Source of the DNA: a virus
Length of the DNA stretch: 64,000 bases
Reading direction: 5' to 3' (one strand)
Virus record (IMG/VR): IMGVR_UViG_3300008952_002488
Location: 107,927-171,926 of that record
In this document: positions 1-64,000 of the stretch, piece after piece
Layout of the letters: each line of letters begins with the position of its first letter
How positions within the stretch are numbered: position 1 is the stretch's first letter
Made by a program: the position numbers and the translations under genes
Notes under the pieces: generated by a model
Databases searched by the model: none
Seen by the model: only the letters and a program-made list of their open reading frames with translations
What the model was told of the DNA's origin: nothing

Positions 1-594
1 GATGAAAAGGCTATAACTAATGTGACAAGCATCTCTGGTGCTTCATCGCTTGCTGGTGCTAAGTTGACCATAAATGGCGCTGATATAATATCACAAGCTG
101 GTGCGGTTTCGGCAGTAACCACTGTTTCGGGTGCTGGACCGGGTGCATTTGGAGCTTTAACAACTGAAGAGGCAACGATCTCTCTTGCCGGTGTTGTTTC
201 TGGTGCTGGCGCTCTCCAAGGTCAAAGCCTCTCCGTCGCTGGCGGACAGGGCTCGATCAGTAGCGCAGGTGCCCTGGTTGCTGCGGGTGGAGCGCAGGTG
301 GGCTCGCTCGAATCGCAAGGCGCAGTTAAAGTCTATGGTGAAGGCTCGCTTTCGGGCGGAGTCGGCGCTGGTGTTCATTGCTCGAACACGGGTAGTGCAA
401 ACGGCAGTAACCATAAGGCTGCTCTTTACATCTCAAGTAGTGATATCAGCACGGCGGCGAATGCTGCACTCATTCCAAGGATGGTTTTGCAAGGAACCAA
501 CGATGCAGGAGCTTTAAAGGATTTCATGATCTCAGTCTCTGGTGGAATGCTACAGGTTGTCGAGTTGACTCACGGAACAGCGTTACCAGTCTAA
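1..594 (+). CDS. Gly/Ser/Ala-rich virion or fibre-like protein, 5'-partial
   Basis: Frame 1 is open from base 1. Low-complexity beta-rich repeats. C-terminal IPRMVLQGT..DFMISVSGG segment is shared with the next gene. Confidence 0.6.
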   Translation, partial: DEKAITNVTSISGASSLAGAKLTINGADIISQAGAVSAVTTVSGAGPGAFGALTTEEATISLAGVVSGAGALQGQSLSVAGGQGSISSAGALVAAGGAQVGSLESQGAVKVYGEGSLSGGVGAGVHCSNTGSANGSNHKAALYISSSDISTAANAALIPRMVLQGTNDAGALKDFMISVSGGMLQVVELTHGTALPV

Positions 595-617
595 AGTTTT
601 AAAACAATCTGTTTTAT

Positions 618-647
618 AAAGAAGGGACTTCGGTCCCTTCTTTTTTT
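618..647 (+). terminator. Rho-independent terminator
   Basis: AAAGAAGGGAC-TTCG-GTCCCTTCTTT hairpin (C-UUCG-G loop) followed by a T run. Confidence 0.9.
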
Positions 648-651
648 ATTT

Positions 652-660
652 ACTATTTAT
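652..660 (+). promoter_or_regulatory. Candidate phage late-promoter motif ACTATTTAT
   Basis: Lies just after the terminator and upstream of 703. Similar motifs recur upstream of about 9 other genes in the window. Confidence 0.55.
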
Positions 661-702
661 TTAAAGGCTCCACGAAAGGAGAACACTAGAGGGGTTATTT
701 AA

Positions 703-1797
703 TTGGCTTTCGGACTGGTAGGCGCAAGCGGTTCTTTTATAGCAAATGCAGAAATGCTCGGTGGAATTGTCACTGGCTCGGGACAAGAGTTTTTAGCACT
801 TCCAGTTTCAGGAACAGTTCTTGGCGGACTAAGCGGATTAACCACCAATGAATGGAGTCGCTTCTATCTTAGTGATAGTTTTGGTAATGCGTCTGGTTCC
901 GTTATCCAAGCTCTTAACTATCTGAGCGCAGCACTTGGCGGCGCTGGATCCGGGGACGTAACCGGGCCCGGCTCGGCTACTGATAATGCCATTGCTAGAT
1001 TTGACGGATCCACCGGAAAAATTATACAGAACACAACAGGACTAGTAGCTTCTGATGCTGGTGTTTTGTCGAGTTCTGTGGGGGCTACTCTCGGAAATCT
1101 TATATTAAATGATGATGCTAGATCTCTAACACTTTCGGGCACAATATCTTCTTCTGCCGGCGCTACCTTTTTAGGGCACCTTTTTACTAACAATCTAAAT
1201 GTTTCTGGTACCTTGACTGCGGCAAGCTTTACGCCGTCAGCAGTTTCGGGCGCAGTAAAAATAAATGTATTTACGCATAAGATCCTTAGTAACAACAGTA
1301 TTGAGACTTCAGCATCGCTCGTTGCTAAGACTACGGTTTCTGGTGCAGGTGCTGCATCGTTCGCATCTTTAACAACAGAAGAAGCATCGATCTCTGTTGC
1401 TGGCGTTATGTCAGGTGCTGGTGGTATTTCAGGTCAAAGTCTAGTAATTGATAATCTTACTAAGATTAATTCTGGCGGTGTTCTTTCAAGCTCTGTTGGA
1501 TCAACGCTTGGAAATCTGATTCTTAATGATGACTCTGTATCTTTAAAATTATCTGGATCGATGACCGGAAGCGGTTTGGCTACTTTCTCTAATATTTCCC
1601 TAGCACAAGGGGGGGGATATAAGCCGGCACTAATAGTATCGAGTAGTGCTATTTCTACAGCGGCTGATTCAGCAGCTATACCCAGAATAGTTTTACAAGG
1701 AACAGATAACTTAGGTAGCCTAGCAGATTTTATGATTTCAGTTAGCGGTGGTATCCTTAGAGTCGAACAATTAGAAGTGGGAAGTTGGCCGGTATAA
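703..1797 (+). CDS. Gly/Ser-rich virion or fibre-like protein, paralogue of 1..594
   Basis: TTG start after GAGGGG. GDVTGPGSATDNAIARFDGSTGKIIQ is a fibre-type motif. Internal duplication GVLSSSVGxTLGNLILNDD. Shared C-terminal domain. Confidence 0.65.
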   Translation: MAFGLVGASGSFIANAEMLGGIVTGSGQEFLALPVSGTVLGGLSGLTTNEWSRFYLSDSFGNASGSVIQALNYLSAALGGAGSGDVTGPGSATDNAIARFDGSTGKIIQNTTGLVASDAGVLSSSVGATLGNLILNDDARSLTLSGTISSSAGATFLGHLFTNNLNVSGTLTAASFTPSAVSGAVKINVFTHKILSNNSIETSASLVAKTTVSGAGAASFASLTTEEASISVAGVMSGAGGISGQSLVIDNLTKINSGGVLSSSVGSTLGNLILNDDSVSLKLSGSMTGSGLATFSNISLAQGGGYKPALIVSSSAISTAADSAAIPRIVLQGTDNLGSLADFMISVSGGILRVEQLEVGSWPV

Positions 1798-1825
1798 AAT
1801 ATTCACTTATACACAGGCTTACATT

Positions 1826-2431
1826 ATGTCCCGCAAATTCAAAAAACTTAGCCTCCAATATTCCTTTCTACTTCTTGAAAAAGAGGAAGTGGATGACATA
1901 TGTTTACAAATGGATAAACAAATAAATGAAGCAATAAAAGAAAAATATCCTGATGAATATGAATCATTGTTCTCTAGCAAGACTTCACCAATAGAAGAAA
2001 CAAAGACAATAGAAGAAATAGAAGAAATAGAAGAAATAGAAGAAATAGAAGAAATAGAAGAAATAGAAGAAATAGACACAAAGAAAAAGAACAATGATAT
2101 TAGAAAATTATATAGAAAAATAGCAGAAAAAACACACCCAGACAAAACTGGAGATAATAGTAAAGCAGAAATGTTTTCCGAAGCATCCTTGGCATATCAA
2201 GAAAATAATTTAGCAACTTTGTTGAATCTTGCTGGGCTGCTTAACATTGACTTGTTTGAATTATCTCCAAGTTCATTTTTATTGTTGCAAAACAACATCA
2301 CTTCTTTGTCAGAGGAAATAAATGCAAAAAAGAATTCTGCATCTTGGGCTTTTTATAATGCTAAATCTCAACAAGACAAAGATTCAGTTATCAACCTAAT
2401 AATAAATCAGTTAAAGGGGAGTATAAAATGA
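1826..2431 (+). CDS. J-domain (DnaJ-like) co-chaperone protein
   Basis: IRKLYRKIAEKTHPDK (helix II + HPD motif). Confidence 0.75.
   Translation: MSRKFKKLSLQYSFLLLEKEEVDDICLQMDKQINEAIKEKYPDEYESLFSSKTSPIEETKTIEEIEEIEEIEEIEEIEEIEEIDTKKKNNDIRKLYRKIAEKTHPDKTGDNSKAEMFSEASLAYQENNLATLLNLAGLLNIDLFELSPSSFLLLQNNITSLSEEINAKKNSASWAFYNAKSQQDKDSVINLIINQLKGSIK
2009..2076 (+). repeat. In-frame 9-bp tandem repeat (ATAGAAGAA)x7, encoding (IEE)7
   Basis: Perfect repeat visible directly. Confidence 0.95.
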
Positions 2432-2461
2432 AATCAAAAAAAATAGATTTTAAAGTGTTAT

Positions 2462-3730
2462 CTATGGATCACCCTGACCAATACAAAGATCTTCAAAGAT
2501 CTGGCGGATCTGCATAAAAACAGTCTCTGAATTCACCACAGGAGTATAAAGGCGACTCTGTTCTCCTCTTACCATCCCCAAAAATGAATTATGGTGTTCG
2601 GGGAGAGCGAAAACAAATATCTCAAACCCATTATTAACAGCATAATCATTAACCTCAGTTACATTCCTTCCTGTAATAGTTTGAGCTATTTCATCAGTCA
2701 TTAAGATTATTACTTTTTGGTTCCCCGTGGTCCACGAAAAAGGATACAAACCCTCCATCGACCACAAGGTCACATCTATTGATGGCTCAATACCACCATC
2801 ATCCATTAATTGGATAGCCTGCAAATATTGCAGGAATTCATCAGCGGGAACAAAATCATTTACCATTTCAGAGTGTCGGGTGGTCAGCGGGGTTCCGCCA
2901 CCTGAATTTTGTCTGCCTATCACTGCTAAACCAAACCGAAAGTTGCTCGTTATCGGATCATCTAAAAGCGGAGTAATTCCTTCTATCATGGACTCTATCT
3001 CATCATCAAAAGAGCCGGAAATATCAATAACAAAAACAAGATCTACACCACGAGTATCAAAACCTTCGTCTACTTCGCCGTCGCAGTCGTTATCAAGGTT
3101 GTCGCAGATTTCTTCAACGGGAAGAACTTGCCCATCGCAAGGTCCATCAAACCCACCATCCTGACAATAACGAACACCCGCACGACACTCGCCAATAGCC
3201 ATTGAACCTTCGGGACCATCATAACAGACAATTGCCGTAGTATTAGCTACTCCTTCATCAACCGTTCCATCACAATTATTATCCAAGCCGTCGCAGGTTT
3301 CTTCCGAAGGTCCAACATGCCCATCGCAATAAAGACTTCCATTATCACATTTCATCACACCTGGGGTGCAAATACCAACACCATAATCAGCACCCTCTAC
3401 AAATCCACATAGTTGATGTTGTTCTGGAAACGTTTCATCTATTAATAAATTACAGTCGTTATCTAATCCATCACAAACTTCTTCTTCTGGTCCTGCTGCT
3501 CCGATGCACTCGGTCCACCCATCAAACGTACAGGTTCTAGCACCGTACCTGCAAATACCAGCTTTTTCAGGAGGATCTTTGGGATTAAGGGATGTTAGGA
3601 TCTGTCCGTTGTGATCACACACTTCAACAGTGCCGGGTGAACATTCCAAGGCAACCAACTGGTCATCATCTAGACAAGCCTGGCAGGCGGTTAAAACCAA
3701 GGGAACAAAAAATAAACCCCAACGTTTCAT
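2462..3730 (-). CDS. Predicted lipoprotein with Cys-rich CDGLDNDC (MopE-related putative metal-binding) repeats and a C-terminal vWA domain
   Basis: Signal peptide with lipobox-like LTAC. Three E.CD.LDN.C....DE repeats. MIDAS motif DISGS and ILMTDE. Confidence 0.8.
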   Translation of the reverse strand: MKRWGLFFVPLVLTACQACLDDDQLVALECSPGTVEVCDHNGQILTSLNPKDPPEKAGICRYGARTCTFDGWTECIGAAGPEEEVCDGLDNDCNLLIDETFPEQHQLCGFVEGADYGVGICTPGVMKCDNGSLYCDGHVGPSEETCDGLDNNCDGTVDEGVANTTAIVCYDGPEGSMAIGECRAGVRYCQDGGFDGPCDGQVLPVEEICDNLDNDCDGEVDEGFDTRGVDLVFVIDISGSFDDEIESMIEGITPLLDDPITSNFRFGLAVIGRQNSGGGTPLTTRHSEMVNDFVPADEFLQYLQAIQLMDDGGIEPSIDVTLWSMEGLYPFSWTTGNQKVIILMTDEIAQTITGRNVTEVNDYAVNNGFEIFVFALPEHHNSFLGMVRGEQSRLYTPVVNSETVFMQIRQIFEDLCIGQGDP

Positions 3731-4203
3731 TCCATTGTAGCCTCAATACAAGCCTCATAAGTACTATAAAGAACCATGGTTAAGGCGGTGCTATTAAAAA
3801 CTCGAAATCGTGCTTTTTTAAGCGGGAGGTGTTCTTTATCATAGACATGGGTCATAATCAACGGCGGACTATTTTTAGATTGTGTTGGGATTTTAAAAGC
3901 AAACAAAAGAGAATCGCCCGGTGCATTCTGTAAAATGCCGGCAATGTAACCATCTTTTATAACATCAGGGATACCAATTTGTATGGCTGAATTAGAGCCT
4001 GGTTCGGTGGTTATTTTATCACTAACGTGGACAACCCATTTACAATTGTCATTTTGTCCCGGTGTATAATAAGTTGATTTCTTTGGAATTATGGTTTGAT
4101 ATAGGTTGTTTGCTTTAATCTGAAAATGGAGGGCTACAGCACACGAAAGTGCCAATATTCCCAACAGCGTAACTCTTAATTTAGTTTTCGGAACACGAAA
4201 CAT
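3727..4203 (-). CDS. Hypothetical exported or membrane-anchored protein
   Basis: GGAG RBS, N-terminal hydrophobic segment, ATGA overlap with the vWA gene. Confidence 0.6.
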   Translation of the reverse strand: MFRVPKTKLRVTLLGILALSCAVALHFQIKANNLYQTIIPKKSTYYTPGQNDNCKWVVHVSDKITTEPGSNSAIQIGIPDVIKDGYIAGILQNAPGDSLLFAFKIPTQSKNSPPLIMTHVYDKEHLPLKKARFRVFNSTALTMVLYSTYEACIEATME

Positions 4204-4214
4204 AAAACCGCTCC

Positions 4215-4478
4215 TTATTGGAGTGGTTCTAGATCCAGTACCTCTCCTTTGGGAGACAAAATGATGAATGGCATCTTTTTTATCTCTTTAGTAACTATGT
4301 TTTTGGTTTTGCTTTTTGTTTTCTTTTCTATCCAAACTAGAATCTGAGGTTTTTCTTTTACCTCTTTAACTTGTCCAATATAGGACCACTTGCCCTCTAT
4401 CTTTTTCCAAATATCTGGAAACTCTGTAGTTTGTGACGAAAGTATCAGTAATCCTGATAATATGGTGCTGCTTAACAT
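4215..4478 (-). CDS. Small hypothetical protein (start re-assigned to ATG at 4478)
   Basis: AAGGA RBS upstream of the ATG at 4478. The longer TTG start overlaps the promoter-like motif. Confidence 0.5.
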   Translation of the reverse strand: MLSSTILSGLLILSSQTTEFPDIWKKIEGKWSYIGQVKEVKEKPQILVWIEKKTKSKTKNIVTKEIKKMPFIILSPKGEVLDLEPLQ

Positions 4479-4525
4479 GTTATTGATATTCCTTACAGCA
4501 AATCTAGTGTGTTGATTTACTACGG

Positions 4526-4534
4526 ATAAATAGT
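4526..4534 (-). promoter_or_regulatory. Candidate late-promoter motif ACTATTTAT on the minus strand
   Basis: Exact copy of the 652-660 motif, oriented toward the only minus-strand operon. Confidence 0.55.
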
Positions 4535-4559
4535 CCCCTTTCAATCTAGTTACTTTACT

Positions 4560-5450
4560 ATGATAAAAAAATCACCAATTTACGTCAAGTTTCTTATATT
4601 ATCGTTACTTTTACTTACAAGTTGTGTCAGCGGTTGCGTAACAGTTAACAATAAACCCCAAGTTTCAGAAGAAATATTACCACGACATGCCTTTGTTCAG
4701 ATAAAGCACTCTGTTGAGGTTGAGGGGTGCGGGATTGATGCCGAAACAAAAGAGGAAAAATGTCAAAAAGCTGTTATGCAGTATGTTTCCTCTGGAGCGT
4801 ATGTATTTCATAGCGAAGTTTCTCAAGGTACTTCATATGTGTTAACTGCCGGACATTCATGTGAAACTAAATTCCCAAAAACACAAATCATCGAAGGGTT
4901 TAGAATTGAAAATAAAGGATCTACATTCAAAGCAGTTGATCTAAATGGTTTTCATCATGATGCGGAAGTGATTATGATAAACCGGCGCTTTGACTTGTGT
5001 TTGTTGCGTGCTTCGAATGTTCTTTTAAATCCTCCTACTTTAAGGATCGCAGACAAAGAACCAAAAAGGGGAGAAACAGTCACGAATATGGCTGCTCCCC
5101 ACGGATTATTTTGGCCAGGAACAGTACTGGTCTTTAAGGGACAATTTTCAGGTTATCATGATAAAGGATATTCAGTTTATACCCTCCCTACAAAACCAGG
5201 CTCAAGTGGTTCACCCATTATCAACAAAGACAATGAATTGGTGGGAGTTATTTTTGCGGGCTATTCAATGATGGAGAATGTTGGACTTTCCTCTCCTTTA
5301 GTTGCTATTAAAATATTTCTCAAAAAAGCAATAGCAAAAGGCGAAATGGAACTTTGGGAAAAGAGCAATACCCCAAGAATAAATACTCAAATAGATCGCC
5401 TATGGATTCAAAAAATGGAAGCAAAGCTTGAGAAAGTTTTTGGGAACTGA
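4560..5450 (+). CDS. Trypsin-like (S1) serine protease, predicted lipoprotein
   Basis: LTAGH (His), FDLCLL (Asp), PGSSGSP (Ser). Lipobox-like LLTSC. Confidence 0.85.
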   Translation: MIKKSPIYVKFLILSLLLLTSCVSGCVTVNNKPQVSEEILPRHAFVQIKHSVEVEGCGIDAETKEEKCQKAVMQYVSSGAYVFHSEVSQGTSYVLTAGHSCETKFPKTQIIEGFRIENKGSTFKAVDLNGFHHDAEVIMINRRFDLCLLRASNVLLNPPTLRIADKEPKRGETVTNMAAPHGLFWPGTVLVFKGQFSGYHDKGYSVYTLPTKPGSSGSPIINKDNELVGVIFAGYSMMENVGLSSPLVAIKIFLKKAIAKGEMELWEKSNTPRINTQIDRLWIQKMEAKLEKVFGN

Positions 5451-5484
5451 AGTATTTATATGGAAAACTTCGTGAGGTGTCCAA

Positions 5485-6048
5485 ATGGCATTTAGTAACA
5501 ACACTAAAACTCCACAGGGTACAAATTTAAAACCTTTCTCTAAAGGAACTTCTCGGGTTGCTTTGCAACCATTTGCAACACGATATCCTGCCAGTTTTGG
5601 CAGGCACTACAATGAGATTAATAATAATTTTCACAACGGAACTCCTATGCTTATATCCGGCTCAGGCAGCACAGCAGCACCAGAGGCTTCGGCTTGTGTG
5701 CATGTCGCTGATTTAAGTGCTCTTGATGAAGTTTATTTATGGGCGTCAAACGCTGGAGAAACAGCAGCCCAAATTACTGTATCTTTTGTATCTGGGGGGT
5801 ACATGGTTGACGGTAACACGCCTGCTGATGCAGATCTTGAGTACGCTTTAAATGCTCCTTGGCGAGTTGTCACAACAGTTAGCTCAAAGTCGGGAATGGA
5901 GCTTGTCTATCCAGGGATCCCTCACACAAACAATGATGCAATTTTTGCAGTATCGTCAAATTCGCAAATATATTTATCTGGATTTGTAATGAGAAAACAC
6001 AGAGTAAGTAAGACGGATATAAATCAAGGATATGACGGTACAGACTAA
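5485..6048 (+). CDS. Hypothetical virion protein
   Basis: GAGG RBS. DEVYLWASN...LSGFV.R pattern shared with the next gene. Confidence 0.55.
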   Translation: MAFSNNTKTPQGTNLKPFSKGTSRVALQPFATRYPASFGRHYNEINNNFHNGTPMLISGSGSTAAPEASACVHVADLSALDEVYLWASNAGETAAQITVSFVSGGYMVDGNTPADADLEYALNAPWRVVTTVSSKSGMELVYPGIPHTNNDAIFAVSSNSQIYLSGFVMRKHRVSKTDINQGYDGTD

Positions 6049-6593
6049 TGCCTGGATTTAACGGACGTACTCAAAAAGTTCTCGGAAATACTTTATCACC
6101 AGCAGGGAATGTTGGCAGTATTAGGGTTAGTTTGTCGCACGCTGGTTGTGGACAAGACCCTAGCGGACATGACTTTGCTTTAACAGTTACAAATTCCTCC
6201 TCTTTTTGGCCTTGTGTAGTATCCTCCGGATCTGGAACACCTCAGATTATGAGTATTCATTCTGGTTCTTTATCTGATATGGACGAGTTGTATTTATGGG
6301 CAGTAAACAATGGTAGCTCTAGTGCGGAAATATCAATATGGTTTGATGATGATAGAACATTTGCTGCTGGATTTACCAAAAATCGTAATACGATTATTAC
6401 AACACTATACCCCTCAAGCAGCGCCGTCATGATTTGGCCTGGAATTCCTGTTACATCTTTTGATGAACAAACTCCTACTGTTTTATATGCAAGTGGATCT
6501 GTACATAGCCGAATAAGTTTGCACGGGTATGTAATTCGAAGAAAGAGGATCAATCCCAATGATCGTCTTGCTGGGTTTGATGCGAGCGAATAA
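6048..6593 (+). CDS. Hypothetical virion protein, paralogue of 5485..6048
   Basis: DELYLWAVN, .PGIP, LHGYVIR. TAATG coupling to the previous gene. Confidence 0.55.
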   Translation: MPGFNGRTQKVLGNTLSPAGNVGSIRVSLSHAGCGQDPSGHDFALTVTNSSSFWPCVVSSGSGTPQIMSIHSGSLSDMDELYLWAVNNGSSSAEISIWFDDDRTFAAGFTKNRNTIITTLYPSSSAVMIWPGIPVTSFDEQTPTVLYASGSVHSRISLHGYVIRRKRINPNDRLAGFDASE

Positions 6594-6595
6594 AC

Positions 6596-6943
6596 ATGGG
6601 AATTATTAACAGAAGACAAACAGGACCATTGACCGATGTGAGAACCATCTCACCTAATGTAAGTGGAAACTTTTTAACCGCTACAGGAGTAGATGACCAA
6701 ATAGCCTCTATCACCCCCGCTACGGCGGGCGAGATTTTGGGCGGCGGGTCCGTTGGTTCTCTTAGTTTGCAATCTCCAAATGGAGATTATTATTCAATTG
6801 GTGTAACAAACGGGGGTATTATGACAGCAATTTCTCAAAGCTTTGCTTCGAATACTGTGGTTCTAAAAGCAGGAGATGGTACATGTTACTCGATGACGGT
6901 TTCCAATGAGGGAACTATAACCATGACTAGCAGTAGTTGTTAA
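6596..6943 (+). CDS. Small virion or fibre-tip-like protein
   Basis: Two copies of an L.(S/A)..G..Y...V.N.G motif resembling fibre C-terminal repeats. Confidence 0.45.
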   Translation: MGIINRRQTGPLTDVRTISPNVSGNFLTATGVDDQIASITPATAGEILGGGSVGSLSLQSPNGDYYSIGVTNGGIMTAISQSFASNTVVLKAGDGTCYSMTVSNEGTITMTSSSC

Positions 6944-6986
6944 CACTGATCCTAACTACTTATAATAACCAGCCTGGGAGATAAAA

Positions 6987-7235
6987 ATGAAATCTATTCT
7001 AAACGAGGTCACTAAAAAATTCCTTTTAAAGGAGGCATACACTTTTGATGCTTTTGCTTCCATACAGGCTTTAAGCGACATAGTGTCAAATATCAGGGTA
7101 ACAAACAAAAGAGATACCAATCGTTTAAAACTTGCAAAAGAACATATTCGTGGTATAAAAAGACAAATGAAATCTTTAAATGAAAGAGTCGAGGCTCTCG
7201 AAGAAGAGTTAAATCTTTTAAAAGAGGAAAAATAA
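6987..7235 (+). CDS. Small coiled-coil hypothetical protein
   Basis: GGGAG RBS; heptad-like C-terminus; preceded by ACTACTTAT. Confidence 0.6.
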   Translation: MKSILNEVTKKFLLKEAYTFDAFASIQALSDIVSNIRVTNKRDTNRLKLAKEHIRGIKRQMKSLNERVEALEEELNLLKEEK

Positions 7236-9209
7236 ATGGGTGGCATTGCCGGACACATGTCCCACCTATATGATAATCCTAATTTAACCTTCAGTAAAAT
7301 GAAGGAAATAATGGCTGCTGTTGCTGAGGCTGACCTCGAAGTGGAAGAGAAAGTTGACGGGCAAAATCTTTTTCTTTCTTATTCTATACCCGAAGGCAAA
7401 GCAAAGGGCGCACGAAACAAAGGAAATCTTAGAGGGAACGGATTAGATGCCGTTCAATTGGCAACAAAGTTTGCAGGGCGGGGCAACCTTGAGAAAACAT
7501 TTGTAGAAGGATTTGCTGCTTTTGAAAGAGCGGTGGAAACCTTGAGCGACGAAGAGAAATTAGCTATCTTCGGACCAAACGCTGATATTTGGTATAACGC
7601 TGAAATTATGGACCCTGAGTCTAGAAATGTAATCAATTACGATTCTAAGACACTCAAAATACATGATAGAGGTCATTTTAAATTTGACAAAGAGTCCGGA
7701 GAGAAAACAGACGAAGATGTGTCTGCAAATCTTGCAGCATTGGATAGTCGCCTAAGACAAATGCAAGATTCCTTATCAGAAGATAGATTTTCTTTTGTTA
7801 GAAGTGCCATCATAAAACTAGAAAAATTAGAAGATGAAGAAGCACTCAAGAAAGCATATGCATCTCTGGGAAATGCTATGTCTGAAGCTGATGTGTCTGA
7901 TTCTGATCGGGTTGGTCAATATGTTTTTAACCGACTACGGCAAGGTATAGAGGTAAATTTTTCTGACGAGTTAAAAACAGAAGCAATAAAGTACCTTTTA
8001 AAGCTACCTGATAATATTGGTCTTAGAGAATTAAAAAAACGAATGAACCCAGAAGAGGTATCAGATTTAACAAATATTGTTAGAAATAAGCCCATCCTAT
8101 TAAAACAAGCAATTCAGCCATTAGAATTAATTGTTCACGATTTTGCAGTCGAGGTTCTCAAGGGATTAGAAAGTATGTTCATTGTTGATACTGATGCGGA
8201 AGTGCAACGGCAACGAACCGAACTTGCAAATGCCGTCAAGGAGATAGCAGAAGCAGGACCAGAAGATCCACAAAGCATGGAAGTGATGCAAGTTCACTTA
8301 AATAAGATAAAAGATATGAGCAATTTAACAACTCCTGCCGAGGGGATTGTCTTTGATTATGACGGGCACATGTATAAATTAACTGGTAATTTTGCCCCCT
8401 TAAATCAAATTCTTGGGTTGTTTAAATATGGCGGTAAACAAAAGAAAGTAACCGTAGAAGCTCTAGCTACCACTGGGCAGGTATTGACAAAAAAAGAAGG
8501 AAAACGAATAGCCCTAATCCCAGGGGGTTTTAAACCTCCTCATGCCGGACATTTTTTGCTTGCCAAATACTTTGCAAACAAAAATGATGTTGACGAAGTA
8601 ATAGTAATTGTTTCTACCAAATCAAGACCTCCTGTAACTGTTGATATGTCCGTTAAACTATGGGATCTTTATACCAAAGATTTTCCAAAAATTAAAGTTC
8701 AAGCAGGAACGACCCCATCGCCAGTTGGAGATGTGTATGAACTAGTAGCAGATAACTCTGTGTTTAAAGAGGGAGATGTTGCTCTTTTGGGGAAAAGCGA
8801 AAAAGACGTTGATGATACAAGATTTGATAGAGCCCAATCATATGCTGAAAGACATAACCCTGGTGTAAGTGTCGAGCCTGTAATAACTCCCCTTTTTGCA
8901 GGAGGAGTAAGCGGAACACAAATGAGAAATTTGCTATTACAAGGTGAAGAAGGAAAAAACGAATTTAAAGCAAACCTCCCTCGTCATTTAAATGCTGAAG
9001 AGAAAGAGGCAGCATACAATATACTGACAAGCCCAAATGAAGCCATAAATAATATCATAGACTCGACTATAGAGGAAATGTCAGCTATGTCTGCTGGGTC
9101 GGCTGAAATAGGTCCTGGGGCTTGGAGCGGTCGTCCCAATCGCTATAACCCTTATAGGAAAACTAAAAAACCCAAGGTTAAAAGAGCTAAACGCCAAAGG
9201 CGGAGATAA
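7236..9209 (+). CDS. Fusion: ATP-dependent ligase-like nucleotidyltransferase fold (DUF6267-like) + HxGH cytidylyltransferase/NMNAT-like domain
   Basis: EKVDGQN (KxDG), EGIVF and YKLTG in the N-terminal part. PGGFKPPHAGH and VSGTQMR in the C-terminal part. Confidence 0.7.
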   Translation: MGGIAGHMSHLYDNPNLTFSKMKEIMAAVAEADLEVEEKVDGQNLFLSYSIPEGKAKGARNKGNLRGNGLDAVQLATKFAGRGNLEKTFVEGFAAFERAVETLSDEEKLAIFGPNADIWYNAEIMDPESRNVINYDSKTLKIHDRGHFKFDKESGEKTDEDVSANLAALDSRLRQMQDSLSEDRFSFVRSAIIKLEKLEDEEALKKAYASLGNAMSEADVSDSDRVGQYVFNRLRQGIEVNFSDELKTEAIKYLLKLPDNIGLRELKKRMNPEEVSDLTNIVRNKPILLKQAIQPLELIVHDFAVEVLKGLESMFIVDTDAEVQRQRTELANAVKEIAEAGPEDPQSMEVMQVHLNKIKDMSNLTTPAEGIVFDYDGHMYKLTGNFAPLNQILGLFKYGGKQKKVTVEALATTGQVLTKKEGKRIALIPGGFKPPHAGHFLLAKYFANKNDVDEVIVIVSTKSRPPVTVDMSVKLWDLYTKDFPKIKVQAGTTPSPVGDVYELVADNSVFKEGDVALLGKSEKDVDDTRFDRAQSYAERHNPGVSVEPVITPLFAGGVSGTQMRNLLLQGEEGKNEFKANLPRHLNAEEKEAAYNILTSPNEAINNIIDSTIEEMSAMSAGSAEIGPGAWSGRPNRYNPYRKTKKPKVKRAKRQRRR

Positions 9210-9219
9210 TTATAGAACC

Positions 9220-10041
9220 ATGAAAAAAATCAACAGAAATAAATTAATTGCCGAGCAGCTTATTCGTGAACATGTCAGGAAGCGGATATACAAGGCGGCA
9301 TCCTCTAAAAAACTTCAGGAACAGAAACTAAGATCTGCAATAAGAAGGATTTTAGAAGCGGAAACAGGAACTACAGAAGCCAGCGAACATACTGGAATTA
9401 ATGTTTTGGCTGATTTACTCAAAAAAATAATACCAACCATTCAAGATGATTATAGTATGTTGACTACTTCTCCAGAACAAAGAGAGTCATTTAGGAATCA
9501 TATAATTCATGCCATTAAAAACGCACTTAACCCCATCGAAGCGGCAGAAGTGAAAGAAGAATCAATAGTATATGAAATTGATCCAGACTTACTCTCTGAA
9601 AAGTTATCGATTGACTTGGATCCAGAGGATGATGCCTCCGAAAGTGTCGAAGGTGAATTTATCGATATCGAGGGCGGCGAGGAAGAAGAATTTGGTGCAG
9701 GACTCGATGATCAAAATGAAACAGGTAGAAATTTTGCCGCTGAGACTTTTAAATCCGTAGAAAAACAAATTGTTGACGCATATGATATGTTGGCTGACGA
9801 AAAAGATAAGAAACTATTTTATGATTATCTTTTAACCAATATGATGCTTTACTTTGATAAATTCGAGGATGAGTTAACAGCCTCGCTACCAGATGTGACA
9901 ACCCCAGAATACGAAGAAGAAAAAGCTGAAGATGAGGCAGAAGAAACAGCACCAGAAGAAGAAGTAGAAGGCGAAGAAGAAGCAGAAGAAGCCGGCGCTG
10001 AAGGAGAAGCGGCCGCTGGTGAAGAAGAATTAGCAATTTAA
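9220..10041 (+). CDS. Acidic hypothetical protein, possible internal head protein
   Basis: N-terminal LRSAIRRILEAE-type helices; Glu-rich tail. Confidence 0.6.
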   Translation: MKKINRNKLIAEQLIREHVRKRIYKAASSKKLQEQKLRSAIRRILEAETGTTEASEHTGINVLADLLKKIIPTIQDDYSMLTTSPEQRESFRNHIIHAIKNALNPIEAAEVKEESIVYEIDPDLLSEKLSIDLDPEDDASESVEGEFIDIEGGEEEEFGAGLDDQNETGRNFAAETFKSVEKQIVDAYDMLADEKDKKLFYDYLLTNMMLYFDKFEDELTASLPDVTTPEYEEEKAEDEAEETAPEEEVEGEEEAEEAGAEGEAAAGEEELAI

Positions 10042-10132
10042 TTTTAATTTAACACTTTTAAATTTACTACTATACTGCTCTTGTCAGCTTAAAGCTCTGA
10101 AAGCTATTGCTAGCAAATTGCCATTAAATAAC

Positions 10133-10161
10133 TTGACAACTATTGCGTATTATTGTATAGT
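10133..10161 (+). promoter_or_regulatory. Sigma70-type promoter of tmRNA
   Basis: TTGACA (10133-10138), 17-bp spacer, TATAGT (10156-10161), 10 nt upstream of the mature tmRNA 5' end. Confidence 0.85.
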
Positions 10162-10171
10162 CTGATTATAA

Positions 10172-10497
10172 GGGGGTAACCGGTATCGATTGATGGGAAA
10201 ATAGAAAAGGTGCAAGGGTGAGGGAAGCGTGGCTCACTAAAAACGCTTAAAACTTTAATCGCCAATGACGATTTCGAAATGGAGATGGCAGCTTAAAAAC
10301 CTGACCTCCCATGAGGCGACGGCAGCCAATAAACAGAAAGCCGTATTTGGGTGTCCTAAGTGCTTTTGATTGTTTTAGCCGCAATAAAACGATCTAGTCA
10401 AGCGGGCTGTCTGACGAAAAAAACAGACCCAACCTTGTGAATGACCCCTTCTATAGAACTAGGCAAGACGGGAGTTCGATTCTCCCTACCTCCACCA
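10172..10497 (+). ncRNA. ssrA: tmRNA, tag peptide (A)ANDDFEMEMAA* at 10261-10296
   Basis: Acceptor stem GGGGGTA/TACCTCC with G3.U70, discriminator A and encoded CCA. T-arm GGGAG-TTCGATT-CTCCC. Pseudoknot 1: GTGAG/CTCAC and AAGCGT/ACGCTT. Resume codon GCC; tag ends in AA. Confidence 0.95.
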
Positions 10498-10519
10498 GCC
10501 GCCTTCGGGCGGCTTTTTT
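10497..10519 (+). terminator. Rho-independent terminator after tmRNA
   Basis: AGCCGCC-TTCG-GGCGGCT followed by a T run. Confidence 0.9.
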
Positions 10520-10568
10520 CTTTCTCTCTCAGCTATTTACTTTAGAAGTGTTCCTGAAAGGAAAAAAT

Positions 10569-11876
10569 ATGACAAAGACATTGATTTTAGACACAAACGT
10601 TTATCTCACAGAGGTAAGCTCGTTATTTGCATTCGGAAAAAGTGATATTGCAATCCCAACAATTATATTGGATGAAATAGATAAACACAAACAAAGGCAA
10701 GATACGGCGGGATTTAATGCTAGAATGATGAACCGTGTTTTAGATAATCTGCGGAGAAAAGGTAGTTTATTTGAGGGAGTTTCTCTAGGAAGAGGGAAAG
10801 GGAAATTATATGCGGCACAATATGATCCCCGCTATATGCCGGCAGGAATGTCCACCCAAGATTCAGACAATAAAATAATTGCCATAGCGATTCGTCTCAA
10901 AATGGAAGGCAAAGAAATAGCAATCGTCTCCCGTGATCTGAATATGAGAGTAAAATGTGATGCTTTTGGTTTAGAATGTCATGATTATCAACCACAAAAG
11001 GTGATTAAATCTGTAGAGAAGCTATTTGACGGATGTGAAGAGGTTCTAGTTGAAGGAGAGGTTATTGACGATTTTTACGAAGATAAAGAGATTCTTTTAG
11101 AAGAACAAAATATCAAACTGTTTCCAAATCAATATTTGATTTTAAGATCAGAAAAAGATACCAAAAAATCAGCCCTGTGTCGCTTTTTAAATTATGAAAA
11201 ACCCTTGAGAAAAGTATATTCTTACCAAGATATATGGGGACTTTCAGCTAACAATAAAGAGCAGCAGTTTGCTATGGATCTCTTATTTGATCCGTCGGTT
11301 TCTATAGTTTCGCTGACAGGACAAGCAGGAACTGGCAAAACACTCATAGCTGCTGCTTGTGGTCTAGAACAAGTCTTGAACAGTACAAGATCTTCGGGAG
11401 GTTACGACAAGTTAATAATTACTAGACCTGTACAGCCAATGGGTAGAGATATCGGTTTTTTACCAGGGACCCTGGAAGAGAAAATGATGCCATGGGTTGC
11501 CCCCATCAGGGATAATCTTGAGCATTTATTTGGGGACAGAACTGCGCTTGATCTGCACATGGATCAAGGAACCGTCGAAATTGAAGCAATGACCTATATT
11601 CGAGGTCGTTCCATCTCCAACGCTTTCATGATCGTTGACGAGGCTCAGAATTTAACACCGCATGAATTAAAGACTATAATAACCAGGGTCGGACATGGAA
11701 CTAAATTAGTGCTTACAGGCGATATTCAGCAGATAGACAATTCTTACGTTGACGCAGTATCCAATGGATTGACATATGCAGTTGAGAAATTTAAACAATA
11801 TGACATTTCTGGTCACATAACCCTTATTAAGGGAGAGAGATCTAAATTGGCAACATTGGCATCGGAGATTTTATGA
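10569..11876 (+). CDS. phoH: PIN-domain PhoH-family ATPase (PhoH2/YlaK-like); start re-assigned to 10569
   Basis: PIN motifs ILDTNV, DNKII, SRDLNMRVK. Walker A GQAGTGKT; GFLPG; YIRGRS; IVDEAQN; GDIQQID. AAGGA RBS. Confidence 0.9.
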   Translation: MTKTLILDTNVYLTEVSSLFAFGKSDIAIPTIILDEIDKHKQRQDTAGFNARMMNRVLDNLRRKGSLFEGVSLGRGKGKLYAAQYDPRYMPAGMSTQDSDNKIIAIAIRLKMEGKEIAIVSRDLNMRVKCDAFGLECHDYQPQKVIKSVEKLFDGCEEVLVEGEVIDDFYEDKEILLEEQNIKLFPNQYLILRSEKDTKKSALCRFLNYEKPLRKVYSYQDIWGLSANNKEQQFAMDLLFDPSVSIVSLTGQAGTGKTLIAAACGLEQVLNSTRSSGGYDKLIITRPVQPMGRDIGFLPGTLEEKMMPWVAPIRDNLEHLFGDRTALDLHMDQGTVEIEAMTYIRGRSISNAFMIVDEAQNLTPHELKTIITRVGHGTKLVLTGDIQQIDNSYVDAVSNGLTYAVEKFKQYDISGHITLIKGERSKLATLASEIL

Positions 11877-12538
11877 GAGAATACATTTTCGAAAAAACCT
11901 CCAATATGACTCATCACTTTAAATTCGGCGGGATCGATGTACACATCGATGAGCCTCTTCCTGATGATATATCCATAGAAAGGGTATTAAAAACAGTAGA
12001 ACAAAAATTACCTTCAGTTTATTATCAAGATCTCAGGGCTGTGCGTGTGGGTTCTTACAAAGAATTTGACCGCCGCCAGGTAAATGCCTTATATAAAGAC
12101 CAGACCTTGTTTATTTCTAACGAACAAGATAATATGAAAGATTTGTTGGATGATATAATACACGAGATTGCCCACCACCTTGAGACAAAGGCTGCTGAGG
12201 AAATATATGGGGATCGTTTAGTAATTCGTGAATTTATTAAAAAGAGAGAACAAATGAAATTCGAACTGAGATCCGAAGGGTACTGGACTCAGGAGTATGA
12301 TTTTAGAGAACTTAAATTTAAAGAATCTTTTGATGATTTTTTATACAAAAGAGTTGGAAAAAGGATGCTCCACATGGTTACGACTGGTTTATTTATTCGT
12401 CCGTATGCTGCCGTATCACTAAGAGAATATTTTGCGACTGGATTTGAGGCATACTACTTAGGTAAACGAGATGAACTATTCCAGATCAGTCCCGAATTGT
12501 ATAATAAAATATCTGAACTAGATAAAATAACAAGATAG
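11873..12538 (+). CDS. HExxH zinc-metallopeptidase-like protein
   Basis: IIHEIAHH with a downstream REYFA third-ligand motif. Confidence 0.6.
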   Translation: MREYIFEKTSNMTHHFKFGGIDVHIDEPLPDDISIERVLKTVEQKLPSVYYQDLRAVRVGSYKEFDRRQVNALYKDQTLFISNEQDNMKDLLDDIIHEIAHHLETKAAEEIYGDRLVIREFIKKREQMKFELRSEGYWTQEYDFRELKFKESFDDFLYKRVGKRMLHMVTTGLFIRPYAAVSLREYFATGFEAYYLGKRDELFQISPELYNKISELDKITR

Positions 12539-12551
12539 AAAGCAGGTTACA

Positions 12552-13391
12552 TTGGCTGGCAAACATATTTCCTACTCGGAGTGGAAGAACTGGCATATTT
12601 GCCCTCACTACCACAAACTCACCTACATTGATAAAGTAACTCAGTTCCAGGGCAACATTTTTACAGCCTTTGGTAAAGCCATTCACACTGTTTGTGAATT
12701 TACTTTGACTTCCCCCGAAAAGTACAGGGAAGCGGGCGCTATTGAGGAGTTAGTTAAAGAGCAATTCATCGCCGAACTCAACGCCCTGCCCGATGATGCC
12801 CAATTAGAAGCCAAAAGGGATTTCGCCCTCAAAGAGTGGCTGCTAAATGGCGTTCAAATCATCCCTGACCTTTATCGCTGCCTTGCCGACAAGTTCGGTA
12901 AACTGGGTGAGGACTGGGAAGTGCTGGCAGCCGAAGAGCAACTCTACGAGCCCATCACAGAATTCACGGAAGCAGAAAAAAAGTTTAAAGGCTTTATTGA
13001 CCTCGTAGTCTATTCCAAGAAGGATGAGAAAATCCACTTGATTGACTGGAAGACCTGCTCCTGGGGTTGGCGACGTGAAAAGAAGAGCGACAAAATCCTC
13101 GCCTACCAACTCGTATTCTACAAGCATTTCTATGCCCAGAAGTACGAAGTTGACCCGAAAGACGTTGACTGCCACTTCGTTCTATTAAAGCGAACAGCCA
13201 AGGCTGGGAAGAAAGCGGAGTTCGTGCGGGTGACGGCAGCTAAAAAAAGAACAACTGATGCACTTAACGCCTTGACGAAAGCGTTGCATAATATTAACAA
13301 AGAGAATTATATCAAAAACCGTGCTGCTTGTACGAACTGTAAAGACCGCTTTGGAACTTGCGAGTTTTACCAGACGGAATATTGTTCTTAG
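12552..13391 (+). CDS. PD-(D/E)xK nuclease, Cas4/RecB-like
   Basis: ISYS..CP at the N-terminus; GFIDLV..IDWKT; YQL..Y; C-terminal Cys cluster (possible Fe-S). Confidence 0.85.
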   Translation: MAGKHISYSEWKNWHICPHYHKLTYIDKVTQFQGNIFTAFGKAIHTVCEFTLTSPEKYREAGAIEELVKEQFIAELNALPDDAQLEAKRDFALKEWLLNGVQIIPDLYRCLADKFGKLGEDWEVLAAEEQLYEPITEFTEAEKKFKGFIDLVVYSKKDEKIHLIDWKTCSWGWRREKKSDKILAYQLVFYKHFYAQKYEVDPKDVDCHFVLLKRTAKAGKKAEFVRVTAAKKRTTDALNALTKALHNINKENYIKNRAACTNCKDRFGTCEFYQTEYCS

Positions 13392-13403
13392 GAGGAAATT
13401 TCT

Positions 13404-14672
13404 TTGACAGAAAAAAAGAAGATAAAAGTTTTAACAATTAGTGATCACCCACTATTACCCTCGGGTGTTGGAACTCAAACAAAATATGTTATTCAAGCCC
13501 TTTTAAATACCGGAAAATTTCAGATAATATCTTTAGGTGGGGCGATAAAGCATCCTGATTATAATGTAACTAGAACAGAGGAGTGGCTCGATGATTGGCT
13601 CATTTACCCAGTCGATGGATATGGAAACCAAGAAATTGTAAGAAGCATGATAGCTCAATATAAGCCAGATATTCTTTATTTTATGACAGACCCAAGATTT
13701 TATGAATGGCTTTGGCAGTTTGAGGACGAAATAAGATTAGCAGTACCAATGGTTTATTATCATGTTTGGGATAATGGTCCAAGCCCTAGGTTTAATGCTC
13801 CATTTTATAGATCAAATGATTATATTGCAACCATTTCAAAAGTTACAAGCAACATAGTAAAAGAAGTTGCACCAGATGTTCCAGAGGAATATATCCCACA
13901 TGCTGTAAATTCAGTGGTATTTCGGAAACACACATTGCCAGAAGAAATGGCAATGTTGAGGCAAATAAGAAAAGACAATAATTTGGAAAATAAGTTTGTC
14001 TGCTTTTGGAACAACAGAAACGCTAGAAGAAAAATGAGTGGTTCTTTAGTTTGGTGGTGGAAGTCCTTCTGTGATGAGGTGGGACACGATAAAGCAACAC
14101 TGATATTACATACCGACCCAAGCGACCCACATGGACAACCTTTAGAGTTTTTAGCCCACGAACTTGGACTAATGAAAGGTCAGATACATTTCTCGAAAGA
14201 AAAAGTGCAACCTCAACAACTGGCAATTTTCTATAATCTTGTAGATTGCACGATAAATATTTCGGATGCAGAAGGTTTTGGGCTGTCCACGTTGGAATCT
14301 TTGTCTTGTGGAACCCCTGTTGTTGCGACAATGACTGGAGGACTCCAAGAGCAGGTGACCGACGGAGAGAACTTCTTTGGGGTTGGAATTGAACCTACTT
14401 CCCGAGCCGTTATTGGTTCACAGCAAGTCCCATATATCTATGAAGATAGAATAAACGAGGAAGTTTTCGTTGATGCTCTTAAAAAGATATATTATGCGAC
14501 AGAAGAAGAGAGGCAAGAGATGGGGCGAATGGGCATGGAACACGTTAAAAAGAACTATAATTTTGAGACTTTTAATAAACAGTGGATCGATTTCATGTTA
14601 AGAGTTCATGAAGAGAGCGGATCTTGGGAAACAAGAAAGAATCACGAAGCCTGGGAGTTTATTGAATTATGA
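13404..14672 (+). CDS. Glycosyltransferase, GT4 (GT-B)
   Basis: SGVG N-terminal loop; NRNARRK; EGFGLSTLESLSCGTPV (EX7E). Confidence 0.9.
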   Translation: MTEKKKIKVLTISDHPLLPSGVGTQTKYVIQALLNTGKFQIISLGGAIKHPDYNVTRTEEWLDDWLIYPVDGYGNQEIVRSMIAQYKPDILYFMTDPRFYEWLWQFEDEIRLAVPMVYYHVWDNGPSPRFNAPFYRSNDYIATISKVTSNIVKEVAPDVPEEYIPHAVNSVVFRKHTLPEEMAMLRQIRKDNNLENKFVCFWNNRNARRKMSGSLVWWWKSFCDEVGHDKATLILHTDPSDPHGQPLEFLAHELGLMKGQIHFSKEKVQPQQLAIFYNLVDCTINISDAEGFGLSTLESLSCGTPVVATMTGGLQEQVTDGENFFGVGIEPTSRAVIGSQQVPYIYEDRINEEVFVDALKKIYYATEEERQEMGRMGMEHVKKNYNFETFNKQWIDFMLRVHEESGSWETRKNHEAWEFIEL

Positions 14673-15946
14673 TAAAAGTCTTAATAAAAGGACCAATTTT
14701 TAGTAGAAGCGGTTATGGCGAGCATACAAGATATATGTTTAGGGCACTAAATAGTCGTCCGGATCTTTTTGATATTTTTGTACATCCGACTAATTGGGGG
14801 CAGTCAAGCTGGAATCTTGATTCCTCTGAGGAAACCAAAAATTTCGAAACTTGTGTAAACAAGTTGCAGCAGTTCCAAGGCAAATTTGATTTGTCGCTTC
14901 AGGTATTAATCCCAAATGAGTGGGAGAATTTAGCAGAAAAGAATATTGGAGTCACGGCTGCTATTGAAACAACTTATGCTTCGGCTCAGTGGATTCACAG
15001 CAGTAATTTCATGGATAAGATTTTTGTTACCTCTGAGCACGCCAAAAATACCTTAAAAAACCCGTCTCACACAGTTAAGACTGAAGATGGAAAAGAGCAT
15101 ATTATAAAACTTACAAAACCAGTTTCTGTGATTTCTTATCCATTTAGAGATATTAAAGCAGATAAATCCAGCCACAAGAAAATAAAGCTGGATACAAAGT
15201 TTAATTTTTTAACCTGTGCTCAGATTGGACCTCGTAAAAACCTTATGAATACTATTCGTTGGTTTGTTGAGGAATTTAAAAATGAAGAAGATGTCGGATT
15301 GGTTGTAAAAGCCCACCACATGAATAACAGCGTTTTAGACCGCAATAAAGTGAAGATGTTGCTTAGTCAAGCAGTTCACGGAGTTCCACACAGAAAATGT
15401 AGAGTTTTTCTTCTTCACGGAAATATGACTGAGGAAGAGATGAATTCTCTATATAAGCATCCAAATATTCATGCGTATGCAACAATAACCCACGGGGAAG
15501 GATTCGGTCTTCCTATTTTTGAGGCTGCTTGTAGTGGTTTGCCCGTCATAGCTCCCGCCTGGTCTGGACAAGTTGACTTCCTTTACGACAACATTAAAAA
15601 TAAAAAATCAGGTAGACTAAAAAGGACACCAATGTTTACAAAAGTAAAGTATAAATTAGATAAGGTCCCACAAGAAGCTGTCTGGGAAAATGTTGTAGAA
15701 GCAGATTCACAGTGGTGCTATTCAGATGAGGCGGCTTATAAAAAAGCCCTAAGAGGAACCATAGAAGCCTACAAGAGCAGAAAGATTGTAGCAGGAAAGC
15801 TTCAAAAATCCTTAGAGAAGAGACTTGATCAAACGAAAATGTTCGAAAAAGTTGTAGAAGAAGTATTAGATGTATACCCTGAAGATGTTGCTGAGTTAGA
15901 AGATTTTCTAGATGGTCTAGCATCTGAAATACAAGTGCATGAGTAA
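14669..15946 (+). CDS. Glycosyltransferase, GT4 (GT-B)
   Basis: SGYG; PRKN; GEGFGLPIFEAACSGLPV. Confidence 0.9.
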   Translation: MIKVLIKGPIFSRSGYGEHTRYMFRALNSRPDLFDIFVHPTNWGQSSWNLDSSEETKNFETCVNKLQQFQGKFDLSLQVLIPNEWENLAEKNIGVTAAIETTYASAQWIHSSNFMDKIFVTSEHAKNTLKNPSHTVKTEDGKEHIIKLTKPVSVISYPFRDIKADKSSHKKIKLDTKFNFLTCAQIGPRKNLMNTIRWFVEEFKNEEDVGLVVKAHHMNNSVLDRNKVKMLLSQAVHGVPHRKCRVFLLHGNMTEEEMNSLYKHPNIHAYATITHGEGFGLPIFEAACSGLPVIAPAWSGQVDFLYDNIKNKKSGRLKRTPMFTKVKYKLDKVPQEAVWENVVEADSQWCYSDEAAYKKALRGTIEAYKSRKIVAGKLQKSLEKRLDQTKMFEKVVEEVLDVYPEDVAELEDFLDGLASEIQVHE

Positions 15947-16784
15947 GATATTATTCATTGCCGATATATTTGCAGAAGAGTGGCTCGGCGGTGGAGAACT
16001 TAATAACCAAGAACTCATTGGGATATTGAGAGAAAAAGGACATGAGGTTCTGACTGTTAAAAGCGAAAATGTCAATTTAGAATTTTTACAACATTGGCAG
16101 AATGACGCAAAATTTATCGTCTCCAATTTCATAAAACTGCCGGAAGAAGTAAAGCAACACCTTCAGGAGAAGCATGATTATGTGATTTATGAACATGATC
16201 ACAAATATTTGACAACTAGAGATCCATCTGTTTTCGAAAATTATCTAGCGCCGGATGAAAATATTGTAAATCTTGATTTCTATAAAAATGCAAGAGCCGT
16301 TTTTTGTCAAAGTAGTTTACATGCTGAGGTTGTAGAAAAAAACATAAAAACAGGAAATGTACATTCGCTTGGGGGAAACCTCTGGAGCCTCGAAATTTTA
16401 GATATGTTATCATCTTTATTCCACAAGGAGAAAAAGGAAAGATATTCGATATGGGACTCGCACAATCCTATAAAAAATACTTCGCTAGCTAAAGCTTATT
16501 GTCACAGAAATAAATTAGAATATGATCTTGTTGGAGAACTACCTTATAGGGAATTTTTAAATCGATTGACAGATAATAAATACTTCATATTTTTACCTGA
16601 AACACTGGAGACCTTGTGCCGTGTCGTTGTTGAGTGCAGAATGGCCGGCATGACTGTTTTAACAAGTAAGAAGCTTGGTGCCACAAGTGAAGAGTGGTTC
16701 AAATTAAAAGGAGAAGAGCTTATAAGCTTGATGAAGCAGAAAAGAGAAACAATACCAGATTTGGTTTTGGAGAAATTATTATGA
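15939..16784 (+). CDS. Putative GT-B glycosyltransferase
   Basis: GGGE N-terminal motif; ETLCRVVVECRMAG (EX7E). Confidence 0.7.
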   Translation: MSKILFIADIFAEEWLGGGELNNQELIGILREKGHEVLTVKSENVNLEFLQHWQNDAKFIVSNFIKLPEEVKQHLQEKHDYVIYEHDHKYLTTRDPSVFENYLAPDENIVNLDFYKNARAVFCQSSLHAEVVEKNIKTGNVHSLGGNLWSLEILDMLSSLFHKEKKERYSIWDSHNPIKNTSLAKAYCHRNKLEYDLVGELPYREFLNRLTDNKYFIFLPETLETLCRVVVECRMAGMTVLTSKKLGATSEEWFKLKGEELISLMKQKRETIPDLVLEKLL

Positions 16785-17515
16785 ATCCAAAAGTTACAAT
16801 TATAATACCTTGTTATAATTCGGAAAAGTATATCGAAAAGTGTTTGAGGTCTGCCTTATCTCAAACTTATGATAATTTTGAGGTTATTTTTGTAGATAAT
16901 GACAGCGGTGATGACAGCTTGGAAATCGCCGAAAAAATACAAGAAGAGTTCCCAGAACTCCTAATTGATACTGCCCCAAATTTATACCCATTTTCCTGGG
17001 AAGAACCAGTTGAGGCAGCTTTGTCTCTGGCTACTGGTGAATATTTTACAATTCTAGGATCAGACGACTATATTTCGGAAGATTATGTATCAAATTTCAT
17101 GAAAAAGATTTTAGAATCCGAAGAAACCATTTTGGTTTTACAAAGCGGAATTAAAGGCATAGACGATAAGTCAAATTTGATCGACCAAGATGTTTCTCAC
17201 ATTTATTCAAGTATAGAGGAATTTAAAGAACTCCTGCTGCAAAGATGTCCAGTAACAACTCCGTCCGTAGTTTATAAAACAGAGCTTCACGGAAAAGGAA
17301 TTGTAAGATGGCTGGCTAGCGAATATCTTGGGGCTGCCGATTATGATCTTTATTTTAATTTGGCTGATAATGACGTTTATATCCATCCTGTCGGGGAGTG
17401 GCTTGGGTATTATTATCGCTGGCACCAAGACCAGGCAACATGGGGGATGCAAAAACAACCTCTAAATTACGACTTTATGCTCCAGAATCAATGGAGAGAA
17501 AAGTGGGGAATGTGA
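16781..17515 (+). CDS. Glycosyltransferase, GT2 (start at ATG 16781)
   Basis: VTIIIPCYN; VDNDSGD; GSDD; ADYDL. Confidence 0.9.
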   Translation: MNPKVTIIIPCYNSEKYIEKCLRSALSQTYDNFEVIFVDNDSGDDSLEIAEKIQEEFPELLIDTAPNLYPFSWEEPVEAALSLATGEYFTILGSDDYISEDYVSNFMKKILESEETILVLQSGIKGIDDKSNLIDQDVSHIYSSIEEFKELLLQRCPVTTPSVVYKTELHGKGIVRWLASEYLGAADYDLYFNLADNDVYIHPVGEWLGYYYRWHQDQATWGMQKQPLNYDFMLQNQWREKWGM

Positions 17516-19311
17516 AAGTAAGAGTTGTTGACTATATTGCTAACAAAATTGATGAACTTGGTGTAAGGGATGTTTTTACTCTTACCGGCGGCGGTGCAAT
17601 GTTCCTCAATGATTGTATTGCAAAACACCCAAATCTAAGAGCTATTTGTAATCACCACGAACAGGCTTGCGCCATGGGTGCGGTAGGCTATGGAAAATAC
17701 ACTAACAATTTTGGTGTATCAATAGTGACCACTGGTTGTGGCAGCACTAACGCTCTGACTGGATTATTGGAAGCGTGGCAAGATAATGTCAAATGCTTGT
17801 TTATATCGGGACAAGTAAATAAATCACAAACTACTCATAATATAAACGTACCACTAAGACAACTAGGTGTCCAAGAGGCTAATATCGTTGATGTAGTAAG
17901 ACCGATATGTAAATATGCAATTATGATAACAGACCCAAACAGGGTAAAGTTTGAGGTAGAAAAAGCAATTCATATCGCCAGTGAAGGACGCCCCGGACCA
18001 GTTTGGCTAGATATCCCATTGGATGTACAGGGGGCTTTTATTGACGTTGATGATTGTCTTTCTTATCCCATTAGGAGAAATAACCACATAAAGAAAAAAA
18101 TAACCCCAAGCGAGTGCGAATCCTTATCTGAGATGTTTGATAAAGCCGAACGCCCAGTGGTTTTAGTTGGGAACGGTGTTCGCCTAGCTGATGCCACGGA
18201 ACAACTCAAAACATTTGTTGAAAAATATAATATACCCACGGTAGCTACTTTTCTTGGCGTTGATCTACTAGAGAGTGATCACCCCTTGATGATCGGGAGG
18301 GTTGGAATCAAAGGGAATCGTGCAGCAAATTTCGCAATGCAAAACTCGGATCTTTTGATAACTATCGGTACTCGCTTAGGTGTTCCTGTGACTGGGTATA
18401 ATTATGAGACCTTCGCTAGAGAGGCAAAGATCGTAGTTGTAGATATTGACAGAGAAGAACACCGGAAAAACACAATCAAAATAGATAAACTGATTGGCTC
18501 CGATGCTAAGAACTTTTTAGAAATTATAAAGTTTAATAAAAAGGTTACCAAAGAATGGTCAGACACATGTTTGAGGTGGAAGAAAAACTGGAGAGTATGT
18601 AATCCGGAATGGAGCAAAGACAAAGAAGGAATAGATCTATATTATTTTATGGATCATCTCTCAAGGCAGAATAAAGATGACTCGGTTGTTGTATCTGATG
18701 CAGGATCCGCATACTATGTTCCTTCTCAATTTCTGGATATTAAAAAAGAACAAAGATATGTAACGTCTGGAGCACAAGCAGACATGGGGTTTACGATCCC
18801 CGCCGCCATTGGGGTTAGTGTTGCAAGGGGAGATAAAGAGGTTATAGGAATTACAGGCGATGGATCTTTCCAAACAAACATCCAAGAACTTCAGACAATA
18901 AAACATTATAACCTACCGATAAAACTTTTCGTGTGGAACAATCACGGATATTTGTCTATCAGAACAACACAGAGAAAGTTTTTTGATGGCAGATTTATAG
19001 GTGTTGACGGCGATTCTGGAGTGTCACTTCCAAACATAGAAAAAATTACCGACGCCTACGGGCTGAAGTATTTTAAGATTGAAACTGTTGAGGGGTTGGA
19101 AGATGGCATACAAAAGGTTCTGAATTATGATGGTCCAGTTGTGTGTGAGGTGATGTGTCAAAAATGGCAAGAAGTTGTTCCAACGCTTATATCGACAAAG
19201 ACAAAAGACGGAAGAATCGTGTCTAGACCATTCGAAGATATGTATCCGCTCTTAACTAGAGAAGAATTTTACGATAACATGATTATCGAGCCTATAAACT
19301 ATGAGGAATAA
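17512..19311 (+). CDS. ThDP-dependent acetolactate-synthase-like enzyme (YerE-like carboligase candidate)
   Basis: HHEQAC; GRPGPVWLDIP; GDGSF...NNHGY ThDP motif. GTG start overlaps the previous stop. Lies inside the sugar cluster. Confidence 0.85.
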   Translation: MKVRVVDYIANKIDELGVRDVFTLTGGGAMFLNDCIAKHPNLRAICNHHEQACAMGAVGYGKYTNNFGVSIVTTGCGSTNALTGLLEAWQDNVKCLFISGQVNKSQTTHNINVPLRQLGVQEANIVDVVRPICKYAIMITDPNRVKFEVEKAIHIASEGRPGPVWLDIPLDVQGAFIDVDDCLSYPIRRNNHIKKKITPSECESLSEMFDKAERPVVLVGNGVRLADATEQLKTFVEKYNIPTVATFLGVDLLESDHPLMIGRVGIKGNRAANFAMQNSDLLITIGTRLGVPVTGYNYETFAREAKIVVVDIDREEHRKNTIKIDKLIGSDAKNFLEIIKFNKKVTKEWSDTCLRWKKNWRVCNPEWSKDKEGIDLYYFMDHLSRQNKDDSVVVSDAGSAYYVPSQFLDIKKEQRYVTSGAQADMGFTIPAAIGVSVARGDKEVIGITGDGSFQTNIQELQTIKHYNLPIKLFVWNNHGYLSIRTTQRKFFDGRFIGVDGDSGVSLPNIEKITDAYGLKYFKIETVEGLEDGIQKVLNYDGPVVCEVMCQKWQEVVPTLISTKTKDGRIVSRPFEDMYPLLTREEFYDNMIIEPINYEE

Positions 19312-19314
19312 AAA

Positions 19315-20253
19315 ATGGCAACCGACCCAAAAAAGACAACTATTTTAACACTAAGGAGGCACAAGAGACAAGAAAAGAAATCTGTATTTGTGACCGCCTA
19401 TGATTATCCACAGGCACTACTCGCTGACAAGGCGGGAGTTGATGGGATACTTGTTGGCGATTCTTTAGGGATGACCACCTTGGGTCATAAAACAACTATA
19501 CCAGTTACAATGGACGCTATGATTCTGCACGCCGAAGCAGTTGCCCGTGGAGCCAAGAGTGCTTTTCTGGTGGGAGACATGCCTTACATGTCTTATCAAG
19601 CTTCAAACAGCGAAGCAGTACATAATGCTGGTCGGTTTATTCGGGCTGGCATGGATTCTGTCAAAGTCGAGGGAGCGATGGTGGATCGTATCAAAGCAAT
19701 TGCTGATGCCGGAATTCTCGTTCAGAGTCACTTAGGTCTCACCCCTCACACAAGAGCAAAGTTAGGTGGCTATAGAGTTCAGGGAAAAACTGCGGAGAGC
19801 ACAGAAATTATTCTTAATCAAGCACTCGAACTACAAGAGGCCGGATGTGCCTTCCTTCTGTTAGAGGCGATGCCAAGAGAATCAGCACAAGCAGTAGCGA
19901 AAGAGTTGAGCATCCCGGTGTATGGTATTGGCGCTGGGGATTTGGTGGATGGTCAGCTTGTTATTATGCACGACTTGGTTGGGTTATTTTGGGAGTTTAA
20001 GTCCAAGTTTGTTAAGAGATACTGCGAGGCTGGAGCCATTATTCAAACGGCTTTGGAACAATATGCCGAAGAAGTTCGCAATGGAGTGTTTCCCTCAGAA
20101 GAAAACTTCTATGAAATTAAAGATGAGGAGCTTGAGAAACTTCTTTCTAATGCAAAATGGAAGTATGAAACCGATCAAGGATTTCCAACTAACCATAGTC
20201 CAACTCCAAACACAGTAACCCCTAAAGAAGATATTTTCAATAATAAAAAATGA
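19315..20253 (+). CDS. panB: 3-methyl-2-oxobutanoate hydroxymethyltransferase family
   Basis: TAYDY, LVGDSLGM, GDMPYMSY, VKVEG, HLGLTP, GIGAG, DGQ. Confidence 0.92.
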   Translation: MATDPKKTTILTLRRHKRQEKKSVFVTAYDYPQALLADKAGVDGILVGDSLGMTTLGHKTTIPVTMDAMILHAEAVARGAKSAFLVGDMPYMSYQASNSEAVHNAGRFIRAGMDSVKVEGAMVDRIKAIADAGILVQSHLGLTPHTRAKLGGYRVQGKTAESTEIILNQALELQEAGCAFLLLEAMPRESAQAVAKELSIPVYGIGAGDLVDGQLVIMHDLVGLFWEFKSKFVKRYCEAGAIIQTALEQYAEEVRNGVFPSEENFYEIKDEELEKLLSNAKWKYETDQGFPTNHSPTPNTVTPKEDIFNNKK

Positions 20254-21080
20254 AGGTCCTAATAACTGGGCGAAACGGTTTTTTAGCAAAAGAGTTATAC
20301 GAGAAATTTGACGATCTTGATATAACTTGTGCCGGAAGAAAAGAAGTAAACTTAACGGACAGTCAGTCTGTAAGAATATTCTTGCAACAAAACAGGTTTG
20401 ATGCCGTCGTACACACTGCCATAATCGGAGGCAGAAGAAACGAAACAGATACTCTCCAAACCTTTGTTGACAACATTTCGATGTTTAATAATTTGGTAGC
20501 AAACAGGCATTCTTTTGGAAAACTAATCAACTTCTGTTCTGGGGCAGCTTTCGGAAAAAATGCTGATATATACAAATACCAAGAAAACAGAATTTACTCA
20601 TTTACACCCTCTGATTATTATGGGATGTCGAAAAACATAATCGCCCGTGAGTGCGATAAATTGTTTGATGTTTATAATCTTAGGTTGTTCGGGTGCTTTG
20701 GGTTTCATGAAGCAAAAACTAGGTTTATAAAATCTTCCATTTTAAGGGCTTTAAAAGGAGAGCCAATATTAATTCATAAAAATAAGATGATGGATTTTGT
20801 TTCATCAGATGACGTGGCAACTGTTGTTCGTCACTATTTGGAAAATGATCCAGGGAAAGATTATGAAAATATCAACATATGCTACAAAGAAAAACATACA
20901 TTAAGGAATATAGCAGCAGAGATTGTAACTTTAACAAATTCTAGTTCTGATATAATATTAGAAGAAGATGGGTTTGCAAACACCTATACTGGGTGTAGTG
21001 ATAAATTGGAAACTCTTGGTCTTGACCTACAGGGTCTTGTTGTAGGGTTGAGAAATTTGACGGAAAGATTAAGTGAATAA
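20250..21080 (+). CDS. NAD-dependent epimerase/dehydratase/reductase (extended SDR)
   Basis: ITGRNGFLA; YGMSK (YxxxK). Confidence 0.85.
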   Translation: MKVLITGRNGFLAKELYEKFDDLDITCAGRKEVNLTDSQSVRIFLQQNRFDAVVHTAIIGGRRNETDTLQTFVDNISMFNNLVANRHSFGKLINFCSGAAFGKNADIYKYQENRIYSFTPSDYYGMSKNIIARECDKLFDVYNLRLFGCFGFHEAKTRFIKSSILRALKGEPILIHKNKMMDFVSSDDVATVVRHYLENDPGKDYENINICYKEKHTLRNIAAEIVTLTNSSSDIILEEDGFANTYTGCSDKLETLGLDLQGLVVGLRNLTERLSE

Positions 21081-22416
21081 GCTAGAAGAGATACTTTCAC
21101 TTGTAAGAGAGTACGCAGAAGAAAATCTCCTCAAAAAATCATGGGAGGAGGGTGATTGGATTAATTATTCTGGTCCTAATTTTTCTTCGGATGAGTATGC
21201 GGCCGCCGTAGAAACACTACTGGACGGATGGCTTGTTATAGGAAAAAGATCTAGGGAATTTGAGAATAGATTTCCATCGCACCTGGGCAAGAGGTACGGA
21301 ATTCTGACAAATTCTGGCAGTTCTGCTAATCTTGTAATGGTACATGCCTTTACAAGCAAGCAAAAGTTTATGAAGAAATATCACCTCCCAAAGGGGAGTA
21401 AAATCATCACGCCTGTAGTTTGTTTCCCTACTACGATTAATCCTATTATTCAGGCAGGATTCGAGCCAGTATTTGTTGATGTTGACTTACCATCTCTTAA
21501 TCTAAATTTAGACGAAGTAGAAAGATTATTAGAAACAGACAAAGACATAAAAGGACTAATGTTCGCTCACGTTTTAGGAAACCCACCAGATATGGACAGG
21601 GTTATGAGTTTGGTTGAGAAATATGATCTAATATTTCTAGAAGATTCGTGCGATGCCTTGGGGTCTTTTTATGACGGAAAACCTTTGGGGTCTTTTGGCC
21701 ATGCCTCTTCGTGTTCGTTTTATCCAGCGCACCATATGACAATGGGGGAAGGAGGTTTTGTAGCAACAGATGACCCAAGAATCCGAAGGGTTCTGGCAAG
21801 CTTTAGAGATTGGGGTCGTGCTTGTTACTGCAACGAGAAAAAGCCAGGAGATGTTACAGACGGCACAGCCTGTGGAAACAGATTTAGAGAGTGGTTAAGA
21901 GATGGCAATCAGAGTTTTGTTTATGATCATCGATATGTGTTTGATGAGGTAGGCTTTAATCTAAAACCATTAGAGCTTCAGTCAGCAATAGGACTTGAAC
22001 AAATAGAAAAACTTCCATCAATGGATTCTGCTCGGCGCAAGAACTTTCTTCGCCTCAAGGAAATATTTTCAAAATATAACGAATATTTTATGCTTCCAAC
22101 TGCAACTCCAAAATCAGATCCCTGTTGGTTTGGGTTTATGACGACAGTAAAACAAAACAACAAGTTCACAAAACAGGATTTGGTTGAGTATCTGGAAGAA
22201 CACAAGATCCAGACAAGATCATATTTCACAGGTAACTGCTTATACCACCCAGCATATAAGGAATATGCTTCTAAATATGAAAACCTTATAGAAAGATTTC
22301 CAAACGCTCACGTTGCTACCGTTGATACTTTTTTTATGGGAACCTTCATTGGGATAACCGACCAAAAGTTGGATTATATTGAAAAAGTTGTTGACAACTT
22401 CTTCGAGAGGGTGTAA
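21073..22416 (+). CDS. rfbH: NDP-4-keto-6-deoxyhexose 3-dehydrase (RfbH/DdhC, E1-like)
   Basis: NSGSSAN; SFYPAHHMTMGEGG with His in place of the PLP Lys; RDWGRACYC..C Fe-S insert. Confidence 0.9.
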   Translation: MNKLEEILSLVREYAEENLLKKSWEEGDWINYSGPNFSSDEYAAAVETLLDGWLVIGKRSREFENRFPSHLGKRYGILTNSGSSANLVMVHAFTSKQKFMKKYHLPKGSKIITPVVCFPTTINPIIQAGFEPVFVDVDLPSLNLNLDEVERLLETDKDIKGLMFAHVLGNPPDMDRVMSLVEKYDLIFLEDSCDALGSFYDGKPLGSFGHASSCSFYPAHHMTMGEGGFVATDDPRIRRVLASFRDWGRACYCNEKKPGDVTDGTACGNRFREWLRDGNQSFVYDHRYVFDEVGFNLKPLELQSAIGLEQIEKLPSMDSARRKNFLRLKEIFSKYNEYFMLPTATPKSDPCWFGFMTTVKQNNKFTKQDLVEYLEEHKIQTRSYFTGNCLYHPAYKEYASKYENLIERFPNAHVATVDTFFMGTFIGITDQKLDYIEKVVDNFFERV

Positions 22417-22417
22417 T

Positions 22418-23368
22418 ATGAAAATAGTATATATTACTGGTTGTCTTGGTTTTATTCCATCGTATTTTACGAAAAAGTGCCTAGAAAGAGGATGGATGGT
22501 TTATGGTGTAGATAAAGTTACTTACGCCGCAAATACAAAAATTCTAAAAGAGTTCCAGACTTATGAAAACTTTAGGTTTAAACAGGAAGATATTAAAGAT
22601 CTGGATGTTTTATACGATTGCGATTATGTTGTCAACTTTGCAGCAGAATCACATGTTGGTAACAGTATTATAAACAGCGATGAATTTATAAACACTAACA
22701 TCGTGGGTACAAAAAACCTTTTAGACTTAGTTAGGTTTAAACCAATAAACTGTGGAGAGAGACCAATCTTTTTACATGTAAGTACTGACGAGGTTTACGG
22801 AGATATAGAAGAAGGGTCTCACAAAGAGACAGACTTGTTACACCCAAGCAATCCATATTCGGCAGCCAAAGCAGCAGCAGATATGCTGGTCTTTGCCTGG
22901 GCAAGAACTTATGGTATTAAATATTTGATAGCCAGACCAACAAACAATTACGGTATGAGACAATATCCAGAAAAGCTTATACCTCTCAGTGTGAAGAATC
23001 TGTTGCGTGACAGGAAGATTTGGCTCCACAACAACGGAACACCTGTAAGGAACTGGCTTCACGCAGATGACACGGCTGAAGCAATCATGACTCTTATTGA
23101 TTCTGGGGTAACAAATGATATTTTCAACATTGCCGGCGATTTTGAGCAAACAAACGCAGAAACTGTCCGAAAGATTATCAAGTCATTCTATGGAACAGAT
23201 GACGACTGGGAAAAGTATGTTGATTATTCATATGAGAGAGAAGGTCAGGATATGAGATATTGTTTAGATGACAACAAAATAAGATCTCTTGGTTGGACAC
23301 CTAAGAAGATATTTGATGAAGAAATAGACGAAATAGTTTCTTTTTATAAGAAAAATTTTATATGGTAA
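22418..23368 (+). CDS. rfbB: dTDP-glucose 4,6-dehydratase-like
   Basis: DKVTYAA; NFAAESHV; STDEVYG; PYSAAK; NNYG..QYPEKLIP. Glycine motif is the variant GCLGFIP. Confidence 0.88.
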   Translation: MKIVYITGCLGFIPSYFTKKCLERGWMVYGVDKVTYAANTKILKEFQTYENFRFKQEDIKDLDVLYDCDYVVNFAAESHVGNSIINSDEFINTNIVGTKNLLDLVRFKPINCGERPIFLHVSTDEVYGDIEEGSHKETDLLHPSNPYSAAKAAADMLVFAWARTYGIKYLIARPTNNYGMRQYPEKLIPLSVKNLLRDRKIWLHNNGTPVRNWLHADDTAEAIMTLIDSGVTNDIFNIAGDFEQTNAETVRKIIKSFYGTDDDWEKYVDYSYEREGQDMRYCLDDNKIRSLGWTPKKIFDEEIDEIVSFYKKNFIW

Positions 23369-23372
23369 GAAA

Positions 23373-24311
23373 ATGAGATTAGATTACAAAGATATTATTA
23401 ATAAACACAAAGGAAAGCCGTGTGTGGTTGCTCTCCATGGACCCAGTTTATCACCACACATAGATGAAATTCAAAACCTCCAAAAACAGGATAAAATAAT
23501 AAGAATTTCTGTAAATGAGTGGTTTGATTTCTTTAAAGAAAAGCCAGATTATTGGGTAATTTCCAATGCCGAGCTTAATATTAGGGACTCAGTATTAAAC
23601 GAGAACATTTGGAAAATGAGAGGATACCCACCAGATGTTTTTAATACTCAGGGGGTACCTCTATTATATAACAGAACAGCCGATTTGACAGATCCAGATT
23701 TTGTAGATAAGAACTTAAAGTGTGATTATCTTCCGTTCGATAATAGACACTTTAAAGGACATAAGTGTCTGGACATTTTGAAAAACTTTAAAAAATATCA
23801 CGATGAAAACAGGAATCTAGATTTTAGAATGTACGGGAATAATGCCCAAATGTGGCAACTCCCAGATACAAGAAGTGTAAACCCACACTGTGCTCAGGTA
23901 CATGGGGTCGTTGCGGGCGGCTGGTCACGCTTTGGAAAGTGTTGTCATTTGATGCAGGAAACAACTATACAAGAAAAATTACAAGAGATAACTGGACACC
24001 CCCAACATATGGGCGTTGGACAGACGGTAGGATTGTTTTGTGTTATGTTTGCTGTTATGATGGGGTGTAATCCAATATATGTTACCGGACTTGATTTAGA
24101 CTATACGCTTGGGTATGCTGAAGGTGCCGACAAGCCCTATTATGTTCCTAACCCAGGTAACGTTGGACACTGGCGTCACGTCTTCCAAGAATTTCTAACA
24201 GATGATATGAGGATTTTGCGTGAGAGTGCAGATTTAAATGGTATAGAAATTATTAACCTTAATAAAAACGCATGGTATGATGTGTTTAAGAAAGGAGACT
24301 TAGGTCTATGA
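23373..24311 (+). CDS. Maf/DUF115-like putative nonulosonate (sialyl-type) transferase
   Basis: VVALHGPSL; ISVN; PDYWV; MGCNPIYVTGLD. Directly upstream of neuB-neuA. Confidence 0.6.
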   Translation: MRLDYKDIINKHKGKPCVVALHGPSLSPHIDEIQNLQKQDKIIRISVNEWFDFFKEKPDYWVISNAELNIRDSVLNENIWKMRGYPPDVFNTQGVPLLYNRTADLTDPDFVDKNLKCDYLPFDNRHFKGHKCLDILKNFKKYHDENRNLDFRMYGNNAQMWQLPDTRSVNPHCAQVHGVVAGGWSRFGKCCHLMQETTIQEKLQEITGHPQHMGVGQTVGLFCVMFAVMMGCNPIYVTGLDLDYTLGYAEGADKPYYVPNPGNVGHWRHVFQEFLTDDMRILRESADLNGIEIINLNKNAWYDVFKKGDLGL

Positions 24312-25144
24312 GTGTTTTTGTGATTGCTGAGGTTGGAATTAACCACAACGGGAGTCTTGATATTGCGAAGCAGCTAATTGATGCCGCCGTCGAGGCTGGC
24401 TGTGATGCTGTTAAGTTTCAAAAGAGAACGGTGGATGTTGTATACACCAAGGAGGAGTTAGACAAGCCGAGGGAGAGTCCGTGGGGAACTACAAACCGTC
24501 AACAAAAATATGGACTGGAGTTTACCAAGGAAGATTACCAAGAGATCGATCAATATTGTAAAAATGCGGGCATCGAGTGGCTTGCATCTGCATGGGATGT
24601 AGAAAGTCAGAAGTTTCTACGTCAGTTTGATTGCAAATATAATAAAGTGGCGTCAGCAATGTTGACACATAGAGAATTGTTAAAAACGATTGCTTCGGAG
24701 AAGAAACATACGTTCATTTCGACTGGAATGAGCACCCTGGAACAGATTGATAAGGCTGTACAGATCTTTGAGGACGCTGATTGTTCGTATGAACTCATGC
24801 ACTGCAATAGTACCTACCCAATGCCGGTCGAAGATGCAAATTTAAAGGTTATGCACACTCTTCAGGAACGCTATAATTGTAACGTTGGATATAGTGGTCA
24901 TGAGAGTGGTGTTATCGTTAGTTGTGCGGCAGTTGCTATGGGTGCCTCATCTCTTGAGCGCCACATCACACTTGATAGAGCAATGTATGGATCGGATCAG
25001 TCAGCTTCTCTGGAAATTGGAGGACTGAATAAATTGATGGAGTATGTCAGAGATATTACAAAATCTATGGGCTCACCGGAAAAAAGAGTGATGAGGACAG
25101 AGGTGGACATTGCCGAAAAACTCAGAAAGTTTGACACCCTGTGA
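24308..25144 (+). CDS. neuB: N-acetylneuraminate/nonulosonate synthase, lacking the C-terminal AFP-like domain
   Basis: IAEVGINHNG; AVKFQKR; STGMS; HCNSTYP; GYSGHE; ERHITLDR. Confidence 0.92.
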   Translation: MSVFVIAEVGINHNGSLDIAKQLIDAAVEAGCDAVKFQKRTVDVVYTKEELDKPRESPWGTTNRQQKYGLEFTKEDYQEIDQYCKNAGIEWLASAWDVESQKFLRQFDCKYNKVASAMLTHRELLKTIASEKKHTFISTGMSTLEQIDKAVQIFEDADCSYELMHCNSTYPMPVEDANLKVMHTLQERYNCNVGYSGHESGVIVSCAAVAMGASSLERHITLDRAMYGSDQSASLEIGGLNKLMEYVRDITKSMGSPEKRVMRTEVDIAEKLRKFDTL

Positions 25145-25866
25145 GACAAATTTCTGCCCTCATTCCTGCAAGAGGTGGAAGCAAGGGAATACACAAAAAG
25201 AATATAAAGCTATTACATGGGCATCCTCTAATAGCCTATTCTATAATCGCTTGTAAAATGTCGGATATGATTGGTAGAATTATAGTATCTACCGATGATG
25301 AAGAAATAGCCGAGGTGGCGCTGAAATACGGAGCAGAAGTGCCATTTATGCGACCCGCTGAATTGGCAACCGACAAGTCGAGGGACATGGAAGTCATTAA
25401 ACACTATTTTGATGTAACTGGCGATGCAGATGTTGCATACATTAGACCAACAACGCCCTTGAGAGATCCAAAATTTATTGATGAGAATATTAGAGAATAT
25501 TTTCATACAAAAATATTGTGCTCAACGGGGGTTCGGTCCATGCATGAATTGCCAGAATCGCCGCACAAGATGTTCCAAATAGACAAAAATGGTTATTGCC
25601 GTGGTTTTTTTGATGATTTCGATGGGATAAAAAACTACACAAACTTACCGAGACAAATATTTCCGAAAGCATATCAACCAAATGGGTATTTGGATATTGT
25701 TAAAAGAGCCACTCTTGATGTTGGCGATACGTTCGGAGATAACATTTTGCCCATTGTGACGGAGTTTGTCATAGAGGTTGATACACCATTTCAATTCGAA
25801 CTTCTTGAGAGTCAACTTAATTCAAAGGGTCATGTTTTATTGGGTGAATTAAAAAATGAGCATTGA
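25141..25866 (+). CDS. neuA: CMP-nonulosonate synthetase (acylneuraminate cytidylyltransferase)
   Basis: IPARGGSKGI..KN; VSTDD; RPAELATD; RPTTPLR; NGY; EVDT. Confidence 0.92.
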   Translation: MRQISALIPARGGSKGIHKKNIKLLHGHPLIAYSIIACKMSDMIGRIIVSTDDEEIAEVALKYGAEVPFMRPAELATDKSRDMEVIKHYFDVTGDADVAYIRPTTPLRDPKFIDENIREYFHTKILCSTGVRSMHELPESPHKMFQIDKNGYCRGFFDDFDGIKNYTNLPRQIFPKAYQPNGYLDIVKRATLDVGDTFGDNILPIVTEFVIEVDTPFQFELLESQLNSKGHVLLGELKNEH

Positions 25867-27115
25867 GACAAAACATAGAAAAATTAATGCTGGATATAAG
25901 CTAGAAGAAACAGAACTCAATGACCGCCGCCACGAGTTAGAAACAAAAGCCAACGGACACCAAGTCCCTGTCGTTTGGGATAGTGCTATCGACTATAACG
26001 TTTTCGACAAGCAGGGTAATAAATGGATTGATATGACTGCCGGCATCTTTGCGGCAAACGCAGGACACTCCAACCCAAAGATTAAAGAAGCTATTCAGAA
26101 CCAACTGGATAAAAACCTTATTTTCGCTTATCAATATATAACGGAGATAAGACAGCAGTTTGTCGAAAAGCTTTTGGATAGCTCCCCAGATCATTTTGAT
26201 AAAACCATCCTGATGAATACAGGCTCAGAAGCCACGGACGTAGCCTATAAACTGATCAAGTTATGGGCAAAGAAAAACAACAAGAAATATATTGTTACTT
26301 TCAATGGAAGTTACCACGGGCGGGTTCTTGGGTCTGCTTTAGTGTGCGGATCAAAGGGGGCAGCAGATTGGTCTTCGGTAGTTGATGACGATGTTATATT
26401 TATAGATTTCCCGACAGACCAGGGTGCCGAGTTTGATCCCACAATATTGGGAGATCCCGCTAATATTGCTGCATTTATGATTGAAACATACCAAGGGTGG
26501 GCAGCGTGGATGTACCCTCCTCAATATATCCAGGCGCTCTATAAATTTGCCAGAGATAACGGAGCCCTTATTTGTTTTGATGAAGTTCAGGCAGGGTTTT
26601 ACCGCATGGGTAAAATGTACGGCTATATGACTTATGGAGAAAACATCAAGCCTGATCTGATATGTTTAGGGAAGGGTATTTCATCCTCTTTGCCGATGGC
26701 TGCTGTCCTTGGTACAGAGGAGATTATTGATGTTGATTTAAACGCAAACTTGAGCGGAACTCATGCTGGTAATGCGCTAGGGTCTGCTGCTTGCTTGGCA
26801 AACCTTGATATATTAACCGACGAAGAGTTTCAAAGGGAATTAAAAGAAAGAGTTAACGCATTTGAGAGAAGAAGTCAAGACCTGTTAAAATATCAATGCG
26901 TGGAGGCTATCAACGCCAGGGGCATCGTCGCAGGTATTGTATTTGACACAACAGAAAGAACAAACAAAATAGTGTTTGACTGTATTGAGCATGGAGTGCT
27001 TCCTGTTTGCACATTTAGAGAATCAATTAAGCTTGGTCCACCACTAACGATACCAGTAGATGCTATTCATGAAGCTTTTGATGTTATAGAAGAGTGCATC
27101 CAAAGGAACCAGTAA
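25856..27115 (+). CDS. Class III PLP aminotransferase
   Basis: NTGSEA; SYHG; FDEVQAGF; LGKG; GTHAGN. Confidence 0.9.
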   Translation: MSIETKHRKINAGYKLEETELNDRRHELETKANGHQVPVVWDSAIDYNVFDKQGNKWIDMTAGIFAANAGHSNPKIKEAIQNQLDKNLIFAYQYITEIRQQFVEKLLDSSPDHFDKTILMNTGSEATDVAYKLIKLWAKKNNKKYIVTFNGSYHGRVLGSALVCGSKGAADWSSVVDDDVIFIDFPTDQGAEFDPTILGDPANIAAFMIETYQGWAAWMYPPQYIQALYKFARDNGALICFDEVQAGFYRMGKMYGYMTYGENIKPDLICLGKGISSSLPMAAVLGTEEIIDVDLNANLSGTHAGNALGSAACLANLDILTDEEFQRELKERVNAFERRSQDLLKYQCVEAINARGIVAGIVFDTTERTNKIVFDCIEHGVLPVCTFRESIKLGPPLTIPVDAIHEAFDVIEECIQRNQ

Positions 27116-27906
27116 TGCACCCGAATCTTTTGGCTTATGACGACCATGAGGTTTTTGATTCTAAAGAGAACATCTCTGTTTATCGAGCCTCAAAATTGAA
27201 GGGAGTTCGGAAGAATATCTCTTTCATAAAAAACAACTTTGACAAAAAGTTAAGAGTGCTTGAGATAGGGTCCGGAAACTCAAAATTCTTATACGCCCTA
27301 GAAATAGAAAACATGCTAGATGAAGGGTATGGATTTGAGGTGAGTAAAAGCAGAAATAGGTTCGCCGATGAGTGGAAACGGGATTTGGGGATTGAAAATG
27401 TTCATAACATCAAAGAGGACATTTTAAAAACAAGGTTTGACAGATTACCAACTTTTGATCTCGTTTATTGTGTAGATCTAGCCTTTCAGTTTTTGGAACC
27501 AATTGAATCAGAGGGCGATTTAAAAATTCTAAAGTCGATTTATGGTCGCTTAAAAAACGGTGGCAAAGTAGTATTAGAGCTTGACTGTCACGAAAGACTT
27601 GTTAATAAAATGGAAGACGGAAAAATAAAAACATGGCAAGAATTTAAAGAACCAGATCCTTGGCAATATCTTCTTTGGGACTGTAACCTAAAGAATAATC
27701 ACCTAACCTTGAATAAAACATTCATAAAGAGAAACCTCTCAGAGACATCAAAAAGTAATGTGGTATTAAAAAATTATCAACGCTCTGATATACTTCATTT
27801 ACTGTTCTTAGCTGGATTTGATAATATCCAAATATTTGAAAGCTGGAATAAGGATGACGACTTATTAGAAGATGAATTTATTGTGATTGGTGAAAAGAAT
27901 GCTTAA
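27115..27906 (+). CDS. Class I SAM-dependent methyltransferase
   Basis: VLEIGSGN; FDLVY; LKNGGKVV. Confidence 0.85.
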   Translation: MHPNLLAYDDHEVFDSKENISVYRASKLKGVRKNISFIKNNFDKKLRVLEIGSGNSKFLYALEIENMLDEGYGFEVSKSRNRFADEWKRDLGIENVHNIKEDILKTRFDRLPTFDLVYCVDLAFQFLEPIESEGDLKILKSIYGRLKNGGKVVLELDCHERLVNKMEDGKIKTWQEFKEPDPWQYLLWDCNLKNNHLTLNKTFIKRNLSETSKSNVVLKNYQRSDILHLLFLAGFDNIQIFESWNKDDDLLEDEFIVIGEKNA

Positions 27907-28330
27907 TATACGACACACTGGTATTGTTGTTAGTGACGCAGAGAAGTCAATAGATTTCTACACTAACCTTTTGGGATTTAGAATCAAGAAGGATATGATG
28001 GAGTCGGGAGATTATATTGATAATTTTTCTGCCCTCAAGAACGTCAGGGTTCGCACAATAAAAATGACGCTAGAGAATGATGATATGGTAGAACTTCTCT
28101 GGTACGAAACACACCCAGAAGAGCCTGATATGAGCCGACCAATAACCAGAATCGGATGTTCTCATTTTGCGATGACAGTAAAAAACTTAGATGAAACTTA
28201 TGAAAGATTAGTGGAGGCAGGAGTTTATTTTAACAGCCCACCCCAGTTATCTCCTGATGGGTTTGCTAAAGTTACATTTTGTAAAGATCCTGATGGCAGT
28301 CTAATAGAACTAGTAGAGGAACTGCGTTGA
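27899..28330 (+). CDS. VOC/glyoxalase-family protein
   Basis: HTGIVV..FY..LLGF; VELL; HFAM; DPDGSLIELVE. Confidence 0.88.
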   Translation: MLNIRHTGIVVSDAEKSIDFYTNLLGFRIKKDMMESGDYIDNFSALKNVRVRTIKMTLENDDMVELLWYETHPEEPDMSRPITRIGCSHFAMTVKNLDETYERLVEAGVYFNSPPQLSPDGFAKVTFCKDPDGSLIELVEELR

Positions 28331-29076
28331 GTTATTTGGATAGCGTATTCTCCTTATCTGGTAAGGTGGCTGTTGTTACTGGTGCCAACGGAGGTATTGG
28401 GCAAGCAATAACCTTATCTCTTGCGGAAGCAGGAGCCAGCAAGGTTTACGCACTAGATTTGGAAAGCAATGCCGAATGGCCAAATAGTAACATTGAGAAC
28501 TTTTCCATAGACCTGCGAGACGAAAATCAGATTAATAATTTTGCCGAACAAGTTAGTCTGAAGCACCCTCGTGGGGCAGACATTTTGGTCAATTGTGCCG
28601 GAGTTACGTTTACTAATGATTTTTTTAACTACTCTAACGAAGATTGGGACATGACATATAAGGTTAATTTACTAGCCCCATATTTACTCTCAAGGAGTTT
28701 GGCTAAAAATATGCTCGGGGGCTCTATTATAAATATAACGAGCCTAAATGCCGAACTAGCCTTTCCCAATAATCCAGCTTATGTTACCACAAAACATGGC
28801 TTAAAGGGTTTAACAAAAACTTTAGCCCTTGAGTTGGGGAGAAAAAATATTAGAGTAAACAACGTTGGTCCTGGCTATATCAAAACAGAAATGACAAAGA
28901 AGAGTTGGTCAAATGATACAATCCACGAAGAGAGGAAAAAGAAAACTTTTCTTAATCGCTGGGGGACACCAACAGATATTGCAGGGACTGTATTATTCCT
29001 AGCATCTGACGCCTCTTCTTATATTACAGGACAAGACATTTATGTTGACGGCGGCTGGACCGCAAAGGGGTTATAA
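28327..29076 (+). CDS. Classical SDR oxidoreductase
   Basis: TGANGGIG; NCAG; YVTTK; VNNVGPG; VDGG. Confidence 0.9.
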   Translation: MSYLDSVFSLSGKVAVVTGANGGIGQAITLSLAEAGASKVYALDLESNAEWPNSNIENFSIDLRDENQINNFAEQVSLKHPRGADILVNCAGVTFTNDFFNYSNEDWDMTYKVNLLAPYLLSRSLAKNMLGGSIINITSLNAELAFPNNPAYVTTKHGLKGLTKTLALELGRKNIRVNNVGPGYIKTEMTKKSWSNDTIHEERKKKTFLNRWGTPTDIAGTVLFLASDASSYITGQDIYVDGGWTAKGL

Positions 29077-29077
29077 A

Positions 29078-29431
29078 ATGACATTAGAGATGACACATGT
29101 TGATAAAGGCTGGGGCTGGGAAAGATGGATCGTCAACAAAGAGGAGTATTGCGGAAAACTTCTATTCTTCAATAAAGACAAGCGATGTTCTTGGCACTAT
29201 CACAAACTAAAGGACGAAGTATTCTATCTTCAGTCCGGTAAGATGTTGATCAAATATGGTGATGATGACAGCTTGGAGGATGCGAACGAGCTTATCCTTA
29301 ATGCAGGTGACAATTTTCATGTATATAGAGGGCTTAGACATCAGATGATCGCCTTAGAAGACTCAGAACTTTTTGAGTTTTCAACACAGCATTTTGACAG
29401 CGACAGTTATAGGGTGGTGAAAGGTGACTAA
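29078..29431 (+). CDS. Cupin protein (sugar isomerase-like)
   Basis: KGWGWE; SWHYH..KDE.F; RHQM; EFST. Confidence 0.85.
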   Translation: MTLEMTHVDKGWGWERWIVNKEEYCGKLLFFNKDKRCSWHYHKLKDEVFYLQSGKMLIKYGDDDSLEDANELILNAGDNFHVYRGLRHQMIALEDSELFEFSTQHFDSDSYRVVKGD

Positions 29432-30347
29432 AAAGATAAAAGTAAATTTGTTTGATAGCCTCGCACCACCCCACTACGATGAATATTGGGGCTGTCAAAA
29501 TTTCTCTAGTGAATTTGAACCAACAAAGATTGAGTGGCTTAAACAAGGAACAGGGCTCGGACACCCAGAATTTGATGGAGTAACTGTATTTACAGACAAA
29601 GATTTATTGTCCCCCTGGGTTGATAATGTAAAAAGTAAATACAGGGTTGCCTGGATTGTGGAATGCAGAGGTGTTCACTCGTTTGCATATGACCACATAA
29701 AATTTGTGGAACACAAGTTTGATCATGTTTTTACCTTTGACAGGGAGCTTTTAGAAAGCAGCCCGAAATATGTTAGGAATTTGATTGCAACTTCTCGTGT
29801 TTCTGACGAGGATGCGGGACTACACAAGAAGAACAAGATGTTATCACTTATTGCCTCAAAACAGACAATGACCCGTGGCCACCGCCTTCGACACAAAATA
29901 GCAAATGCTATAAAGGATAAATACGATGTTGACCTGTGGGGAGGAGCATATAAGCCTTTTGGAAAAGGCAACATAGGACTGACCGCCGGAGCTATTCGAG
30001 AAGGAAAGACCGAGCCCCTAAAAGATTATCGCTTTAGTATCACAGTGATGAATTCAAAAGAGGAAAACTATTTTACAGAAACACTCGTTGATGTTTTTCG
30101 CCACGGCACTATTCCTATATTCTGGGGCTGCCCAAATGTGGGAGAGTTTTTTAACGAGAAGGGAATTCTACAATTTGACACAGGGCAACAGTTGGTAGAA
30201 ATACTCGATAACCTATCAGAAGATTTATATAACAGTAAACTAAAATACGTCAAGGAAAATTTTGAAATTGCAAAAAAATATGTGTCTATGGACGATACGT
30301 TTGCGGAGAATTTAATAAAAACTATACCGGAGCTTTTAGATGACTAG
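29424..30347 (+). CDS. GT10 (alpha-1,3-fucosyltransferase-like) glycosyltransferase with a variant motif
   Basis: ASK..GHRLR; YRFSITVMNS...YFTETL; TIPIFWGCPN. Confidence 0.75.
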   Translation: MTKKIKVNLFDSLAPPHYDEYWGCQNFSSEFEPTKIEWLKQGTGLGHPEFDGVTVFTDKDLLSPWVDNVKSKYRVAWIVECRGVHSFAYDHIKFVEHKFDHVFTFDRELLESSPKYVRNLIATSRVSDEDAGLHKKNKMLSLIASKQTMTRGHRLRHKIANAIKDKYDVDLWGGAYKPFGKGNIGLTAGAIREGKTEPLKDYRFSITVMNSKEENYFTETLVDVFRHGTIPIFWGCPNVGEFFNEKGILQFDTGQQLVEILDNLSEDLYNSKLKYVKENFEIAKKYVSMDDTFAENLIKTIPELLDD

Positions 30348-30738
30348 AAAATATTTGCCTACCTTATCCGAATTGATCGATAGGCTATCCATTGCCCAAT
30401 TAAAAGAAGTGTTCATAACCGATCATAAAGAAGAATACGCAAAAGAAATTTCCGATATCTGTCACGACATCCAGCTAATTTTAGATAAAGCTGATGTTAT
30501 TGATGCGGATACTATTCGTGCTATCGTTGTTCTTGCTCAAATGAATTTACATATTTGGCACAATGAATCAAATTATAGGAAGGGAATCAAGGACGGTAAC
30601 AATCTCGAACTAACACATGGGCTAAACGGAATCAGAAACACGGCGAAAAATAAAATTCAAGAACTTGCAGGCGGAAGAAAAGATTATAAGATCGATTGTT
30701 TAGCGGCTGAGTTTAAAGATTGGGACATCAGTTGGTAA
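30340..30738 (+). CDS. Helical hypothetical protein of a type seen in glycan clusters (DUF4254-like)
   Basis: ELIDRLSI.QLK; N..IWH.E; N..RN..KN.I. Confidence 0.55.
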   Translation: MTRKYLPTLSELIDRLSIAQLKEVFITDHKEEYAKEISDICHDIQLILDKADVIDADTIRAIVVLAQMNLHIWHNESNYRKGIKDGNNLELTHGLNGIRNTAKNKIQELAGGRKDYKIDCLAAEFKDWDISW

Positions 30739-31223
30739 ACAACACATTCCCAGAAGTTGGAGTTTTTGATTCTGACATGTTCCGAGACTATCGGGGCGAT
30801 ATTTGGACAACTTATAAAAAGAAAACATCCGCAATAAAACTAGATTTTATTCATGATAAATTTTCATCTTCTAGGAAGAGTGTGATTCGTGGAATCCACG
30901 GAGATTATAAAACTTGGAAGATGGTTAGTTGTATACACGGAGAGATTTATTTTGTTGTGGTTGATAACCGCCCCGACTCAGAAACATACCTCCAGTGGGA
31001 TTGGATGATACTTGACGACAAAGAAAGAAAACAAGTTTTACTTCCGCCCGGCTTCGGAAATGGGTTTTGTGTGATGAGCGATACAGCCGTTTTCAGTTAT
31101 AAGCTCGCATACGATGGAGAGTATTCTGACGTTGATCAACAATTTACCTTAAAATGGAACGATCCTCGTGTTAACATAGACTGGCCAACCAGTAATCCAA
31201 TATTACAAGCGAGAGACAAATGA
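30720..31223 (+). CDS. rfbC: dTDP-4-dehydrorhamnose 3,5-epimerase (RmlC) family
   Basis: DYRG; VIRGIH; VVDNR..S.TY; PPGFGNGF; WNDP..IDWP. Exact start uncertain. Confidence 0.85.
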   Translation: MGHQLVNNTFPEVGVFDSDMFRDYRGDIWTTYKKKTSAIKLDFIHDKFSSSRKSVIRGIHGDYKTWKMVSCIHGEIYFVVVDNRPDSETYLQWDWMILDDKERKQVLLPPGFGNGFCVMSDTAVFSYKLAYDGEYSDVDQQFTLKWNDPRVNIDWPTSNPILQARDK

Positions 31224-31846
31224 ACATTCCAAATCATCTTAAAAAAGTTAGAAAGGTTTCTTTGAGTCCTCAAGAACTTATTGATTTTGAGTCTAAAGTT
31301 AGAGATACTTATGAGGCGGGAAAAGTCAAGGGACCAATCCACCTCGCCAAGAATAACGAAGAACAACTGATAGAAATATTTCAGTACATAAGTCCAGATG
31401 ATTGGGTTTTTGTCCCCTGGAGAAATCACTACCACGCTCTTTTACATGGAGTTGATCCAGAAAAGCTGTTTAATTCTATTGTAGAAGGTAGAAGCATGGG
31501 GACAAACAACATAAAGCCAAACTTTTATGCCTCTTCTATTGTGGGTGGCATTATACCTCTAGCTTTAGGTACCGCTCTTGCGCTAAAAACAAAGGGGTCC
31601 AATAAAAGGGTTTGGTGTTTTGTAGGCGATATGACGATGGAAACTGGTGTGTTTCACGAGGCATACAAGTACGCAAAAAATTTCAATCTCCCCCTTCAGT
31701 GGGTGGTCGAAGATAACAATATGAGTGTTCATACACCAACCGAGATGGCATGGGGCAAAAAACAAGAAGCACCTGATGGTGTCATTTATTACAAGTATGA
31801 AATGGAGTACCCCCATCACGGGACAGGAAAGTGGGTCAATTTTTAA
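31220..31846 (+). CDS. Short ThDP-dependent E1-alpha-like subunit
   Basis: GPIHL; WRNHYH; SIVGG; GDMTMETG...EDNN. Only 208 aa. Confidence 0.85.
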   Translation: MNIPNHLKKVRKVSLSPQELIDFESKVRDTYEAGKVKGPIHLAKNNEEQLIEIFQYISPDDWVFVPWRNHYHALLHGVDPEKLFNSIVEGRSMGTNNIKPNFYASSIVGGIIPLALGTALALKTKGSNKRVWCFVGDMTMETGVFHEAYKYAKNFNLPLQWVVEDNNMSVHTPTEMAWGKKQEAPDGVIYYKYEMEYPHHGTGKWVNF

Positions 31847-32383
31847 ATGAGTTATAAGAGTGAACTTATTAGGTCGATGGAGTGGTTATCTCGGAAAGAA
31901 GATACAATCTTTTTAGGACAAGCCTGCAAGGTTAGCGGACACGCAATCTCCAGCACTTTAGAAAAAGTCCCAGACGAAAAAAGAATTGAATTACCAGTTT
32001 TTGAAGAAACACAGATGGGTATTTCAACCGGAATGGCCCTGGAGGGTTATGTACCCATAACAATGTATCCTCGCTTCGATTTCTTTATTCTTGCCTGTAA
32101 TCAATTGGTTAACCATTTAGATAAAATGAGGGACATGTCAAAGGGTGATATGACACCTCGTGTTATTATTCGGGTTGCTATAGGGTCAAAGAATCCAATT
32201 GATGCAGGTCCACAGCACACCCAGAACCACACTGAAGCCCTTCGTAAAATGTTAACAGAGGTAGAGGTCGTAGAACTTTATGAGGCAGAGGATATATTCG
32301 CAGAATTTAAGAACGCTTACGAGCGATTAGATTCAAAATCAACACTTCTTGTAGAATATGGAGAATTCTATGGGACAAAGTAA
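31847..32383 (+). CDS. Short E1-beta/transketolase pyrimidine-binding subunit
   Basis: ELPVFEETQMG; NQLVN; GPQHTQ. No C-terminal domain. Confidence 0.85.
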   Translation: MSYKSELIRSMEWLSRKEDTIFLGQACKVSGHAISSTLEKVPDEKRIELPVFEETQMGISTGMALEGYVPITMYPRFDFFILACNQLVNHLDKMRDMSKGDMTPRVIIRVAIGSKNPIDAGPQHTQNHTEALRKMLTEVEVVELYEAEDIFAEFKNAYERLDSKSTLLVEYGEFYGTK

Positions 32384-33545
32384 ATTCACATGGCCTCTAA
32401 TAAACGACAATATTACAGAATCAGATAAATACGCACTTATTGACTGGTTAAAAGAACCAAACGTTCGCTTCACTCAGTCAAAATATGTGCGAAAGTTTGA
32501 GGAAGAGTGGTCAAAATGGCTTGGCGTAAAATATACTGTATTTGTCAACTCCGGAGCGTCCGCCAATTATATTATGGCATCTATCCTCAAAGAAATGAAA
32601 GGTAGAGGGGAAGTTATTGTTCCGCCCATAGGTTGGGTGTCTGATATTGCCCCTATTGTAAATCTTGGCATGACGCCAGTCTTTGTTGATGTTGACATGA
32701 GCAGTATGGCTATTACTGCTGAGAATATTAAAAATGCTATAACCGACAGGACGATTGGCATTACTTTGGTTCACGCTCTGGGGTTTGATGGACTTACAGA
32801 TGAGCTTGTAAAAATAGCAAAAGAACACGATTTAATTCTTATTGAGGATTGTTGTGAGTCACATGGCGCAACCCATAATGGAAGACTTGTTGGTTCTCAT
32901 GGGTTGATGTCAAACTTTTCATTTTATTTTGGGCACCACATCACTACCGTAGAGGGAGGAGTTGTTTGCACTAACGATGAGAAAGTTTATGAGCTTGCAA
33001 AAATGTTTAGATCTCATGGTATGATTAGAGAAGCTGACACTAAATTACAAGAATATTATGAAAAAAAGTATCCCGATTTAAATCCGCTGTTTACATTTGC
33101 TGTCCCTGGTTATAATTTAAGAAATACTGAGTTTAATGCTGTATTGGGGTTGCAACAAATAAAGCGTTTAGATCAGGCGTGTAAAATAAGGTCTTTCAAT
33201 CTTGGTATATGGTTGGAGTTTTTGGATAGTAAAAAGTATTATACCGATTTCAAGTTTGATGGAAACAGTAATTTCGCACTACCGCTCATCTTGTTAGACA
33301 AGGACAAAAATAGAATGAAAAATGTGGAAAAAACCCTTCGCACTATGGGTGTCGAATATAGGATAGGAACAGCAGGCGGGGGAAACCAAGCCCGTCAACC
33401 ATATCTGGAGGGATATAGACATAGAGTTGTTGGCGACCTTAAAAATGCAGATCATATTCATGATTTCGGTCTTTATGTGGGTAACCATACAGATCTAACG
33501 GAAACACAAATTAGAGAACTATGTGAGGCTTTGAATGTTTGTTGA
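32370..33545 (+). CDS. DegT/DnrJ-fold NDP-4-keto-6-deoxyhexose 3-dehydratase (ColD-like)
   Basis: VNSGASAN; EDCCESHGA; FSFYFGHHITTVEGG with His in place of Lys; no Fe-S insert. Confidence 0.8.
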   Translation: MGQSKFTWPLINDNITESDKYALIDWLKEPNVRFTQSKYVRKFEEEWSKWLGVKYTVFVNSGASANYIMASILKEMKGRGEVIVPPIGWVSDIAPIVNLGMTPVFVDVDMSSMAITAENIKNAITDRTIGITLVHALGFDGLTDELVKIAKEHDLILIEDCCESHGATHNGRLVGSHGLMSNFSFYFGHHITTVEGGVVCTNDEKVYELAKMFRSHGMIREADTKLQEYYEKKYPDLNPLFTFAVPGYNLRNTEFNAVLGLQQIKRLDQACKIRSFNLGIWLEFLDSKKYYTDFKFDGNSNFALPLILLDKDKNRMKNVEKTLRTMGVEYRIGTAGGGNQARQPYLEGYRHRVVGDLKNADHIHDFGLYVGNHTDLTETQIRELCEALNVC

Positions 33546-34512
33546 TTATAGAGATAAAAAAGTTTTAGTTACCGGCGGCACAGGTATGATTGGTCGCCAA
33601 CTCGTGGATCTTTTAGTTGAGCGTGGTGCAGAAGTATCAGTGGTATCCTTGGACCCTCCAGCAGGACTGCCTCAGTCAGTAAAATTTGTCCACGGCAATC
33701 TTACAGAGTTTGCTGTGTGTAAGAGTTTATGTGAGGGTATGGATTACGTTTTCAATCTAGTTGGCGTAAAGGGGTCCCCAAAGATGTGCAAGGAGCAGCC
33801 AGCCGATTTTATGGTTCCAATGTTACAATTCAATACCAATATGATGGAAGCTGCAAGGTTGGCAGGTGTTGACTGGTATCTTTATACAAGTAGTGTGGGA
33901 GTTTATCACCCAGCAGAAGTTTTTAAAGAAGACGATGTTTGGTCCACTTTCCCGTCTGAGAATGACAGATTTGCAGGATGGGCAAAAAGGATAGGAGAGC
34001 TTCAGGCTGAAGCTTATAAAATTCAATATGGTTGGGACCGTGTTTCCATCGTGCGCCCAGCAAACGTATACGGACCATATGACAATTTCGACCCAGAAAA
34101 CGCCATGGTTATCCCATCTCTAATCAGGAAAGCATATGAAAACGATAAGCTGGAAGTTTGGGGTGACGGGTCCCCGATAAGGGATTTTATTCACTCCAGA
34201 GATGTAGCACTTGGGATGTTGCACATGGTAGAAAATGAGGTAAACGTCCCAGTCAATCTTGGCTCTGGAGAAGGGGTAACCATTAAAGAAATTGTTGATA
34301 TCGTGGTAGAGAAATGTCCGAAGGATATTGAAGTTGTTTGGGACACCACGAAACCGACGGGGGACAAGAGAAGGATTCTTGATTCCACTCGTGCGAAAGA
34401 GGTCGGATTCGAGACAACCATTAGCCTGTCTGACGGAATTGAAGAAACTATTGAATGGTTTGAGAAAAATAGGAGTGTAATCGATGACAGACACAACGCT
34501 TTCAGGAAGTAG
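33535..34512 (+). CDS. Extended SDR epimerase/reductase, catalytic Tyr absent
   Basis: TGGTGMIG; SSVGVY; AGWAK in place of YxxxK; RPANVYGP. Confidence 0.85.
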   Translation: MFVDYRDKKVLVTGGTGMIGRQLVDLLVERGAEVSVVSLDPPAGLPQSVKFVHGNLTEFAVCKSLCEGMDYVFNLVGVKGSPKMCKEQPADFMVPMLQFNTNMMEAARLAGVDWYLYTSSVGVYHPAEVFKEDDVWSTFPSENDRFAGWAKRIGELQAEAYKIQYGWDRVSIVRPANVYGPYDNFDPENAMVIPSLIRKAYENDKLEVWGDGSPIRDFIHSRDVALGMLHMVENEVNVPVNLGSGEGVTIKEIVDIVVEKCPKDIEVVWDTTKPTGDKRRILDSTRAKEVGFETTISLSDGIEETIEWFEKNRSVIDDRHNAFRK

Positions 34513-35224
34513 AGTTTTAGTAACGGGAGCAGGAAGCGGACTTGGTAAATATATTGCATCACAGATAGAATGTGTGGCAATGACACGAGAAAACTGCCAA
34601 GAGATTTTATCCAAGTACAAAACAAAGCCGTTCGATCTCATTATTCATTGTGCCTTTAATTCGACCAAAGATACGAATGATTATTATGGATTGCTTGAGG
34701 ATAATGTTTTTCTAACGAGAAGTGTATCATTGTTACCTCATCATAAATTTGTATTTTTATCCTCTATTGATGTATATCGTGATGAAAGCAGCTTATATAA
34801 AACAACAAAATTAATGGCAGAGTCTATTGTTAAAAGGTTAACAACTAGAACTCTTATCCTTCGTTGCGGAGCTATTCTTGGAGAAACGATGAGAAAAAAC
34901 AATTTTCGAAAGATCATCGAGGACGAAAACCCAGAAGTCTCTTTATCAGGAAAATCCACTTTCAATTATATTCTACAAGAAGATATTCTCAGTTTTATAA
35001 AGATGTCCTATATGAGCAAATATAATGGAATTGTTGACTTTGTGTCGTCGGGAAATGTTGATTTTAAGCAGGTAGCTGATCTTTTAAAGAAAGAGGTCAA
35101 GTTTGGAAAATACACCTACAAAACACCAAACCTACCTAACCAAGAGTTGGTAGAGGTTTTTCCAACGGCTGCCTTGTCGTCAGAAGATAATATTCGAAGA
35201 TATTTGAGGAATAGAAATGAGTAA
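34484..35224 (+). CDS. Short NAD-dependent epimerase/reductase
   Basis: TGAGSGLG; SSIDVY; YKTTK. Confidence 0.8.
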   Translation: MTDTTLSGSRVLVTGAGSGLGKYIASQIECVAMTRENCQEILSKYKTKPFDLIIHCAFNSTKDTNDYYGLLEDNVFLTRSVSLLPHHKFVFLSSIDVYRDESSLYKTTKLMAESIVKRLTTRTLILRCGAILGETMRKNNFRKIIEDENPEVSLSGKSTFNYILQEDILSFIKMSYMSKYNGIVDFVSSGNVDFKQVADLLKKEVKFGKYTYKTPNLPNQELVEVFPTAALSSEDNIRRYLRNRNE

Positions 35225-36164
35225 GAAAATACTTTTGTGCGGAGCCACTGGATTTATTGGCAGGAATCTCTTGGAACACTTTTATGGCAATCCCTTTTAC
35301 AGTATTCGTGCAATTTACCACAAGAAGGAAGCACTTACTGAATATGATGTAGAGTGGTGCTATGCTGACTTGAATAATCCACATGATGTAGAGAGGGTAA
35401 TGCAAGATGTCGATATTATCCTTCAGTTTGCTGCAACCACCTCCGGAGCCAAAGATATTACAACCAAGCCCTATATTCATGTGACAGATAATGCTGTTAT
35501 GAACTCGTTGCTGTTAAGATCTGCATACGAAAATGGAGTAGAACATTTTGTTTTCCCAAGTTGTACAGTAATGTACCAACCAAGTGATATAGCTTTAACT
35601 GAAGAGGACTTTGATGGCAGCGATGAGATTCACTCAAAATATTTTGGCGTGGGAAACACCAAGGTTTATATCGAAAAAATGTGTGAATTTTATTCACGAC
35701 TTGGAAGAACTAAGCATACGGTTTTAAGGCACTCAAATATTTATGGACCCTATGATAAATATGATTTAGAGAGAAGCCATGTCTTTGGTGCTACAGTTAC
35801 AAAAGTTATGACAGCAGAAAATAAAGTGGTAATGTGGGGAACAGGAGAAGAGAAGAGAGATCTTCTTCATGTTGAGGATTTATGTAAATTCGTAGAGGCT
35901 GCCACACAAAAACAAAAAACAAGTTATGAGCTATACAACGTTGGGTTAGGGGAGGCTGTCGCCGTCCGTGATCTTGTTCAGAAAATTATTGATGCCTCTG
36001 GAAAAGATTTGGTAATTGAAAATGACTTATCTAAACCAACTATCAAAACAAGCTTGTTTTTAAACTGGAGTAAAGCGGTGCGAGAACTGGGGTGGAAACC
36101 AGAAATAAGCTTAGAAGAGGGAATTGAAAAAACTCTGAACTGGTATAAGGAAAATATAAAATGA
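35217..36164 (+). CDS. GDP-fucose-synthase-like extended SDR, catalytic Tyr absent
   Basis: GATGFIG; PSCTVMY; VGNTK in place of YxxxK; NIYGP.D; SHV; WGTG. Confidence 0.8.
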   Translation: MSKKILLCGATGFIGRNLLEHFYGNPFYSIRAIYHKKEALTEYDVEWCYADLNNPHDVERVMQDVDIILQFAATTSGAKDITTKPYIHVTDNAVMNSLLLRSAYENGVEHFVFPSCTVMYQPSDIALTEEDFDGSDEIHSKYFGVGNTKVYIEKMCEFYSRLGRTKHTVLRHSNIYGPYDKYDLERSHVFGATVTKVMTAENKVVMWGTGEEKRDLLHVEDLCKFVEAATQKQKTSYELYNVGLGEAVAVRDLVQKIIDASGKDLVIENDLSKPTIKTSLFLNWSKAVRELGWKPEISLEEGIEKTLNWYKENIK

Positions 36165-37171
36165 CCAAACGTGCCCTGGTAACTGGTATAACAGGAATGG
36201 TTGGCTCGCATTTGGCGGACTTTCTTTTAGAAAATACAGACTGGGACATTTATGGCTTTTGCCGCTGGAACGACAACTTTGAGAATTTAGAACATCTATT
36301 TGGGAGAATAAATTCCAAAGATAGGGTCCAACTTATATACGGCGACCTTAACGATCTTCCCTCTTTGTTGACGACTGTCGAAAACAGTGACCCGGATTAT
36401 GTTTTTCATCTTGCGGCACAAAGCTATCCGAGGACAAGTTTCGACGCCCCTCTTGAAACATTTGAGACAAACATTCTTGGAACTGCAAAACTTTTGGAAG
36501 CCATAAGGGTTCTGAAGAAAAAACCAGTTATCCATGTTTGTGCTTCGTCGGAAGTTTTTGGGAGAGTACCAAAAGAATTTTTACCAATACACGAAGAAGT
36601 CAAATTTCACCCAGCGTCCCCGTATGCTATTTCCAAGGTTGGTACAGATCTTGTTGGTAGATTCTATGCGGAGGCTTACGGATTAACTGTTATGACAACT
36701 AGAATGTTTACTCACACAGGACCACGCCGTGGAGATGTTTTCGCAGAGTCAACCTTTGCTAAACAGATTGCGATGATTGAAGCAGGAATGTTGCCACCTG
36801 TTCTAAAAGTAGGAAACCTTGATTCTCTAAGAACTTGGTCTGATGTTAGAGATGCAGTAAGGGCTTACTATATGCTTGTTACAAAAAATCCAATAGCGGG
36901 GGAATATTACAACATTGGAGGGACTTTTAGCTGCACCGTAAAGGAGATGCTTGATTACCTCTTATCTCAGTCAACAGTGAAAAATATTAAGGTTGAGGTT
37001 GACCCTGATAGATTGAGACCAATCGACGCAGACCTACAGGTTCCCGATGCAACCAAATTTAAATCCCACACAGGCTGGTGCCCTGAAATCTCATTTGAAA
37101 AAACTATGAATGATTTGCTTAATTATTGGCGAGAAAGAGTGCAAAATGGTAGGGAGTTTTTGGCGAGGTAA
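36161..37171 (+). CDS. gmd: GDP-mannose 4,6-dehydratase-like
   Basis: TGITGMVG; HLAAQS; SSEVFG; PASPYAISK; GNLDS.R. Confidence 0.8.
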   Translation: MTKRALVTGITGMVGSHLADFLLENTDWDIYGFCRWNDNFENLEHLFGRINSKDRVQLIYGDLNDLPSLLTTVENSDPDYVFHLAAQSYPRTSFDAPLETFETNILGTAKLLEAIRVLKKKPVIHVCASSEVFGRVPKEFLPIHEEVKFHPASPYAISKVGTDLVGRFYAEAYGLTVMTTRMFTHTGPRRGDVFAESTFAKQIAMIEAGMLPPVLKVGNLDSLRTWSDVRDAVRAYYMLVTKNPIAGEYYNIGGTFSCTVKEMLDYLLSQSTVKNIKVEVDPDRLRPIDADLQVPDATKFKSHTGWCPEISFEKTMNDLLNYWRERVQNGREFLAR

Positions 37172-37917
37172 TGTCTAAGAAGGTTTTGATAATAGGCGAA
37201 AGCTGCAAAGATATATTTAACTATGGTAACTGCGACAGGTTATGCCCCGACGCACCTGTTCCTGTTTTCAACGGAATCAACACAGTAGAGACTAACGGTA
37301 TGGCGATGAATGTTGCTCAAAATATCACATCTCTAGGGGTAGCGGTTGATATTCTCACGAACGATGGTTGGGAAAAATCTAAAAAAAGTCGTTATATTGA
37401 TGACAAAACCAACCAAATGCTCCTCCGCATAGATGAAAATGACGAAGTTTCCCAACCTTTTGACGCATTTTTGCTAAAAGAAGAGGCGATAAGAGAATAT
37501 GACGCAGTAATCATATCTGACTACTGTAAGGGGTTTTTGACGGAAAAATCAATGAAACAAATATCTCTTCTCAACCAGAATGTGTTTCTGGATACTAAGA
37601 GATTGTTGGGACCCTGGTGTGATAATATAGAATTTATAAAGATAAACTACTATGAGCATAATCGGACAAAACACTTACTTAACCAAAACATATATGACAA
37701 GTTGATTATTACGCTCGGCTCTGAAGGATGTAAATATCGTGACGAAGTATTTCCTGTTCCAAAGGTGGAAATCAAAGACTCTTCAGGTGGTGGTGATACA
37801 TTTATAGCAGGACTTGTGGCAAAATATTTGGAAACAAACGATATTAAGGAAGCTATCAAGTTCGCCAATGAGTGTGCTACAAAAGTTGTCCAAAAGAGGG
37901 GTGTAAGTATCGTATGA
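37171..37917 (+). CDS. Heptose-7-phosphate kinase-like (HldA / RfaE domain I, PfkB family)
   Basis: RLCPDAPVPV; NVA.N; LLRID; ISDYCKG; DSSGGGDTF. Confidence 0.85.
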   Translation: MSKKVLIIGESCKDIFNYGNCDRLCPDAPVPVFNGINTVETNGMAMNVAQNITSLGVAVDILTNDGWEKSKKSRYIDDKTNQMLLRIDENDEVSQPFDAFLLKEEAIREYDAVIISDYCKGFLTEKSMKQISLLNQNVFLDTKRLLGPWCDNIEFIKINYYEHNRTKHLLNQNIYDKLIITLGSEGCKYRDEVFPVPKVEIKDSSGGGDTFIAGLVAKYLETNDIKEAIKFANECATKVVQKRGVSIV

Positions 37918-38309
37918 CTACAGTTTGGACAAATGGGTGCTTTGATGTTTTACATAGAGGGCACATTGAGATGTTTAAATATGCAAAATCTCTTGGAGAT
38001 ACGCTGATTGTTGGAATTGATACTGATGAAAAAGTCAAAGCTGTAAAGGGTAATGACCGACCTTTTAACAGCTTGGGGGATAGAATGTTTTTAGTATCTT
38101 CCATAAGGTATGTTGACGAAGTATATGATTTTGGGTCTAGAAAAGAATTAGAGAACTTAATAAAATTAACAAAACCTGATATTCTAGTTGTAGGATCTGA
38201 CTGGAGAGGCAAAGAGGTTGTCGGCAGTCAGTATGCAGGCAGGGTTGATTTCTTTGACAGGATCGGCAATTATTCTACCACAAAAATACTGGAGAAACAG
38301 AAATTTTAG
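37914..38309 (+). CDS. Heptose-1-phosphate nucleotidyltransferase-like (HldC / RfaE domain II)
   Basis: TNGCFDVLHRGH; KG..RP; PDILVVGSDW; YSTT. Confidence 0.88.
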   Translation: MTTVWTNGCFDVLHRGHIEMFKYAKSLGDTLIVGIDTDEKVKAVKGNDRPFNSLGDRMFLVSSIRYVDEVYDFGSRKELENLIKLTKPDILVVGSDWRGKEVVGSQYAGRVDFFDRIGNYSTTKILEKQKF

Positions 38310-38608
38310 TTTACGTTGACATAGATGATACAATATGTACTTATGAGGGGGAAAGACATTATCCCTCTGCGATACCGATCATGAAGAACATCGAAAAGAT
38401 AAACCAAATGTACGATAGTGGTGATACTATTGTGTACTGGACGGCTCGTGGCGGGACAACGGGAATAGATTGGACAGCCCTCACGCACGAGCAACTTAAT
38501 GTGTGGGGAGCCAAATACCACGAAATAAAAATGTGGAAGCCTCCCTATGATATTTTTATATGTGACAAGGCTGTAAATACAGCAGATTTCTTTAAAGAAG
38601 GAGAATAA
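38303..38608 (+). CDS. Small HAD-superfamily phosphatase, probable ATT start
   Basis: Reading in-frame upstream of the track's ATG (38381) gives (M)LVYVDIDDTIC (DxDxT). Also WTARG, KP and ICDK. GGAG lies 8 nt before the ATT at 38303. Confidence 0.75.
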   Translation: MLVYVDIDDTICTYEGERHYPSAIPIMKNIEKINQMYDSGDTIVYWTARGGTTGIDWTALTHEQLNVWGAKYHEIKMWKPPYDIFICDKAVNTADFFKEGE

Positions 38609-38609
38609 A

Positions 38610-38816
38610 ATGAAACTTTCGAAACAAGCAGTTGGAGCACTTCTAATGACATTACAAAAATGTCTGGCGGAAGAAACCGACATAACTGAACTTTTGGCAA
38701 ATTGGGACTTGTCCCTGAAGGGTGATGAATTATATGTAGACAATCCGCCACCTGTATATACCCCCCATACAGACACTGAAGCTGGAACTGAAAAAAGAGT
38801 TTTCGAGACAGAATAG
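38610..38816 (+). CDS. Small hypothetical protein
   Basis: AGGAG RBS; coupled to both neighbours. Confidence 0.65.
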   Translation: MKLSKQAVGALLMTLQKCLAEETDITELLANWDLSLKGDELYVDNPPPVYTPHTDTEAGTEKRVFETE

Positions 38817-39073
38817 TGCCTACCTATTGTTATAAGTGTCAAAGCTGTGATGCGATTTTAGAATTTCGTCATTCCTACAAAGAGCTAAAAACAGATTGCA
38901 CAGAGTGTAAAAAGCCAACGCTAATTAAAATACTGAACACTCCTGTGAAAATATTGTCTAAAAAAACCAACAACCAGACAAAGACAGGTGCAGTTGTCCA
39001 TACAACAATAGAAGAAATAAAAAACGAAATCAAACAAGAAAAAGAAAAGCTGAAGAAAAGAGAGAACAAATGA
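38816..39073 (+). CDS. FmdB-like zinc-ribbon protein
   Basis: MPTYCYKCQSC...CTEC. Confidence 0.75.
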   Translation: MPTYCYKCQSCDAILEFRHSYKELKTDCTECKKPTLIKILNTPVKILSKKTNNQTKTGAVVHTTIEEIKNEIKQEKEKLKKRENK

Positions 39074-39387
39074 TGGTCTGGATTTTAGCACTCTTGTTTG
39101 TTGCGTCTTTTGCGTGTTTTCTATTAATGGTTTGGTACGCCTCGCAACTTCTACAAAGGTTCAGATATATTAGCGAAAATAGTTCTAGTTTACTAGAGAT
39201 CATTAAAAATTATAAAGATCATTTGCAAAAGGTTTACGACCTACCGATGTTTTACGGCGATGACACCCTGCGAGGATTACTACAACATACAAAAGATTTA
39301 GCTCAAGACTTAGACGATCTTAGCGAAATATTTTATTTGGGTGAAGAAAATAGAGGAGAAAAAATACATGAAGAAACCGAAGGGTAA
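39070..39387 (+). CDS. Membrane-anchored hypothetical protein
   Basis: N-terminal TM helix; MFYGDDTL motif. Confidence 0.6.
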   Translation: MMVWILALLFVASFACFLLMVWYASQLLQRFRYISENSSSLLEIIKNYKDHLQKVYDLPMFYGDDTLRGLLQHTKDLAQDLDDLSEIFYLGEENRGEKIHEETEG

Positions 39388-40048
39388 ACATTATTTCACT
39401 TCGGAAACAGAACAGGCAATAGTCAATTATTGCGCTACCGAGTGCCATACTATACGGACGGATTTGTATGTAAAACATATCCAGCCGGCGTTTAACGAAA
39501 TGGTTGATAAAATTGTTTACACCTATAAATTTACTTCCTTGAGTAATATAGACAGCTTAAAGGATGATTGTAAAATTTGGCTCACAACAATTCTCGGCAA
39601 ATTTAATCCGAACAAGGGCACCAAAGCCTTTTCATATTTTTCTGTTGTAACAAAAAACTGGTTTACACACAAGGCAAAAAAACAAAACATAAAAAACAAA
39701 AGAGAAATAAATTATGATGAAATGTATCGAGAGGTTGAGGCGATTGGAACCTCTGATAGCGATTTTTTGGACGACCAAGAAGAGAAGCAATTTTGGTCGT
39801 TGCTTTTGACCGAGGTTGAAAACTGGCAAAACCTTAAATTAAAAGAGAATGAAAAAAAGGTTTTAGATGCTGTTTTGTTACTAATGGAAAACATTGAGCA
39901 AATAGAAATCTTTAATAAAAAAGCAATATACTTATATCTCCGAGAAATTACGGGACTCAATACCAAGCAAATTGTAAGCTGCTTGAATAAAATGAGGTCA
40001 AGATATAAGATATTTAGAGAAAAATGGGATAGCGGAGAAATTATGTGA
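39368..40048 (+). CDS. Phage sigma factor, T4 gp55-like (late transcription)
   Basis: HYFT..TEQAIV.Y; KFNPNKGTKAFSYFS..TKN (sigma region-2-like); C-terminal HTH-like LREITGLNTKQI. GAGGAG RBS. Confidence 0.65.
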   Translation: MKKPKGKHYFTSETEQAIVNYCATECHTIRTDLYVKHIQPAFNEMVDKIVYTYKFTSLSNIDSLKDDCKIWLTTILGKFNPNKGTKAFSYFSVVTKNWFTHKAKKQNIKNKREINYDEMYREVEAIGTSDSDFLDDQEEKQFWSLLLTEVENWQNLKLKENEKKVLDAVLLLMENIEQIEIFNKKAIYLYLREITGLNTKQIVSCLNKMRSRYKIFREKWDSGEIM

Positions 40049-40082
40049 GAACCTATTTATTTATACTTAACGAGGACAAAGT

Positions 40083-40379
40083 ATGAAAAAGGATCTCAAC
40101 TCTCTTATCGAGCAAGCCCTAGATAATATAAATAACGACCGACAGACAACAGAAATTCTTCTGAGTCAACTTCGGGAATACATGGCTGTTCCGGGTAACC
40201 AAGATCGTTATTCGGATTCCGGGCCTATTGCTGCAAAATTTGTCGAAACACTACAAAGAAGTAATGAACAACTGGTCAAGTTAGCCACCTTGGTTCACAA
40301 AAAAGAAGCACTTAAATCAAATGATGGGTTATCCGATTCAGATAAAGCGGAATTGTTTGACTTAATAAAAGATAAATAA
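40083..40379 (+). CDS. Small helical hypothetical protein
   Basis: GAGG RBS; preceded by CCTATTTAT. Confidence 0.6.
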   Translation: MKKDLNSLIEQALDNINNDRQTTEILLSQLREYMAVPGNQDRYSDSGPIAAKFVETLQRSNEQLVKLATLVHKKEALKSNDGLSDSDKAELFDLIKDK

Positions 40380-40389
40380 GGCATACAAA

Positions 40390-41955
40390 ATGACAAGAAA
40401 AATCAACGGAAAAAAGAAACCAGCAGATTTTAGCGTATCTAGACCTTCATATAAAAAAAGAAAGCCATCTTTCCAACCGGGCATGTCAACCCGTGAAGAT
40501 CAAATATCACAACAGATCCGAAAACAATTTTCTTCCACAGCAGATAAAGAACAAGCGTTTTATTACGCAGAGGTGCTTAGGATTGATTCGCAAGCCAATG
40601 CAAATTCGAGATCTAAAAAATCATGGGATTGGTTTAAGTGGTATGAAAAAAACCCGGTCAGGGTAAGAGCAAGAATAAAAGATTCAGAATTGGCGGCCGC
40701 TCATCCGTTCCCGAGACCAAAAGACGAGAACGACCAACATCTTATTAATCTTCATCCCGAATTTGTAGGATTTTTAGATGATATCGGAGGCACCGAGCCA
40801 AAGGTTGGCGACATAATAAAGGTCAGCTTTAAGAATCCTGATATTAAGTCCAAAATTATCGGCAATGGTATAATTGTTGCGCTTGGAGAGTCTGTAACAA
40901 AAGTTGTTGAGGGAACCGAAGGAGCCATCGCAGCAAGAGAAGCTGCTGTTCGTTCTCATTTTAGTAAAGCGGGTGTTACGGACAGGCTTTCCGCATGTGA
41001 AAGCCTAAAGAAAAGTGTTGAGACTACAGTAAAGCCATCTTTTGGCGGACTGATCAAAGGATTACTTGATGATTTAACACAGGGATCTAATAATCCTAGA
41101 CAATTAAACAACCCGACAGATGACCAGGGAATCGACCCTGTTACAAGACAACCAGCAGGAGACACCAGTGCTCCTTCTAGACCGACAGCGAAAGATAGAG
41201 ATCCCGCTCCACCGGGCCCAAATTTGGTAGGACATCCCCCCTTCGCCGCCGCCCCTCGTGGATCTAATTCAACACCGTCTTCGTGTGTTGAGTGCGACGT
41301 AATTTATACGAACAGAGATTTTACTGGCGGTGACGGCGAAGCCGGAGCATCTGGAAAAAAACAACCAAAACAAAAAAAATCCTCCGAACCAGATAGTACT
41401 GCTAAAATGGCACAACCTCAGTCCATTCCAAAGACAGGACACAGACTCACAGATCAATTGATCAAACAGTTACACCCAGATATCAGAAAACAAACGGCAG
41501 ATTTTATTAGAGATGCTCGCAGTCGTGGCTATAATATTAAGATTACTGCTACATATAGGACATTTCCCGAACAAGACCAAATGCGTAGGCGAGGTGTTTC
41601 TAAAGCCAGGGGCGGTCAAAGTTATCACAATTACGGAATAGCGTTCGATGTGGTAGAAAACCCTCAGCGTGGAATTCCATTCGGGTTTGATGAGCGGTAC
41701 CCCAAGAAACGATGGCATGATATTGGTAGAATGGGCAAGGAACATGGCTTTGAGTGGGGGGGTGAATTTCGAGGTTTCTTTGACGGACCCCACTTTCAGA
41801 TTGGAGTCACAAGGACTAGGGACATGTACCGACGAGTTATGGCAGGCAAGACTGTTGAAGATCCGAAACAAGCCAAAGTGGGTCCTTTTGATCCGTCTAG
41901 ACCCAGCGGACCCAGAAATTATATTTATCCAGACTTAGATGGAATAAGAAGATAA
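40390..41955 (+). CDS. Baseplate-hub-associated protein with a C-terminal M15 (L-Ala-D-Glu-type) peptidoglycan endopeptidase
   Basis: N-terminal VRARI..P.VGDIIKV (gp5 OB-like). C-terminal YRTFPEQ, SYHNYGIAFD, WGG, DGPHFQ. Confidence 0.75.
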   Translation: MTRKINGKKKPADFSVSRPSYKKRKPSFQPGMSTREDQISQQIRKQFSSTADKEQAFYYAEVLRIDSQANANSRSKKSWDWFKWYEKNPVRVRARIKDSELAAAHPFPRPKDENDQHLINLHPEFVGFLDDIGGTEPKVGDIIKVSFKNPDIKSKIIGNGIIVALGESVTKVVEGTEGAIAAREAAVRSHFSKAGVTDRLSACESLKKSVETTVKPSFGGLIKGLLDDLTQGSNNPRQLNNPTDDQGIDPVTRQPAGDTSAPSRPTAKDRDPAPPGPNLVGHPPFAAAPRGSNSTPSSCVECDVIYTNRDFTGGDGEAGASGKKQPKQKKSSEPDSTAKMAQPQSIPKTGHRLTDQLIKQLHPDIRKQTADFIRDARSRGYNIKITATYRTFPEQDQMRRRGVSKARGGQSYHNYGIAFDVVENPQRGIPFGFDERYPKKRWHDIGRMGKEHGFEWGGEFRGFFDGPHFQIGVTRTRDMYRRVMAGKTVEDPKQAKVGPFDPSRPSGPRNYIYPDLDGIRR

Positions 41956-41967
41956 GAGGAAAGCACC

Positions 41968-42951
41968 ATGGTTCTTAAAAAAGACGTTGAAAGAGTAGGG
42001 ATGAAGAAAGCAGACAAAAAACGTCTTGCAGAAATATCTCATAAAGAAAAAAAGTGGCTGAACGACGGAATTTTTAATGACTATATGGCAGAAGCCCATC
42101 CAAAATACAATAAAACAATCCCAGAAAGGGTAATCCAAGGGAAGAACAATCAATTCATAATTATAGGACGTGATCGACCCCGAGGACCAGCAAGCGGTTA
42201 CGGTGGCGCAGGTCATTCCCACGCTGCCTGTATTGATATTATCGCCGGCATGGGAGGACCTTTAGCAAGAGAAGAAGACCCAGAAACAGGGGTCATGGTT
42301 ACAACCGACAAAGATCCGTTTTTGGATTCTGCCAGAATTTATATTTCTCAACGAGCCGACATTGACAAGTATTTTAAACTTCCAGAAGGAGTGGTAGGTA
42401 ATGAGCCGGCAAAATCTGCCGTTGCTGTTAAAGCCGACGGAGTTAGAATTATTGCTCGTGACGGAATAAAACTTGTTACAGGAACAGACACCTACGACTC
42501 TAGGGGTGTTCGAATTGGAATACAATCTGGGATTGACTTAATCGCTGGAAACAGTGATGAAGACCTTCAGCCCTTGGTCAAGGGTAATAATCTGTGCCAT
42601 GCTTTGGCTGATTTATCAAAACTTGTTAACGAAGTTAGTGACAATGTTGGATTTATATCAAGAACCATGATAGCCTTTTGTTCGGCCCTGGCTGCACACT
42701 TCCATATTTCGTCCCCTACGGGAGGACCAACTGCCCCTGATTTTATAATTTGTGCGCCAGCCTGCGCCTCCGCCGCCGGAGCCTTTGGTTTCGCTGCCGG
42801 AAAAGCTCTAATGACAAGTAAAAATACGGTAGGATGGAATTTTACTTATGTAGACCCAGACGATGGAATCCCTGGCATACAGAAAGTTAAAAAAGGAGCA
42901 AGAGGATTTGGTGCAAAATACATCCTCAGTGTGCATAATAACACCAACTAA
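41968..42951 (+). CDS. Baseplate hub/spike protein (gp5 C-terminal-like)
   Basis: Beta-strand repeats (SARIYISQ, KADGVRIIAR), LVKGNNL and AHFH (HxH tip motif). Located before gp25/gp6. Confidence 0.6.
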   Translation: MVLKKDVERVGMKKADKKRLAEISHKEKKWLNDGIFNDYMAEAHPKYNKTIPERVIQGKNNQFIIIGRDRPRGPASGYGGAGHSHAACIDIIAGMGGPLAREEDPETGVMVTTDKDPFLDSARIYISQRADIDKYFKLPEGVVGNEPAKSAVAVKADGVRIIARDGIKLVTGTDTYDSRGVRIGIQSGIDLIAGNSDEDLQPLVKGNNLCHALADLSKLVNEVSDNVGFISRTMIAFCSALAAHFHISSPTGGPTAPDFIICAPACASAAGAFGFAAGKALMTSKNTVGWNFTYVDPDDGIPGIQKVKKGARGFGAKYILSVHNNTN

Positions 42952-42962
42952 GTATTTATCTT

Positions 42963-45900
42963 ATGGCTGAAAACAAGCAAGACAAAAGAGACATTGTAAA
43001 TCCTAACCCAGAACGATACACTTCTGCGGTCCCCCAAGCCAGAAGGGGCCCCCGACCGTATAGAAAAAAAACGCTCTTTGGCTACGAAGCGGGGACAATT
43101 CGTGATGCTGTGCTTGAATGGAGAGGTGTGCCCCAAAACTGGGGTAAAACAACTGAAGGAGAACGGCGTGGTTTAGATTACGACTATAGCAGTAAAAGAA
43201 ATAAGTGGTTCATTGGCTGGCTTCACGAAACGTTTAAAAAAGGAAAAGATTTTCCTCCGATGGGAAACAGGGTCATCGAAAGGCTTTGGAACGAAAACAA
43301 TGGACTTAACGCTGATAATTCATTTATTACAATTAACGATCTGTTGGCCTATGCCGCTCTATATCCACAAAACGCCAAAGTTGTAATGACAGCATCCGGA
43401 ACTCCCAACGGAAAAGATAACCCAAGAATAGGTGGATATATTATTGCACTTGTTCCTTTGAGTTCTATAGAAAAAGCACAAACATTAAAAAAAGTAGTAA
43501 AAGATGTCAAGAGAGAGTCCCCAGAAAACAAAACAGCATTAGAAACTGTTACAACAGATGACGCTCAAAAGCCATCGAATCAAACACCGGAAGCAAACGA
43601 CAGAGGATCGCTGTCAACCCCACTTCCCGTAGGCAAATATGTTGTTAAGAAGGGTGATTGGCTATCAAGGATAGCAACCCGCCATGACACTACCGTTGCT
43701 AAAATTTTGGAAATACCACAAAATTCATACATAATTGGAGCCCCAACAGACGATCAAGGGCGAAAAAGATCAGAAAATGGTCATTGGATATATCCTGGCG
43801 ATATAGTAACATTGCCAAGCTCGGTGGCTGTTTCTAGGATGCCCTCGGTAACGCCAACCGTTAGCAAGGTAAGAAAAAAAGAGTATGATATTGCGTCAGA
43901 GATTCCGCCGGGACCTAATTCGGGTGGAGGCGCAACTTTATTAGAGGCACCAACACCATCAGTTAGATCAGCCGACCGTGGAGTTGACCTAAATTCTCCC
44001 TGGGGTAATTGTCCGCAGATAAAGCCTCCAGCCACCGCTCTAGAGGCTTTAATGACCACAAACAACATGGTTTGGCAACTACCCAGTCAGTTAAAGAAAA
44101 TACCGAGAAAAGTATATTATAATTCTTCAGATAAGTCATGGTATTGCGTGGCAACCACAATGGCAAGGAATCCCCAAGCATTTGACATAGCCAATCAAGA
44201 AGATGACGATGCGGGTGTAATAACTGGTGGCAATGCTTATGAGTGGATGAAAATTTCAACAGAGGAGATACTAAAAGCAGCAGACAAATATTCTGAGGAC
44301 AATTATAATCAAATAATAAGAGAACACAATACTGACGACTCTTCGGTTGAAATATTTTTCGCCAGCCACTACGGACACCCAGGTAGACCACAGCCGATAC
44401 CCGCTGGTACTGATGTTTGGTTGATTTCTACAAGGATAGACGATTGGATCCTTCGGCGATTCGACGACGACGGCTCAATAGGAAAAGAGGAAGATGAGCC
44501 AGACCCCCTTGTTGTGTCCAAAGCGATTATGAATTTAGAAGTGCCCGCACGACGTGCGCCTTTTACTATATCAAAGCTTAAAACAAATTTAAGAAACATT
44601 TCTAAGATGTTAGAAGCAACATACGCCGAGTTGGCAAACGATGGCATTACTCCTTCGATGATGGAGGGTGTTAATCTATTAGAAGAAGCAGAACATATTA
44701 ATACCTTCTACAATAAGATAGAGACATGGACACAGAATAGAAATATAACCATTAGCGACAGTGATCGGATAGAGTTTCTTTTAACTGAAGAGTTTACCCT
44801 ACAGTTGATTTATTATAATGGCGCAGTACATAAAGTCTCGCACGAAATGTATGACGACGGAAGTATCGATATTTTACCAGACCCAGAGTTTGAAGGTGTG
44901 TGGTCGGTAACATTTGCCCTTGTCTTCTTCGGGGAAAAAATCACTCAAATCAGGAGAATGAGAAAAAGCGAGAGACCCCCGGCAACCGAGTTTGTTACAC
45001 GATTTATTTACCCAAGTCCGATTATAAGACCTACTGAAATTGCTGCCAAAAAAGAAAAAAACTTAGAAGAAAATAAATACCCCTCTGAACCAACTGGTGC
45101 TGCCCTGGGGTCAAATAGTTTTGGCAGATCTGCTCCACCAGAAAATGAAAACCCCTCGTTCAAGACAGAGTCTGAAGTTCAAAAAGAATTTGATAAAAGG
45201 CTTGCACGAGGAAAGCAATTTATGGGCGGCTACATTGGGGTCTTAAATAATGCTGGCTGTGAGTCGCCTTTGGCAAAGTATTTAAATGACGCATTTCTTT
45301 TGTTTCAACTTATGGGTGGTAAATGCTCCTTTAAAGAGTTGGTGGCGACAGTTTTAAGGTTGATTAAAGAAGATATTATGATAAGCAAACAACAAGAACA
45401 GTTGTTGCTTCTCGGCGCAGGGTATACTGATAACCCAGATCTTCTTTGGAAACAAATAGAATCTCAAATAAACCAAGAGATAATGTGCCTCTTTGGTTTA
45501 TTGGGTGATATTTTGGAAAACGAAGTTTTAGACCCTGGCGGCGTACCTCCTGAAGTGACAAAACTTGTGAAAGCCGGACTAACACCTCCTCGTGGCATAA
45601 ATTTTACATCAATTTCAATACCAGATCTTGCTAAAATATGGCGAGAGATGATCAAGATGCTGGTTTTGGAATTTATAAAACAGCTAATATTATCAGCATT
45701 TAAAGAGCTTTTACTCGCTTCTGCTGGCTGCGGCGGACAGACAGTAGTTGATTCTTCAAAAGGTCCTAAAAAAAGAAGTGGAGCTTCTGCTGCGAACTTC
45801 GCCCCTTCTCGATATAATGCGATAAACATTAATGAACTCGTTGACTATAAGGGGATTGATTTAGAGGAAATGGCTGCCGAATTAAATTTATACAACACCC

Positions 45901-48900
45901 TATACAGAGAAGATAATCTAAAAATAAGCCCTGCGACAGAAGAGCAATTACGACAATTGAATGACGACGCTTCCGAGGTTCTAGTAGATATAGATTTGAC
46001 AGCACTACTTCAGGGTACAGCCCCGTCGGAAACTATCAATTTGTTGTATCGAACGTTCAATATGGGACCCATTGATTTAAATTCTATTGATACTTCTTTA
46101 AGAAGGCAAATAGAAAACAACCAAATAAAAGCTAAGTTCGCCAAGGCGATTGTAGGGGAATTTCAGGAGTCCGCAAGAGCGGGAGATACAAGATATGGAA
46201 GTCTTAATTTAGACAGAAGGAACATAAGGAAGTACTTTAAAAGACTGGGGCAGCTTCTCGGCGCAGAAGTTGTTCTTGGACTTGAAGAACAACTAGATCC
46301 AAAATTGGACCTTTGTGAAAGGGGAGATATTCTAGGGTATGGACTAGGAGCCGCTGTAGATATTGATTCTTTGAGTGAGGGCGAAGACGACGATGCTGTT
46401 GTTGCTGGCGGGTTATCAAAAAAACAAATATTAAAACAAATAAGGGGACAGATTGATAGCGATACGAGAAGAATTACCTCTTTGTGCGACCTGAACGCCA
46501 GCGATTTTGATTTTATAGCAGATGTGCAAAATTTTTGGGACCTAATTCCGTTTCCTGCGTTTTTCCTTAAATTATTGGGTATGATTCGAGGTTTGATGCA
46601 AAATGTTCTTCGTATGCAAGCAGAGGGAGCAGTAAAATACGGCATTCGGATTAAGTCGCAGGCTGAAGACGACGAGGCAGAATTAGATGCAAATAATCAA
46701 ATCAACCCAGTCCGTCCAGAAGATACGGAAGTAGGAAGATATTTTTATCGTTTCTGGGGTGGCGGCAGTAACGATGACCCCGGACTACAATTAGCCAGCA
46801 CGGTAAGAATGGTCGAGCGAAGCGATAGAGAGAATCAAGTAAGATCACCTAGATGGGTAGTGGGAACCCAAGATGCTAAATACAACGTCGCTCGTGGAGA
46901 AGTAGAGCTTGTATATATTCCAGGCGACCCCAGTTTATCTGGTTCTCCTAGAGGAACATGTAAGGTGGTTTTTAATCGCACAGTCGGCGTCCGAGGTCCC
47001 ATGACCGAAGGGCAAGAACGCTTGTTGCGGCAGGGAGGTATGTCGCAGCGGCGAATAAATCAGCTTAAATTCCCACCTTTATATGAGCCAGAGCGAGTTT
47101 TGGCAGAGTTTCACCTAGCTGAGGATAATCTCCCAGAATCTCAGTTGGCAAACTATTCAATTAAAAACCATCTTTCGAGAGTTGACCCATCTCATTTTGA
47201 CACAGCCCAGCGCACCAGGCTCAACAGATATATTAAAGCACTTCTTTATATGGGCTACGCCCCAGAACGGGGAGAACAAGAAATGCCGATTGGTGGTAGA
47301 GGCGGAGCACTCGGCGGAGCCAGACAAATTGCTCAAAGATATAACCTTGGAGAAGGGCGAAACCCATCAGACAAGGCTTGGGTGGATGTCCATGCGCTCG
47401 CTTATCCGACTGTAAATAATTATTATAACATACCTGATACTGTTGTCAAGGTTACATACGGATCACAAAGACGAGACCTTCAAAGAAGACTAACGGACAC
47501 TTTGATCCGAGCTTCTGTGCCTGTTTTTGGCCCCAACTCAGACCCTTGCAATTTACCAACAGAAGAATTTAAAGCCAGAACAGTCCTCAACATGTTTCAG
47601 GTAAGACTTATATCGTTCATAATGAACGGGTTGCCGTGGTTTAATAACGGTTATAGTTTGATGACGCCGGATACGATTAATATGTTAGGATCTTATTTAA
47701 GTAATAAGATCTTAAACGACCTGTATGAAAAAGACAGTCAAGGGTCAATCTCTATGCAAAAAATATGGGAAGGGGTTGAGATAATATCTAAAACATGCAC
47801 CCTATATGGGAACGAAACAGATGATGCCGGAAACCCATTGCCGCTCAAAGAAGATACAGAAGATGACAAAGTTGAGTTTAGATTTGATAATTTGTCTGAA
47901 CAAGACACCGGAACAGACTTGCCTGGGATGTTTCATTATATCATTAGGCAGATGTTAAAAAGAATGCTTCTGAATGTTTCTGCTGGATCAGCCATAACAG
48001 AAACATTAGATGGAGATGACCTAGAATTTCAAGGATATGTAACAACCAAGAGAAATTATTTTAAAATCGTCGAGGATAATGCGGGGGAAGAACTTGGGGG
48101 ACCTCTTTCTGGCTTTGGAGATAGATATAAGCTTTTGGCAAGATATCTGAAAAAAGGGTATACAAGAGAGAACCAGGGCGACCACATTTCTCTTGGTGGT
48201 TGGCTCACTTTGGGTGGAGGGAACCGTGAACAACTTGGGTTTAATAGACTAGAAGATGTCAGAAACATGTCTGACGAAGATTTTATAAACGAAAGGTATT
48301 TAGCTTATATGCCGATACCGCTACTTGTCGGTCTCCAGTACATCTATATTGATAAGGTTGTAAACATTACCCAAAACACCCCCAATCTAGCGTTCCAAGA
48401 AAGGACAAAAGTTCGAATGGCTGACATTCAAGCAATGCAATCCCTAGATCCAGAATATTTTCCTCCTGCGTTGTCTTCCGAATACACTGACTATGATTTA
48501 AAGAAGGAACTTAAAAGATCAGACAGTGTTCTAGCCGGTTCGAGGAATATCGAGGCAGACCAAAACGATGCTATAATGAAACCCTGGAAAGAAAGTGAGC
48601 GCCGGCAAAACCAAGAACAACAGCGCCAACAAGCTGAACGAGAACAGCAAGATATACGAGACCGGCAAAGAGTTGCTCGCCAAGAGGGAGAGCAACAAGA
48701 GCAACAAGAGCAAGAGCAACAAGAGCAACAAAACCAACCAGAACAGAGAGAACAACAAGAGCAACAACAAGAGCAGCAACAACAGCAAAGAGAAGACGAA
48801 CAACAACAAGAACAACAAGGCGGCCGCCAGCAGCCCCCGCCCCCACCGCCTCCACCACCGCCACGGTTGCCGCCGCCACAAGAAGATCCCGCACCGCCTC

Positions 48901-49790
48901 CACCGCCTCCCCGACGTTTGCCGCCCCCCTCTGACGTCGAGCCAGAAGCTCGTGAAATGCCGCCGCCTGGACCATCACCTTATCCTGTTACTATTGGCGG
49001 AAGAACATATAGAAGCTTAGACGAACTCCAAGCCAGGCACAGATACCTAACTCAAGTTAGAGATAAAACTCTAACACTAAAGAATTTGAAGCTTAATCTT
49101 CAGCGAAGGCTTGAGAGTATGGGCTCTTATTTAAATCAAGCCGAGGAAGCAAAAGGCGGCGCACCTTATGATCGATTTAGGATAAGCAACAGAGAGGCTA
49201 TGCGTGGAAAGTTGCAACAAATTATTCGCATTATTAACCAAAACACCTCTTTAAATATTTCTAATTATGGAGGCGCAGGAGGTAATAGTGAATATAATCC
49301 CGAAACGGATTTGAAAGTTAGAGGAGCAGACAGTATTACTAGCGCAGACTTTAGAGTTGGGGAAGCATACCACCAAGGTAGGCTTATTAATCGAACACAA
49401 GCTGTCGAAGGAAACAGAAAACTATGGGCATTCGTCTCCTTGATGGAGCAAGGATTTATGGCGCAATCAGGCGGCATGAGAGATACCGGCGACCTTATAT
49501 ATTATCAGAATCTCATTGCCGCTATTGAAAAATTCTGGGGAACCTTCGAGAGAACACCGCCAACCCGCCGCCTGTCAAGCAATTCGGAATATGCTATAAG
49601 ATCAAGGCAGAGAGTTGCTGAATCTGACAGCAACATCATAGGTATATTAGCAAATATATCGCTAAAAACAAGACAATTAGATCAATTAAATATAATGGTA
49701 GAGGAATACGGCACTTGGGATGTGAACAAGCGGCAGCGAATTGAGTCACTTATAGAACAGTTACGACTAGCTATAGAGGGAAGAACATAA
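42963..49790 (+). CDS. 2275-aa virion-associated protein with a LysM domain and a Gln/Glu- and Pro-rich insert
   Basis: LysM YVVKKGDWLSRIA...WIYPGDIVTLP (~43630-43820). Sits between the spike and gp25. Confidence 0.7.
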   Translation: MAENKQDKRDIVNPNPERYTSAVPQARRGPRPYRKKTLFGYEAGTIRDAVLEWRGVPQNWGKTTEGERRGLDYDYSSKRNKWFIGWLHETFKKGKDFPPMGNRVIERLWNENNGLNADNSFITINDLLAYAALYPQNAKVVMTASGTPNGKDNPRIGGYIIALVPLSSIEKAQTLKKVVKDVKRESPENKTALETVTTDDAQKPSNQTPEANDRGSLSTPLPVGKYVVKKGDWLSRIATRHDTTVAKILEIPQNSYIIGAPTDDQGRKRSENGHWIYPGDIVTLPSSVAVSRMPSVTPTVSKVRKKEYDIASEIPPGPNSGGGATLLEAPTPSVRSADRGVDLNSPWGNCPQIKPPATALEALMTTNNMVWQLPSQLKKIPRKVYYNSSDKSWYCVATTMARNPQAFDIANQEDDDAGVITGGNAYEWMKISTEEILKAADKYSEDNYNQIIREHNTDDSSVEIFFASHYGHPGRPQPIPAGTDVWLISTRIDDWILRRFDDDGSIGKEEDEPDPLVVSKAIMNLEVPARRAPFTISKLKTNLRNISKMLEATYAELANDGITPSMMEGVNLLEEAEHINTFYNKIETWTQNRNITISDSDRIEFLLTEEFTLQLIYYNGAVHKVSHEMYDDGSIDILPDPEFEGVWSVTFALVFFGEKITQIRRMRKSERPPATEFVTRFIYPSPIIRPTEIAAKKEKNLEENKYPSEPTGAALGSNSFGRSAPPENENPSFKTESEVQKEFDKRLARGKQFMGGYIGVLNNAGCESPLAKYLNDAFLLFQLMGGKCSFKELVATVLRLIKEDIMISKQQEQLLLLGAGYTDNPDLLWKQIESQINQEIMCLFGLLGDILENEVLDPGGVPPEVTKLVKAGLTPPRGINFTSISIPDLAKIWREMIKMLVLEFIKQLILSAFKELLLASAGCGGQTVVDSSKGPKKRSGASAANFAPSRYNAININELVDYKGIDLEEMAAELNLYNTLYREDNLKISPATEEQLRQLNDDASEVLVDIDLTALLQGTAPSETINLLYRTFNMGPIDLNSIDTSLRRQIENNQIKAKFAKAIVGEFQESARAGDTRYGSLNLDRRNIRKYFKRLGQLLGAEVVLGLEEQLDPKLDLCERGDILGYGLGAAVDIDSLSEGEDDDAVVAGGLSKKQILKQIRGQIDSDTRRITSLCDLNASDFDFIADVQNFWDLIPFPAFFLKLLGMIRGLMQNVLRMQAEGAVKYGIRIKSQAEDDEAELDANNQINPVRPEDTEVGRYFYRFWGGGSNDDPGLQLASTVRMVERSDRENQVRSPRWVVGTQDAKYNVARGEVELVYIPGDPSLSGSPRGTCKVVFNRTVGVRGPMTEGQERLLRQGGMSQRRINQLKFPPLYEPERVLAEFHLAEDNLPESQLANYSIKNHLSRVDPSHFDTAQRTRLNRYIKALLYMGYAPERGEQEMPIGGRGGALGGARQIAQRYNLGEGRNPSDKAWVDVHALAYPTVNNYYNIPDTVVKVTYGSQRRDLQRRLTDTLIRASVPVFGPNSDPCNLPTEEFKARTVLNMFQVRLISFIMNGLPWFNNGYSLMTPDTINMLGSYLSNKILNDLYEKDSQGSISMQKIWEGVEIISKTCTLYGNETDDAGNPLPLKEDTEDDKVEFRFDNLSEQDTGTDLPGMFHYIIRQMLKRMLLNVSAGSAITETLDGDDLEFQGYVTTKRNYFKIVEDNAGEELGGPLSGFGDRYKLLARYLKKGYTRENQGDHISLGGWLTLGGGNREQLGFNRLEDVRNMSDEDFINERYLAYMPIPLLVGLQYIYIDKVVNITQNTPNLAFQERTKVRMADIQAMQSLDPEYFPPALSSEYTDYDLKKELKRSDSVLAGSRNIEADQNDAIMKPWKESERRQNQEQQRQQAEREQQDIRDRQRVARQEGEQQEQQEQEQQEQQNQPEQREQQEQQQEQQQQQREDEQQQEQQGGRQQPPPPPPPPPPRLPPPQEDPAPPPPPPRRLPPPSDVEPEAREMPPPGPSPYPVTIGGRTYRSLDELQARHRYLTQVRDKTLTLKNLKLNLQRRLESMGSYLNQAEEAKGGAPYDRFRISNREAMRGKLQQIIRIINQNTSLNISNYGGAGGNSEYNPETDLKVRGADSITSADFRVGEAYHQGRLINRTQAVEGNRKLWAFVSLMEQGFMAQSGGMRDTGDLIYYQNLIAAIEKFWGTFERTPPTRRLSSNSEYAIRSRQRVAESDSNIIGILANISLKTRQLDQLNIMVEEYGTWDVNKRQRIESLIEQLRLAIEGRT
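48600..48990 (+). repeat. Low-complexity coding tract: CAACAAGAG-like (QQE) repeats then CCN-rich poly-Pro
   Basis: Directly visible; the Pro segment is locally GC-rich. Confidence 0.85.
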
Positions 49791-49791
49791 A

Positions 49792-50196
49792 ATGGCAAAC
49801 AAAATGTATGGAATATCGGTTGCACTTCCGCTTGAGTATGATTCAGTAGATGGGCCTTACCGCCTAAACAAGACGCTGAAAGATGTTGTTAAACAAAATC
49901 TAAAAAATCTTATTCTAACTTCTCCCGGCGAAAGAATAATGATACCAGATTTTGGTGCAGGGATCAGAGAACTGTTTTTTGAGCCTTATAATTCTAACAC
50001 ATTTTCTGAAGCCAGGGCAAGAATCATGTCACAAATAGCAAGATATATGCCTTTCGTTAATGTGGTTAATTTCAATGTTATAACTTCGAACGACGATCCA
50101 GATTTAACCGCAAATGGTGTTCGTATGATACTGCAATACAACATTGGCTCTATTGATGAGAATGATACCTTGATAATAACTCAGGCGAATGACTAA
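49792..50196 (+). CDS. Baseplate wedge protein, gp25/GPW family
   Basis: QNLKNLILTSPGERIMIPDFGAGIRELFFE. Confidence 0.92.
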   Translation: MANKMYGISVALPLEYDSVDGPYRLNKTLKDVVKQNLKNLILTSPGERIMIPDFGAGIRELFFEPYNSNTFSEARARIMSQIARYMPFVNVVNFNVITSNDDPDLTANGVRMILQYNIGSIDENDTLIITQAND

Positions 50197-50222
50197 TTAT
50201 TGAAGCAATCTGAGGAATAAAA

Positions 50223-52016
50223 ATGTCCAAACGACCAATCTCATATACGAGCCGAGATTTTGAGAGCATCAAAAACTCGTTAGTAAACTACGCAAAACGT
50301 TATTATGCCAACACATATCAAGATTTTAATGAGGCATCTTTTGGTGCCATGATGCTTGATCTTGTCTCCTACGTCGGCGACCAACTTTCGTTCTATACGG
50401 ACTATCAGGCAAACGAAAGCTTTCTTGACACTGCGATGGAAATTGAAAATGTTAACAGATTAGCAAAACAACTAGGATACCGCCAGACAGGAACTCCTTC
50501 TTCCACAGGTCCTTGTAATTTTTATGTTATAGTCCCAGCGTCAACCACTGTTGGCGGACCTGACACTGACTACATTCCGATATTAAAGAGAGGAACTATT
50601 ATTTCAGGAGATGGCGGCGGAGTTTTTACTTTACTTCAGGACGTAGATTTTACTGCGGCTAATAATGAAATCACAGTAGCAAGAGTAGATTCAGATACTG
50701 GTGTGCCTACCTTTTTTGCAATAAAGGGGCAAGGGATTGTTGCCTCGGGGCAAATTCTTCTAGAAGATATAGAGGTGGAAAATTATCAAAGATTTCTTCG
50801 ACTAAGAATGAAAGCTTCAAATCTCACAGAAGTCATCTCAATAGTAGATACTCAAGGAAATGAATATTATCAAGTAGATTATCTAACACAAGATGTTGTC
50901 ATGGTAAAAGAACCAAACAGAGGAACAAATAGAGATTTAGTTCCTTTTATAATGAAAACAAGACCAGTTCCCAGAAGGTTTGTTACCGAATTTGATGCTG
51001 ACGGAAATACTTTTATCCAATTTGGGTACGGGTCTTCCGATAATTTAACTGGTGATTTAGTGGCAGATCCTGCCGATGTTGTTTTGGATGTCACAGGGAG
51101 AGAATATATCTCCGACACAACTTTTGATCCAACAAACTTAATTAAGTCAGATAAATTTGGAGTTGTGCCTGAAAACACAACACTAACTATAAAATACAGA
51201 GCAAACAGCACAGACAACGTTAGTGCCCCTGTTGGAACCGTTAATAGTGTTGTTTTGCCTTTGTTTACTTTTGCAAACAGGAACGACCTAACCAGAGAAA
51301 AAGTTACTGATGTTGAGGCTTCTTTGGAAGTTGAGAATGTTTTGCCACTTCTTGGGGACACTTCGGACCCAACAGCCGAAGAGATAAAGACTCGTGCTTA
51401 TGCAACTTTTGCTTCCCAAAATAGGGCAGTAACAAGAACAGACTACATTGCTTTATCTTATCGTATGCCGTCAGGATTTGGCAAAGTTAAACGAGCAAAC
51501 ATAACACAAGACCCCAGGTCAACAAAAAGAAACTTAAACATGTATGTTCTTTCGGAAAATACGAATGGGGACTTTACCCAGGCTACACCTCAGTTAAAAA
51601 ATAACCTTAAAGTGTGGCTAGATAGATATCGCATGATAAATGATACGGTTGATATTTTAGATGGAAAGATAATAAATTTTGGGGTTAGTTTTGAGATTAT
51701 TGTAGATCTGAACTCCAATAAATTTGAAGTGTTAAATGCCTGCACACGAAGGTTGATAGATAAGTTATTTAACGTTAAAAAGCAGATGGGCGAACCAGTA
51801 TTTTTGACAGACATATACAAGCACCTAAATGATGTTGGAGGGGTTGTCGATACGGTCTCGGTAAAACTGACAAACAAAGTTGGCGGAGGGTATAGCGACT
51901 TTAGGTATGACATGGAAAAAAACCTTTCAGATGACGGCAGATTTCTGATAATACCTCAGAATGCGGTAGCAGACGTTCTTAATCCAGAAAATGATATTAC
52001 GGGAGTTGTTAGATAA
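50223..52016 (+). CDS. Baseplate wedge protein, T4 gp6 / baseplate J-like
   Basis: YTSRDFESIK..L; DFNEAS; ESFLDTA; LGY; SQNRAVTRTDY. Confidence 0.9.
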   Translation: MSKRPISYTSRDFESIKNSLVNYAKRYYANTYQDFNEASFGAMMLDLVSYVGDQLSFYTDYQANESFLDTAMEIENVNRLAKQLGYRQTGTPSSTGPCNFYVIVPASTTVGGPDTDYIPILKRGTIISGDGGGVFTLLQDVDFTAANNEITVARVDSDTGVPTFFAIKGQGIVASGQILLEDIEVENYQRFLRLRMKASNLTEVISIVDTQGNEYYQVDYLTQDVVMVKEPNRGTNRDLVPFIMKTRPVPRRFVTEFDADGNTFIQFGYGSSDNLTGDLVADPADVVLDVTGREYISDTTFDPTNLIKSDKFGVVPENTTLTIKYRANSTDNVSAPVGTVNSVVLPLFTFANRNDLTREKVTDVEASLEVENVLPLLGDTSDPTAEEIKTRAYATFASQNRAVTRTDYIALSYRMPSGFGKVKRANITQDPRSTKRNLNMYVLSENTNGDFTQATPQLKNNLKVWLDRYRMINDTVDILDGKIINFGVSFEIIVDLNSNKFEVLNACTRRLIDKLFNVKKQMGEPVFLTDIYKHLNDVGGVVDTVSVKLTNKVGGGYSDFRYDMEKNLSDDGRFLIIPQNAVADVLNPENDITGVVR

Positions 52017-53509
52017 TGGGAATTAAAAGATATTACGCCACCAAAGATAACACTATTACCAATGCTTTTGAGGAAAATCTCTTGACTCGTGGTACGGGCT
52101 CTAACATGGGGGCGTCCGATATATTAGAAACATTCGTTATTCATGGGCAGACTTCTGCTTCTATTAATGCAACTAACGCCGAACAGGCAAGAATATTAGT
52201 TCAATTTCCTATTGATTCTATTGTATCAGACATATCTGACGGCACCATTCCGTCATCCAGTGTCCAATATAGACTGAAGATGTTTAATGCCCCTCATGCC
52301 GAAAGTGTTCCTTATGCTTACACATTAAAGGTATCAATGATGAGCAAGTCTTGGACAGAAGGTCGTGGACTTGATATGGATAATTATACTGATGCTGGAG
52401 TTAGTAACTGGGTTTCTGGGGCCGACGGAACAGCCTGGCTAGTAGCAGGCGGAGATTATTATATCAATAGTAGCAGCTACTCTTCCAGTGTCTACTTTTC
52501 TGGTGGTTTAGAAGATATTGATATGGATGTATCGTTCGCTGTCGATTTGTGGCGAACTGATGGCATCGGCACCGCTTCAAATTACGGACTTATATTAAGA
52601 CACGAAGATTCGGTAATTTCGGGTAGTTCAGGATCTTTTTATACGAAAAAGTTTTTTGGAAGAACAAGCGACTATTTCCACAAGAGACCTTATATCGAAG
52701 CCAGTTGGGACTCATCAAGAAAAGACCACAGAGGGCAGTGCTTTATTTCTAGTGCGTTAGCTCCATCCTCTGATAATGTAAACACTATTTACCTCTATAA
52801 CAGAATCCGTGGACAGTTAAAAAACATCCCCAGCCTTGTTGGCACAGAACAAAAAATATATGTCAGCTTTTTTAGTAGTAGTAATGACAACTTGCCAGCA
52901 GGACACAGACTACACGTTTTAGATTCAGCCGGGGCTGTACAACAAGAAATAACGGGCGGTATTTTGGTTGAAAATGGCGCAGCGCACACTGGTATTTACA
53001 GTTGTTCGTTTGTTATTACTGGTTCTTTAGAAACTGTTCATGATATGTGGCACTCTGGATCAACAGAATATTTCACGGGGTCAATAGATTTAACAGGTTT
53101 AACAGCAAGTTTTCTGCAATATGAGAAACAATATATTTCGGACATAACAAATCTTCAAAGTTCCTACGTTAAGGGTCAAAAACCAACATTTCGAGTTTAC
53201 GCACGAGAGAAAAATTGGAATCCGAACATTTATAGCGTAGCTAATTCGGCACCGCCTTCTGAAATTATCGAAGATGCATACTGGAAATTGTTTAGGGTTG
53301 TTGACAGTATGGAAATAGTCTCTTATGGTACAGGGTCGTTCAATGAGACAAAAATGTCGTATGATGTTAGTGGAAATTATTTCGAAATAGACACGCAGTG
53401 GTTGGAGCCCGGCTATGCTTATGGTTTACAATTTGTATATTACCTTGAGGGTAAATACAGAGAACAACCCGAAGTATTTAAGTTTAGGGTAGATGAAGAA
53501 GCCCCATGA
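52016..53509 (+). CDS. Virion structural (baseplate-region) protein
   Basis: Coupled to gp6 (TAATG). Beta-rich, with many [S/T]GS motifs. Confidence 0.65.
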   Translation: MGIKRYYATKDNTITNAFEENLLTRGTGSNMGASDILETFVIHGQTSASINATNAEQARILVQFPIDSIVSDISDGTIPSSSVQYRLKMFNAPHAESVPYAYTLKVSMMSKSWTEGRGLDMDNYTDAGVSNWVSGADGTAWLVAGGDYYINSSSYSSSVYFSGGLEDIDMDVSFAVDLWRTDGIGTASNYGLILRHEDSVISGSSGSFYTKKFFGRTSDYFHKRPYIEASWDSSRKDHRGQCFISSALAPSSDNVNTIYLYNRIRGQLKNIPSLVGTEQKIYVSFFSSSNDNLPAGHRLHVLDSAGAVQQEITGGILVENGAAHTGIYSCSFVITGSLETVHDMWHSGSTEYFTGSIDLTGLTASFLQYEKQYISDITNLQSSYVKGQKPTFRVYAREKNWNPNIYSVANSAPPSEIIEDAYWKLFRVVDSMEIVSYGTGSFNETKMSYDVSGNYFEIDTQWLEPGYAYGLQFVYYLEGKYREQPEVFKFRVDEEAP

Positions 53510-56500
53510 GCATAAAAAAGTTATTTCAACAAAATAGCACAGGAGAGGTCGTCGGCAAATATCTTGCCAAGAGCGCCGCCGGTACTCTAAGTGGAGGCAT
53601 AGAATCTGCACATCATTTAAGCGAGAGCATCAAAAGACGTGATGCATTTATTCCTCCTTTGGATTATGGAAATCCTGAAGAATTTGCAAAATATGGTTCC
53701 GCAGAAAAATATTACGAAAATGCTTTTAACTATATTACGAACAACTACCCATATGACGGATCAAAGTACGAAAAAGAAAAGTTTTATAACGAATTAAATC
53801 CGTTAGAAAAATATATTTTAGATGAAAGATACCCTAAGTCAACAGGGTTCGTCAGTCTTGGTACGGCATACGGCACACCAGTGTCAAAAAGCTCTCACTA
53901 TTACACTCCCGGTAGCAAAACAGAGTATATTCAAATCAAGGGTGGTCCGCACTCTGGAACACTTTTCTCTACTAAATATAGGCAAAACAACCTAGAATTT
54001 GGTGGACCAAGTGGTTCCACTGTCGAGTTCTTCCTATCAAAGTCGGCAATCCCTGGAGACCCTGGCACCGACACCCAATCTCCAATACAGGTTGTTTTTG
54101 ACCTGTGGAATGGGGTTAGGACAGGATCTGTCGAAAGCGATGTAACAAATGGGTGTTTCGGAAATCTTCGAATTGAACTTTCTAAAAGCTTAGAGGATCG
54201 ATTTTTGGTCACGATGCTTTCGGGCACAACTGGCTATGTGACACAATCCATTCCAACAACCGGCGGTGTTGGAAAATACATCACTGGAAGCGGCTGGAAT
54301 CATTTTTCGTTTGTTTTTAATACTTCAGGAACTACGCCCGCAATTGACTTCTATATTAATGGAGCTTGCCACGAATCAAACATAACCGCTAGTGGACATC
54401 AAGCAGGTCAAATTAGCCTGGTTACGGGCTCAATGATAGGTAACATTGGTGCCCTCCGTAATCCGCCCTCCGGAACAAAAGATCCGCTCGAAGGGTATGG
54501 AAAATTATCAGCATCTTTAGATGAATTCAGGTTCTGGAAATCAGCCAGAACGGGACAGCAAGTCGGAAGGTATTGGTTTTCCCATGTACACGGCGGCACA
54601 AATACACAAGATGCCAATGTTGATCTAGGTGTTTATTATAAGTTTAACGAAGGGGTTACAGGAACAAGTAGTGTTGATAATTTAGTACTAGATTACTCAG
54701 GAAGAATTTCCAATGGTACTTGGACGGGATATGCTGCCGGTGCAAGAAACACAGGTTCCGCAATAACCCAACAGTCTTTGACGTCTTCTGTTGACTCTAG
54801 GACAGAACCCGAGGATCCCATTGTTATCCCCTCTGCTTCTACTATGACAGTTAGAAAGGAAGAATTGACCGATCTTGGTCGGCAGTACGACTATGGAAAC
54901 TCTTCTTATATTTTAAATACATTGCCGGCATGGATTACAGAAGAAGATGCAAATTCTGGAGACGAGCTTAAAAATGTATCACAAGTAATCGCAAATTATT
55001 TTGATACTTTACATGCACAAATCTCACAACTAACAAAGATTAAAGACATGCGCTATTTGAGCGGTAGTTCGACTGGTAGCATAAATGAATTTCCTTACAA
55101 TGATCGTGTCTTGGAGAGTTTGGGTTTTGAGGCACCAGAATTGTTTGCTAATGCAAGCCTTTTGGCACAGTTCTTAAAACGAGACGAAGACATAAATTTT
55201 GAACAAGATTTAAGTTCCGTAAAGAACACAATCTACAAAAACTTATATAATAACATTACTCATATTTTTAAATCCAAAGGCAACGAAAAGGCGGTACGAA
55301 ATTTTATACGTTGTTTTGGAATAGATGAAGAAATACTTCACTTAAACATGTATAGTTCAAATTCCGACTATAAATTAAGTACGAATTATAGAGCAGATGT
55401 TAGTAATAAAAAATATGCAGATTTTACGGGACTAATAGACCAGTCTTCCTCCGCAGCTACAATATATCAATATCCCAATCCAGATTTGCCCGAATCATAT
55501 GGGATTATAAGCGGCAGTAGCGGAAGCCTTTCTTTGTTGGAATTTGGGTTTACAGCGGAATGCGAGTTCGTGTTCCCAAATAAAATACATGTGGATAAAC
55601 TCGATTATACTCCACGCCAGGTGTCTACTTCATCTTTGTTTGGGTGGCACACACCAAAAGATATTCTATCATCATCTACGGATACAACTTGGTGGGGACC
55701 CCACTATGACTCTGGGTTACAAGTTGTAGCAATTAAGTCAGCGTCCCTAATGGCAGAGGTAGAGTCCCCAATTGACGAAGTAAGGGACGCTTTCTTTAAA
55801 GTTTTAGACAGGCATAACAATGTTCTGCTTACTTCTTCTGTTTTTACAAACGTTTATGACAATCAAAAATGGAATATTTCATTAACGGTTGCTCCAAAAG
55901 ATTTTCCGTTCGCACAGAATTCAGCGTCGTTGGCTGATATTTCGGAAGGCTACGACCTTAAATTCTATGCTGTAAATTATGACTCTGGGATACAAAGAAA
56001 TAGCTTTTATACCACAGCATCTCTGACATATAAATCAGGATCAGATATTGTATCCTCTGCAAAAAGATTTTATGTTGGTGCTCGTAGGACAAATTTCACT
56101 GGATCGTTGTTGACTGCAAGTGATGTTAGGGCTTCTAGTCTTCGTTATTGGACCGATGTTCTTCCGACCGGAACCATTGATCTACACTCCAGAGAAGTCG
56201 ATAGTTACGGAAGACTCCACCCCACCAGAAATTCTTATCTGTTCCAGACATACAATCCCTCTGTTTACATTCCGCAAATAGACACCCTTGCTTTAAACTG
56301 GGATTTTGCAGATGTTACAGGTAGTGATCCAAGCGGTCGATTCAACGTGTCAGATTTTTCTTCTGGTTCGCTCGCATCAGGTTCTCGTGGAAGTTTATAT
56401 CAGGAATCCCCTCAGCACATAAGTTACAGATTTCATACTGGTCGAGGAGATTTCTTCCCAACCTCTTCAGCCCCTATAAGAAAAGAATTTGTATATACTG

Positions 56501-59500
56501 ATCGCATACAATTGCCAGAATATGCTTTGAGTAGTGAGATGGTGACTTTGAAGGATATAGACGACGAAGCTTTCGCCCCTATGATGCGCCCGGAAAGGTT
56601 CTATTATGCAATTGAGAAAAGCATGTATAGAAGCATTTCTCAAAAGATGTTAAATCTTTTTGCCTCTATTGATGACCTTAACAATATGATAGGCGAGCCA
56701 GTAAATCGCTTTCGTCCAAAATATAAATCCATGGAGAAATTGAGGCAAATATTCTTTTCAAAAGTGGGGAATACACCAGACCTAGAGAAATACCTGAAAT
56801 ATTATAAATGGGTAGATTCTGCCCTGGGACACATGTTAGAGCAGTTGTTCCCAGCTAGTGCAAGGTTTGCCCCAGGTGTTCGCACGATGATTGAGAACCA
56901 CCTTCTTGAAAGACCAAAGCTTGAATACAATTTTATGGGTAACAGACAACAGTCTTTACCAGCTTCTGAGGGTGGTAACGGCGCACAAATTATTCCCACA
57001 CCACCACCAGACCAGGCCAGAATCAATCCAGAACTTAGCAACAAGGGTGGTCAACCAATTAAGGCAGTCCGCCAGAAAGGAAAAGGAAGTAATATTTCCA
57101 AAGAAGGACTCATTCAACCTTTTGGGTGGAAGTTCTCTCACGCCCCTCTTCCTTCTTCGCCGCAAAAGGAAAACCAAAATGCTTTCTGGTGGCAATCTAG
57201 AGCCGAAAGAGACAATCCTGTAATTTCCCAATCGAACCCTGGGGTGATGGAATCTAGAGAAGCAATATTTGCTGCGGCACAAAGAAGCTATAACCCAATC
57301 GGTCTTGTTTCGATTAGTGCGTTTGCGCCTCAAATGTCTAAATTAGAAGAAAAAATGAGGGAGAAAGTAAAACAAGTCGGGCTTGCGGAAATAAATTTTG
57401 GTGGACTAGTAGCAGAAAAAGACATAGATGAGGAAATAATTCCAAACGAAATTAAGAAAATAAAAAGAAGCCTTAGCGCATCTCTCCCTGGTTCAGGAGA
57501 CATGCAGGGAGAGAAACTCATTCCGTTCACGCCTGTTAGTTCTACTGTCGATACGGGCTACCAGAAACAACTACAAGACAAAGGGATTACGAATGTAGAT
57601 TTTGCTAACCTACATCATCGTCAAGAAAGTATACAAACCCCATTTACAAAACAACATGTAGGCGGACAACAAGCTCGATCTGTTCCTCCTGCTGCACAAA
57701 AAGTTCCATCTAGAAATGAAAGAAAAGAATCATTTAAGCTAGACTTGGTAACTGGTGGCGGATCATTTAGTACACATAAAACAGATGAAACACCAAAAGG
57801 ACAGTATACAAGAGGTCCTGGCACATCTCGACCTGTAAATATTGAAAATATAAAAACACCTACGGGAACACTGGCTCCTGACGGCGGCGCTTCTGCTATA
57901 GGTAATTATACTAAAACTTATGAGATATATCAAACGCAAGATCGATCAAAGACGAATTTAGATTTTGCTTTGAACACAGAAACCTATTTTAAAAACCCCA
58001 CCTTTACAAGTGGTTCTATGCCCACTCCTTTTGTAACGACGCCCGCTAGAAGAACTTCAGGCGACACAGGTTCCGTAGATTATGATGCCCCAAGGCAACG
58101 ATCCAATGTAAAAGTGAATAAAGCAATTATTGCAGAGAGATTTGCTGCGCCGGGCAGTAAGTTTGATTCAACGCAAATGTTCAGGGACCGCCCGTCCGAC
58201 CAGTTTGCGCCGAACAATGCATTACCATTTAGAAATATTGTTGTGCGGCAAAAACTACAAACACTGCTCAAAAGACATACGGGATGGGGAGGGTTCCAAA
58301 CCGCATCTCTCAATACATTGTTAACTCGTTTTGATTCGATAGACATGCCCTCTTTTAATGAAGGTGTTGTTACTCCGTCGGGAGCATTTCCTGCTGTATA
58401 TGGAGATGATGTTTCTGATGCAACTGCTTCGTTGGTGGCCATACACAAAACACAAAGAAACACGATTTTACGACCAAGGTTAGTTTCTGGAAATTTAAAT
58501 TCTCCTTTGGTGGAGATTATGGCGACGGGCTCTTTGAGAGATAACGCTTATATTACAAGACCTATTCCCGACGGAGACAGAATCGCATGGTTCATGAGAA
58601 TGTCTCACTCTCAAGGGGCTATTGGGGATTGGCCGGGACAAAATTATGCGGATAATTTTCATAAGTTTATACTATCTTCGTCAAGATTCCCAGAAAATAT
58701 TACTCTTCATACTTCTTCTGTTGCAAACGCCGAAAAATGGAAATTATACCCAGGTGGATTTGGTGTGCAATCTAACGGTGTCTTTAGTAACTCAGCGGGA
58801 CAAATACAGTATCTCTGGGAAGTTAATGGTCCCTATGGGTGGGTACCCTGGACTCAAACACGATTTGGGCAATACACCACCTTGGGGAGATATAACGCAA
58901 AACAGAATTATTACATTATAGACGCTCCGACAATAACATATGAAGCCCAAAAGGTTGAGCAAATTGATGGTGACAAGATGCAATCAAAAAGAAGGGGGCA
59001 GGACGTTTCCGACCAATTGAAGGCAAATACCCAATATCAGGATAGAGCACTGACTTTTGCAAATCCTCTTGGCGGTAATAACGTCACGTTTTTCATAGGC
59101 AAAAGATATAAAGAGCCTGCTGTAACTTCTCGATATAAACCCCTGATACATCATATCAAGACTCCAAGAGGGACACCATCAAAAACTGAGAAGGAATTTG
59201 TTGATGTAACTATGAAATATTCTTATGGTAACGAATTGCAAGGATTTGCTAATCGAGGATTAAATGTAGATCTTGGAAACAAGCAATCATTTAAGCTTGG
59301 GCAATTAAAAAGACCCTATGAAATTCTTAGAGATAATTTTGTAGCCAATGTGGACCCATCAGTGGACGGTGTAGAACTCATAAAAATGATGACTTACGAA
59401 GAAACAGTATACCCACGAGAAATATATACATATTCTTCCGCCTCCCGTGCCAGAGAATACTATAGAAATAGCTTTTGGCGCAGCGATATAGAAAACACAG

Positions 59501-62500
59501 GCAGTCTTTTTACTTTAAAACAGGGGGTCACAACTCTTGAGTCACTCATTAGTGATGCGAATATTCAAGATTGGAACCGTGCATGGAACCGCAGAGTAGA
59601 TGATCGACAATTAGAGGGACAAGGATACAGTTCTTCGTTTGGGTATTTTGTTAGAATGGATGAGCAGTTTCCGACTGGATCATTTACATGGAGCAATCAA
59701 GAATCACCAAATGAATCTTGGAAAGTTGCTTCAGGAACTGTGGGATATGCTAAGAAATTTGGAATGTATGTTAATGCTCCAGGGGGAGGACAGCCGTCTT
59801 TCTCCAACTATGGGTCTGCGTCAACATGGCCTTTGGATTCTTTTTATTATGCTCACCCTCACTTGCAGGCGTACCTTACAGGGGTGGCACTATCGGCTGC
59901 CGTAACGTCCCCAACAACCAAGTTGTTGGCTTGTATGGCATCAACGTTACCAGCGGGCGAATTGATGATGCCGCACTATGGAGTTGTCCTCAGTGGGGCG
60001 GGGGACAACACAGGCAGCGCAGGCGATACAAGCACGGGCGGTATCCGTTGGAATACCTCAAGTTTAAATTCTTGTCAATATGTTTATTCTGTACCAACAG
60101 AGGTTCTACGCCAGACCGGCGATGGCGGTAAGAAGAAATTTGTTGCTGAGTTTAATGCTATTGGGGGTCCCATAACACGACCCGCCTGGACGGCTGGAGA
60201 ACAAAGAAGGTTTGTGGACGGACCCAAGAAGGGAGACCTTGCCCCAGCTAGATACCCCTGGTATAATAACTACGAAGACTGGGCACAAGAAGTTCGTTTA
60301 GCCGGAAAAGACCAGACAATCATACCAGAGTTTAGAATAAGCACTTTGATGAATGAATATAAGGATCTTGGTAACTTTACGACGGTTCTTTCTGCGGCTT
60401 TGGATATAACAGGCGCAACAAACGATGTCAATAGTCAAGCTGCATTTAATACAAAAAATAGAGAGTTTTTACCAAGGTATGGGACTTCCGATGTTGCAGA
60501 ATACCTCAAGGTGTTCATGAGTAGGGAGTCAAAAGATTCTCAATTTAATAAAAGCCCAAGGCACCTAGAATTAAAATCAGAAGCAACGCTAAAGCTTTTA
60601 CCCTACGAGGGTTTTTACCCTGTGTTGAGAACTTTAGAGTTAGCGACTCAATTTTCTAAATCATATGCAGAATATGCAACATTCACTGGCGAACCTAATG
60701 AATTCTATCCCCGAAAAGCGGCAGATGAATGGCAAGATACTGTTGGTGGAGCACCTTATACTACCACTGGTTCATACCGTATGGCATCCGCTCAGTTTAG
60801 AGCACTGTCGAGACCCTTCTTCGCCCCAGGTATTGTCTATAACTCAATAAAATCTGGCTTGGGTGTTTCCTACCCAATTTTGAGAAAAAATGCAGTTGAA
60901 GATTTTCGCTGGGGCACAATTGAGCACCCGACCGGAGGACCTCTTAGTGGTGCGGTTAGTGCTTACTATGCTCCCGCTGTAGGCGGTATGACGGCTACAG
61001 CAACAGGTTCCACCAACGCAGCGATTACCATTCCTGGCGGACGAAGAAGAAGGAATGAAGGTGGCGCAGCCAACTTTGAGTTTTTCGACGATACGCTAGC
61101 TTTCGGTGCCTCTGAAACAAGGTTAACCGCCGGACCAGCTAATTTCTTTTATTCGGACACTGTTCCATTTGAGGGTATATTTAATCCCATAGATTATATC
61201 GGCGACCAAGTAAGACCTATTATCCTGGGCGATCACAACCCTATCCTTTTTGGTATAGTAACCGGGTCTGTAAATACGTCAGCTTCGATTGAGACAACAT
61301 CAACAACCGACCCCGAGACCGGCGGGACCACAACAACTACCACCATGAAGCTTTATGACGATGAGCTTTATAAGTTGGGTATGTCAAACTTTATGGCAAA
61401 TATTCCGAAGTTCTTCCTAAGACAGCAAGAAGACGGCGGTTTCATGTCCAAGTTTGTGGCAGAAATTCCTGCCAAAGCAAACCCCGACTCTCCAGCCGGC
61501 GCATCCCCAGCGGGACAAACCGAAGCAAGAAAAGTCGCCGTCTCAAAAGAAAAAGCTTACATTATGGAAATTGGATTAAAACAATCTGATAGACACATGA
61601 TGTATAGCAACCCTGCTGCTTTTGGTAATGCTACTGCAACAGGGTCATCTGACTGGAACGAGATGAAAAGTACCAATGTGAAGGGTGTCGGCGCTTATGG
61701 AGTCGGAGCAACTGCAAGTATGGAAAATCTTCCAAGTGATCCAAACATAGTTAAGAGCAGCAGTTTTGCATTGACTGGCGGCTTGAATCCGACCACAGGC
61801 AGAGATATAAGTGGAAATTCAGGATCGAACATCTGGGGACAATCATTTTTCAATACCGCAAGTCAAGGATCCTCTGTGATTATATTCAAGTATAGCGCCG
61901 ACGAAACCACACCATCAAGACTTCAGGGTTTGACTGAAGGTGGAAGTGGTACTTACGAGATTGGATATAAAGAAGCTGACACATTAGCAGCGGTGAGTCA
62001 CCGTATTGGTAGGATTACCGCCTCCATCAACTTAGCGTATGCTAATGGCGATACTGACATATACGCCACTATTGGTTCTGATGACACACTTATTCTTACT
62101 CATGATATTCTGACAAGTGCTTCAAACGGAAATATTATAACAAGAGTCGGCTCCCCCGACGATTCTGTTGGTGTTCCGCAAGGACCGTTCTTTGGCGGTC
62201 AAACAAAACCATTTTATCAAGAAGCTTCTCTTGAATTGGGAACCACAGGAAGCATACCAGCAGGACGCCGTTGGCCATATACTCGTGCTGAATTTGCTCC
62301 ATTTACACCTGCATATTATTATGGACCTGCAATATGTCGAATAACTTATGTGCCGAAAGAAAATAAAGAAGTGTCTCTTGAGGAAATTCTCTCTGGCGAA
62401 GATTTGTATATAGAGTTTGTTAACGAGAACGGGCATTACTATGATTTTGATTCTGGGTCTTTTATGGGCGACGATGGTCGAGTTAAGAGCATTGATGGGA

Positions 62501-64000
62501 TGCCGGCTTATGGTTGGAATCGTGCTTGGCAAAACAGACAGGATATTGATGCGTCAATTGTTATTGACAACTTGTTCCCAACGGATGGAGCAAACATATC
62601 CCCCAGAGACAAAAACAAGTGGGTGATTATGCCCAAGTGGGAATGTCCAATTTTGGATTTTCCGACCAATGCTACAGAAAAACCAGTTGTTGCGGGCGCT
62701 AGCGCAGTTACTCGTGTTTATGACAGATACGACTTTTCTACTTCTACCGGGTCCGGCGATCACGACCCATTCGTAACGGGTATGTGGCACCAATACGGAG
62801 TGATGCCGTCATCTTCAGCCGAAGGTGTCTTTATGTATATCTCGGATGTTTCTGTAGACACCACAGAATTTAGACTTCTCGGGAACCCGACTGGAACTGT
62901 CGCTCACAAGAATGGAACTCCAAGCAGTTTTGCTCAAGGTGTCAACATGACAGGATCTGGCGAGGTAGTTGCTGTGAGAAAAGTTCCTAAGTTTGTGTTT
63001 GATTCTGGTAGGACTGTTGATTCACTAGCTAGATTAGTAGGCTTTAAGGAAGAGGATATCCAGCCGCCTGGAGCTTTCATATCCGAAAGAGCGAGAAAGC
63101 TCGGACAAATTGCGGAAGACAATGAAAAAACAATATCAGAAGCTATCGTGGCGATGCCTTATTATATGGACAAAACCACGCAATCTATGAAGGTTATGAC
63201 TCTAAAAGCCAACCCAAGTGCTTTGGGGCCTAAGCTCAAAGAATTTAGAAAAGCGTTTATAAAATACTCGCTGCCGCCAGCCTTGAAGAAATCTTTAGAA
63301 AATTTGCTACCACCGAATTATCCAAAGGTGCCTTCTTTCATTAACCCTTTCGGTGGAGATGAGTATGATGAAGTACTCCCATCGAAGGAAGAGATCAGTA
63401 TTCCCATTGTATATTTGATGGAGCATAGCGTAGCACTTTCACGTCAAGATTTGGCTGATATATGGCAAGGCATTATGCCAGATATTGCCGCCACCATGAA
63501 GACCAGTGTTTCAGCTATTGATCACTATATGCCCGGTGAAGCAGTCGAGACAAAAAATGGCAAAACAGTATTCCCAGAATTAATTCTCAAGGAATTAGAG
63601 TTGGGTATTCCAAGAAACGGTCACCCACGAGTTGACATGTTGGATATTGCAGCCCTGGGTTCTCAAGATGGCTTTAAGCCCGACATAAAATGGATGGTAT
63701 TTAAAGTCAAAGAGCGTGGGATAGATAAATTTTCAAAACTGATCCTAGAAGAGTTAAACGGTGGTCCTGGGTCCCTGTCTTATAACAGTATATTTGGGTA
63801 TATTTCAGAAGATTTACCACAAGAACAAAAAGAATTCTTAAAGAATAAAAAAGTGGAATATACCAAGCGCCTTTGGTCTAGTGAAAAGCTTGGCGAAGCC
63901 GGAAACACCTATAACTGGCCTTATGATTACTGTTCTCTTATAGAGCTTGGAAAACTGACAATGAAAACAGGCTTCCGCCCAGAACTTGCCCGAGAGATGG
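53506..64000 (+). CDS. Giant (>3,490 aa, 3'-partial) baseplate/tail protein with LamG/concanavalin-like domains
   Basis: ATG overlaps the previous stop (ATGA). No stop seen in frame 1 where spot-checked, and the ORF track lists nothing in this frame, consistent with an ORF running off the window. LamG-like motifs WNHFSF, SLDEFRFWK, YYKFNEG, DYSG. YNWPYDYCSLIEL near the end. Confidence 0.85.
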   Translation, partial: MSIKKLFQQNSTGEVVGKYLAKSAAGTLSGGIESAHHLSESIKRRDAFIPPLDYGNPEEFAKYGSAEKYYENAFNYITNNYPYDGSKYEKEKFYNELNPLEKYILDERYPKSTGFVSLGTAYGTPVSKSSHYYTPGSKTEYIQIKGGPHSGTLFSTKYRQNNLEFGGPSGSTVEFFLSKSAIPGDPGTDTQSPIQVVFDLWNGVRTGSVESDVTNGCFGNLRIELSKSLEDRFLVTMLSGTTGYVTQSIPTTGGVGKYITGSGWNHFSFVFNTSGTTPAIDFYINGACHESNITASGHQAGQISLVTGSMIGNIGALRNPPSGTKDPLEGYGKLSASLDEFRFWKSARTGQQVGRYWFSHVHGGTNTQDANVDLGVYYKFNEGVTGTSSVDNLVLDYSGRISNGTWTGYAAGARNTGSAITQQSLTSSVDSRTEPEDPIVIPSASTMTVRKEELTDLGRQYDYGNSSYILNTLPAWITEEDANSGDELKNVSQVIANYFDTLHAQISQLTKIKDMRYLSGSSTGSINEFPYNDRVLESLGFEAPELFANASLLAQFLKRDEDINFEQDLSSVKNTIYKNLYNNITHIFKSKGNEKAVRNFIRCFGIDEEILHLNMYSSNSDYKLSTNYRADVSNKKYADFTGLIDQSSSAATIYQYPNPDLPESYGIISGSSGSLSLLEFGFTAECEFVFPNKIHVDKLDYTPRQVSTSSLFGWHTPKDILSSSTDTTWWGPHYDSGLQVVAIKSASLMAEVESPIDEVRDAFFKVLDRHNNVLLTSSVFTNVYDNQKWNISLTVAPKDFPFAQNSASLADISEGYDLKFYAVNYDSGIQRNSFYTTASLTYKSGSDIVSSAKRFYVGARRTNFTGSLLTASDVRASSLRYWTDVLPTGTIDLHSREVDSYGRLHPTRNSYLFQTYNPSVYIPQIDTLALNWDFADVTGSDPSGRFNVSDFSSGSLASGSRGSLYQESPQHISYRFHTGRGDFFPTSSAPIRKEFVYTDRIQLPEYALSSEMVTLKDIDDEAFAPMMRPERFYYAIEKSMYRSISQKMLNLFASIDDLNNMIGEPVNRFRPKYKSMEKLRQIFFSKVGNTPDLEKYLKYYKWVDSALGHMLEQLFPASARFAPGVRTMIENHLLERPKLEYNFMGNRQQSLPASEGGNGAQIIPTPPPDQARINPELSNKGGQPIKAVRQKGKGSNISKEGLIQPFGWKFSHAPLPSSPQKENQNAFWWQSRAERDNPVISQSNPGVMESREAIFAAAQRSYNPIGLVSISAFAPQMSKLEEKMREKVKQVGLAEINFGGLVAEKDIDEEIIPNEIKKIKRSLSASLPGSGDMQGEKLIPFTPVSSTVDTGYQKQLQDKGITNVDFANLHHRQESIQTPFTKQHVGGQQARSVPPAAQKVPSRNERKESFKLDLVTGGGSFSTHKTDETPKGQYTRGPGTSRPVNIENIKTPTGTLAPDGGASAIGNYTKTYEIYQTQDRSKTNLDFALNTETYFKNPTFTSGSMPTPFVTTPARRTSGDTGSVDYDAPRQRSNVKVNKAIIAERFAAPGSKFDSTQMFRDRPSDQFAPNNALPFRNIVVRQKLQTLLKRHTGWGGFQTASLNTLLTRFDSIDMPSFNEGVVTPSGAFPAVYGDDVSDATASLVAIHKTQRNTILRPRLVSGNLNSPLVEIMATGSLRDNAYITRPIPDGDRIAWFMRMSHSQGAIGDWPGQNYADNFHKFILSSSRFPENITLHTSSVANAEKWKLYPGGFGVQSNGVFSNSAGQIQYLWEVNGPYGWVPWTQTRFGQYTTLGRYNAKQNYYIIDAPTITYEAQKVEQIDGDKMQSKRRGQDVSDQLKANTQYQDRALTFANPLGGNNVTFFIGKRYKEPAVTSRYKPLIHHIKTPRGTPSKTEKEFVDVTMKYSYGNELQGFANRGLNVDLGNKQSFKLGQLKRPYEILRDNFVANVDPSVDGVELIKMMTYEETVYPREIYTYSSASRAREYYRNSFWRSDIENTGSLFTLKQGVTTLESLISDANIQDWNRAWNRRVDDRQLEGQGYSSSFGYFVRMDEQFPTGSFTWSNQESPNESWKVASGTVGYAKKFGMYVNAPGGGQPSFSNYGSASTWPLDSFYYAHPHLQAYLTGVALSAAVTSPTTKLLACMASTLPAGELMMPHYGVVLSGAGDNTGSAGDTSTGGIRWNTSSLNSCQYVYSVPTEVLRQTGDGGKKKFVAEFNAIGGPITRPAWTAGEQRRFVDGPKKGDLAPARYPWYNNYEDWAQEVRLAGKDQTIIPEFRISTLMNEYKDLGNFTTVLSAALDITGATNDVNSQAAFNTKNREFLPRYGTSDVAEYLKVFMSRESKDSQFNKSPRHLELKSEATLKLLPYEGFYPVLRTLELATQFSKSYAEYATFTGEPNEFYPRKAADEWQDTVGGAPYTTTGSYRMASAQFRALSRPFFAPGIVYNSIKSGLGVSYPILRKNAVEDFRWGTIEHPTGGPLSGAVSAYYAPAVGGMTATATGSTNAAITIPGGRRRRNEGGAANFEFFDDTLAFGASETRLTAGPANFFYSDTVPFEGIFNPIDYIGDQVRPIILGDHNPILFGIVTGSVNTSASIETTSTTDPETGGTTTTTTMKLYDDELYKLGMSNFMANIPKFFLRQQEDGGFMSKFVAEIPAKANPDSPAGASPAGQTEARKVAVSKEKAYIMEIGLKQSDRHMMYSNPAAFGNATATGSSDWNEMKSTNVKGVGAYGVGATASMENLPSDPNIVKSSSFALTGGLNPTTGRDISGNSGSNIWGQSFFNTASQGSSVIIFKYSADETTPSRLQGLTEGGSGTYEIGYKEADTLAAVSHRIGRITASINLAYANGDTDIYATIGSDDTLILTHDILTSASNGNIITRVGSPDDSVGVPQGPFFGGQTKPFYQEASLELGTTGSIPAGRRWPYTRAEFAPFTPAYYYGPAICRITYVPKENKEVSLEEILSGEDLYIEFVNENGHYYDFDSGSFMGDDGRVKSIDGMPAYGWNRAWQNRQDIDASIVIDNLFPTDGANISPRDKNKWVIMPKWECPILDFPTNATEKPVVAGASAVTRVYDRYDFSTSTGSGDHDPFVTGMWHQYGVMPSSSAEGVFMYISDVSVDTTEFRLLGNPTGTVAHKNGTPSSFAQGVNMTGSGEVVAVRKVPKFVFDSGRTVDSLARLVGFKEEDIQPPGAFISERARKLGQIAEDNEKTISEAIVAMPYYMDKTTQSMKVMTLKANPSALGPKLKEFRKAFIKYSLPPALKKSLENLLPPNYPKVPSFINPFGGDEYDEVLPSKEEISIPIVYLMEHSVALSRQDLADIWQGIMPDIAATMKTSVSAIDHYMPGEAVETKNGKTVFPELILKELELGIPRNGHPRVDMLDIAALGSQDGFKPDIKWMVFKVKERGIDKFSKLILEELNGGPGSLSYNSIFGYISEDLPQEQKEFLKNKKVEYTKRLWSSEKLGEAGNTYNWPYDYCSLIELGKLTMKTGFRPELAREM

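Follow-up and report, generated by a model that had tools for sequence, protein, structure and literature searches.

A hypervariable glycosylation island behind a conserved nuclease–glycosyltransferase anchor at a fixed locus of a large ocean myophage

What does a phage build with some thirty sugar genes, when none of them would export or polymerize the product? The question is raised by the window studied here, a stretch of 64,000 nucleotides from an IMG/VR virus record. A sequence-only reading had described in it a nearly gap-free, single-strand run of glycan genes with five or six glycosyltransferases. As shown in Table 1, the run comprises 30 ORFs in the ORF listing of the window (13404–38608), all on the + strand, and 26 of the 29 junctions overlap, one abuts and two are gaps (3 and 4 nt). 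We assigned the island ORFs to families with Pfam and NCBIfam profiles and the flanking genes with PHROG. The content is six glycosyltransferases (two GT4, a compact GT-B, a GT2, a Maf-like enzyme and a GT10) plus about 24 sugar-pathway enzymes; the total reaches six owing to the predicted GT-B fold of an ORF at 15939 that had no match in Pfam, NCBIfam or PHROG.

Table 1. Features of the window, with the match on which each assignment rests
Feature	Position	Strand	Basis
PhoH-like ATPase	10437..11876	+	phrog_2765, E 3.8e-108
PD-(D/E)XK (Cas4/RecB-like) exonuclease, left anchor	12552..13391	+	phrog_69, E 6.5e-20
Core GT4 no. 1	13404..14672	+	PF00534, E 3e-13
Core GT4-like no. 2	14669..15946	+	PF00534, 26.2 bits, just below cut-off
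Compact GT-B glycosyltransferase	15939..16784	+	AF2 pLDDT 96.5; Foldseek
GT2 glycosyltransferase	16694..17515	+	PF00535, E 1.6e-24
Branched 3,6-dideoxyhexose module, five genes	17398..23368	+	
AHAS/YerE-like ThDP enzyme	17398	+	TIGR00118, 375 bits, below cut-off
PanB	19315	+	NF001452, 319 bits (cut-off 272)
Short SDR reductase	20250	+	
RfbH 3-dehydrase	21073	+	NF011936, 458 bits (cut-off 423)
NDP-hexose 4,6-dehydratase	22379	+	TIGR01181, 301 bits, below cut-off
Maf-like (MptE/DUF115) transferase	23373..24311	+	PF01973, 48.8 bits (cut-off 34.6)
NeuB-family ulosonic-acid synthase, 278 aa, short	24308	+	PF03102, E 6.6e-75; TIGR03569, 267 bits, below equivalog cut-off
CMP-sugar synthetase (PseF/NeuA-like)	25141 (pair 24308..25866)	+	PF02348, E 9e-22; TIGR03584, 119 bits, below equivalog cut-off
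Tailoring block: class-III aminotransferase, SAM methyltransferase, VOC/glyoxalase, FabG/KduD-like SDR, cupin	25856..29431	+	PF00202, E 7e-71; PF13847; PF00903, E 1.4e-21; PF13561, E 1e-57; PF07883
GT10-like (fucosyltransferase-type) and 132-aa ORF	29424..30738	+	PF00852, E 1.1e-10
Second deoxy/branched-sugar module: RmlC-like epimerase (30720), miniature E1 alpha/beta ThDP pair (31220/31847), DegT (32358)	30720..37171	+	PF00908, E 3.8e-40; PF00676; PF02779; PF01041, E 3.6e-69
Second module, SDRs: two Fcl-like, one weak SDR, Gmd-like 4,6-dehydratase	33535..37171	+	PF01370; PF16363, E 3.4e-77
Split HldE-like pair: PfkB sugar kinase (HldA-like, 37171), cytidylyl/adenylyl-transferase-like (HldC-like, 37872)	37171..38309	+	TIGR02198, 115 bits; TIGR02199, 122 bits; both below cut-off
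HAD-type phosphatase, last island gene	38303..38608	+	DxDxT motif
Right border: 79-aa, zinc-ribbon, 105-aa, 235-aa and 98-aa ORFs	38577..40379	+	Zn_ribbon_8 (zinc-ribbon ORF)
gp25-like and gp6-like baseplate wedge proteins	49792 and 50223 (module 49792..52016)	+	phrog_261, E 4.9e-18; phrog_219, E 1.8e-20

The island resides in a genuine myovirus. Terminase, portal, major head protein, UvsX and DnaB are encoded on the same contig, which was assembled to 172 kb and is collinear with a 190.5-kb relative bearing a 1.6-kb terminal repeat; with a genome of about 190 kb, this is not the 'huge' phage of the sequence-only reading. The PhoH, Cas4-like nuclease and baseplate genes named in that reading as flanks were all recovered by PHROG. 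Of the 80 related loci, 76 have the PhoH-like gene, a conserved phage gene of the left flank; directly before it is the one upstream gap of any size (10042–10436). The exonuclease has 549 IMG/VR relatives, with PF12705 detected on its Tara homologues, and by tblastn the gp6-like protein is 34.5% identical to its Mel-JY01 and 31.7% to its immuto counterpart. Within the right border, the 105-aa ORF has a hydrophobic segment at its N-terminus. The 235-aa ORF (39341–40048), previously called a gp55-like sigma factor, found no match in Pfam, PHROG or PDB, and its sigma-factor-like character is only a lead from the language-model Atlas (score 0.97, a viral cluster with 21% Sigma70_r2 members).

In gene content the run looks like an O-antigen or capsule locus of a bacterium, and the metagenome contig is rated 60% complete by CheckV, so that an assembly chimera, or a captured O-antigen locus foreign to the phage, had to be considered. 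However, GC is flat at 0.36–0.42 and alike in the flanks, and the run keeps to a single strand with phage genes on both sides. The same junctions and gene order recur in IMG/VR contigs and in three Tara contigs from different samples (L110, L111 and L112). Since these independent assemblies give identical order and phage flanks, we rejected a chimeric join, whose chance is close to nil; a 21-kb island at the corresponding locus of a relative with terminal repeats, and synteny with three cultured phages, also argue against it.

Comparison of the 80 loci revealed what is fixed and what varies. The nuclease–GT4–GT4 anchor is kept in 72–78 of them, and a nuclease–GT–GT order is also found in the cultured phages immuto (Flavobacterium), Mel-JY01 (Microcystis) and RM378 (Rhodothermus). 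The cargo behind the anchor varies in length between about 4 and 26 kb: in 11 relatives the right-border genes follow 4.0–8.7 kb after the nuclease, as against 26 kb in the window, and the short islands hold transferases and a methyltransferase, nothing else. The immuto island is not adjacent to the baseplate module, so proximity to structural genes is not conserved; in RM378 and Mel-JY01 the core sits beside the nuclease among replication genes. The phage thus carries a hypervariable glycosylation island, whose anchor is conserved and whose position is fixed.

The conserved core consists of soluble enzymes: GT4 no. 1, GT4-like no. 2 and usually the compact GT-B and/or the GT2. GT4 no. 1, likely the priming transferase, is the most conserved island gene (78/80 loci, 53–77% identity). 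Across the related loci, conservation reaches 95% or more at 114 of its positions, E290-x7-E298 and R205/K210 among them; many of these near-invariant positions fall in the N (acceptor) domain, and the homologues from immuto, Mel-JY01 and RM378 retain the motifs of that domain. The protein is acidic (pI about 5.3–5.5, net charge about −15), with many invariant acidic residues. The AF2 model (pLDDT 92) matched best the chlorovirus protein B736L (3oy2), followed by MshA, SPS and BshA. GT4-like no. 2, which may be matched to the second sugar, is more variable (72/80 loci, 32–66% identity), with conserved H275-G-E277-G and R189-K190 motifs; in some relatives it is fused to the following domain. 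For the compact GT-B, present in 41 of the 80 loci, Foldseek returned BshA, SenB, Gtf3/GtfC and T4 AGT (E 5e-9 to 1e-6); relatives encode it as part of a fusion protein, either with a GT2 domain (~540 aa) or with GT4 no. 2 (~700 aa). The GT2 has no hydrophobic segment and no C-terminal membrane helices.

The cargo in the window amounts to about 24 nucleotide-sugar tailoring genes, comprising two ThDP modules, an ulosonic-acid module, GT10 and an HldE-like module. Where AHAS and PanB stand here, the Tara relatives have a split transketolase-like pair. The Maf-like protein, presumed to be a CMP-ulosonic-acid transferase, has 174 homologues, the longest contigs among the matches listed all being below 200 kb; its nearest Atlas clusters are 90–100% viral and it found no match in PDB or cultured-phage records, so that the family looks virus-restricted. 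In the Tara contigs, too, the tailoring block comes after NeuB and the CMP-transferase. The 132-aa ORF is 83–86% identical in five loci and has sub-threshold DUF matches only. In the second module, all NCBIfam scores fall below equivalog cut-offs, and DegT is ColD/RfbH/PseC-like. No GmhA-type isomerase accompanies the HldE-like pair among the Pfam and NCBIfam matches of the island. The reading frame of the HAD-type phosphatase is open from 38258 but offers no ATG, GTG or TTG before the motif; six loci have a homologue, and in five of them an ATG precedes the motif by 1–2 codons, at the place of an ATT in the window. This ATT (38303), which has GGAG 8 nt on its 5' side and overlaps the stop codon of the gene before it, is probably the start.

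We looked for the export, polymerase and priming machinery said to be missing in the contig (172 kb), in five related genomes (of which three are rated 98–100% complete, one of these with terminal repeats) and in ~626 kb of island sequence from the 80 relatives, and found none. No ORF of the window island has more than one hydrophobic 19-mer, none of the 629 ORFs in the ~626 kb has a credible multi-pass profile, and two 100%-complete relatives (one with terminal repeats) encode no protein with at least four hydrophobic segments. Neither the contig nor five relatives contain PF02397 (Bac_transf, the priming transferase), and the contig and four relatives gave no match to PF01943 (Wzx). A chimeric join and export genes elsewhere in the genome would each have counted against the sequence-only reading by its own terms; the contig and its relatives gave neither. 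In view of the missing membrane export parts, assembly of the sugar chain probably takes place inside the cell, on an acceptor that the phage supplies.

In the pathway we propose, the host would supply primary NDP-hexoses, since the contig has no RmlA/ManC-type nucleotidyltransferase (PF00483 absent). Assembly of the glycan would proceed stepwise in the cytoplasm and would involve neither an undecaprenyl carrier nor a flippase or polymerase: GT4 no. 1 would prime an acceptor common to all these phages, the other core transferases would extend it, and the cargo would add outer sugars that differ from strain to strain, probably capped by the acidic ulosonic acid. We infer that the acceptor is most likely virion proteins, giving this roughly an even chance, ahead of the host envelope and then DNA. 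Candidates would be the giant fibre proteins and, in the major head protein, a hypervariable insertion domain; this Gly/Ser/Thr/Asn-rich insertion is 23–60% identical between G000 and G002, the rest of the protein mostly 63–100%. The viral kinship of the enzymes (the chlorovirus match of GT4 no. 1 and the virus-restricted-looking Maf-like family) speaks for virion proteins. No acceptor with Ser/Thr-rich repeats emerged: Ser+Thr make up 12–17% of the giant proteins, against 12% of the proteome. Nor are Maf/DUF115 enzymes restricted to protein targets: a Tannerella ulosonic-acid transferase uses a lipid-linked glycan.

A less probable but serious alternative is that the enzymes remodel the host envelope, feeding rare sugars and transferase steps into the undecaprenyl-linked pathway for O-antigen, capsule or general O-glycosylation, with priming transferase, flippase and polymerase from the host; missing phage exporters would be compatible with this. 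The altered cell surface might, for example, block superinfection or keep progeny off debris. The closest characterised relatives of GT4, GT2, GT10 and all sugar modules belong to LPS/capsule pathways, and hypervariability by fibre genes is in keeping with an arms race linked to receptors. Yet the Wzx and Wzy of a host usually discriminate in favour of the repeat unit of their own pathway; membrane proteins would normally be expected in loci captured from bacteria, and the ~626 kb has no multi-pass example; and GT4 no. 1 is strongly acidic, which membrane-associated GT-B enzymes typically are not. Its acceptor-side motifs, moreover, are conserved among phages that infect Bacteroidota, Cyanobacteriota and Rhodothermota, three phyla whose surface glycans differ; judged from these alignments, a phage-supplied or universal acceptor fits better than a host-specific glycan. 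The conservation argument would thus point away from the O-chain modification that the pelagimyophage and cyanomyophage literature assumes, the standard reading of glycosyltransferase-rich hypervariable regions in marine myophages (PMC7029224, PMC12801897).

A third possible target is the phage DNA, its bases glycosylated against restriction or CRISPR, as in T4, RB69/DLP3 (arabinosyl-5hoC) and methyltransferase/5mYOX/GT clusters. Adjacent GT4-type enzymes, HAD phosphatase, kinase and nucleotidyltransferase resemble the RB69/DLP3 arabinosylation cluster, whose proven DNA arabinosyltransferases have the same best PDB matches (MshA, SPS, BshA) as the island GT4, so that GT-B fold matches do not discriminate (PMC13326640). 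The T4 AGT match of the compact GT-B, the replication-gene setting in RM378 and Mel-JY01, and the mono- to trisaccharides, heptose included, possible on phage DNA (bioRxiv 10.1101/2023.12.21.572611) point the same way. However, the contig and five relatives lack thymidylate synthase (PF00303; PF02511 is absent from the contig), a Tet/JBP dioxygenase (in a search run without a positive control) and a C5-methyltransferase (three of the relatives being 98–100% complete), leaving no known route to a hydroxylated base. LC-UV-MS of immuto DNA gave normal dA, dC and dT, with formyl-preQ1 for dG and no glyco-nucleosides reported (bioRxiv 10.1101/2023.04.13.536721). The negative charge of GT4 no. 1 and at least five sugar pathways, more than in any known DNA glycan, add to these objections; DNA, already disfavoured in the sequence-only reading, is a very unlikely target. 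Slightly better, though still improbable, is another cytoplasmic acceptor: a host protein (as a takeover effector), a non-structural phage protein, a small molecule or a non-exported lipid. MshA, BshA and sucrose-phosphate/trehalose synthases, the closest characterised GT4 relatives, use small-molecule acceptors, but a six-transferase heteroglycan with rare caps and strain-level hypervariability would ill suit a purely intracellular target.

Among known systems, the island is like the clade-specific clusters behind Megavirinae fibril glycans (PMC10117803) and chlorovirus capsid glycans (PMC9614988) in its rare bacterial-type sugar pathways, soluble transferases, variation between related lineages and lack of host-type lipid-carrier and export machinery. 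In those viruses, which infect eukaryotes, the glycans of the virion are chemically demonstrated, whereas the island has a bacterial host and a putative acceptor; the conserved transferase core at a fixed locus is its own feature. Similar islands were already known in large marine myoviruses, namely the pelagimyophage 'host recognition cluster' (PMC7029224) and the 13 transferases of cyanomyovirus S-SCSM2R (PMC12801897), likewise with many transferases and NDP-sugar enzymes in non-syntenic regions near tail or fibre genes, and with a putative function. Unlike those T4-like phage regions, the island belongs to another lineage (relatives immuto, Mel-JY01 and RM378), forms one contiguous operon-like block behind its anchor and includes ulosonic-acid and ThDP branched-sugar modules. 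Mycobacteriophages Che8, Corndog and Myrna encode soluble transferases that act in the cytoplasm and attach sugars to the subunits of capsid and tail tube (Freeman et al. 2023, as summarized in PMC12619734); as that summary describes them, these phages of Actinobacteria have few transferases and no sugar-biosynthesis cassettes.

The island shares adjacent GT-B/GT4 enzymes, kinase, nucleotidyltransferase and HAD phosphatase with phage DNA glycosylation clusters, but not a base-hydroxylating enzyme of known kind. With flagellin-type systems (Campylobacter, Helicobacter, Aeromonas) it shares the adjoining NeuB-family synthase, CMP-synthetase and PF01973 transferase; it lacks flagellin and the PseB/C/H/G or LegB/C/H/G set, and its Maf-like protein is about half the bacterial Maf length. 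As in yersiniose YerE/YerF clusters, an AHAS-like ThDP enzyme adjoins RfbH and a 4,6-dehydratase; PanB, which the sugar module of the island includes, has no part in yersiniose synthesis.

What is new here, and was not part of the sequence-only reading, is the hypervariable cargo behind a deeply conserved glycosyltransferase core in a common group of large ocean phages. If the acceptor is indeed the virion, each phage lineage would wear its own sugar coat, in the manner of chloroviruses, mimiviruses and some mycobacteriophages.

Between positions 13404 and 38608 of the window, which is the final 64 kb of one 171,926-bp IMG/VR virus record, we counted 30 ORFs, every one on the + strand; at 26 of their 29 junctions neighbouring ORFs overlap, at a further one they abut, and at the remaining two they are 3 and 4 nt apart. 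The GC content of this island was flat and the same as that of its flanks. A near-gap-free run with five or six glycosyltransferases had been described from the sequence alone, and this description stood, since six transferases (listed below) lie among the 30 coupled ORFs. Family searches placed about 24 sugar-pathway enzymes alongside them, and such clustering of nucleotide-sugar enzymes with glycosyltransferases is a feature of O-antigen and capsule loci. Only PanB and RfbH passed NCBIfam equivalog cut-offs; the other island enzymes are clear family members, assignable to family level and not to specificity.

Glycosyltransferases of the island, by ORF (window position)
Transferase	ORF	Strand	Basis
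GT4 (no. 1)	13404	+	family search
GT4 (no. 2)	14669	+	family search
Compact GT-B	15939	+	no family match; predicted fold, pLDDT 96.5
GT2	16694	+	family search
MptE/Maf-like	23373	+	family search
GT10	29424	+	family search

A HAD phosphatase gene (window 38258-38608) has no ATG, GTG or TTG ahead of its DxDxT motif. An ATT at 38303, preceded 8 nt upstream by GGAG, overlaps the upstream TAG, and in five of the six loci with the gene the place of this ATT is taken by an ATG, one or two codons ahead of the motif. Judging from this start-codon pattern, the gene either uses ATT as a rare start codon or has been weakened.

The surroundings of the island are those of a phage. PhoH and a PD-(D/E)XK exonuclease are encoded just upstream and gp25-like and gp6-like baseplate proteins downstream, and the contig also carries terminase, portal, major head protein, UvsX, DnaB and SbcCD. 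Gene for gene, the contig is collinear with a related virus genome, G002 (190,528 bp, with a 1.6-kb direct terminal repeat), and judged by this collinearity the only part missing from it is the one that corresponds to about 155-186 kb of G002. From this comparison we take the contig to be short of only about 20-30 kb, despite a CheckV completeness of 60%. Three independent Tara Oceans assemblies (L110, L111 and L112) recovered the island order: nuclease, GT4, GT4, a 281-aa protein, GT2, a ThDP module, SDR, RfbH, dehydratase, one or two Maf-like genes, NeuB, CMP-transferase, tailoring genes, GT10, RmlC-like, E1 alpha/beta and DegT. The independent assemblies, the phage flanks and the collinearity together answer the question of a chimeric join in the negative, and the chance that the island is an artefact of assembly is negligible. 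When the island was compared by megablast with 50,697 phage records, there were zero matches, so that relatives are visible only at the protein level.

To the right of the island, the ORF at 39341-40048 had been read as a gp55-like sigma factor. It has no Pfam, PHROG or PDB match and its homologues are annotated as 'hypothetical'; what is left of that identification is a language-model lead. Promoter motifs of the T4 late, sigma-70 and Bacteroidota types were not enriched in intergenic DNA and so gave no guide to expression timing or host phylum. Directly before the baseplate module lies a 521-aa protein (window 40390-41955) whose C-terminal M15/VanY-type peptidase domain suggests that it may be a virion-associated cell-wall hydrolase. 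Further on, a 2275-aa ORF (window 42963-49790) has a LysM domain, weak endolysin and tape-measure PHROG matches and just 22% identity to its G002 counterpart, and an ORF of more than 3498 aa (window 53506-63999), with no family match, runs off the contig.

Comparison with related loci revealed what is the main new point of this analysis, namely that the island consists of a conserved anchor followed by hypervariable cargo. IMG/VR contains 549 relatives of the exonuclease. Among 80 fetched loci, the nuclease was followed by GT4 no. 1 in 78 (53-77% identity), then by GT4 no. 2 in 72 (32-66% identity) and by the compact GT-B in 41, and all content beyond this point varied. In 11 loci the genes of the right border, homologous to those from 38577 to 41968, reappear 4.0-8.7 kb past the nuclease, as against 26 kb here, and these short islands contain further transferases and a methyltransferase, nothing else. 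Island length at the fixed locus thus spans 4.0-26 kb, with module swaps: in otherwise syntenic islands, an AHAS-like ThDP enzyme plus PanB (window 17398-20253) is exchanged for a split transketolase-like pair (L110:5810-6911, L111:5760-6858).

Three cultured phages share the nuclease-GT-GT order, which is followed by a sugar cassette in Flavobacterium phage immuto and by a smaller set (further transferases and a methyltransferase) in Microcystis phage Mel-JY01, and stands without a cassette in Rhodothermus phage RM378. Some relatives have GT4 no. 2 and the compact GT-B joined in one protein of about 700 aa (L046:7838-9943, L048:12015-14171, L065:12055-14127), and others have the compact GT-B joined to a GT2 domain, giving about 540 aa (L001:5498-7126 and similar). 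These fusions indicate that the core transferases are functionally tied.

No flippase, polymerase, exporter or initiating phosphoglycosyl transferase had been visible to the sequence-only reading, and our searches bore this out within the island and beyond it. A hydropathy scan of 629 island ORFs (80 loci, about 626 kb) found no credible multi-pass protein, and cluster proteins contained at most one hydrophobic 19-mer each. In G002 and G003, both rated 100% complete, no protein had at least four hydrophobic 19-mers; PF02397 (Bac_transf) was missing from the contig and five related genomes, and PF01943 (Wzx, Polysacc_synt) from G000-G004, that is, the contig and four of these relatives. The island has no membrane ORF, and a priming enzyme of the WecA family (PF00953), being multi-pass, would have been revealed by the hydrophobicity scan. 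In the whole contig the sole hydrophobic candidates were an M50 protease and, in the structural module, a 1010-aa protein without a Pfam match. The former, a Peptidase_M50 (site-2 protease family) membrane protein at L104:308-1111 (genome 308-1111; E 2.9e-57), is 85% identical to its G002 counterpart. The priming transferase, flippase, polymerase and ABC-2 permease of a Wzx/Wzy- or ABC-transporter-dependent O-antigen or capsule locus are therefore unmatched here. The contig also has no RmlA/ManC-type nucleotidyltransferase, which implies that the phage tailors NDP-hexoses made by the host and does not begin with sugar phosphates; the CMP-ulosonic-acid and HldE-like branches are exceptions.

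The ulosonic-acid branch comprises a NeuB/PseI/LegI-type synthase (PF03102, E 6.6e-75), a CMP-sugar synthetase (PF02348, E 9e-22) and a 312-aa Maf-like protein (PF01973, 48.8 bits against a cut-off of 34.6) of an apparently virus-restricted lineage. The synthase (window 24308-25144) is just 278 aa long, with no reported SAF-domain match; its relatives have 276-299 aa. Both synthase and synthetase scored below every NCBIfam equivalog cut-off, and family searches of the cluster found no NeuC, PseB/C/H/G, acetyltransferase or 2-epimerase, the PseB and LegB models scoring far under their cut-offs. Maf-dependent Pse/Leg protein glycosylation has the synthase, the CMP-synthetase and the PF01973 transferase in common with the island, but its PseB/C/H/G or LegB/C/H/G/NeuC set was not encountered, and neither was its flagellin acceptor, for which no dedicated family search was run. 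Searching IMG/VR by pattern did not bring up the Maf-like protein, whereas tblastn on the fetched loci and a large protein search did; the failure reflects a limitation of the pattern method.

No island gene is better conserved than GT4 no. 1: across 67 sequences, 114 of its positions reach 95% conservation or more, and the E-x7-E motif and R/K phosphate binders are intact. The protein is acidic (pI 5.3, net charge about -15), and its best PDB match is a chlorovirus transferase. The motifs KPD..FTDPRFW.WL and YYHVWDN.P.P..N in the N-domain and GS..PYI.DDR in the C-terminal half are all present in the homologues from immuto, Mel-JY01 and RM378, whose hosts belong to three phyla, which argues for a phage-supplied or universal acceptor. 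Pelagimyophages and cyanomyophages have transferase-rich hypervariable regions that are presumed to modify the host O-chain (PMC7029224, PMC12801897). We consider it somewhat unlikely that the present island likewise modifies the host envelope, through host machinery; the conservation of GT4 no. 1 points to a poor fit with a host-specific surface glycan.

Virion proteins as the acceptor are, in our judgement, an evenly balanced proposition and the likeliest of those considered. Indirect support comes from the chlorovirus match of GT4 no. 1 and from the apparent virus restriction of the Maf-like family, and the major head protein (591 aa; L105:1713-3488, genome 21713-23488, outside the window) bears on it as well. 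Some 230 aa of this protein form an insertion with abundant Gly/Ser/Thr/Asn, which is 23-60% identical between the contig and G002, the remainder being mostly 63-100% identical. The insertion is probably surface-exposed, a second hypervariable locus, and is a candidate glycan acceptor. The giant fibre proteins downstream were considered as Ser/Thr-repeat acceptors and set aside: the six proteins examined there (40390-63999) have no Ser/Thr-rich repeat tracts, with 30% Ser + Thr in the top 60-aa window. Cytoplasmic O-glycosylation of serine-rich repeat proteins of the GtfA/GtfB type uses paired GT-B proteins plus extending transferases. The island has an adjacent GT4 pair that may or may not correspond to them; Gtf3/GtfC are among the matches of the compact GT-B, and a specific GtfA or GtfB match was not found. 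The serine-rich repeat acceptor of that type was not found in the six downstream proteins. Fold searches, tried as an acceptor test, confirmed the GT-B folds and left protein, DNA, lipid and small-molecule acceptors inseparable; some other cytoplasmic target is in our estimate improbable.

DNA as the acceptor is very improbable. The island does share with phage DNA glycosylation clusters the adjacency of GT-B transferases and sugar-activation genes, a non-discriminating trait, and the best PDB matches of proven phage DNA arabinosyltransferases are identical to those of GT4 no. 1 (PMC13326640), so that fold similarity cannot settle the matter. Base-hydroxylating enzymes, in contrast, were not found: PF00303 (ThyA), PF12851 and PF00145 had no match in the contig or its five relatives (the Tet/JBP search was run without a positive control), and ThyX (PF02511) had none in the contig, where alone it was sought. 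Known DNA glycosylation routes need a hydroxylated base, made with a thymidylate-synthase homologue (for hmC, hoC or hmU) or with a C5-methyltransferase plus a Tet/JBP dioxygenase. Published LC-UV-MS of DNA from immuto, a distant relative of the marine group that replaces dG with formyl-preQ1, gave dA, dC, dT and formyl-preQ1 (fdPreQ1) only, with no glyco-nucleoside reported (bioRxiv 10.1101/2023.04.13.536721). Unlike immuto, G000-G004 had no TGT/DpdA match.

What we observed is the gene content, a conserved anchor behind which the cargo varies, and an absence of membrane components; from there we infer an order of assembly and a set of sugars. GT4 no. 1 would prime a shared cytoplasmic acceptor with a common host nucleotide sugar, and GT4 no. 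2, the compact GT-B and GT2 would extend it. The cassettes would then provide lineage-specific outer sugars, here a C-branched 3,6-dideoxyhexose and a second GDP-type deoxy or branched sugar; GT10 would attach a fucose-type residue and the Maf-like enzyme a modified ulosonic acid. We can advance only tentatively the fuller reading, in which the virions of a widespread marine and freshwater myovirus clade would wear an O-antigen-like heteroglycan, specific to each lineage, containing ulosonic acids and C-branched deoxysugars and made cytoplasmically, directly on capsid or fibre proteins, by a conserved core of three to four transferases with swappable sugar cassettes.

Virus-autonomous virion glycosylation of the giant-virus and mycobacteriophage type likewise relies on soluble virus-encoded transferases, with or without sugar pathways and without lipid-carrier or export genes, and its cluster content varies by lineage, as here. 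In those systems glycans are demonstrated on capsid, fibre or tail proteins; the hint here is the candidate hypervariable insertion of the major head protein. Giant viruses have clade-specific glycan clusters and proven virion glycans (PMC10117803, PMC9614988), and four core transferase groups have been described in 'moraphages' (PMC12619734). New in the present case are the fixed locus with its deeply conserved transferase core, the clade-wide lack of membrane components, the presence of an ulosonic-acid module and of a double ThDP module, and evidence that speaks against DNA and against a host-specific glycan as acceptor.

Because the core is common to three cultured relatives, the question is directly testable at the bench. 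The island is also a compact natural library of soluble rare-sugar enzymes and of transferases that may act without lipid carriers, of use in glyco-engineering. If our reading is true, the virion coat would represent carrier-lipid-free protein glycosylation, a bacteriophage counterpart of that of giant viruses, and many auxiliary genes that go under 'LPS' and 'pantothenate' in marine viromes would be reassigned to virion biology. Strain-specific sugar coats on abundant ocean phages would, moreover, call for a rethinking of adsorption, host range and particle or mucus stickiness, and would bear on grazing losses and on recognition by defence systems.

Follow-up and report, generated by a model that had tools for sequence, protein, structure and literature searches.

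The stretch of DNA analysed here (the window, 64,000 nucleotides) is part of a 171.9-kb contig of a large T4-like marine phage, the virus record being about 60% complete, and the contigs of a second seawater study span 30 of the 30 bins of the stretch. Its plus strand carries a cassette of five genes, end to end and in the order given in the preliminary description, separated by distances of +3, -4, -8 and +1 nt from 5' to 3'. The first (17512..19311) has a GTG start in a 4-nt overlap with the stop of a GT2 gene and encodes a YerE/ErwE/JanthE-like ThDP-dependent carboligase of 599 aa with the Pfam TPP N, M and C domains. It is followed by a PanB-family hydroxymethyltransferase paralogue of 312 aa (19315..20253; PF02548 and TIGR00222 above cut-off), the predicted donor-making enzyme, and by an extended SDR of 276 aa (20250..21080; PF01370, YxxxK at 124) that is probably a YerF/ErwF-like side-chain ketoreductase. 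An RfbH/DdhC (E1) C3-dehydrase of 447 aa (21073..22416; NCBIfam RfbH NF011936, 457.7 bits with a cut-off of 423) and an RmlB-type (dTDP-glucose) 4,6-dehydratase of 316 aa (22418..23368; TIGR01181 301 bits versus 76 bits for the CDP type) complete the cassette. Upstream on the same strand lie four coupled genes (13404..17515), two GT4-like, one without a Pfam match and one GT2, whose neighbours overlap by 4-8 nt; the block is likewise present in the syntenic phages L001, L205 and L207, and its members are candidate transferases for the branched sugar discussed below.

The reported lack of panC, panE, ilvC and ilvH in the window extends to the whole of the roughly 60%-complete contig, in which panC, panD, panE, ilvC, ilvD and ilvH had no match. 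An NTP-transferase/NDP-glucose pyrophosphorylase, an E3 reductase and a ferredoxin were likewise not found in this contig (no match to PF00175, PF00111 or PF00483), and supply by the host is therefore assumed.

The best solved relatives of the ThDP enzyme are JanthE of Janthinobacterium sp. HH01 (PDB 8RPH, 435 bits) and PpYerE (5AHK, 248 bits), both ranking above AHAS; it is 39% identical to ErwE, and PpYerE is a more distant match than JanthE or ErwE. The E50, GDG and NN motifs are kept, and F109, M250, R276, V375, M460 and W464 of AHAS II are replaced by V, I, P, A, S and T, respectively. The protein falls under all AHAS equivalog cut-offs (375 versus 538 bits), and an AHAS small subunit gene (PF10369) had no match in the contig. 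By its sequence, the enzyme belongs to the YerE-like subclass and not to AHAS. JanthE, which has a broad donor range, carries the same Val and Pro at the F109 and R276 positions, respectively, but has a CDG motif and, at the V375 position, Met; what it acts on in nature is not established (PMC12188165). The donor-pocket loop is that of ErwE, with Ala at the V375 position (a literature search on V375A found nothing), and the window enzyme groups with ErwE in the tree at 84/93, a value below the support threshold.

Both acceptor genes for an NDP-4-keto-3,6-dideoxy sugar, the 4,6-dehydratase and E1, are present. RfbH has Yersinia E1 (3BCX, E 1e-100) as its best solved relative and keeps His220 together with the cluster ligands Cys251, Cys253, Cys267 and His286. 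The best solved relatives of the dehydratase, in which TDE and YxxxK are kept, are all dTDP enzymes, and on sequence it is RmlB/dTDP-like and not RfbG/CDP-like; the sugar nucleotide is probably dTDP, and not CDP as in yersiniose. For the SDR, no solved-structure relative was found at E < 1e-6, and its identity to ErwF is only 24-26% (pairwise E 4e-7 to 9e-9); its gene is a conserved neighbour, at most four genes away from the ThDP gene in 44 of the 48 close relatives.

The window PanB is intact, with the equivalents of D45, S46, D84, K112, E114, H136 and E181 all kept and a fold matching KPHMT 1M3U/1OY0. It has the fold, metal ligands and catalytic base of the housekeeping E. coli PanB (1M3U, about 41% identity), from which it differs in having no panC linkage, in carrying Leu179, Leu212 and Ile214 instead of Val, Val or Ile, and Val, in a changed loop after His136, and in a C-terminal extension of about 45 residues, the first part of which is helical. 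Residue 179 is taken here to be a pocket-lining position. Leu179 and Ile214 occur in the window protein and in every ThDP-linked PanB except one copy (Phe179), whereas Val179 and Val214 were found in all 22 panC-linked PanBs sampled, and the Leu/Leu/Ile set of the ThDP-linked proteins would make for a fuller pocket than Val/Val/Val of the panC-linked copies. Some 42 unlinked anaerobe PanBs have the same Leu/Leu/Ile pocket, which may therefore reflect ancestry and not the branched-sugar pathway. Three cellular assemblies carry a ThDP-linked PanB and a second copy with Val/Val/Val. In the phylogeny that the preliminary description had called for, the window PanB does not nest among housekeeping enzymes but separates from the panC-linked ones (97/92), and no panC is near; with the AHAS residues missing from the ThDP enzyme as well, neither of the outcomes named beforehand as counting against the proposal was seen. 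The loop after His136 is altered from TPQ to TPH-T-R-x-K in 74 of 76 members of the main clade. A second PanB lineage (45-48% identity) occupies the same slot in the syntenic phages L205 and L207 and keeps the Gln, and the TPQ-to-TPH change was dropped as a mark of the ThDP-linked role. Two independent recruitments of PanB are not supported either: both lineages fall on the same side of the tree, separated by unlinked sequences.

Amongst the viral relatives, the ThDP gene directly adjoins panB in all 80 cases (30 of 30 after thinning to <90% identity), and the same adjacency was seen in the five closest cellular-genome loci (5/5). Both gene orders occur, and the PanB-linked ThDP enzymes form at least four lineages that are 28-38% identical; the adjacency is not due to chance. 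One compact PanB clade is found in several different sugar contexts. The idea of a panB embedded in an rfbH module holds for the window, where RfbH is present, but the conserved unit is PanB with the ThDP enzyme, since RfbH is optional and missing from 23 of 23 loci with the panB-ThDP order. No close relative of panB or of the ThDP gene was found in the GenBank phage collection; the best phage panB match there (47%, Microcystis phage MaAM05 record) lies two genes from panC and was set aside as the housekeeping type. Phage ThDP relatives without PanB have a NeuB-like synthase in that slot, and cellular YerE-like loci have HpcH/HpaI, DmpG or NeuB-like genes in 36 of 49 cases and PanB in none of the 49 (the baseline loci of cyanobacteria and Chloroflexota covered 1.5 kb per side only). 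Given this distribution of keto-acid aldolases and synthases, the place that PanB takes is most likely that of donor maker in the published acyl-branched sugar scheme. Literature searches (panB with branched sugars, phage panB with acetolactate synthase, and prasinovirus pairs) found no description of the PanB-ThDP pairing, which surveys of YerE-like clusters may mention; one by Krug in 2024 reportedly covered more than 200 such clusters in silico.

A unifying scheme for acyl-branched sugars combines an aldolase, a ThDP enzyme and a reductase (Steitz et al., 2022; PMC9306805). Within it, the erwiniose pathway of Pectobacterium atrosepticum (ErwI/ErwJ aldolase-dehydrogenase, ErwE and ErwF) is a closer model for the phage cassette than yersiniose, the one first suggested. 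Both erwiniose and phage loci have 3,6-dideoxy-4-keto sugar genes, a ThDP carboligase, a homologous SDR and an adjacent enzyme able, by prediction in the phage, to make a 4-hydroxy-2-oxo acid. The erwiniose donor maker is a DmpG/HpcH aldolase, whereas a PanB-family C1 transferase holds the phage slot; the cassette also differs in being phage-encoded, in its dTDP-type dehydratase and in having neither an aldehyde dehydrogenase nor an E3. The CDP-yersiniose A pathway of Yersinia pseudotuberculosis (DdhA-D, YerE and YerF) shares with the phage an RfbH/E1 with His220 and the cluster ligands, a YerE-like enzyme and an SDR, but YerE takes pyruvate as donor and needs no donor-making gene, and the nucleotide is CDP versus the probable dTDP of the phage. 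4-Hydroxy-2-oxobutanoate is a donor for ErwE, and pyruvate is not (PMC9306805).

It is likely, from these comparisons, that the product of the cassette is a nucleotide-activated C4-acyl-branched 3,6-dideoxyhexose, made by the logic of erwiniose with PanB as the donor maker. The identities of the genes, the integrity of the catalytic residues, the linkage and the phylogeny are established; the substrates, the order of the third and fourth steps, the product and its target we infer. The RmlB-type enzyme would convert host dTDP-glucose to the 4-keto-6-deoxy sugar, from which RfbH would take off the C3 hydroxyl with a host reductase, no E3 having been found. The PanB paralogue would use methylene-THF (or formaldehyde) to hydroxymethylate a small 2-oxo acid at C3, the ThDP enzyme would decarboxylate the resulting acid and add the hydroxy-acyl unit to C4 of the sugar, and the SDR would reduce the branch ketone. 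In support of such a role for PanB, E. coli KPHMT acts as a class II aldolase with many different 2-oxo acids as substrates, its scope set by residues 202, 212 and 214 (PMC7610986). The chances are about even that the PanB substrate is pyruvate, giving 4-hydroxy-2-oxobutanoate; 2-oxobutanoate is an unlikely choice, and ketoisovalerate, giving ketopantoate, and some other pair are each less likely still. The earlier proposal, in which PanB feeds a YerE-type carboligase with a hydroxymethylated 2-oxo acid and does not serve vitamin B5 synthesis, keeps its core, which comparative evidence backs, but the donor is probably something other than ketopantoate, since the pocket residues suggest a smaller nucleophile. 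The fuller pocket of the ThDP-linked PanBs favours 4-hydroxy-2-oxobutanoate from pyruvate, and the predicted product would then be a 3,6-dideoxy-4-C-(1,3-dihydroxypropyl)-hexose, a nor-erwiniose-type sugar equal to erwiniose minus its terminal methyl. We know of no natural sugar with a 1,3-dihydroxypropyl branch. Neighbouring phage glycosyltransferases would attach it to virion proteins or to the host surface.

PanB might instead act as a folate-independent class II aldolase, joining pyruvate to another aldehyde (acetaldehyde or glycolaldehyde) for a longer erwiniose- or caryophyllose-like branch. E. coli KPHMT takes several aldehydes in vitro without folate (PMC7610986); moreover, true aldolases normally hold the slot of PanB. 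Nevertheless, this is improbable, as no ErwJ-type aldehyde-supplying gene travels with the pair and it is the V214G change that lets the E. coli enzyme take larger aldehydes (PMC7610986), position 214 being the larger Ile in the phage. There is an even slimmer chance that the order is reversed, the ThDP enzyme first transferring an acetyl group from pyruvate, like YerE, and PanB afterwards hydroxymethylating this acetyl branch of the nucleotide sugar, possibly with the same end product. Such an order would account equally well for the tight panB-ThDP linkage, and the TPH-T-R-x-K loop could bind a nucleotide sugar; however, the Mg/carboxylate-binding residues for the 2-oxo acid are invariant, TPQ persists in the second lineage, a single compact clade of PanB covers several different sugar contexts, and the reverse order was tested and rejected for ErwE (PMC9306805).

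The published interpretation of viral panB (PMC8940887; PMC6851583), an auxiliary metabolic gene raising pantothenate/CoA, would make the ThDP enzyme an acetolactate synthase and the SDR a ketopantoate reductase. A KPHMT is also encoded by the Ostreococcus viruses OlV7 and OtV2 (PMC6851583). PanB does score above the panB equivalog cut-off with all catalytic residues kept, but this reading is very improbable here given the AHAS scores of the ThDP enzyme and its loss of R276, M460 and W464, the missing ilv and pan genes of the contig, the absence of panC from all of the approximately 200 related loci, and the split of ThDP-linked from panC-linked PanBs, seen both in the phylogeny and at the pocket positions. 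Production by PanB of an N-acyl group (e.g. 2,4-dihydroxybutanoyl) was set aside, as neither an acyltransferase nor a ligase accompanies the pair.

For PanB as donor maker in an erwiniose-like pathway, the fullest form of the proposal is tentative, and rather less than evenly likely: a distinct Leu/Leu/Ile PanB subfamily would convert pyruvate and methylene-THF to 4-hydroxy-2-oxobutanoate, from which widespread marine jumbo phages (and probably algal viruses) would build, for the glycans of their own virions, an undescribed nine-carbon branched sugar, 3,6-dideoxy-4-C-(1,3-dihydroxypropyl)-hexose. All of the pathway steps are testable with soluble enzymes. If true, a folate-dependent C1 transferase would be a new kind of donor maker in the acyl-branched sugar scheme, a sugar not yet isolated would be predicted, and new carboligase/hydroxymethylase pairs would become available for biocatalysis. 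Three residues would serve as a sequence mark to tell PanB of the pantothenate type apart from a second subfamily, as yet unstudied. In one oxygen-minimum-zone survey, panB was the most abundant vitamin-class auxiliary gene (PMC8940887). The 'pantothenate' gene of ocean viruses is probably often a glycan gene; if the proposal holds, this 'vitamin' gene, abundant in marine viruses, and the 'acetolactate synthase' gene next to it would be reassigned to glycan synthesis, and claims of viruses boosting host CoA would change.

The ThDP gene directly adjoins panB in all 80 viral contigs bearing the closest PanB relatives (70-86% identity), and in 30/30 after thinning to <90% identity; among cellular-genome hits, this adjacency was found in the closest five and in none of the more distant 75. 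The association of panB with rfbH that the preliminary description suggested looking for was seen with one gene order, RfbH-like genes accompanying 57 of the 62 ThDP-panB loci, but in 0/23 panB-ThDP loci; in many of the latter their place is taken by a B12 radical-SAM gene, DegT, RmlC or split E1/transketolase genes. The constant partner of PanB is the ThDP gene, and PanB is tied to neither RfbH nor panC. Both orders occur, the ThDP partners fall into four or more lineages sharing just 28-38% identity, and in L205 and L207, phages otherwise syntenic with the window, this slot is taken by a second lineage of PanB (45-48% identical); the pair is therefore kept together by function, not by common descent of one DNA block. 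A second type of cassette (L003, L084, L085 and related loci) lacks RfbH and joins panB-ThDP to DegT, SDR and a gene for a B12-dependent radical SAM protein; it was also found in Chloroflexota and Oligoflexia assemblies, with heptose-pathway-like genes adjoining in two cases. At locus L192 (8001-10009) the ThDP gene is in pieces, with an inserted 178-aa ORF that looks like a homing endonuclease inside an intron.

In the window, the five genes were found in the order previously claimed: ThDP enzyme (17512-19311), PanB (19315-20253), SDR (20250-21080), RfbH (21073-22416) and 4,6-dehydratase (22418-23368). They sit within an island (~13.4-38.3 kb) in which nearly all genes encode glycosyltransferases or nucleotide-sugar enzymes, on one strand with ends overlapping or abutting. 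RfbH scores above its curated cut-off and retains His220 as well as the Cys and His residues that serve as cluster ligands in Yersinia E1. With 301 bits for the RmlB type against 76 bits for the RfbG type, the dehydratase points to dTDP as the probable nucleotide; its NAD-binding motif (22418-22460) reads GxxGxxP instead of GxxGxxG, which is not a sequencing error because L001, a close syntenic phage relative, has the same change. No E3-type reductase, ferredoxin or NTP-transferase was matched across the 171.9-kb contig (estimated 60% complete); SpnQ of spinosyn synthesis is a precedent for a dTDP-linked E1 borrowing a general host reductase.

Right behind the cassette lies a nonulosonic-acid-type module (23373-27115: MptE/Maf-like, short NeuB, NeuA/PseF-like cytidylyltransferase and class III aminotransferase), missing from L205 and L207. 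RmlC, split E1-alpha/E1-beta (transketolase-like) ThDP genes and a DegT-family gene (30720-33545) possibly form a second C-branching module of the island; such a split pair adjoins panB-ThDP in L010, L067 and L083. The source, of which the window covers bases 107,927-171,926, is a single virus record encoding T4-like terminase, portal, major head, tail sheath, tail tube and baseplate proteins, and seawater metagenomes from more than one study contain the window DNA. Near the baseplate genes are a 2,275-aa protein (42963-49790) and an ORF that spans 3,498 codons or more and continues past the contig end (53506-64000). Many small ORFs outside the window (G000 C1 2907-9421 and elsewhere) share a start motif like MKITKxQLRKIIKEE.

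The ThDP enzyme is predicted to be of the sugar-branching type. It falls under every acetolactate synthase cut-off (best 375 vs 538 bits), and its closest solved structures are the YerE-like JanthE (435 bits) and PpYerE (248 bits). Relative to Salmonella IlvG, F109, M250, R276, V375, M460 and W464 are replaced by V, I, P, A, S and T. In AHAS II, the acceptor keto acid is bound through R276, and V375 restricts how large the donor can be; the enzyme should therefore make acetolactate poorly and accept a larger donor. One of the baseline genomes proved to hold the actual erwiniose cluster of Pectobacterium atrosepticum: the ThDP protein encoded there clusters with WP_011093010 (ErwE) and the SDR with WP_011093011 (ErwF). 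ErwE is 39% identical to the window enzyme, with an Ala-containing donor loop common to both, and the two group with another DmpFG-linked enzyme at moderate support only (84/93). The window SDR and ErwF are remote homologs (24-26% identity).

Longer acyl branches are known to be built by an aldolase making a hydroxylated 2-oxo acid, a ThDP enzyme and a reductase, ErwE accepting 4-hydroxy-2-oxobutanoate but not pyruvate (Steitz et al., PMC9306805). An HpcH/HpaI, DmpG or NeuB-like gene lies near the ThDP gene in 36 of 49 cellular loci from three phyla, and PanB in 0/49. Phage loci with close ThDP relatives but no PanB have an adjoining NeuB-like synthase and the same RfbH, dehydratase and SDR families; in 16 (among L175-L191) a 358-aa NeuB-like protein takes PanB's place by the ThDP gene and likely makes a 2-keto-3-deoxy acid from which a longer branch would be donated. 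PanB most likely occupies this donor-maker slot. It is chemically suited to this, since its products are 4-hydroxy-2-oxo acids; KPHMT of E. coli works on many 2-oxo acids as a class II aldolase (PMC7610986, PMC7611260).

The window PanB has the KPHMT fold and all catalytic residues. As the preliminary description anticipated, phylogeny sets it apart from housekeeping copies, one branch (97/92) parting 18 ThDP-linked from 22 panC-linked sequences. At E. coli positions 179 (which we assume to be a pocket residue), 212 and 214, ThDP-linked PanBs have Leu/Leu/Ile in 80/80 cases, and in 9/10 further metagenome sequences (one Phe179; all three positions read or inferred from alignment), whereas all panC-linked PanBs have Val/Val-or-Ile/Val. 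Within individual genomes, Val/Val/Val is found in the copy that is panC-linked or is the sole housekeeping one, and Leu/Leu/Ile in the additional copy. Residues 212 and 214 set KPHMT substrate scope (PMC7610986). Bulkier side chains at the site that accommodates the methyl groups of ketoisovalerate point to a nucleophile of smaller size. The proposed supply of a hydroxymethylated 2-oxo acid by PanB is favoured, though probably not as ketopantoate: the fuller pocket favours formation of 4-hydroxy-2-oxobutanoate, which ErwE is proven to use, from pyruvate, and ketopantoate's quaternary carbon would make it a hard ThDP donor. About 42 unlinked PanBs from anaerobes also have Leu/Leu/Ile; the triad is therefore a mark of a broader subfamily outside pantothenate synthesis and cannot count as independent support for the pathway. 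These loci (L091, L093 and L102 of Acetobacterium and Eubacterium, and about 40 others) lack ThDP or panC neighbours; the acetogen gene lies between opine-dehydrogenase-like and corrinoid protein genes, and in 2/5 anaerobe genomes checked it is the only PanB, with no panC match. A C1 or catabolic role, with no prior study, is suggested.

We consider it probable that dTDP-glucose would be converted to a 4-keto-3,6-dideoxy sugar, PanB would form a hydroxymethylated 2-oxo acid, the ThDP enzyme would join this to C4, the SDR would reduce the branch and phage glycosyltransferases would transfer the finished sugar. Folate-free aldol chemistry by PanB with another aldehyde is unlikely, and hydroxymethylation by PanB only after grafting slightly more so. 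In published work, KPHMT genes of viruses have been interpreted as serving pantothenate synthesis (PMC8940887, PMC6851583), but a vitamin or amino-acid reading of this cassette is very improbable: panC, panD, panE, ilvC, ilvD and ilvH had no match across the contig at its estimated 60% completeness, bearing out the earlier remark on panC/panE and ilvC/ilvH.

The proposed grafting of a PanB-made donor belongs to a type of acyl-branched sugar pathway already known; within the part of the literature that was searched, no PanB-family enzyme turned up as donor maker. A panB-ThDP pair, accompanied by a dehydratase gene and an RfbH-like gene, is also present on L263 (5998-8570) and L264 (5998-10659), low-GC contigs with DUF5880/DUF5904 genes that resemble algal (prasinovirus-like) viruses, a candidate identity; their PanB forms a long branch nested inside the phage clade. 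The same gene pair on such contigs hints that the sugar is destined for virion glycans.
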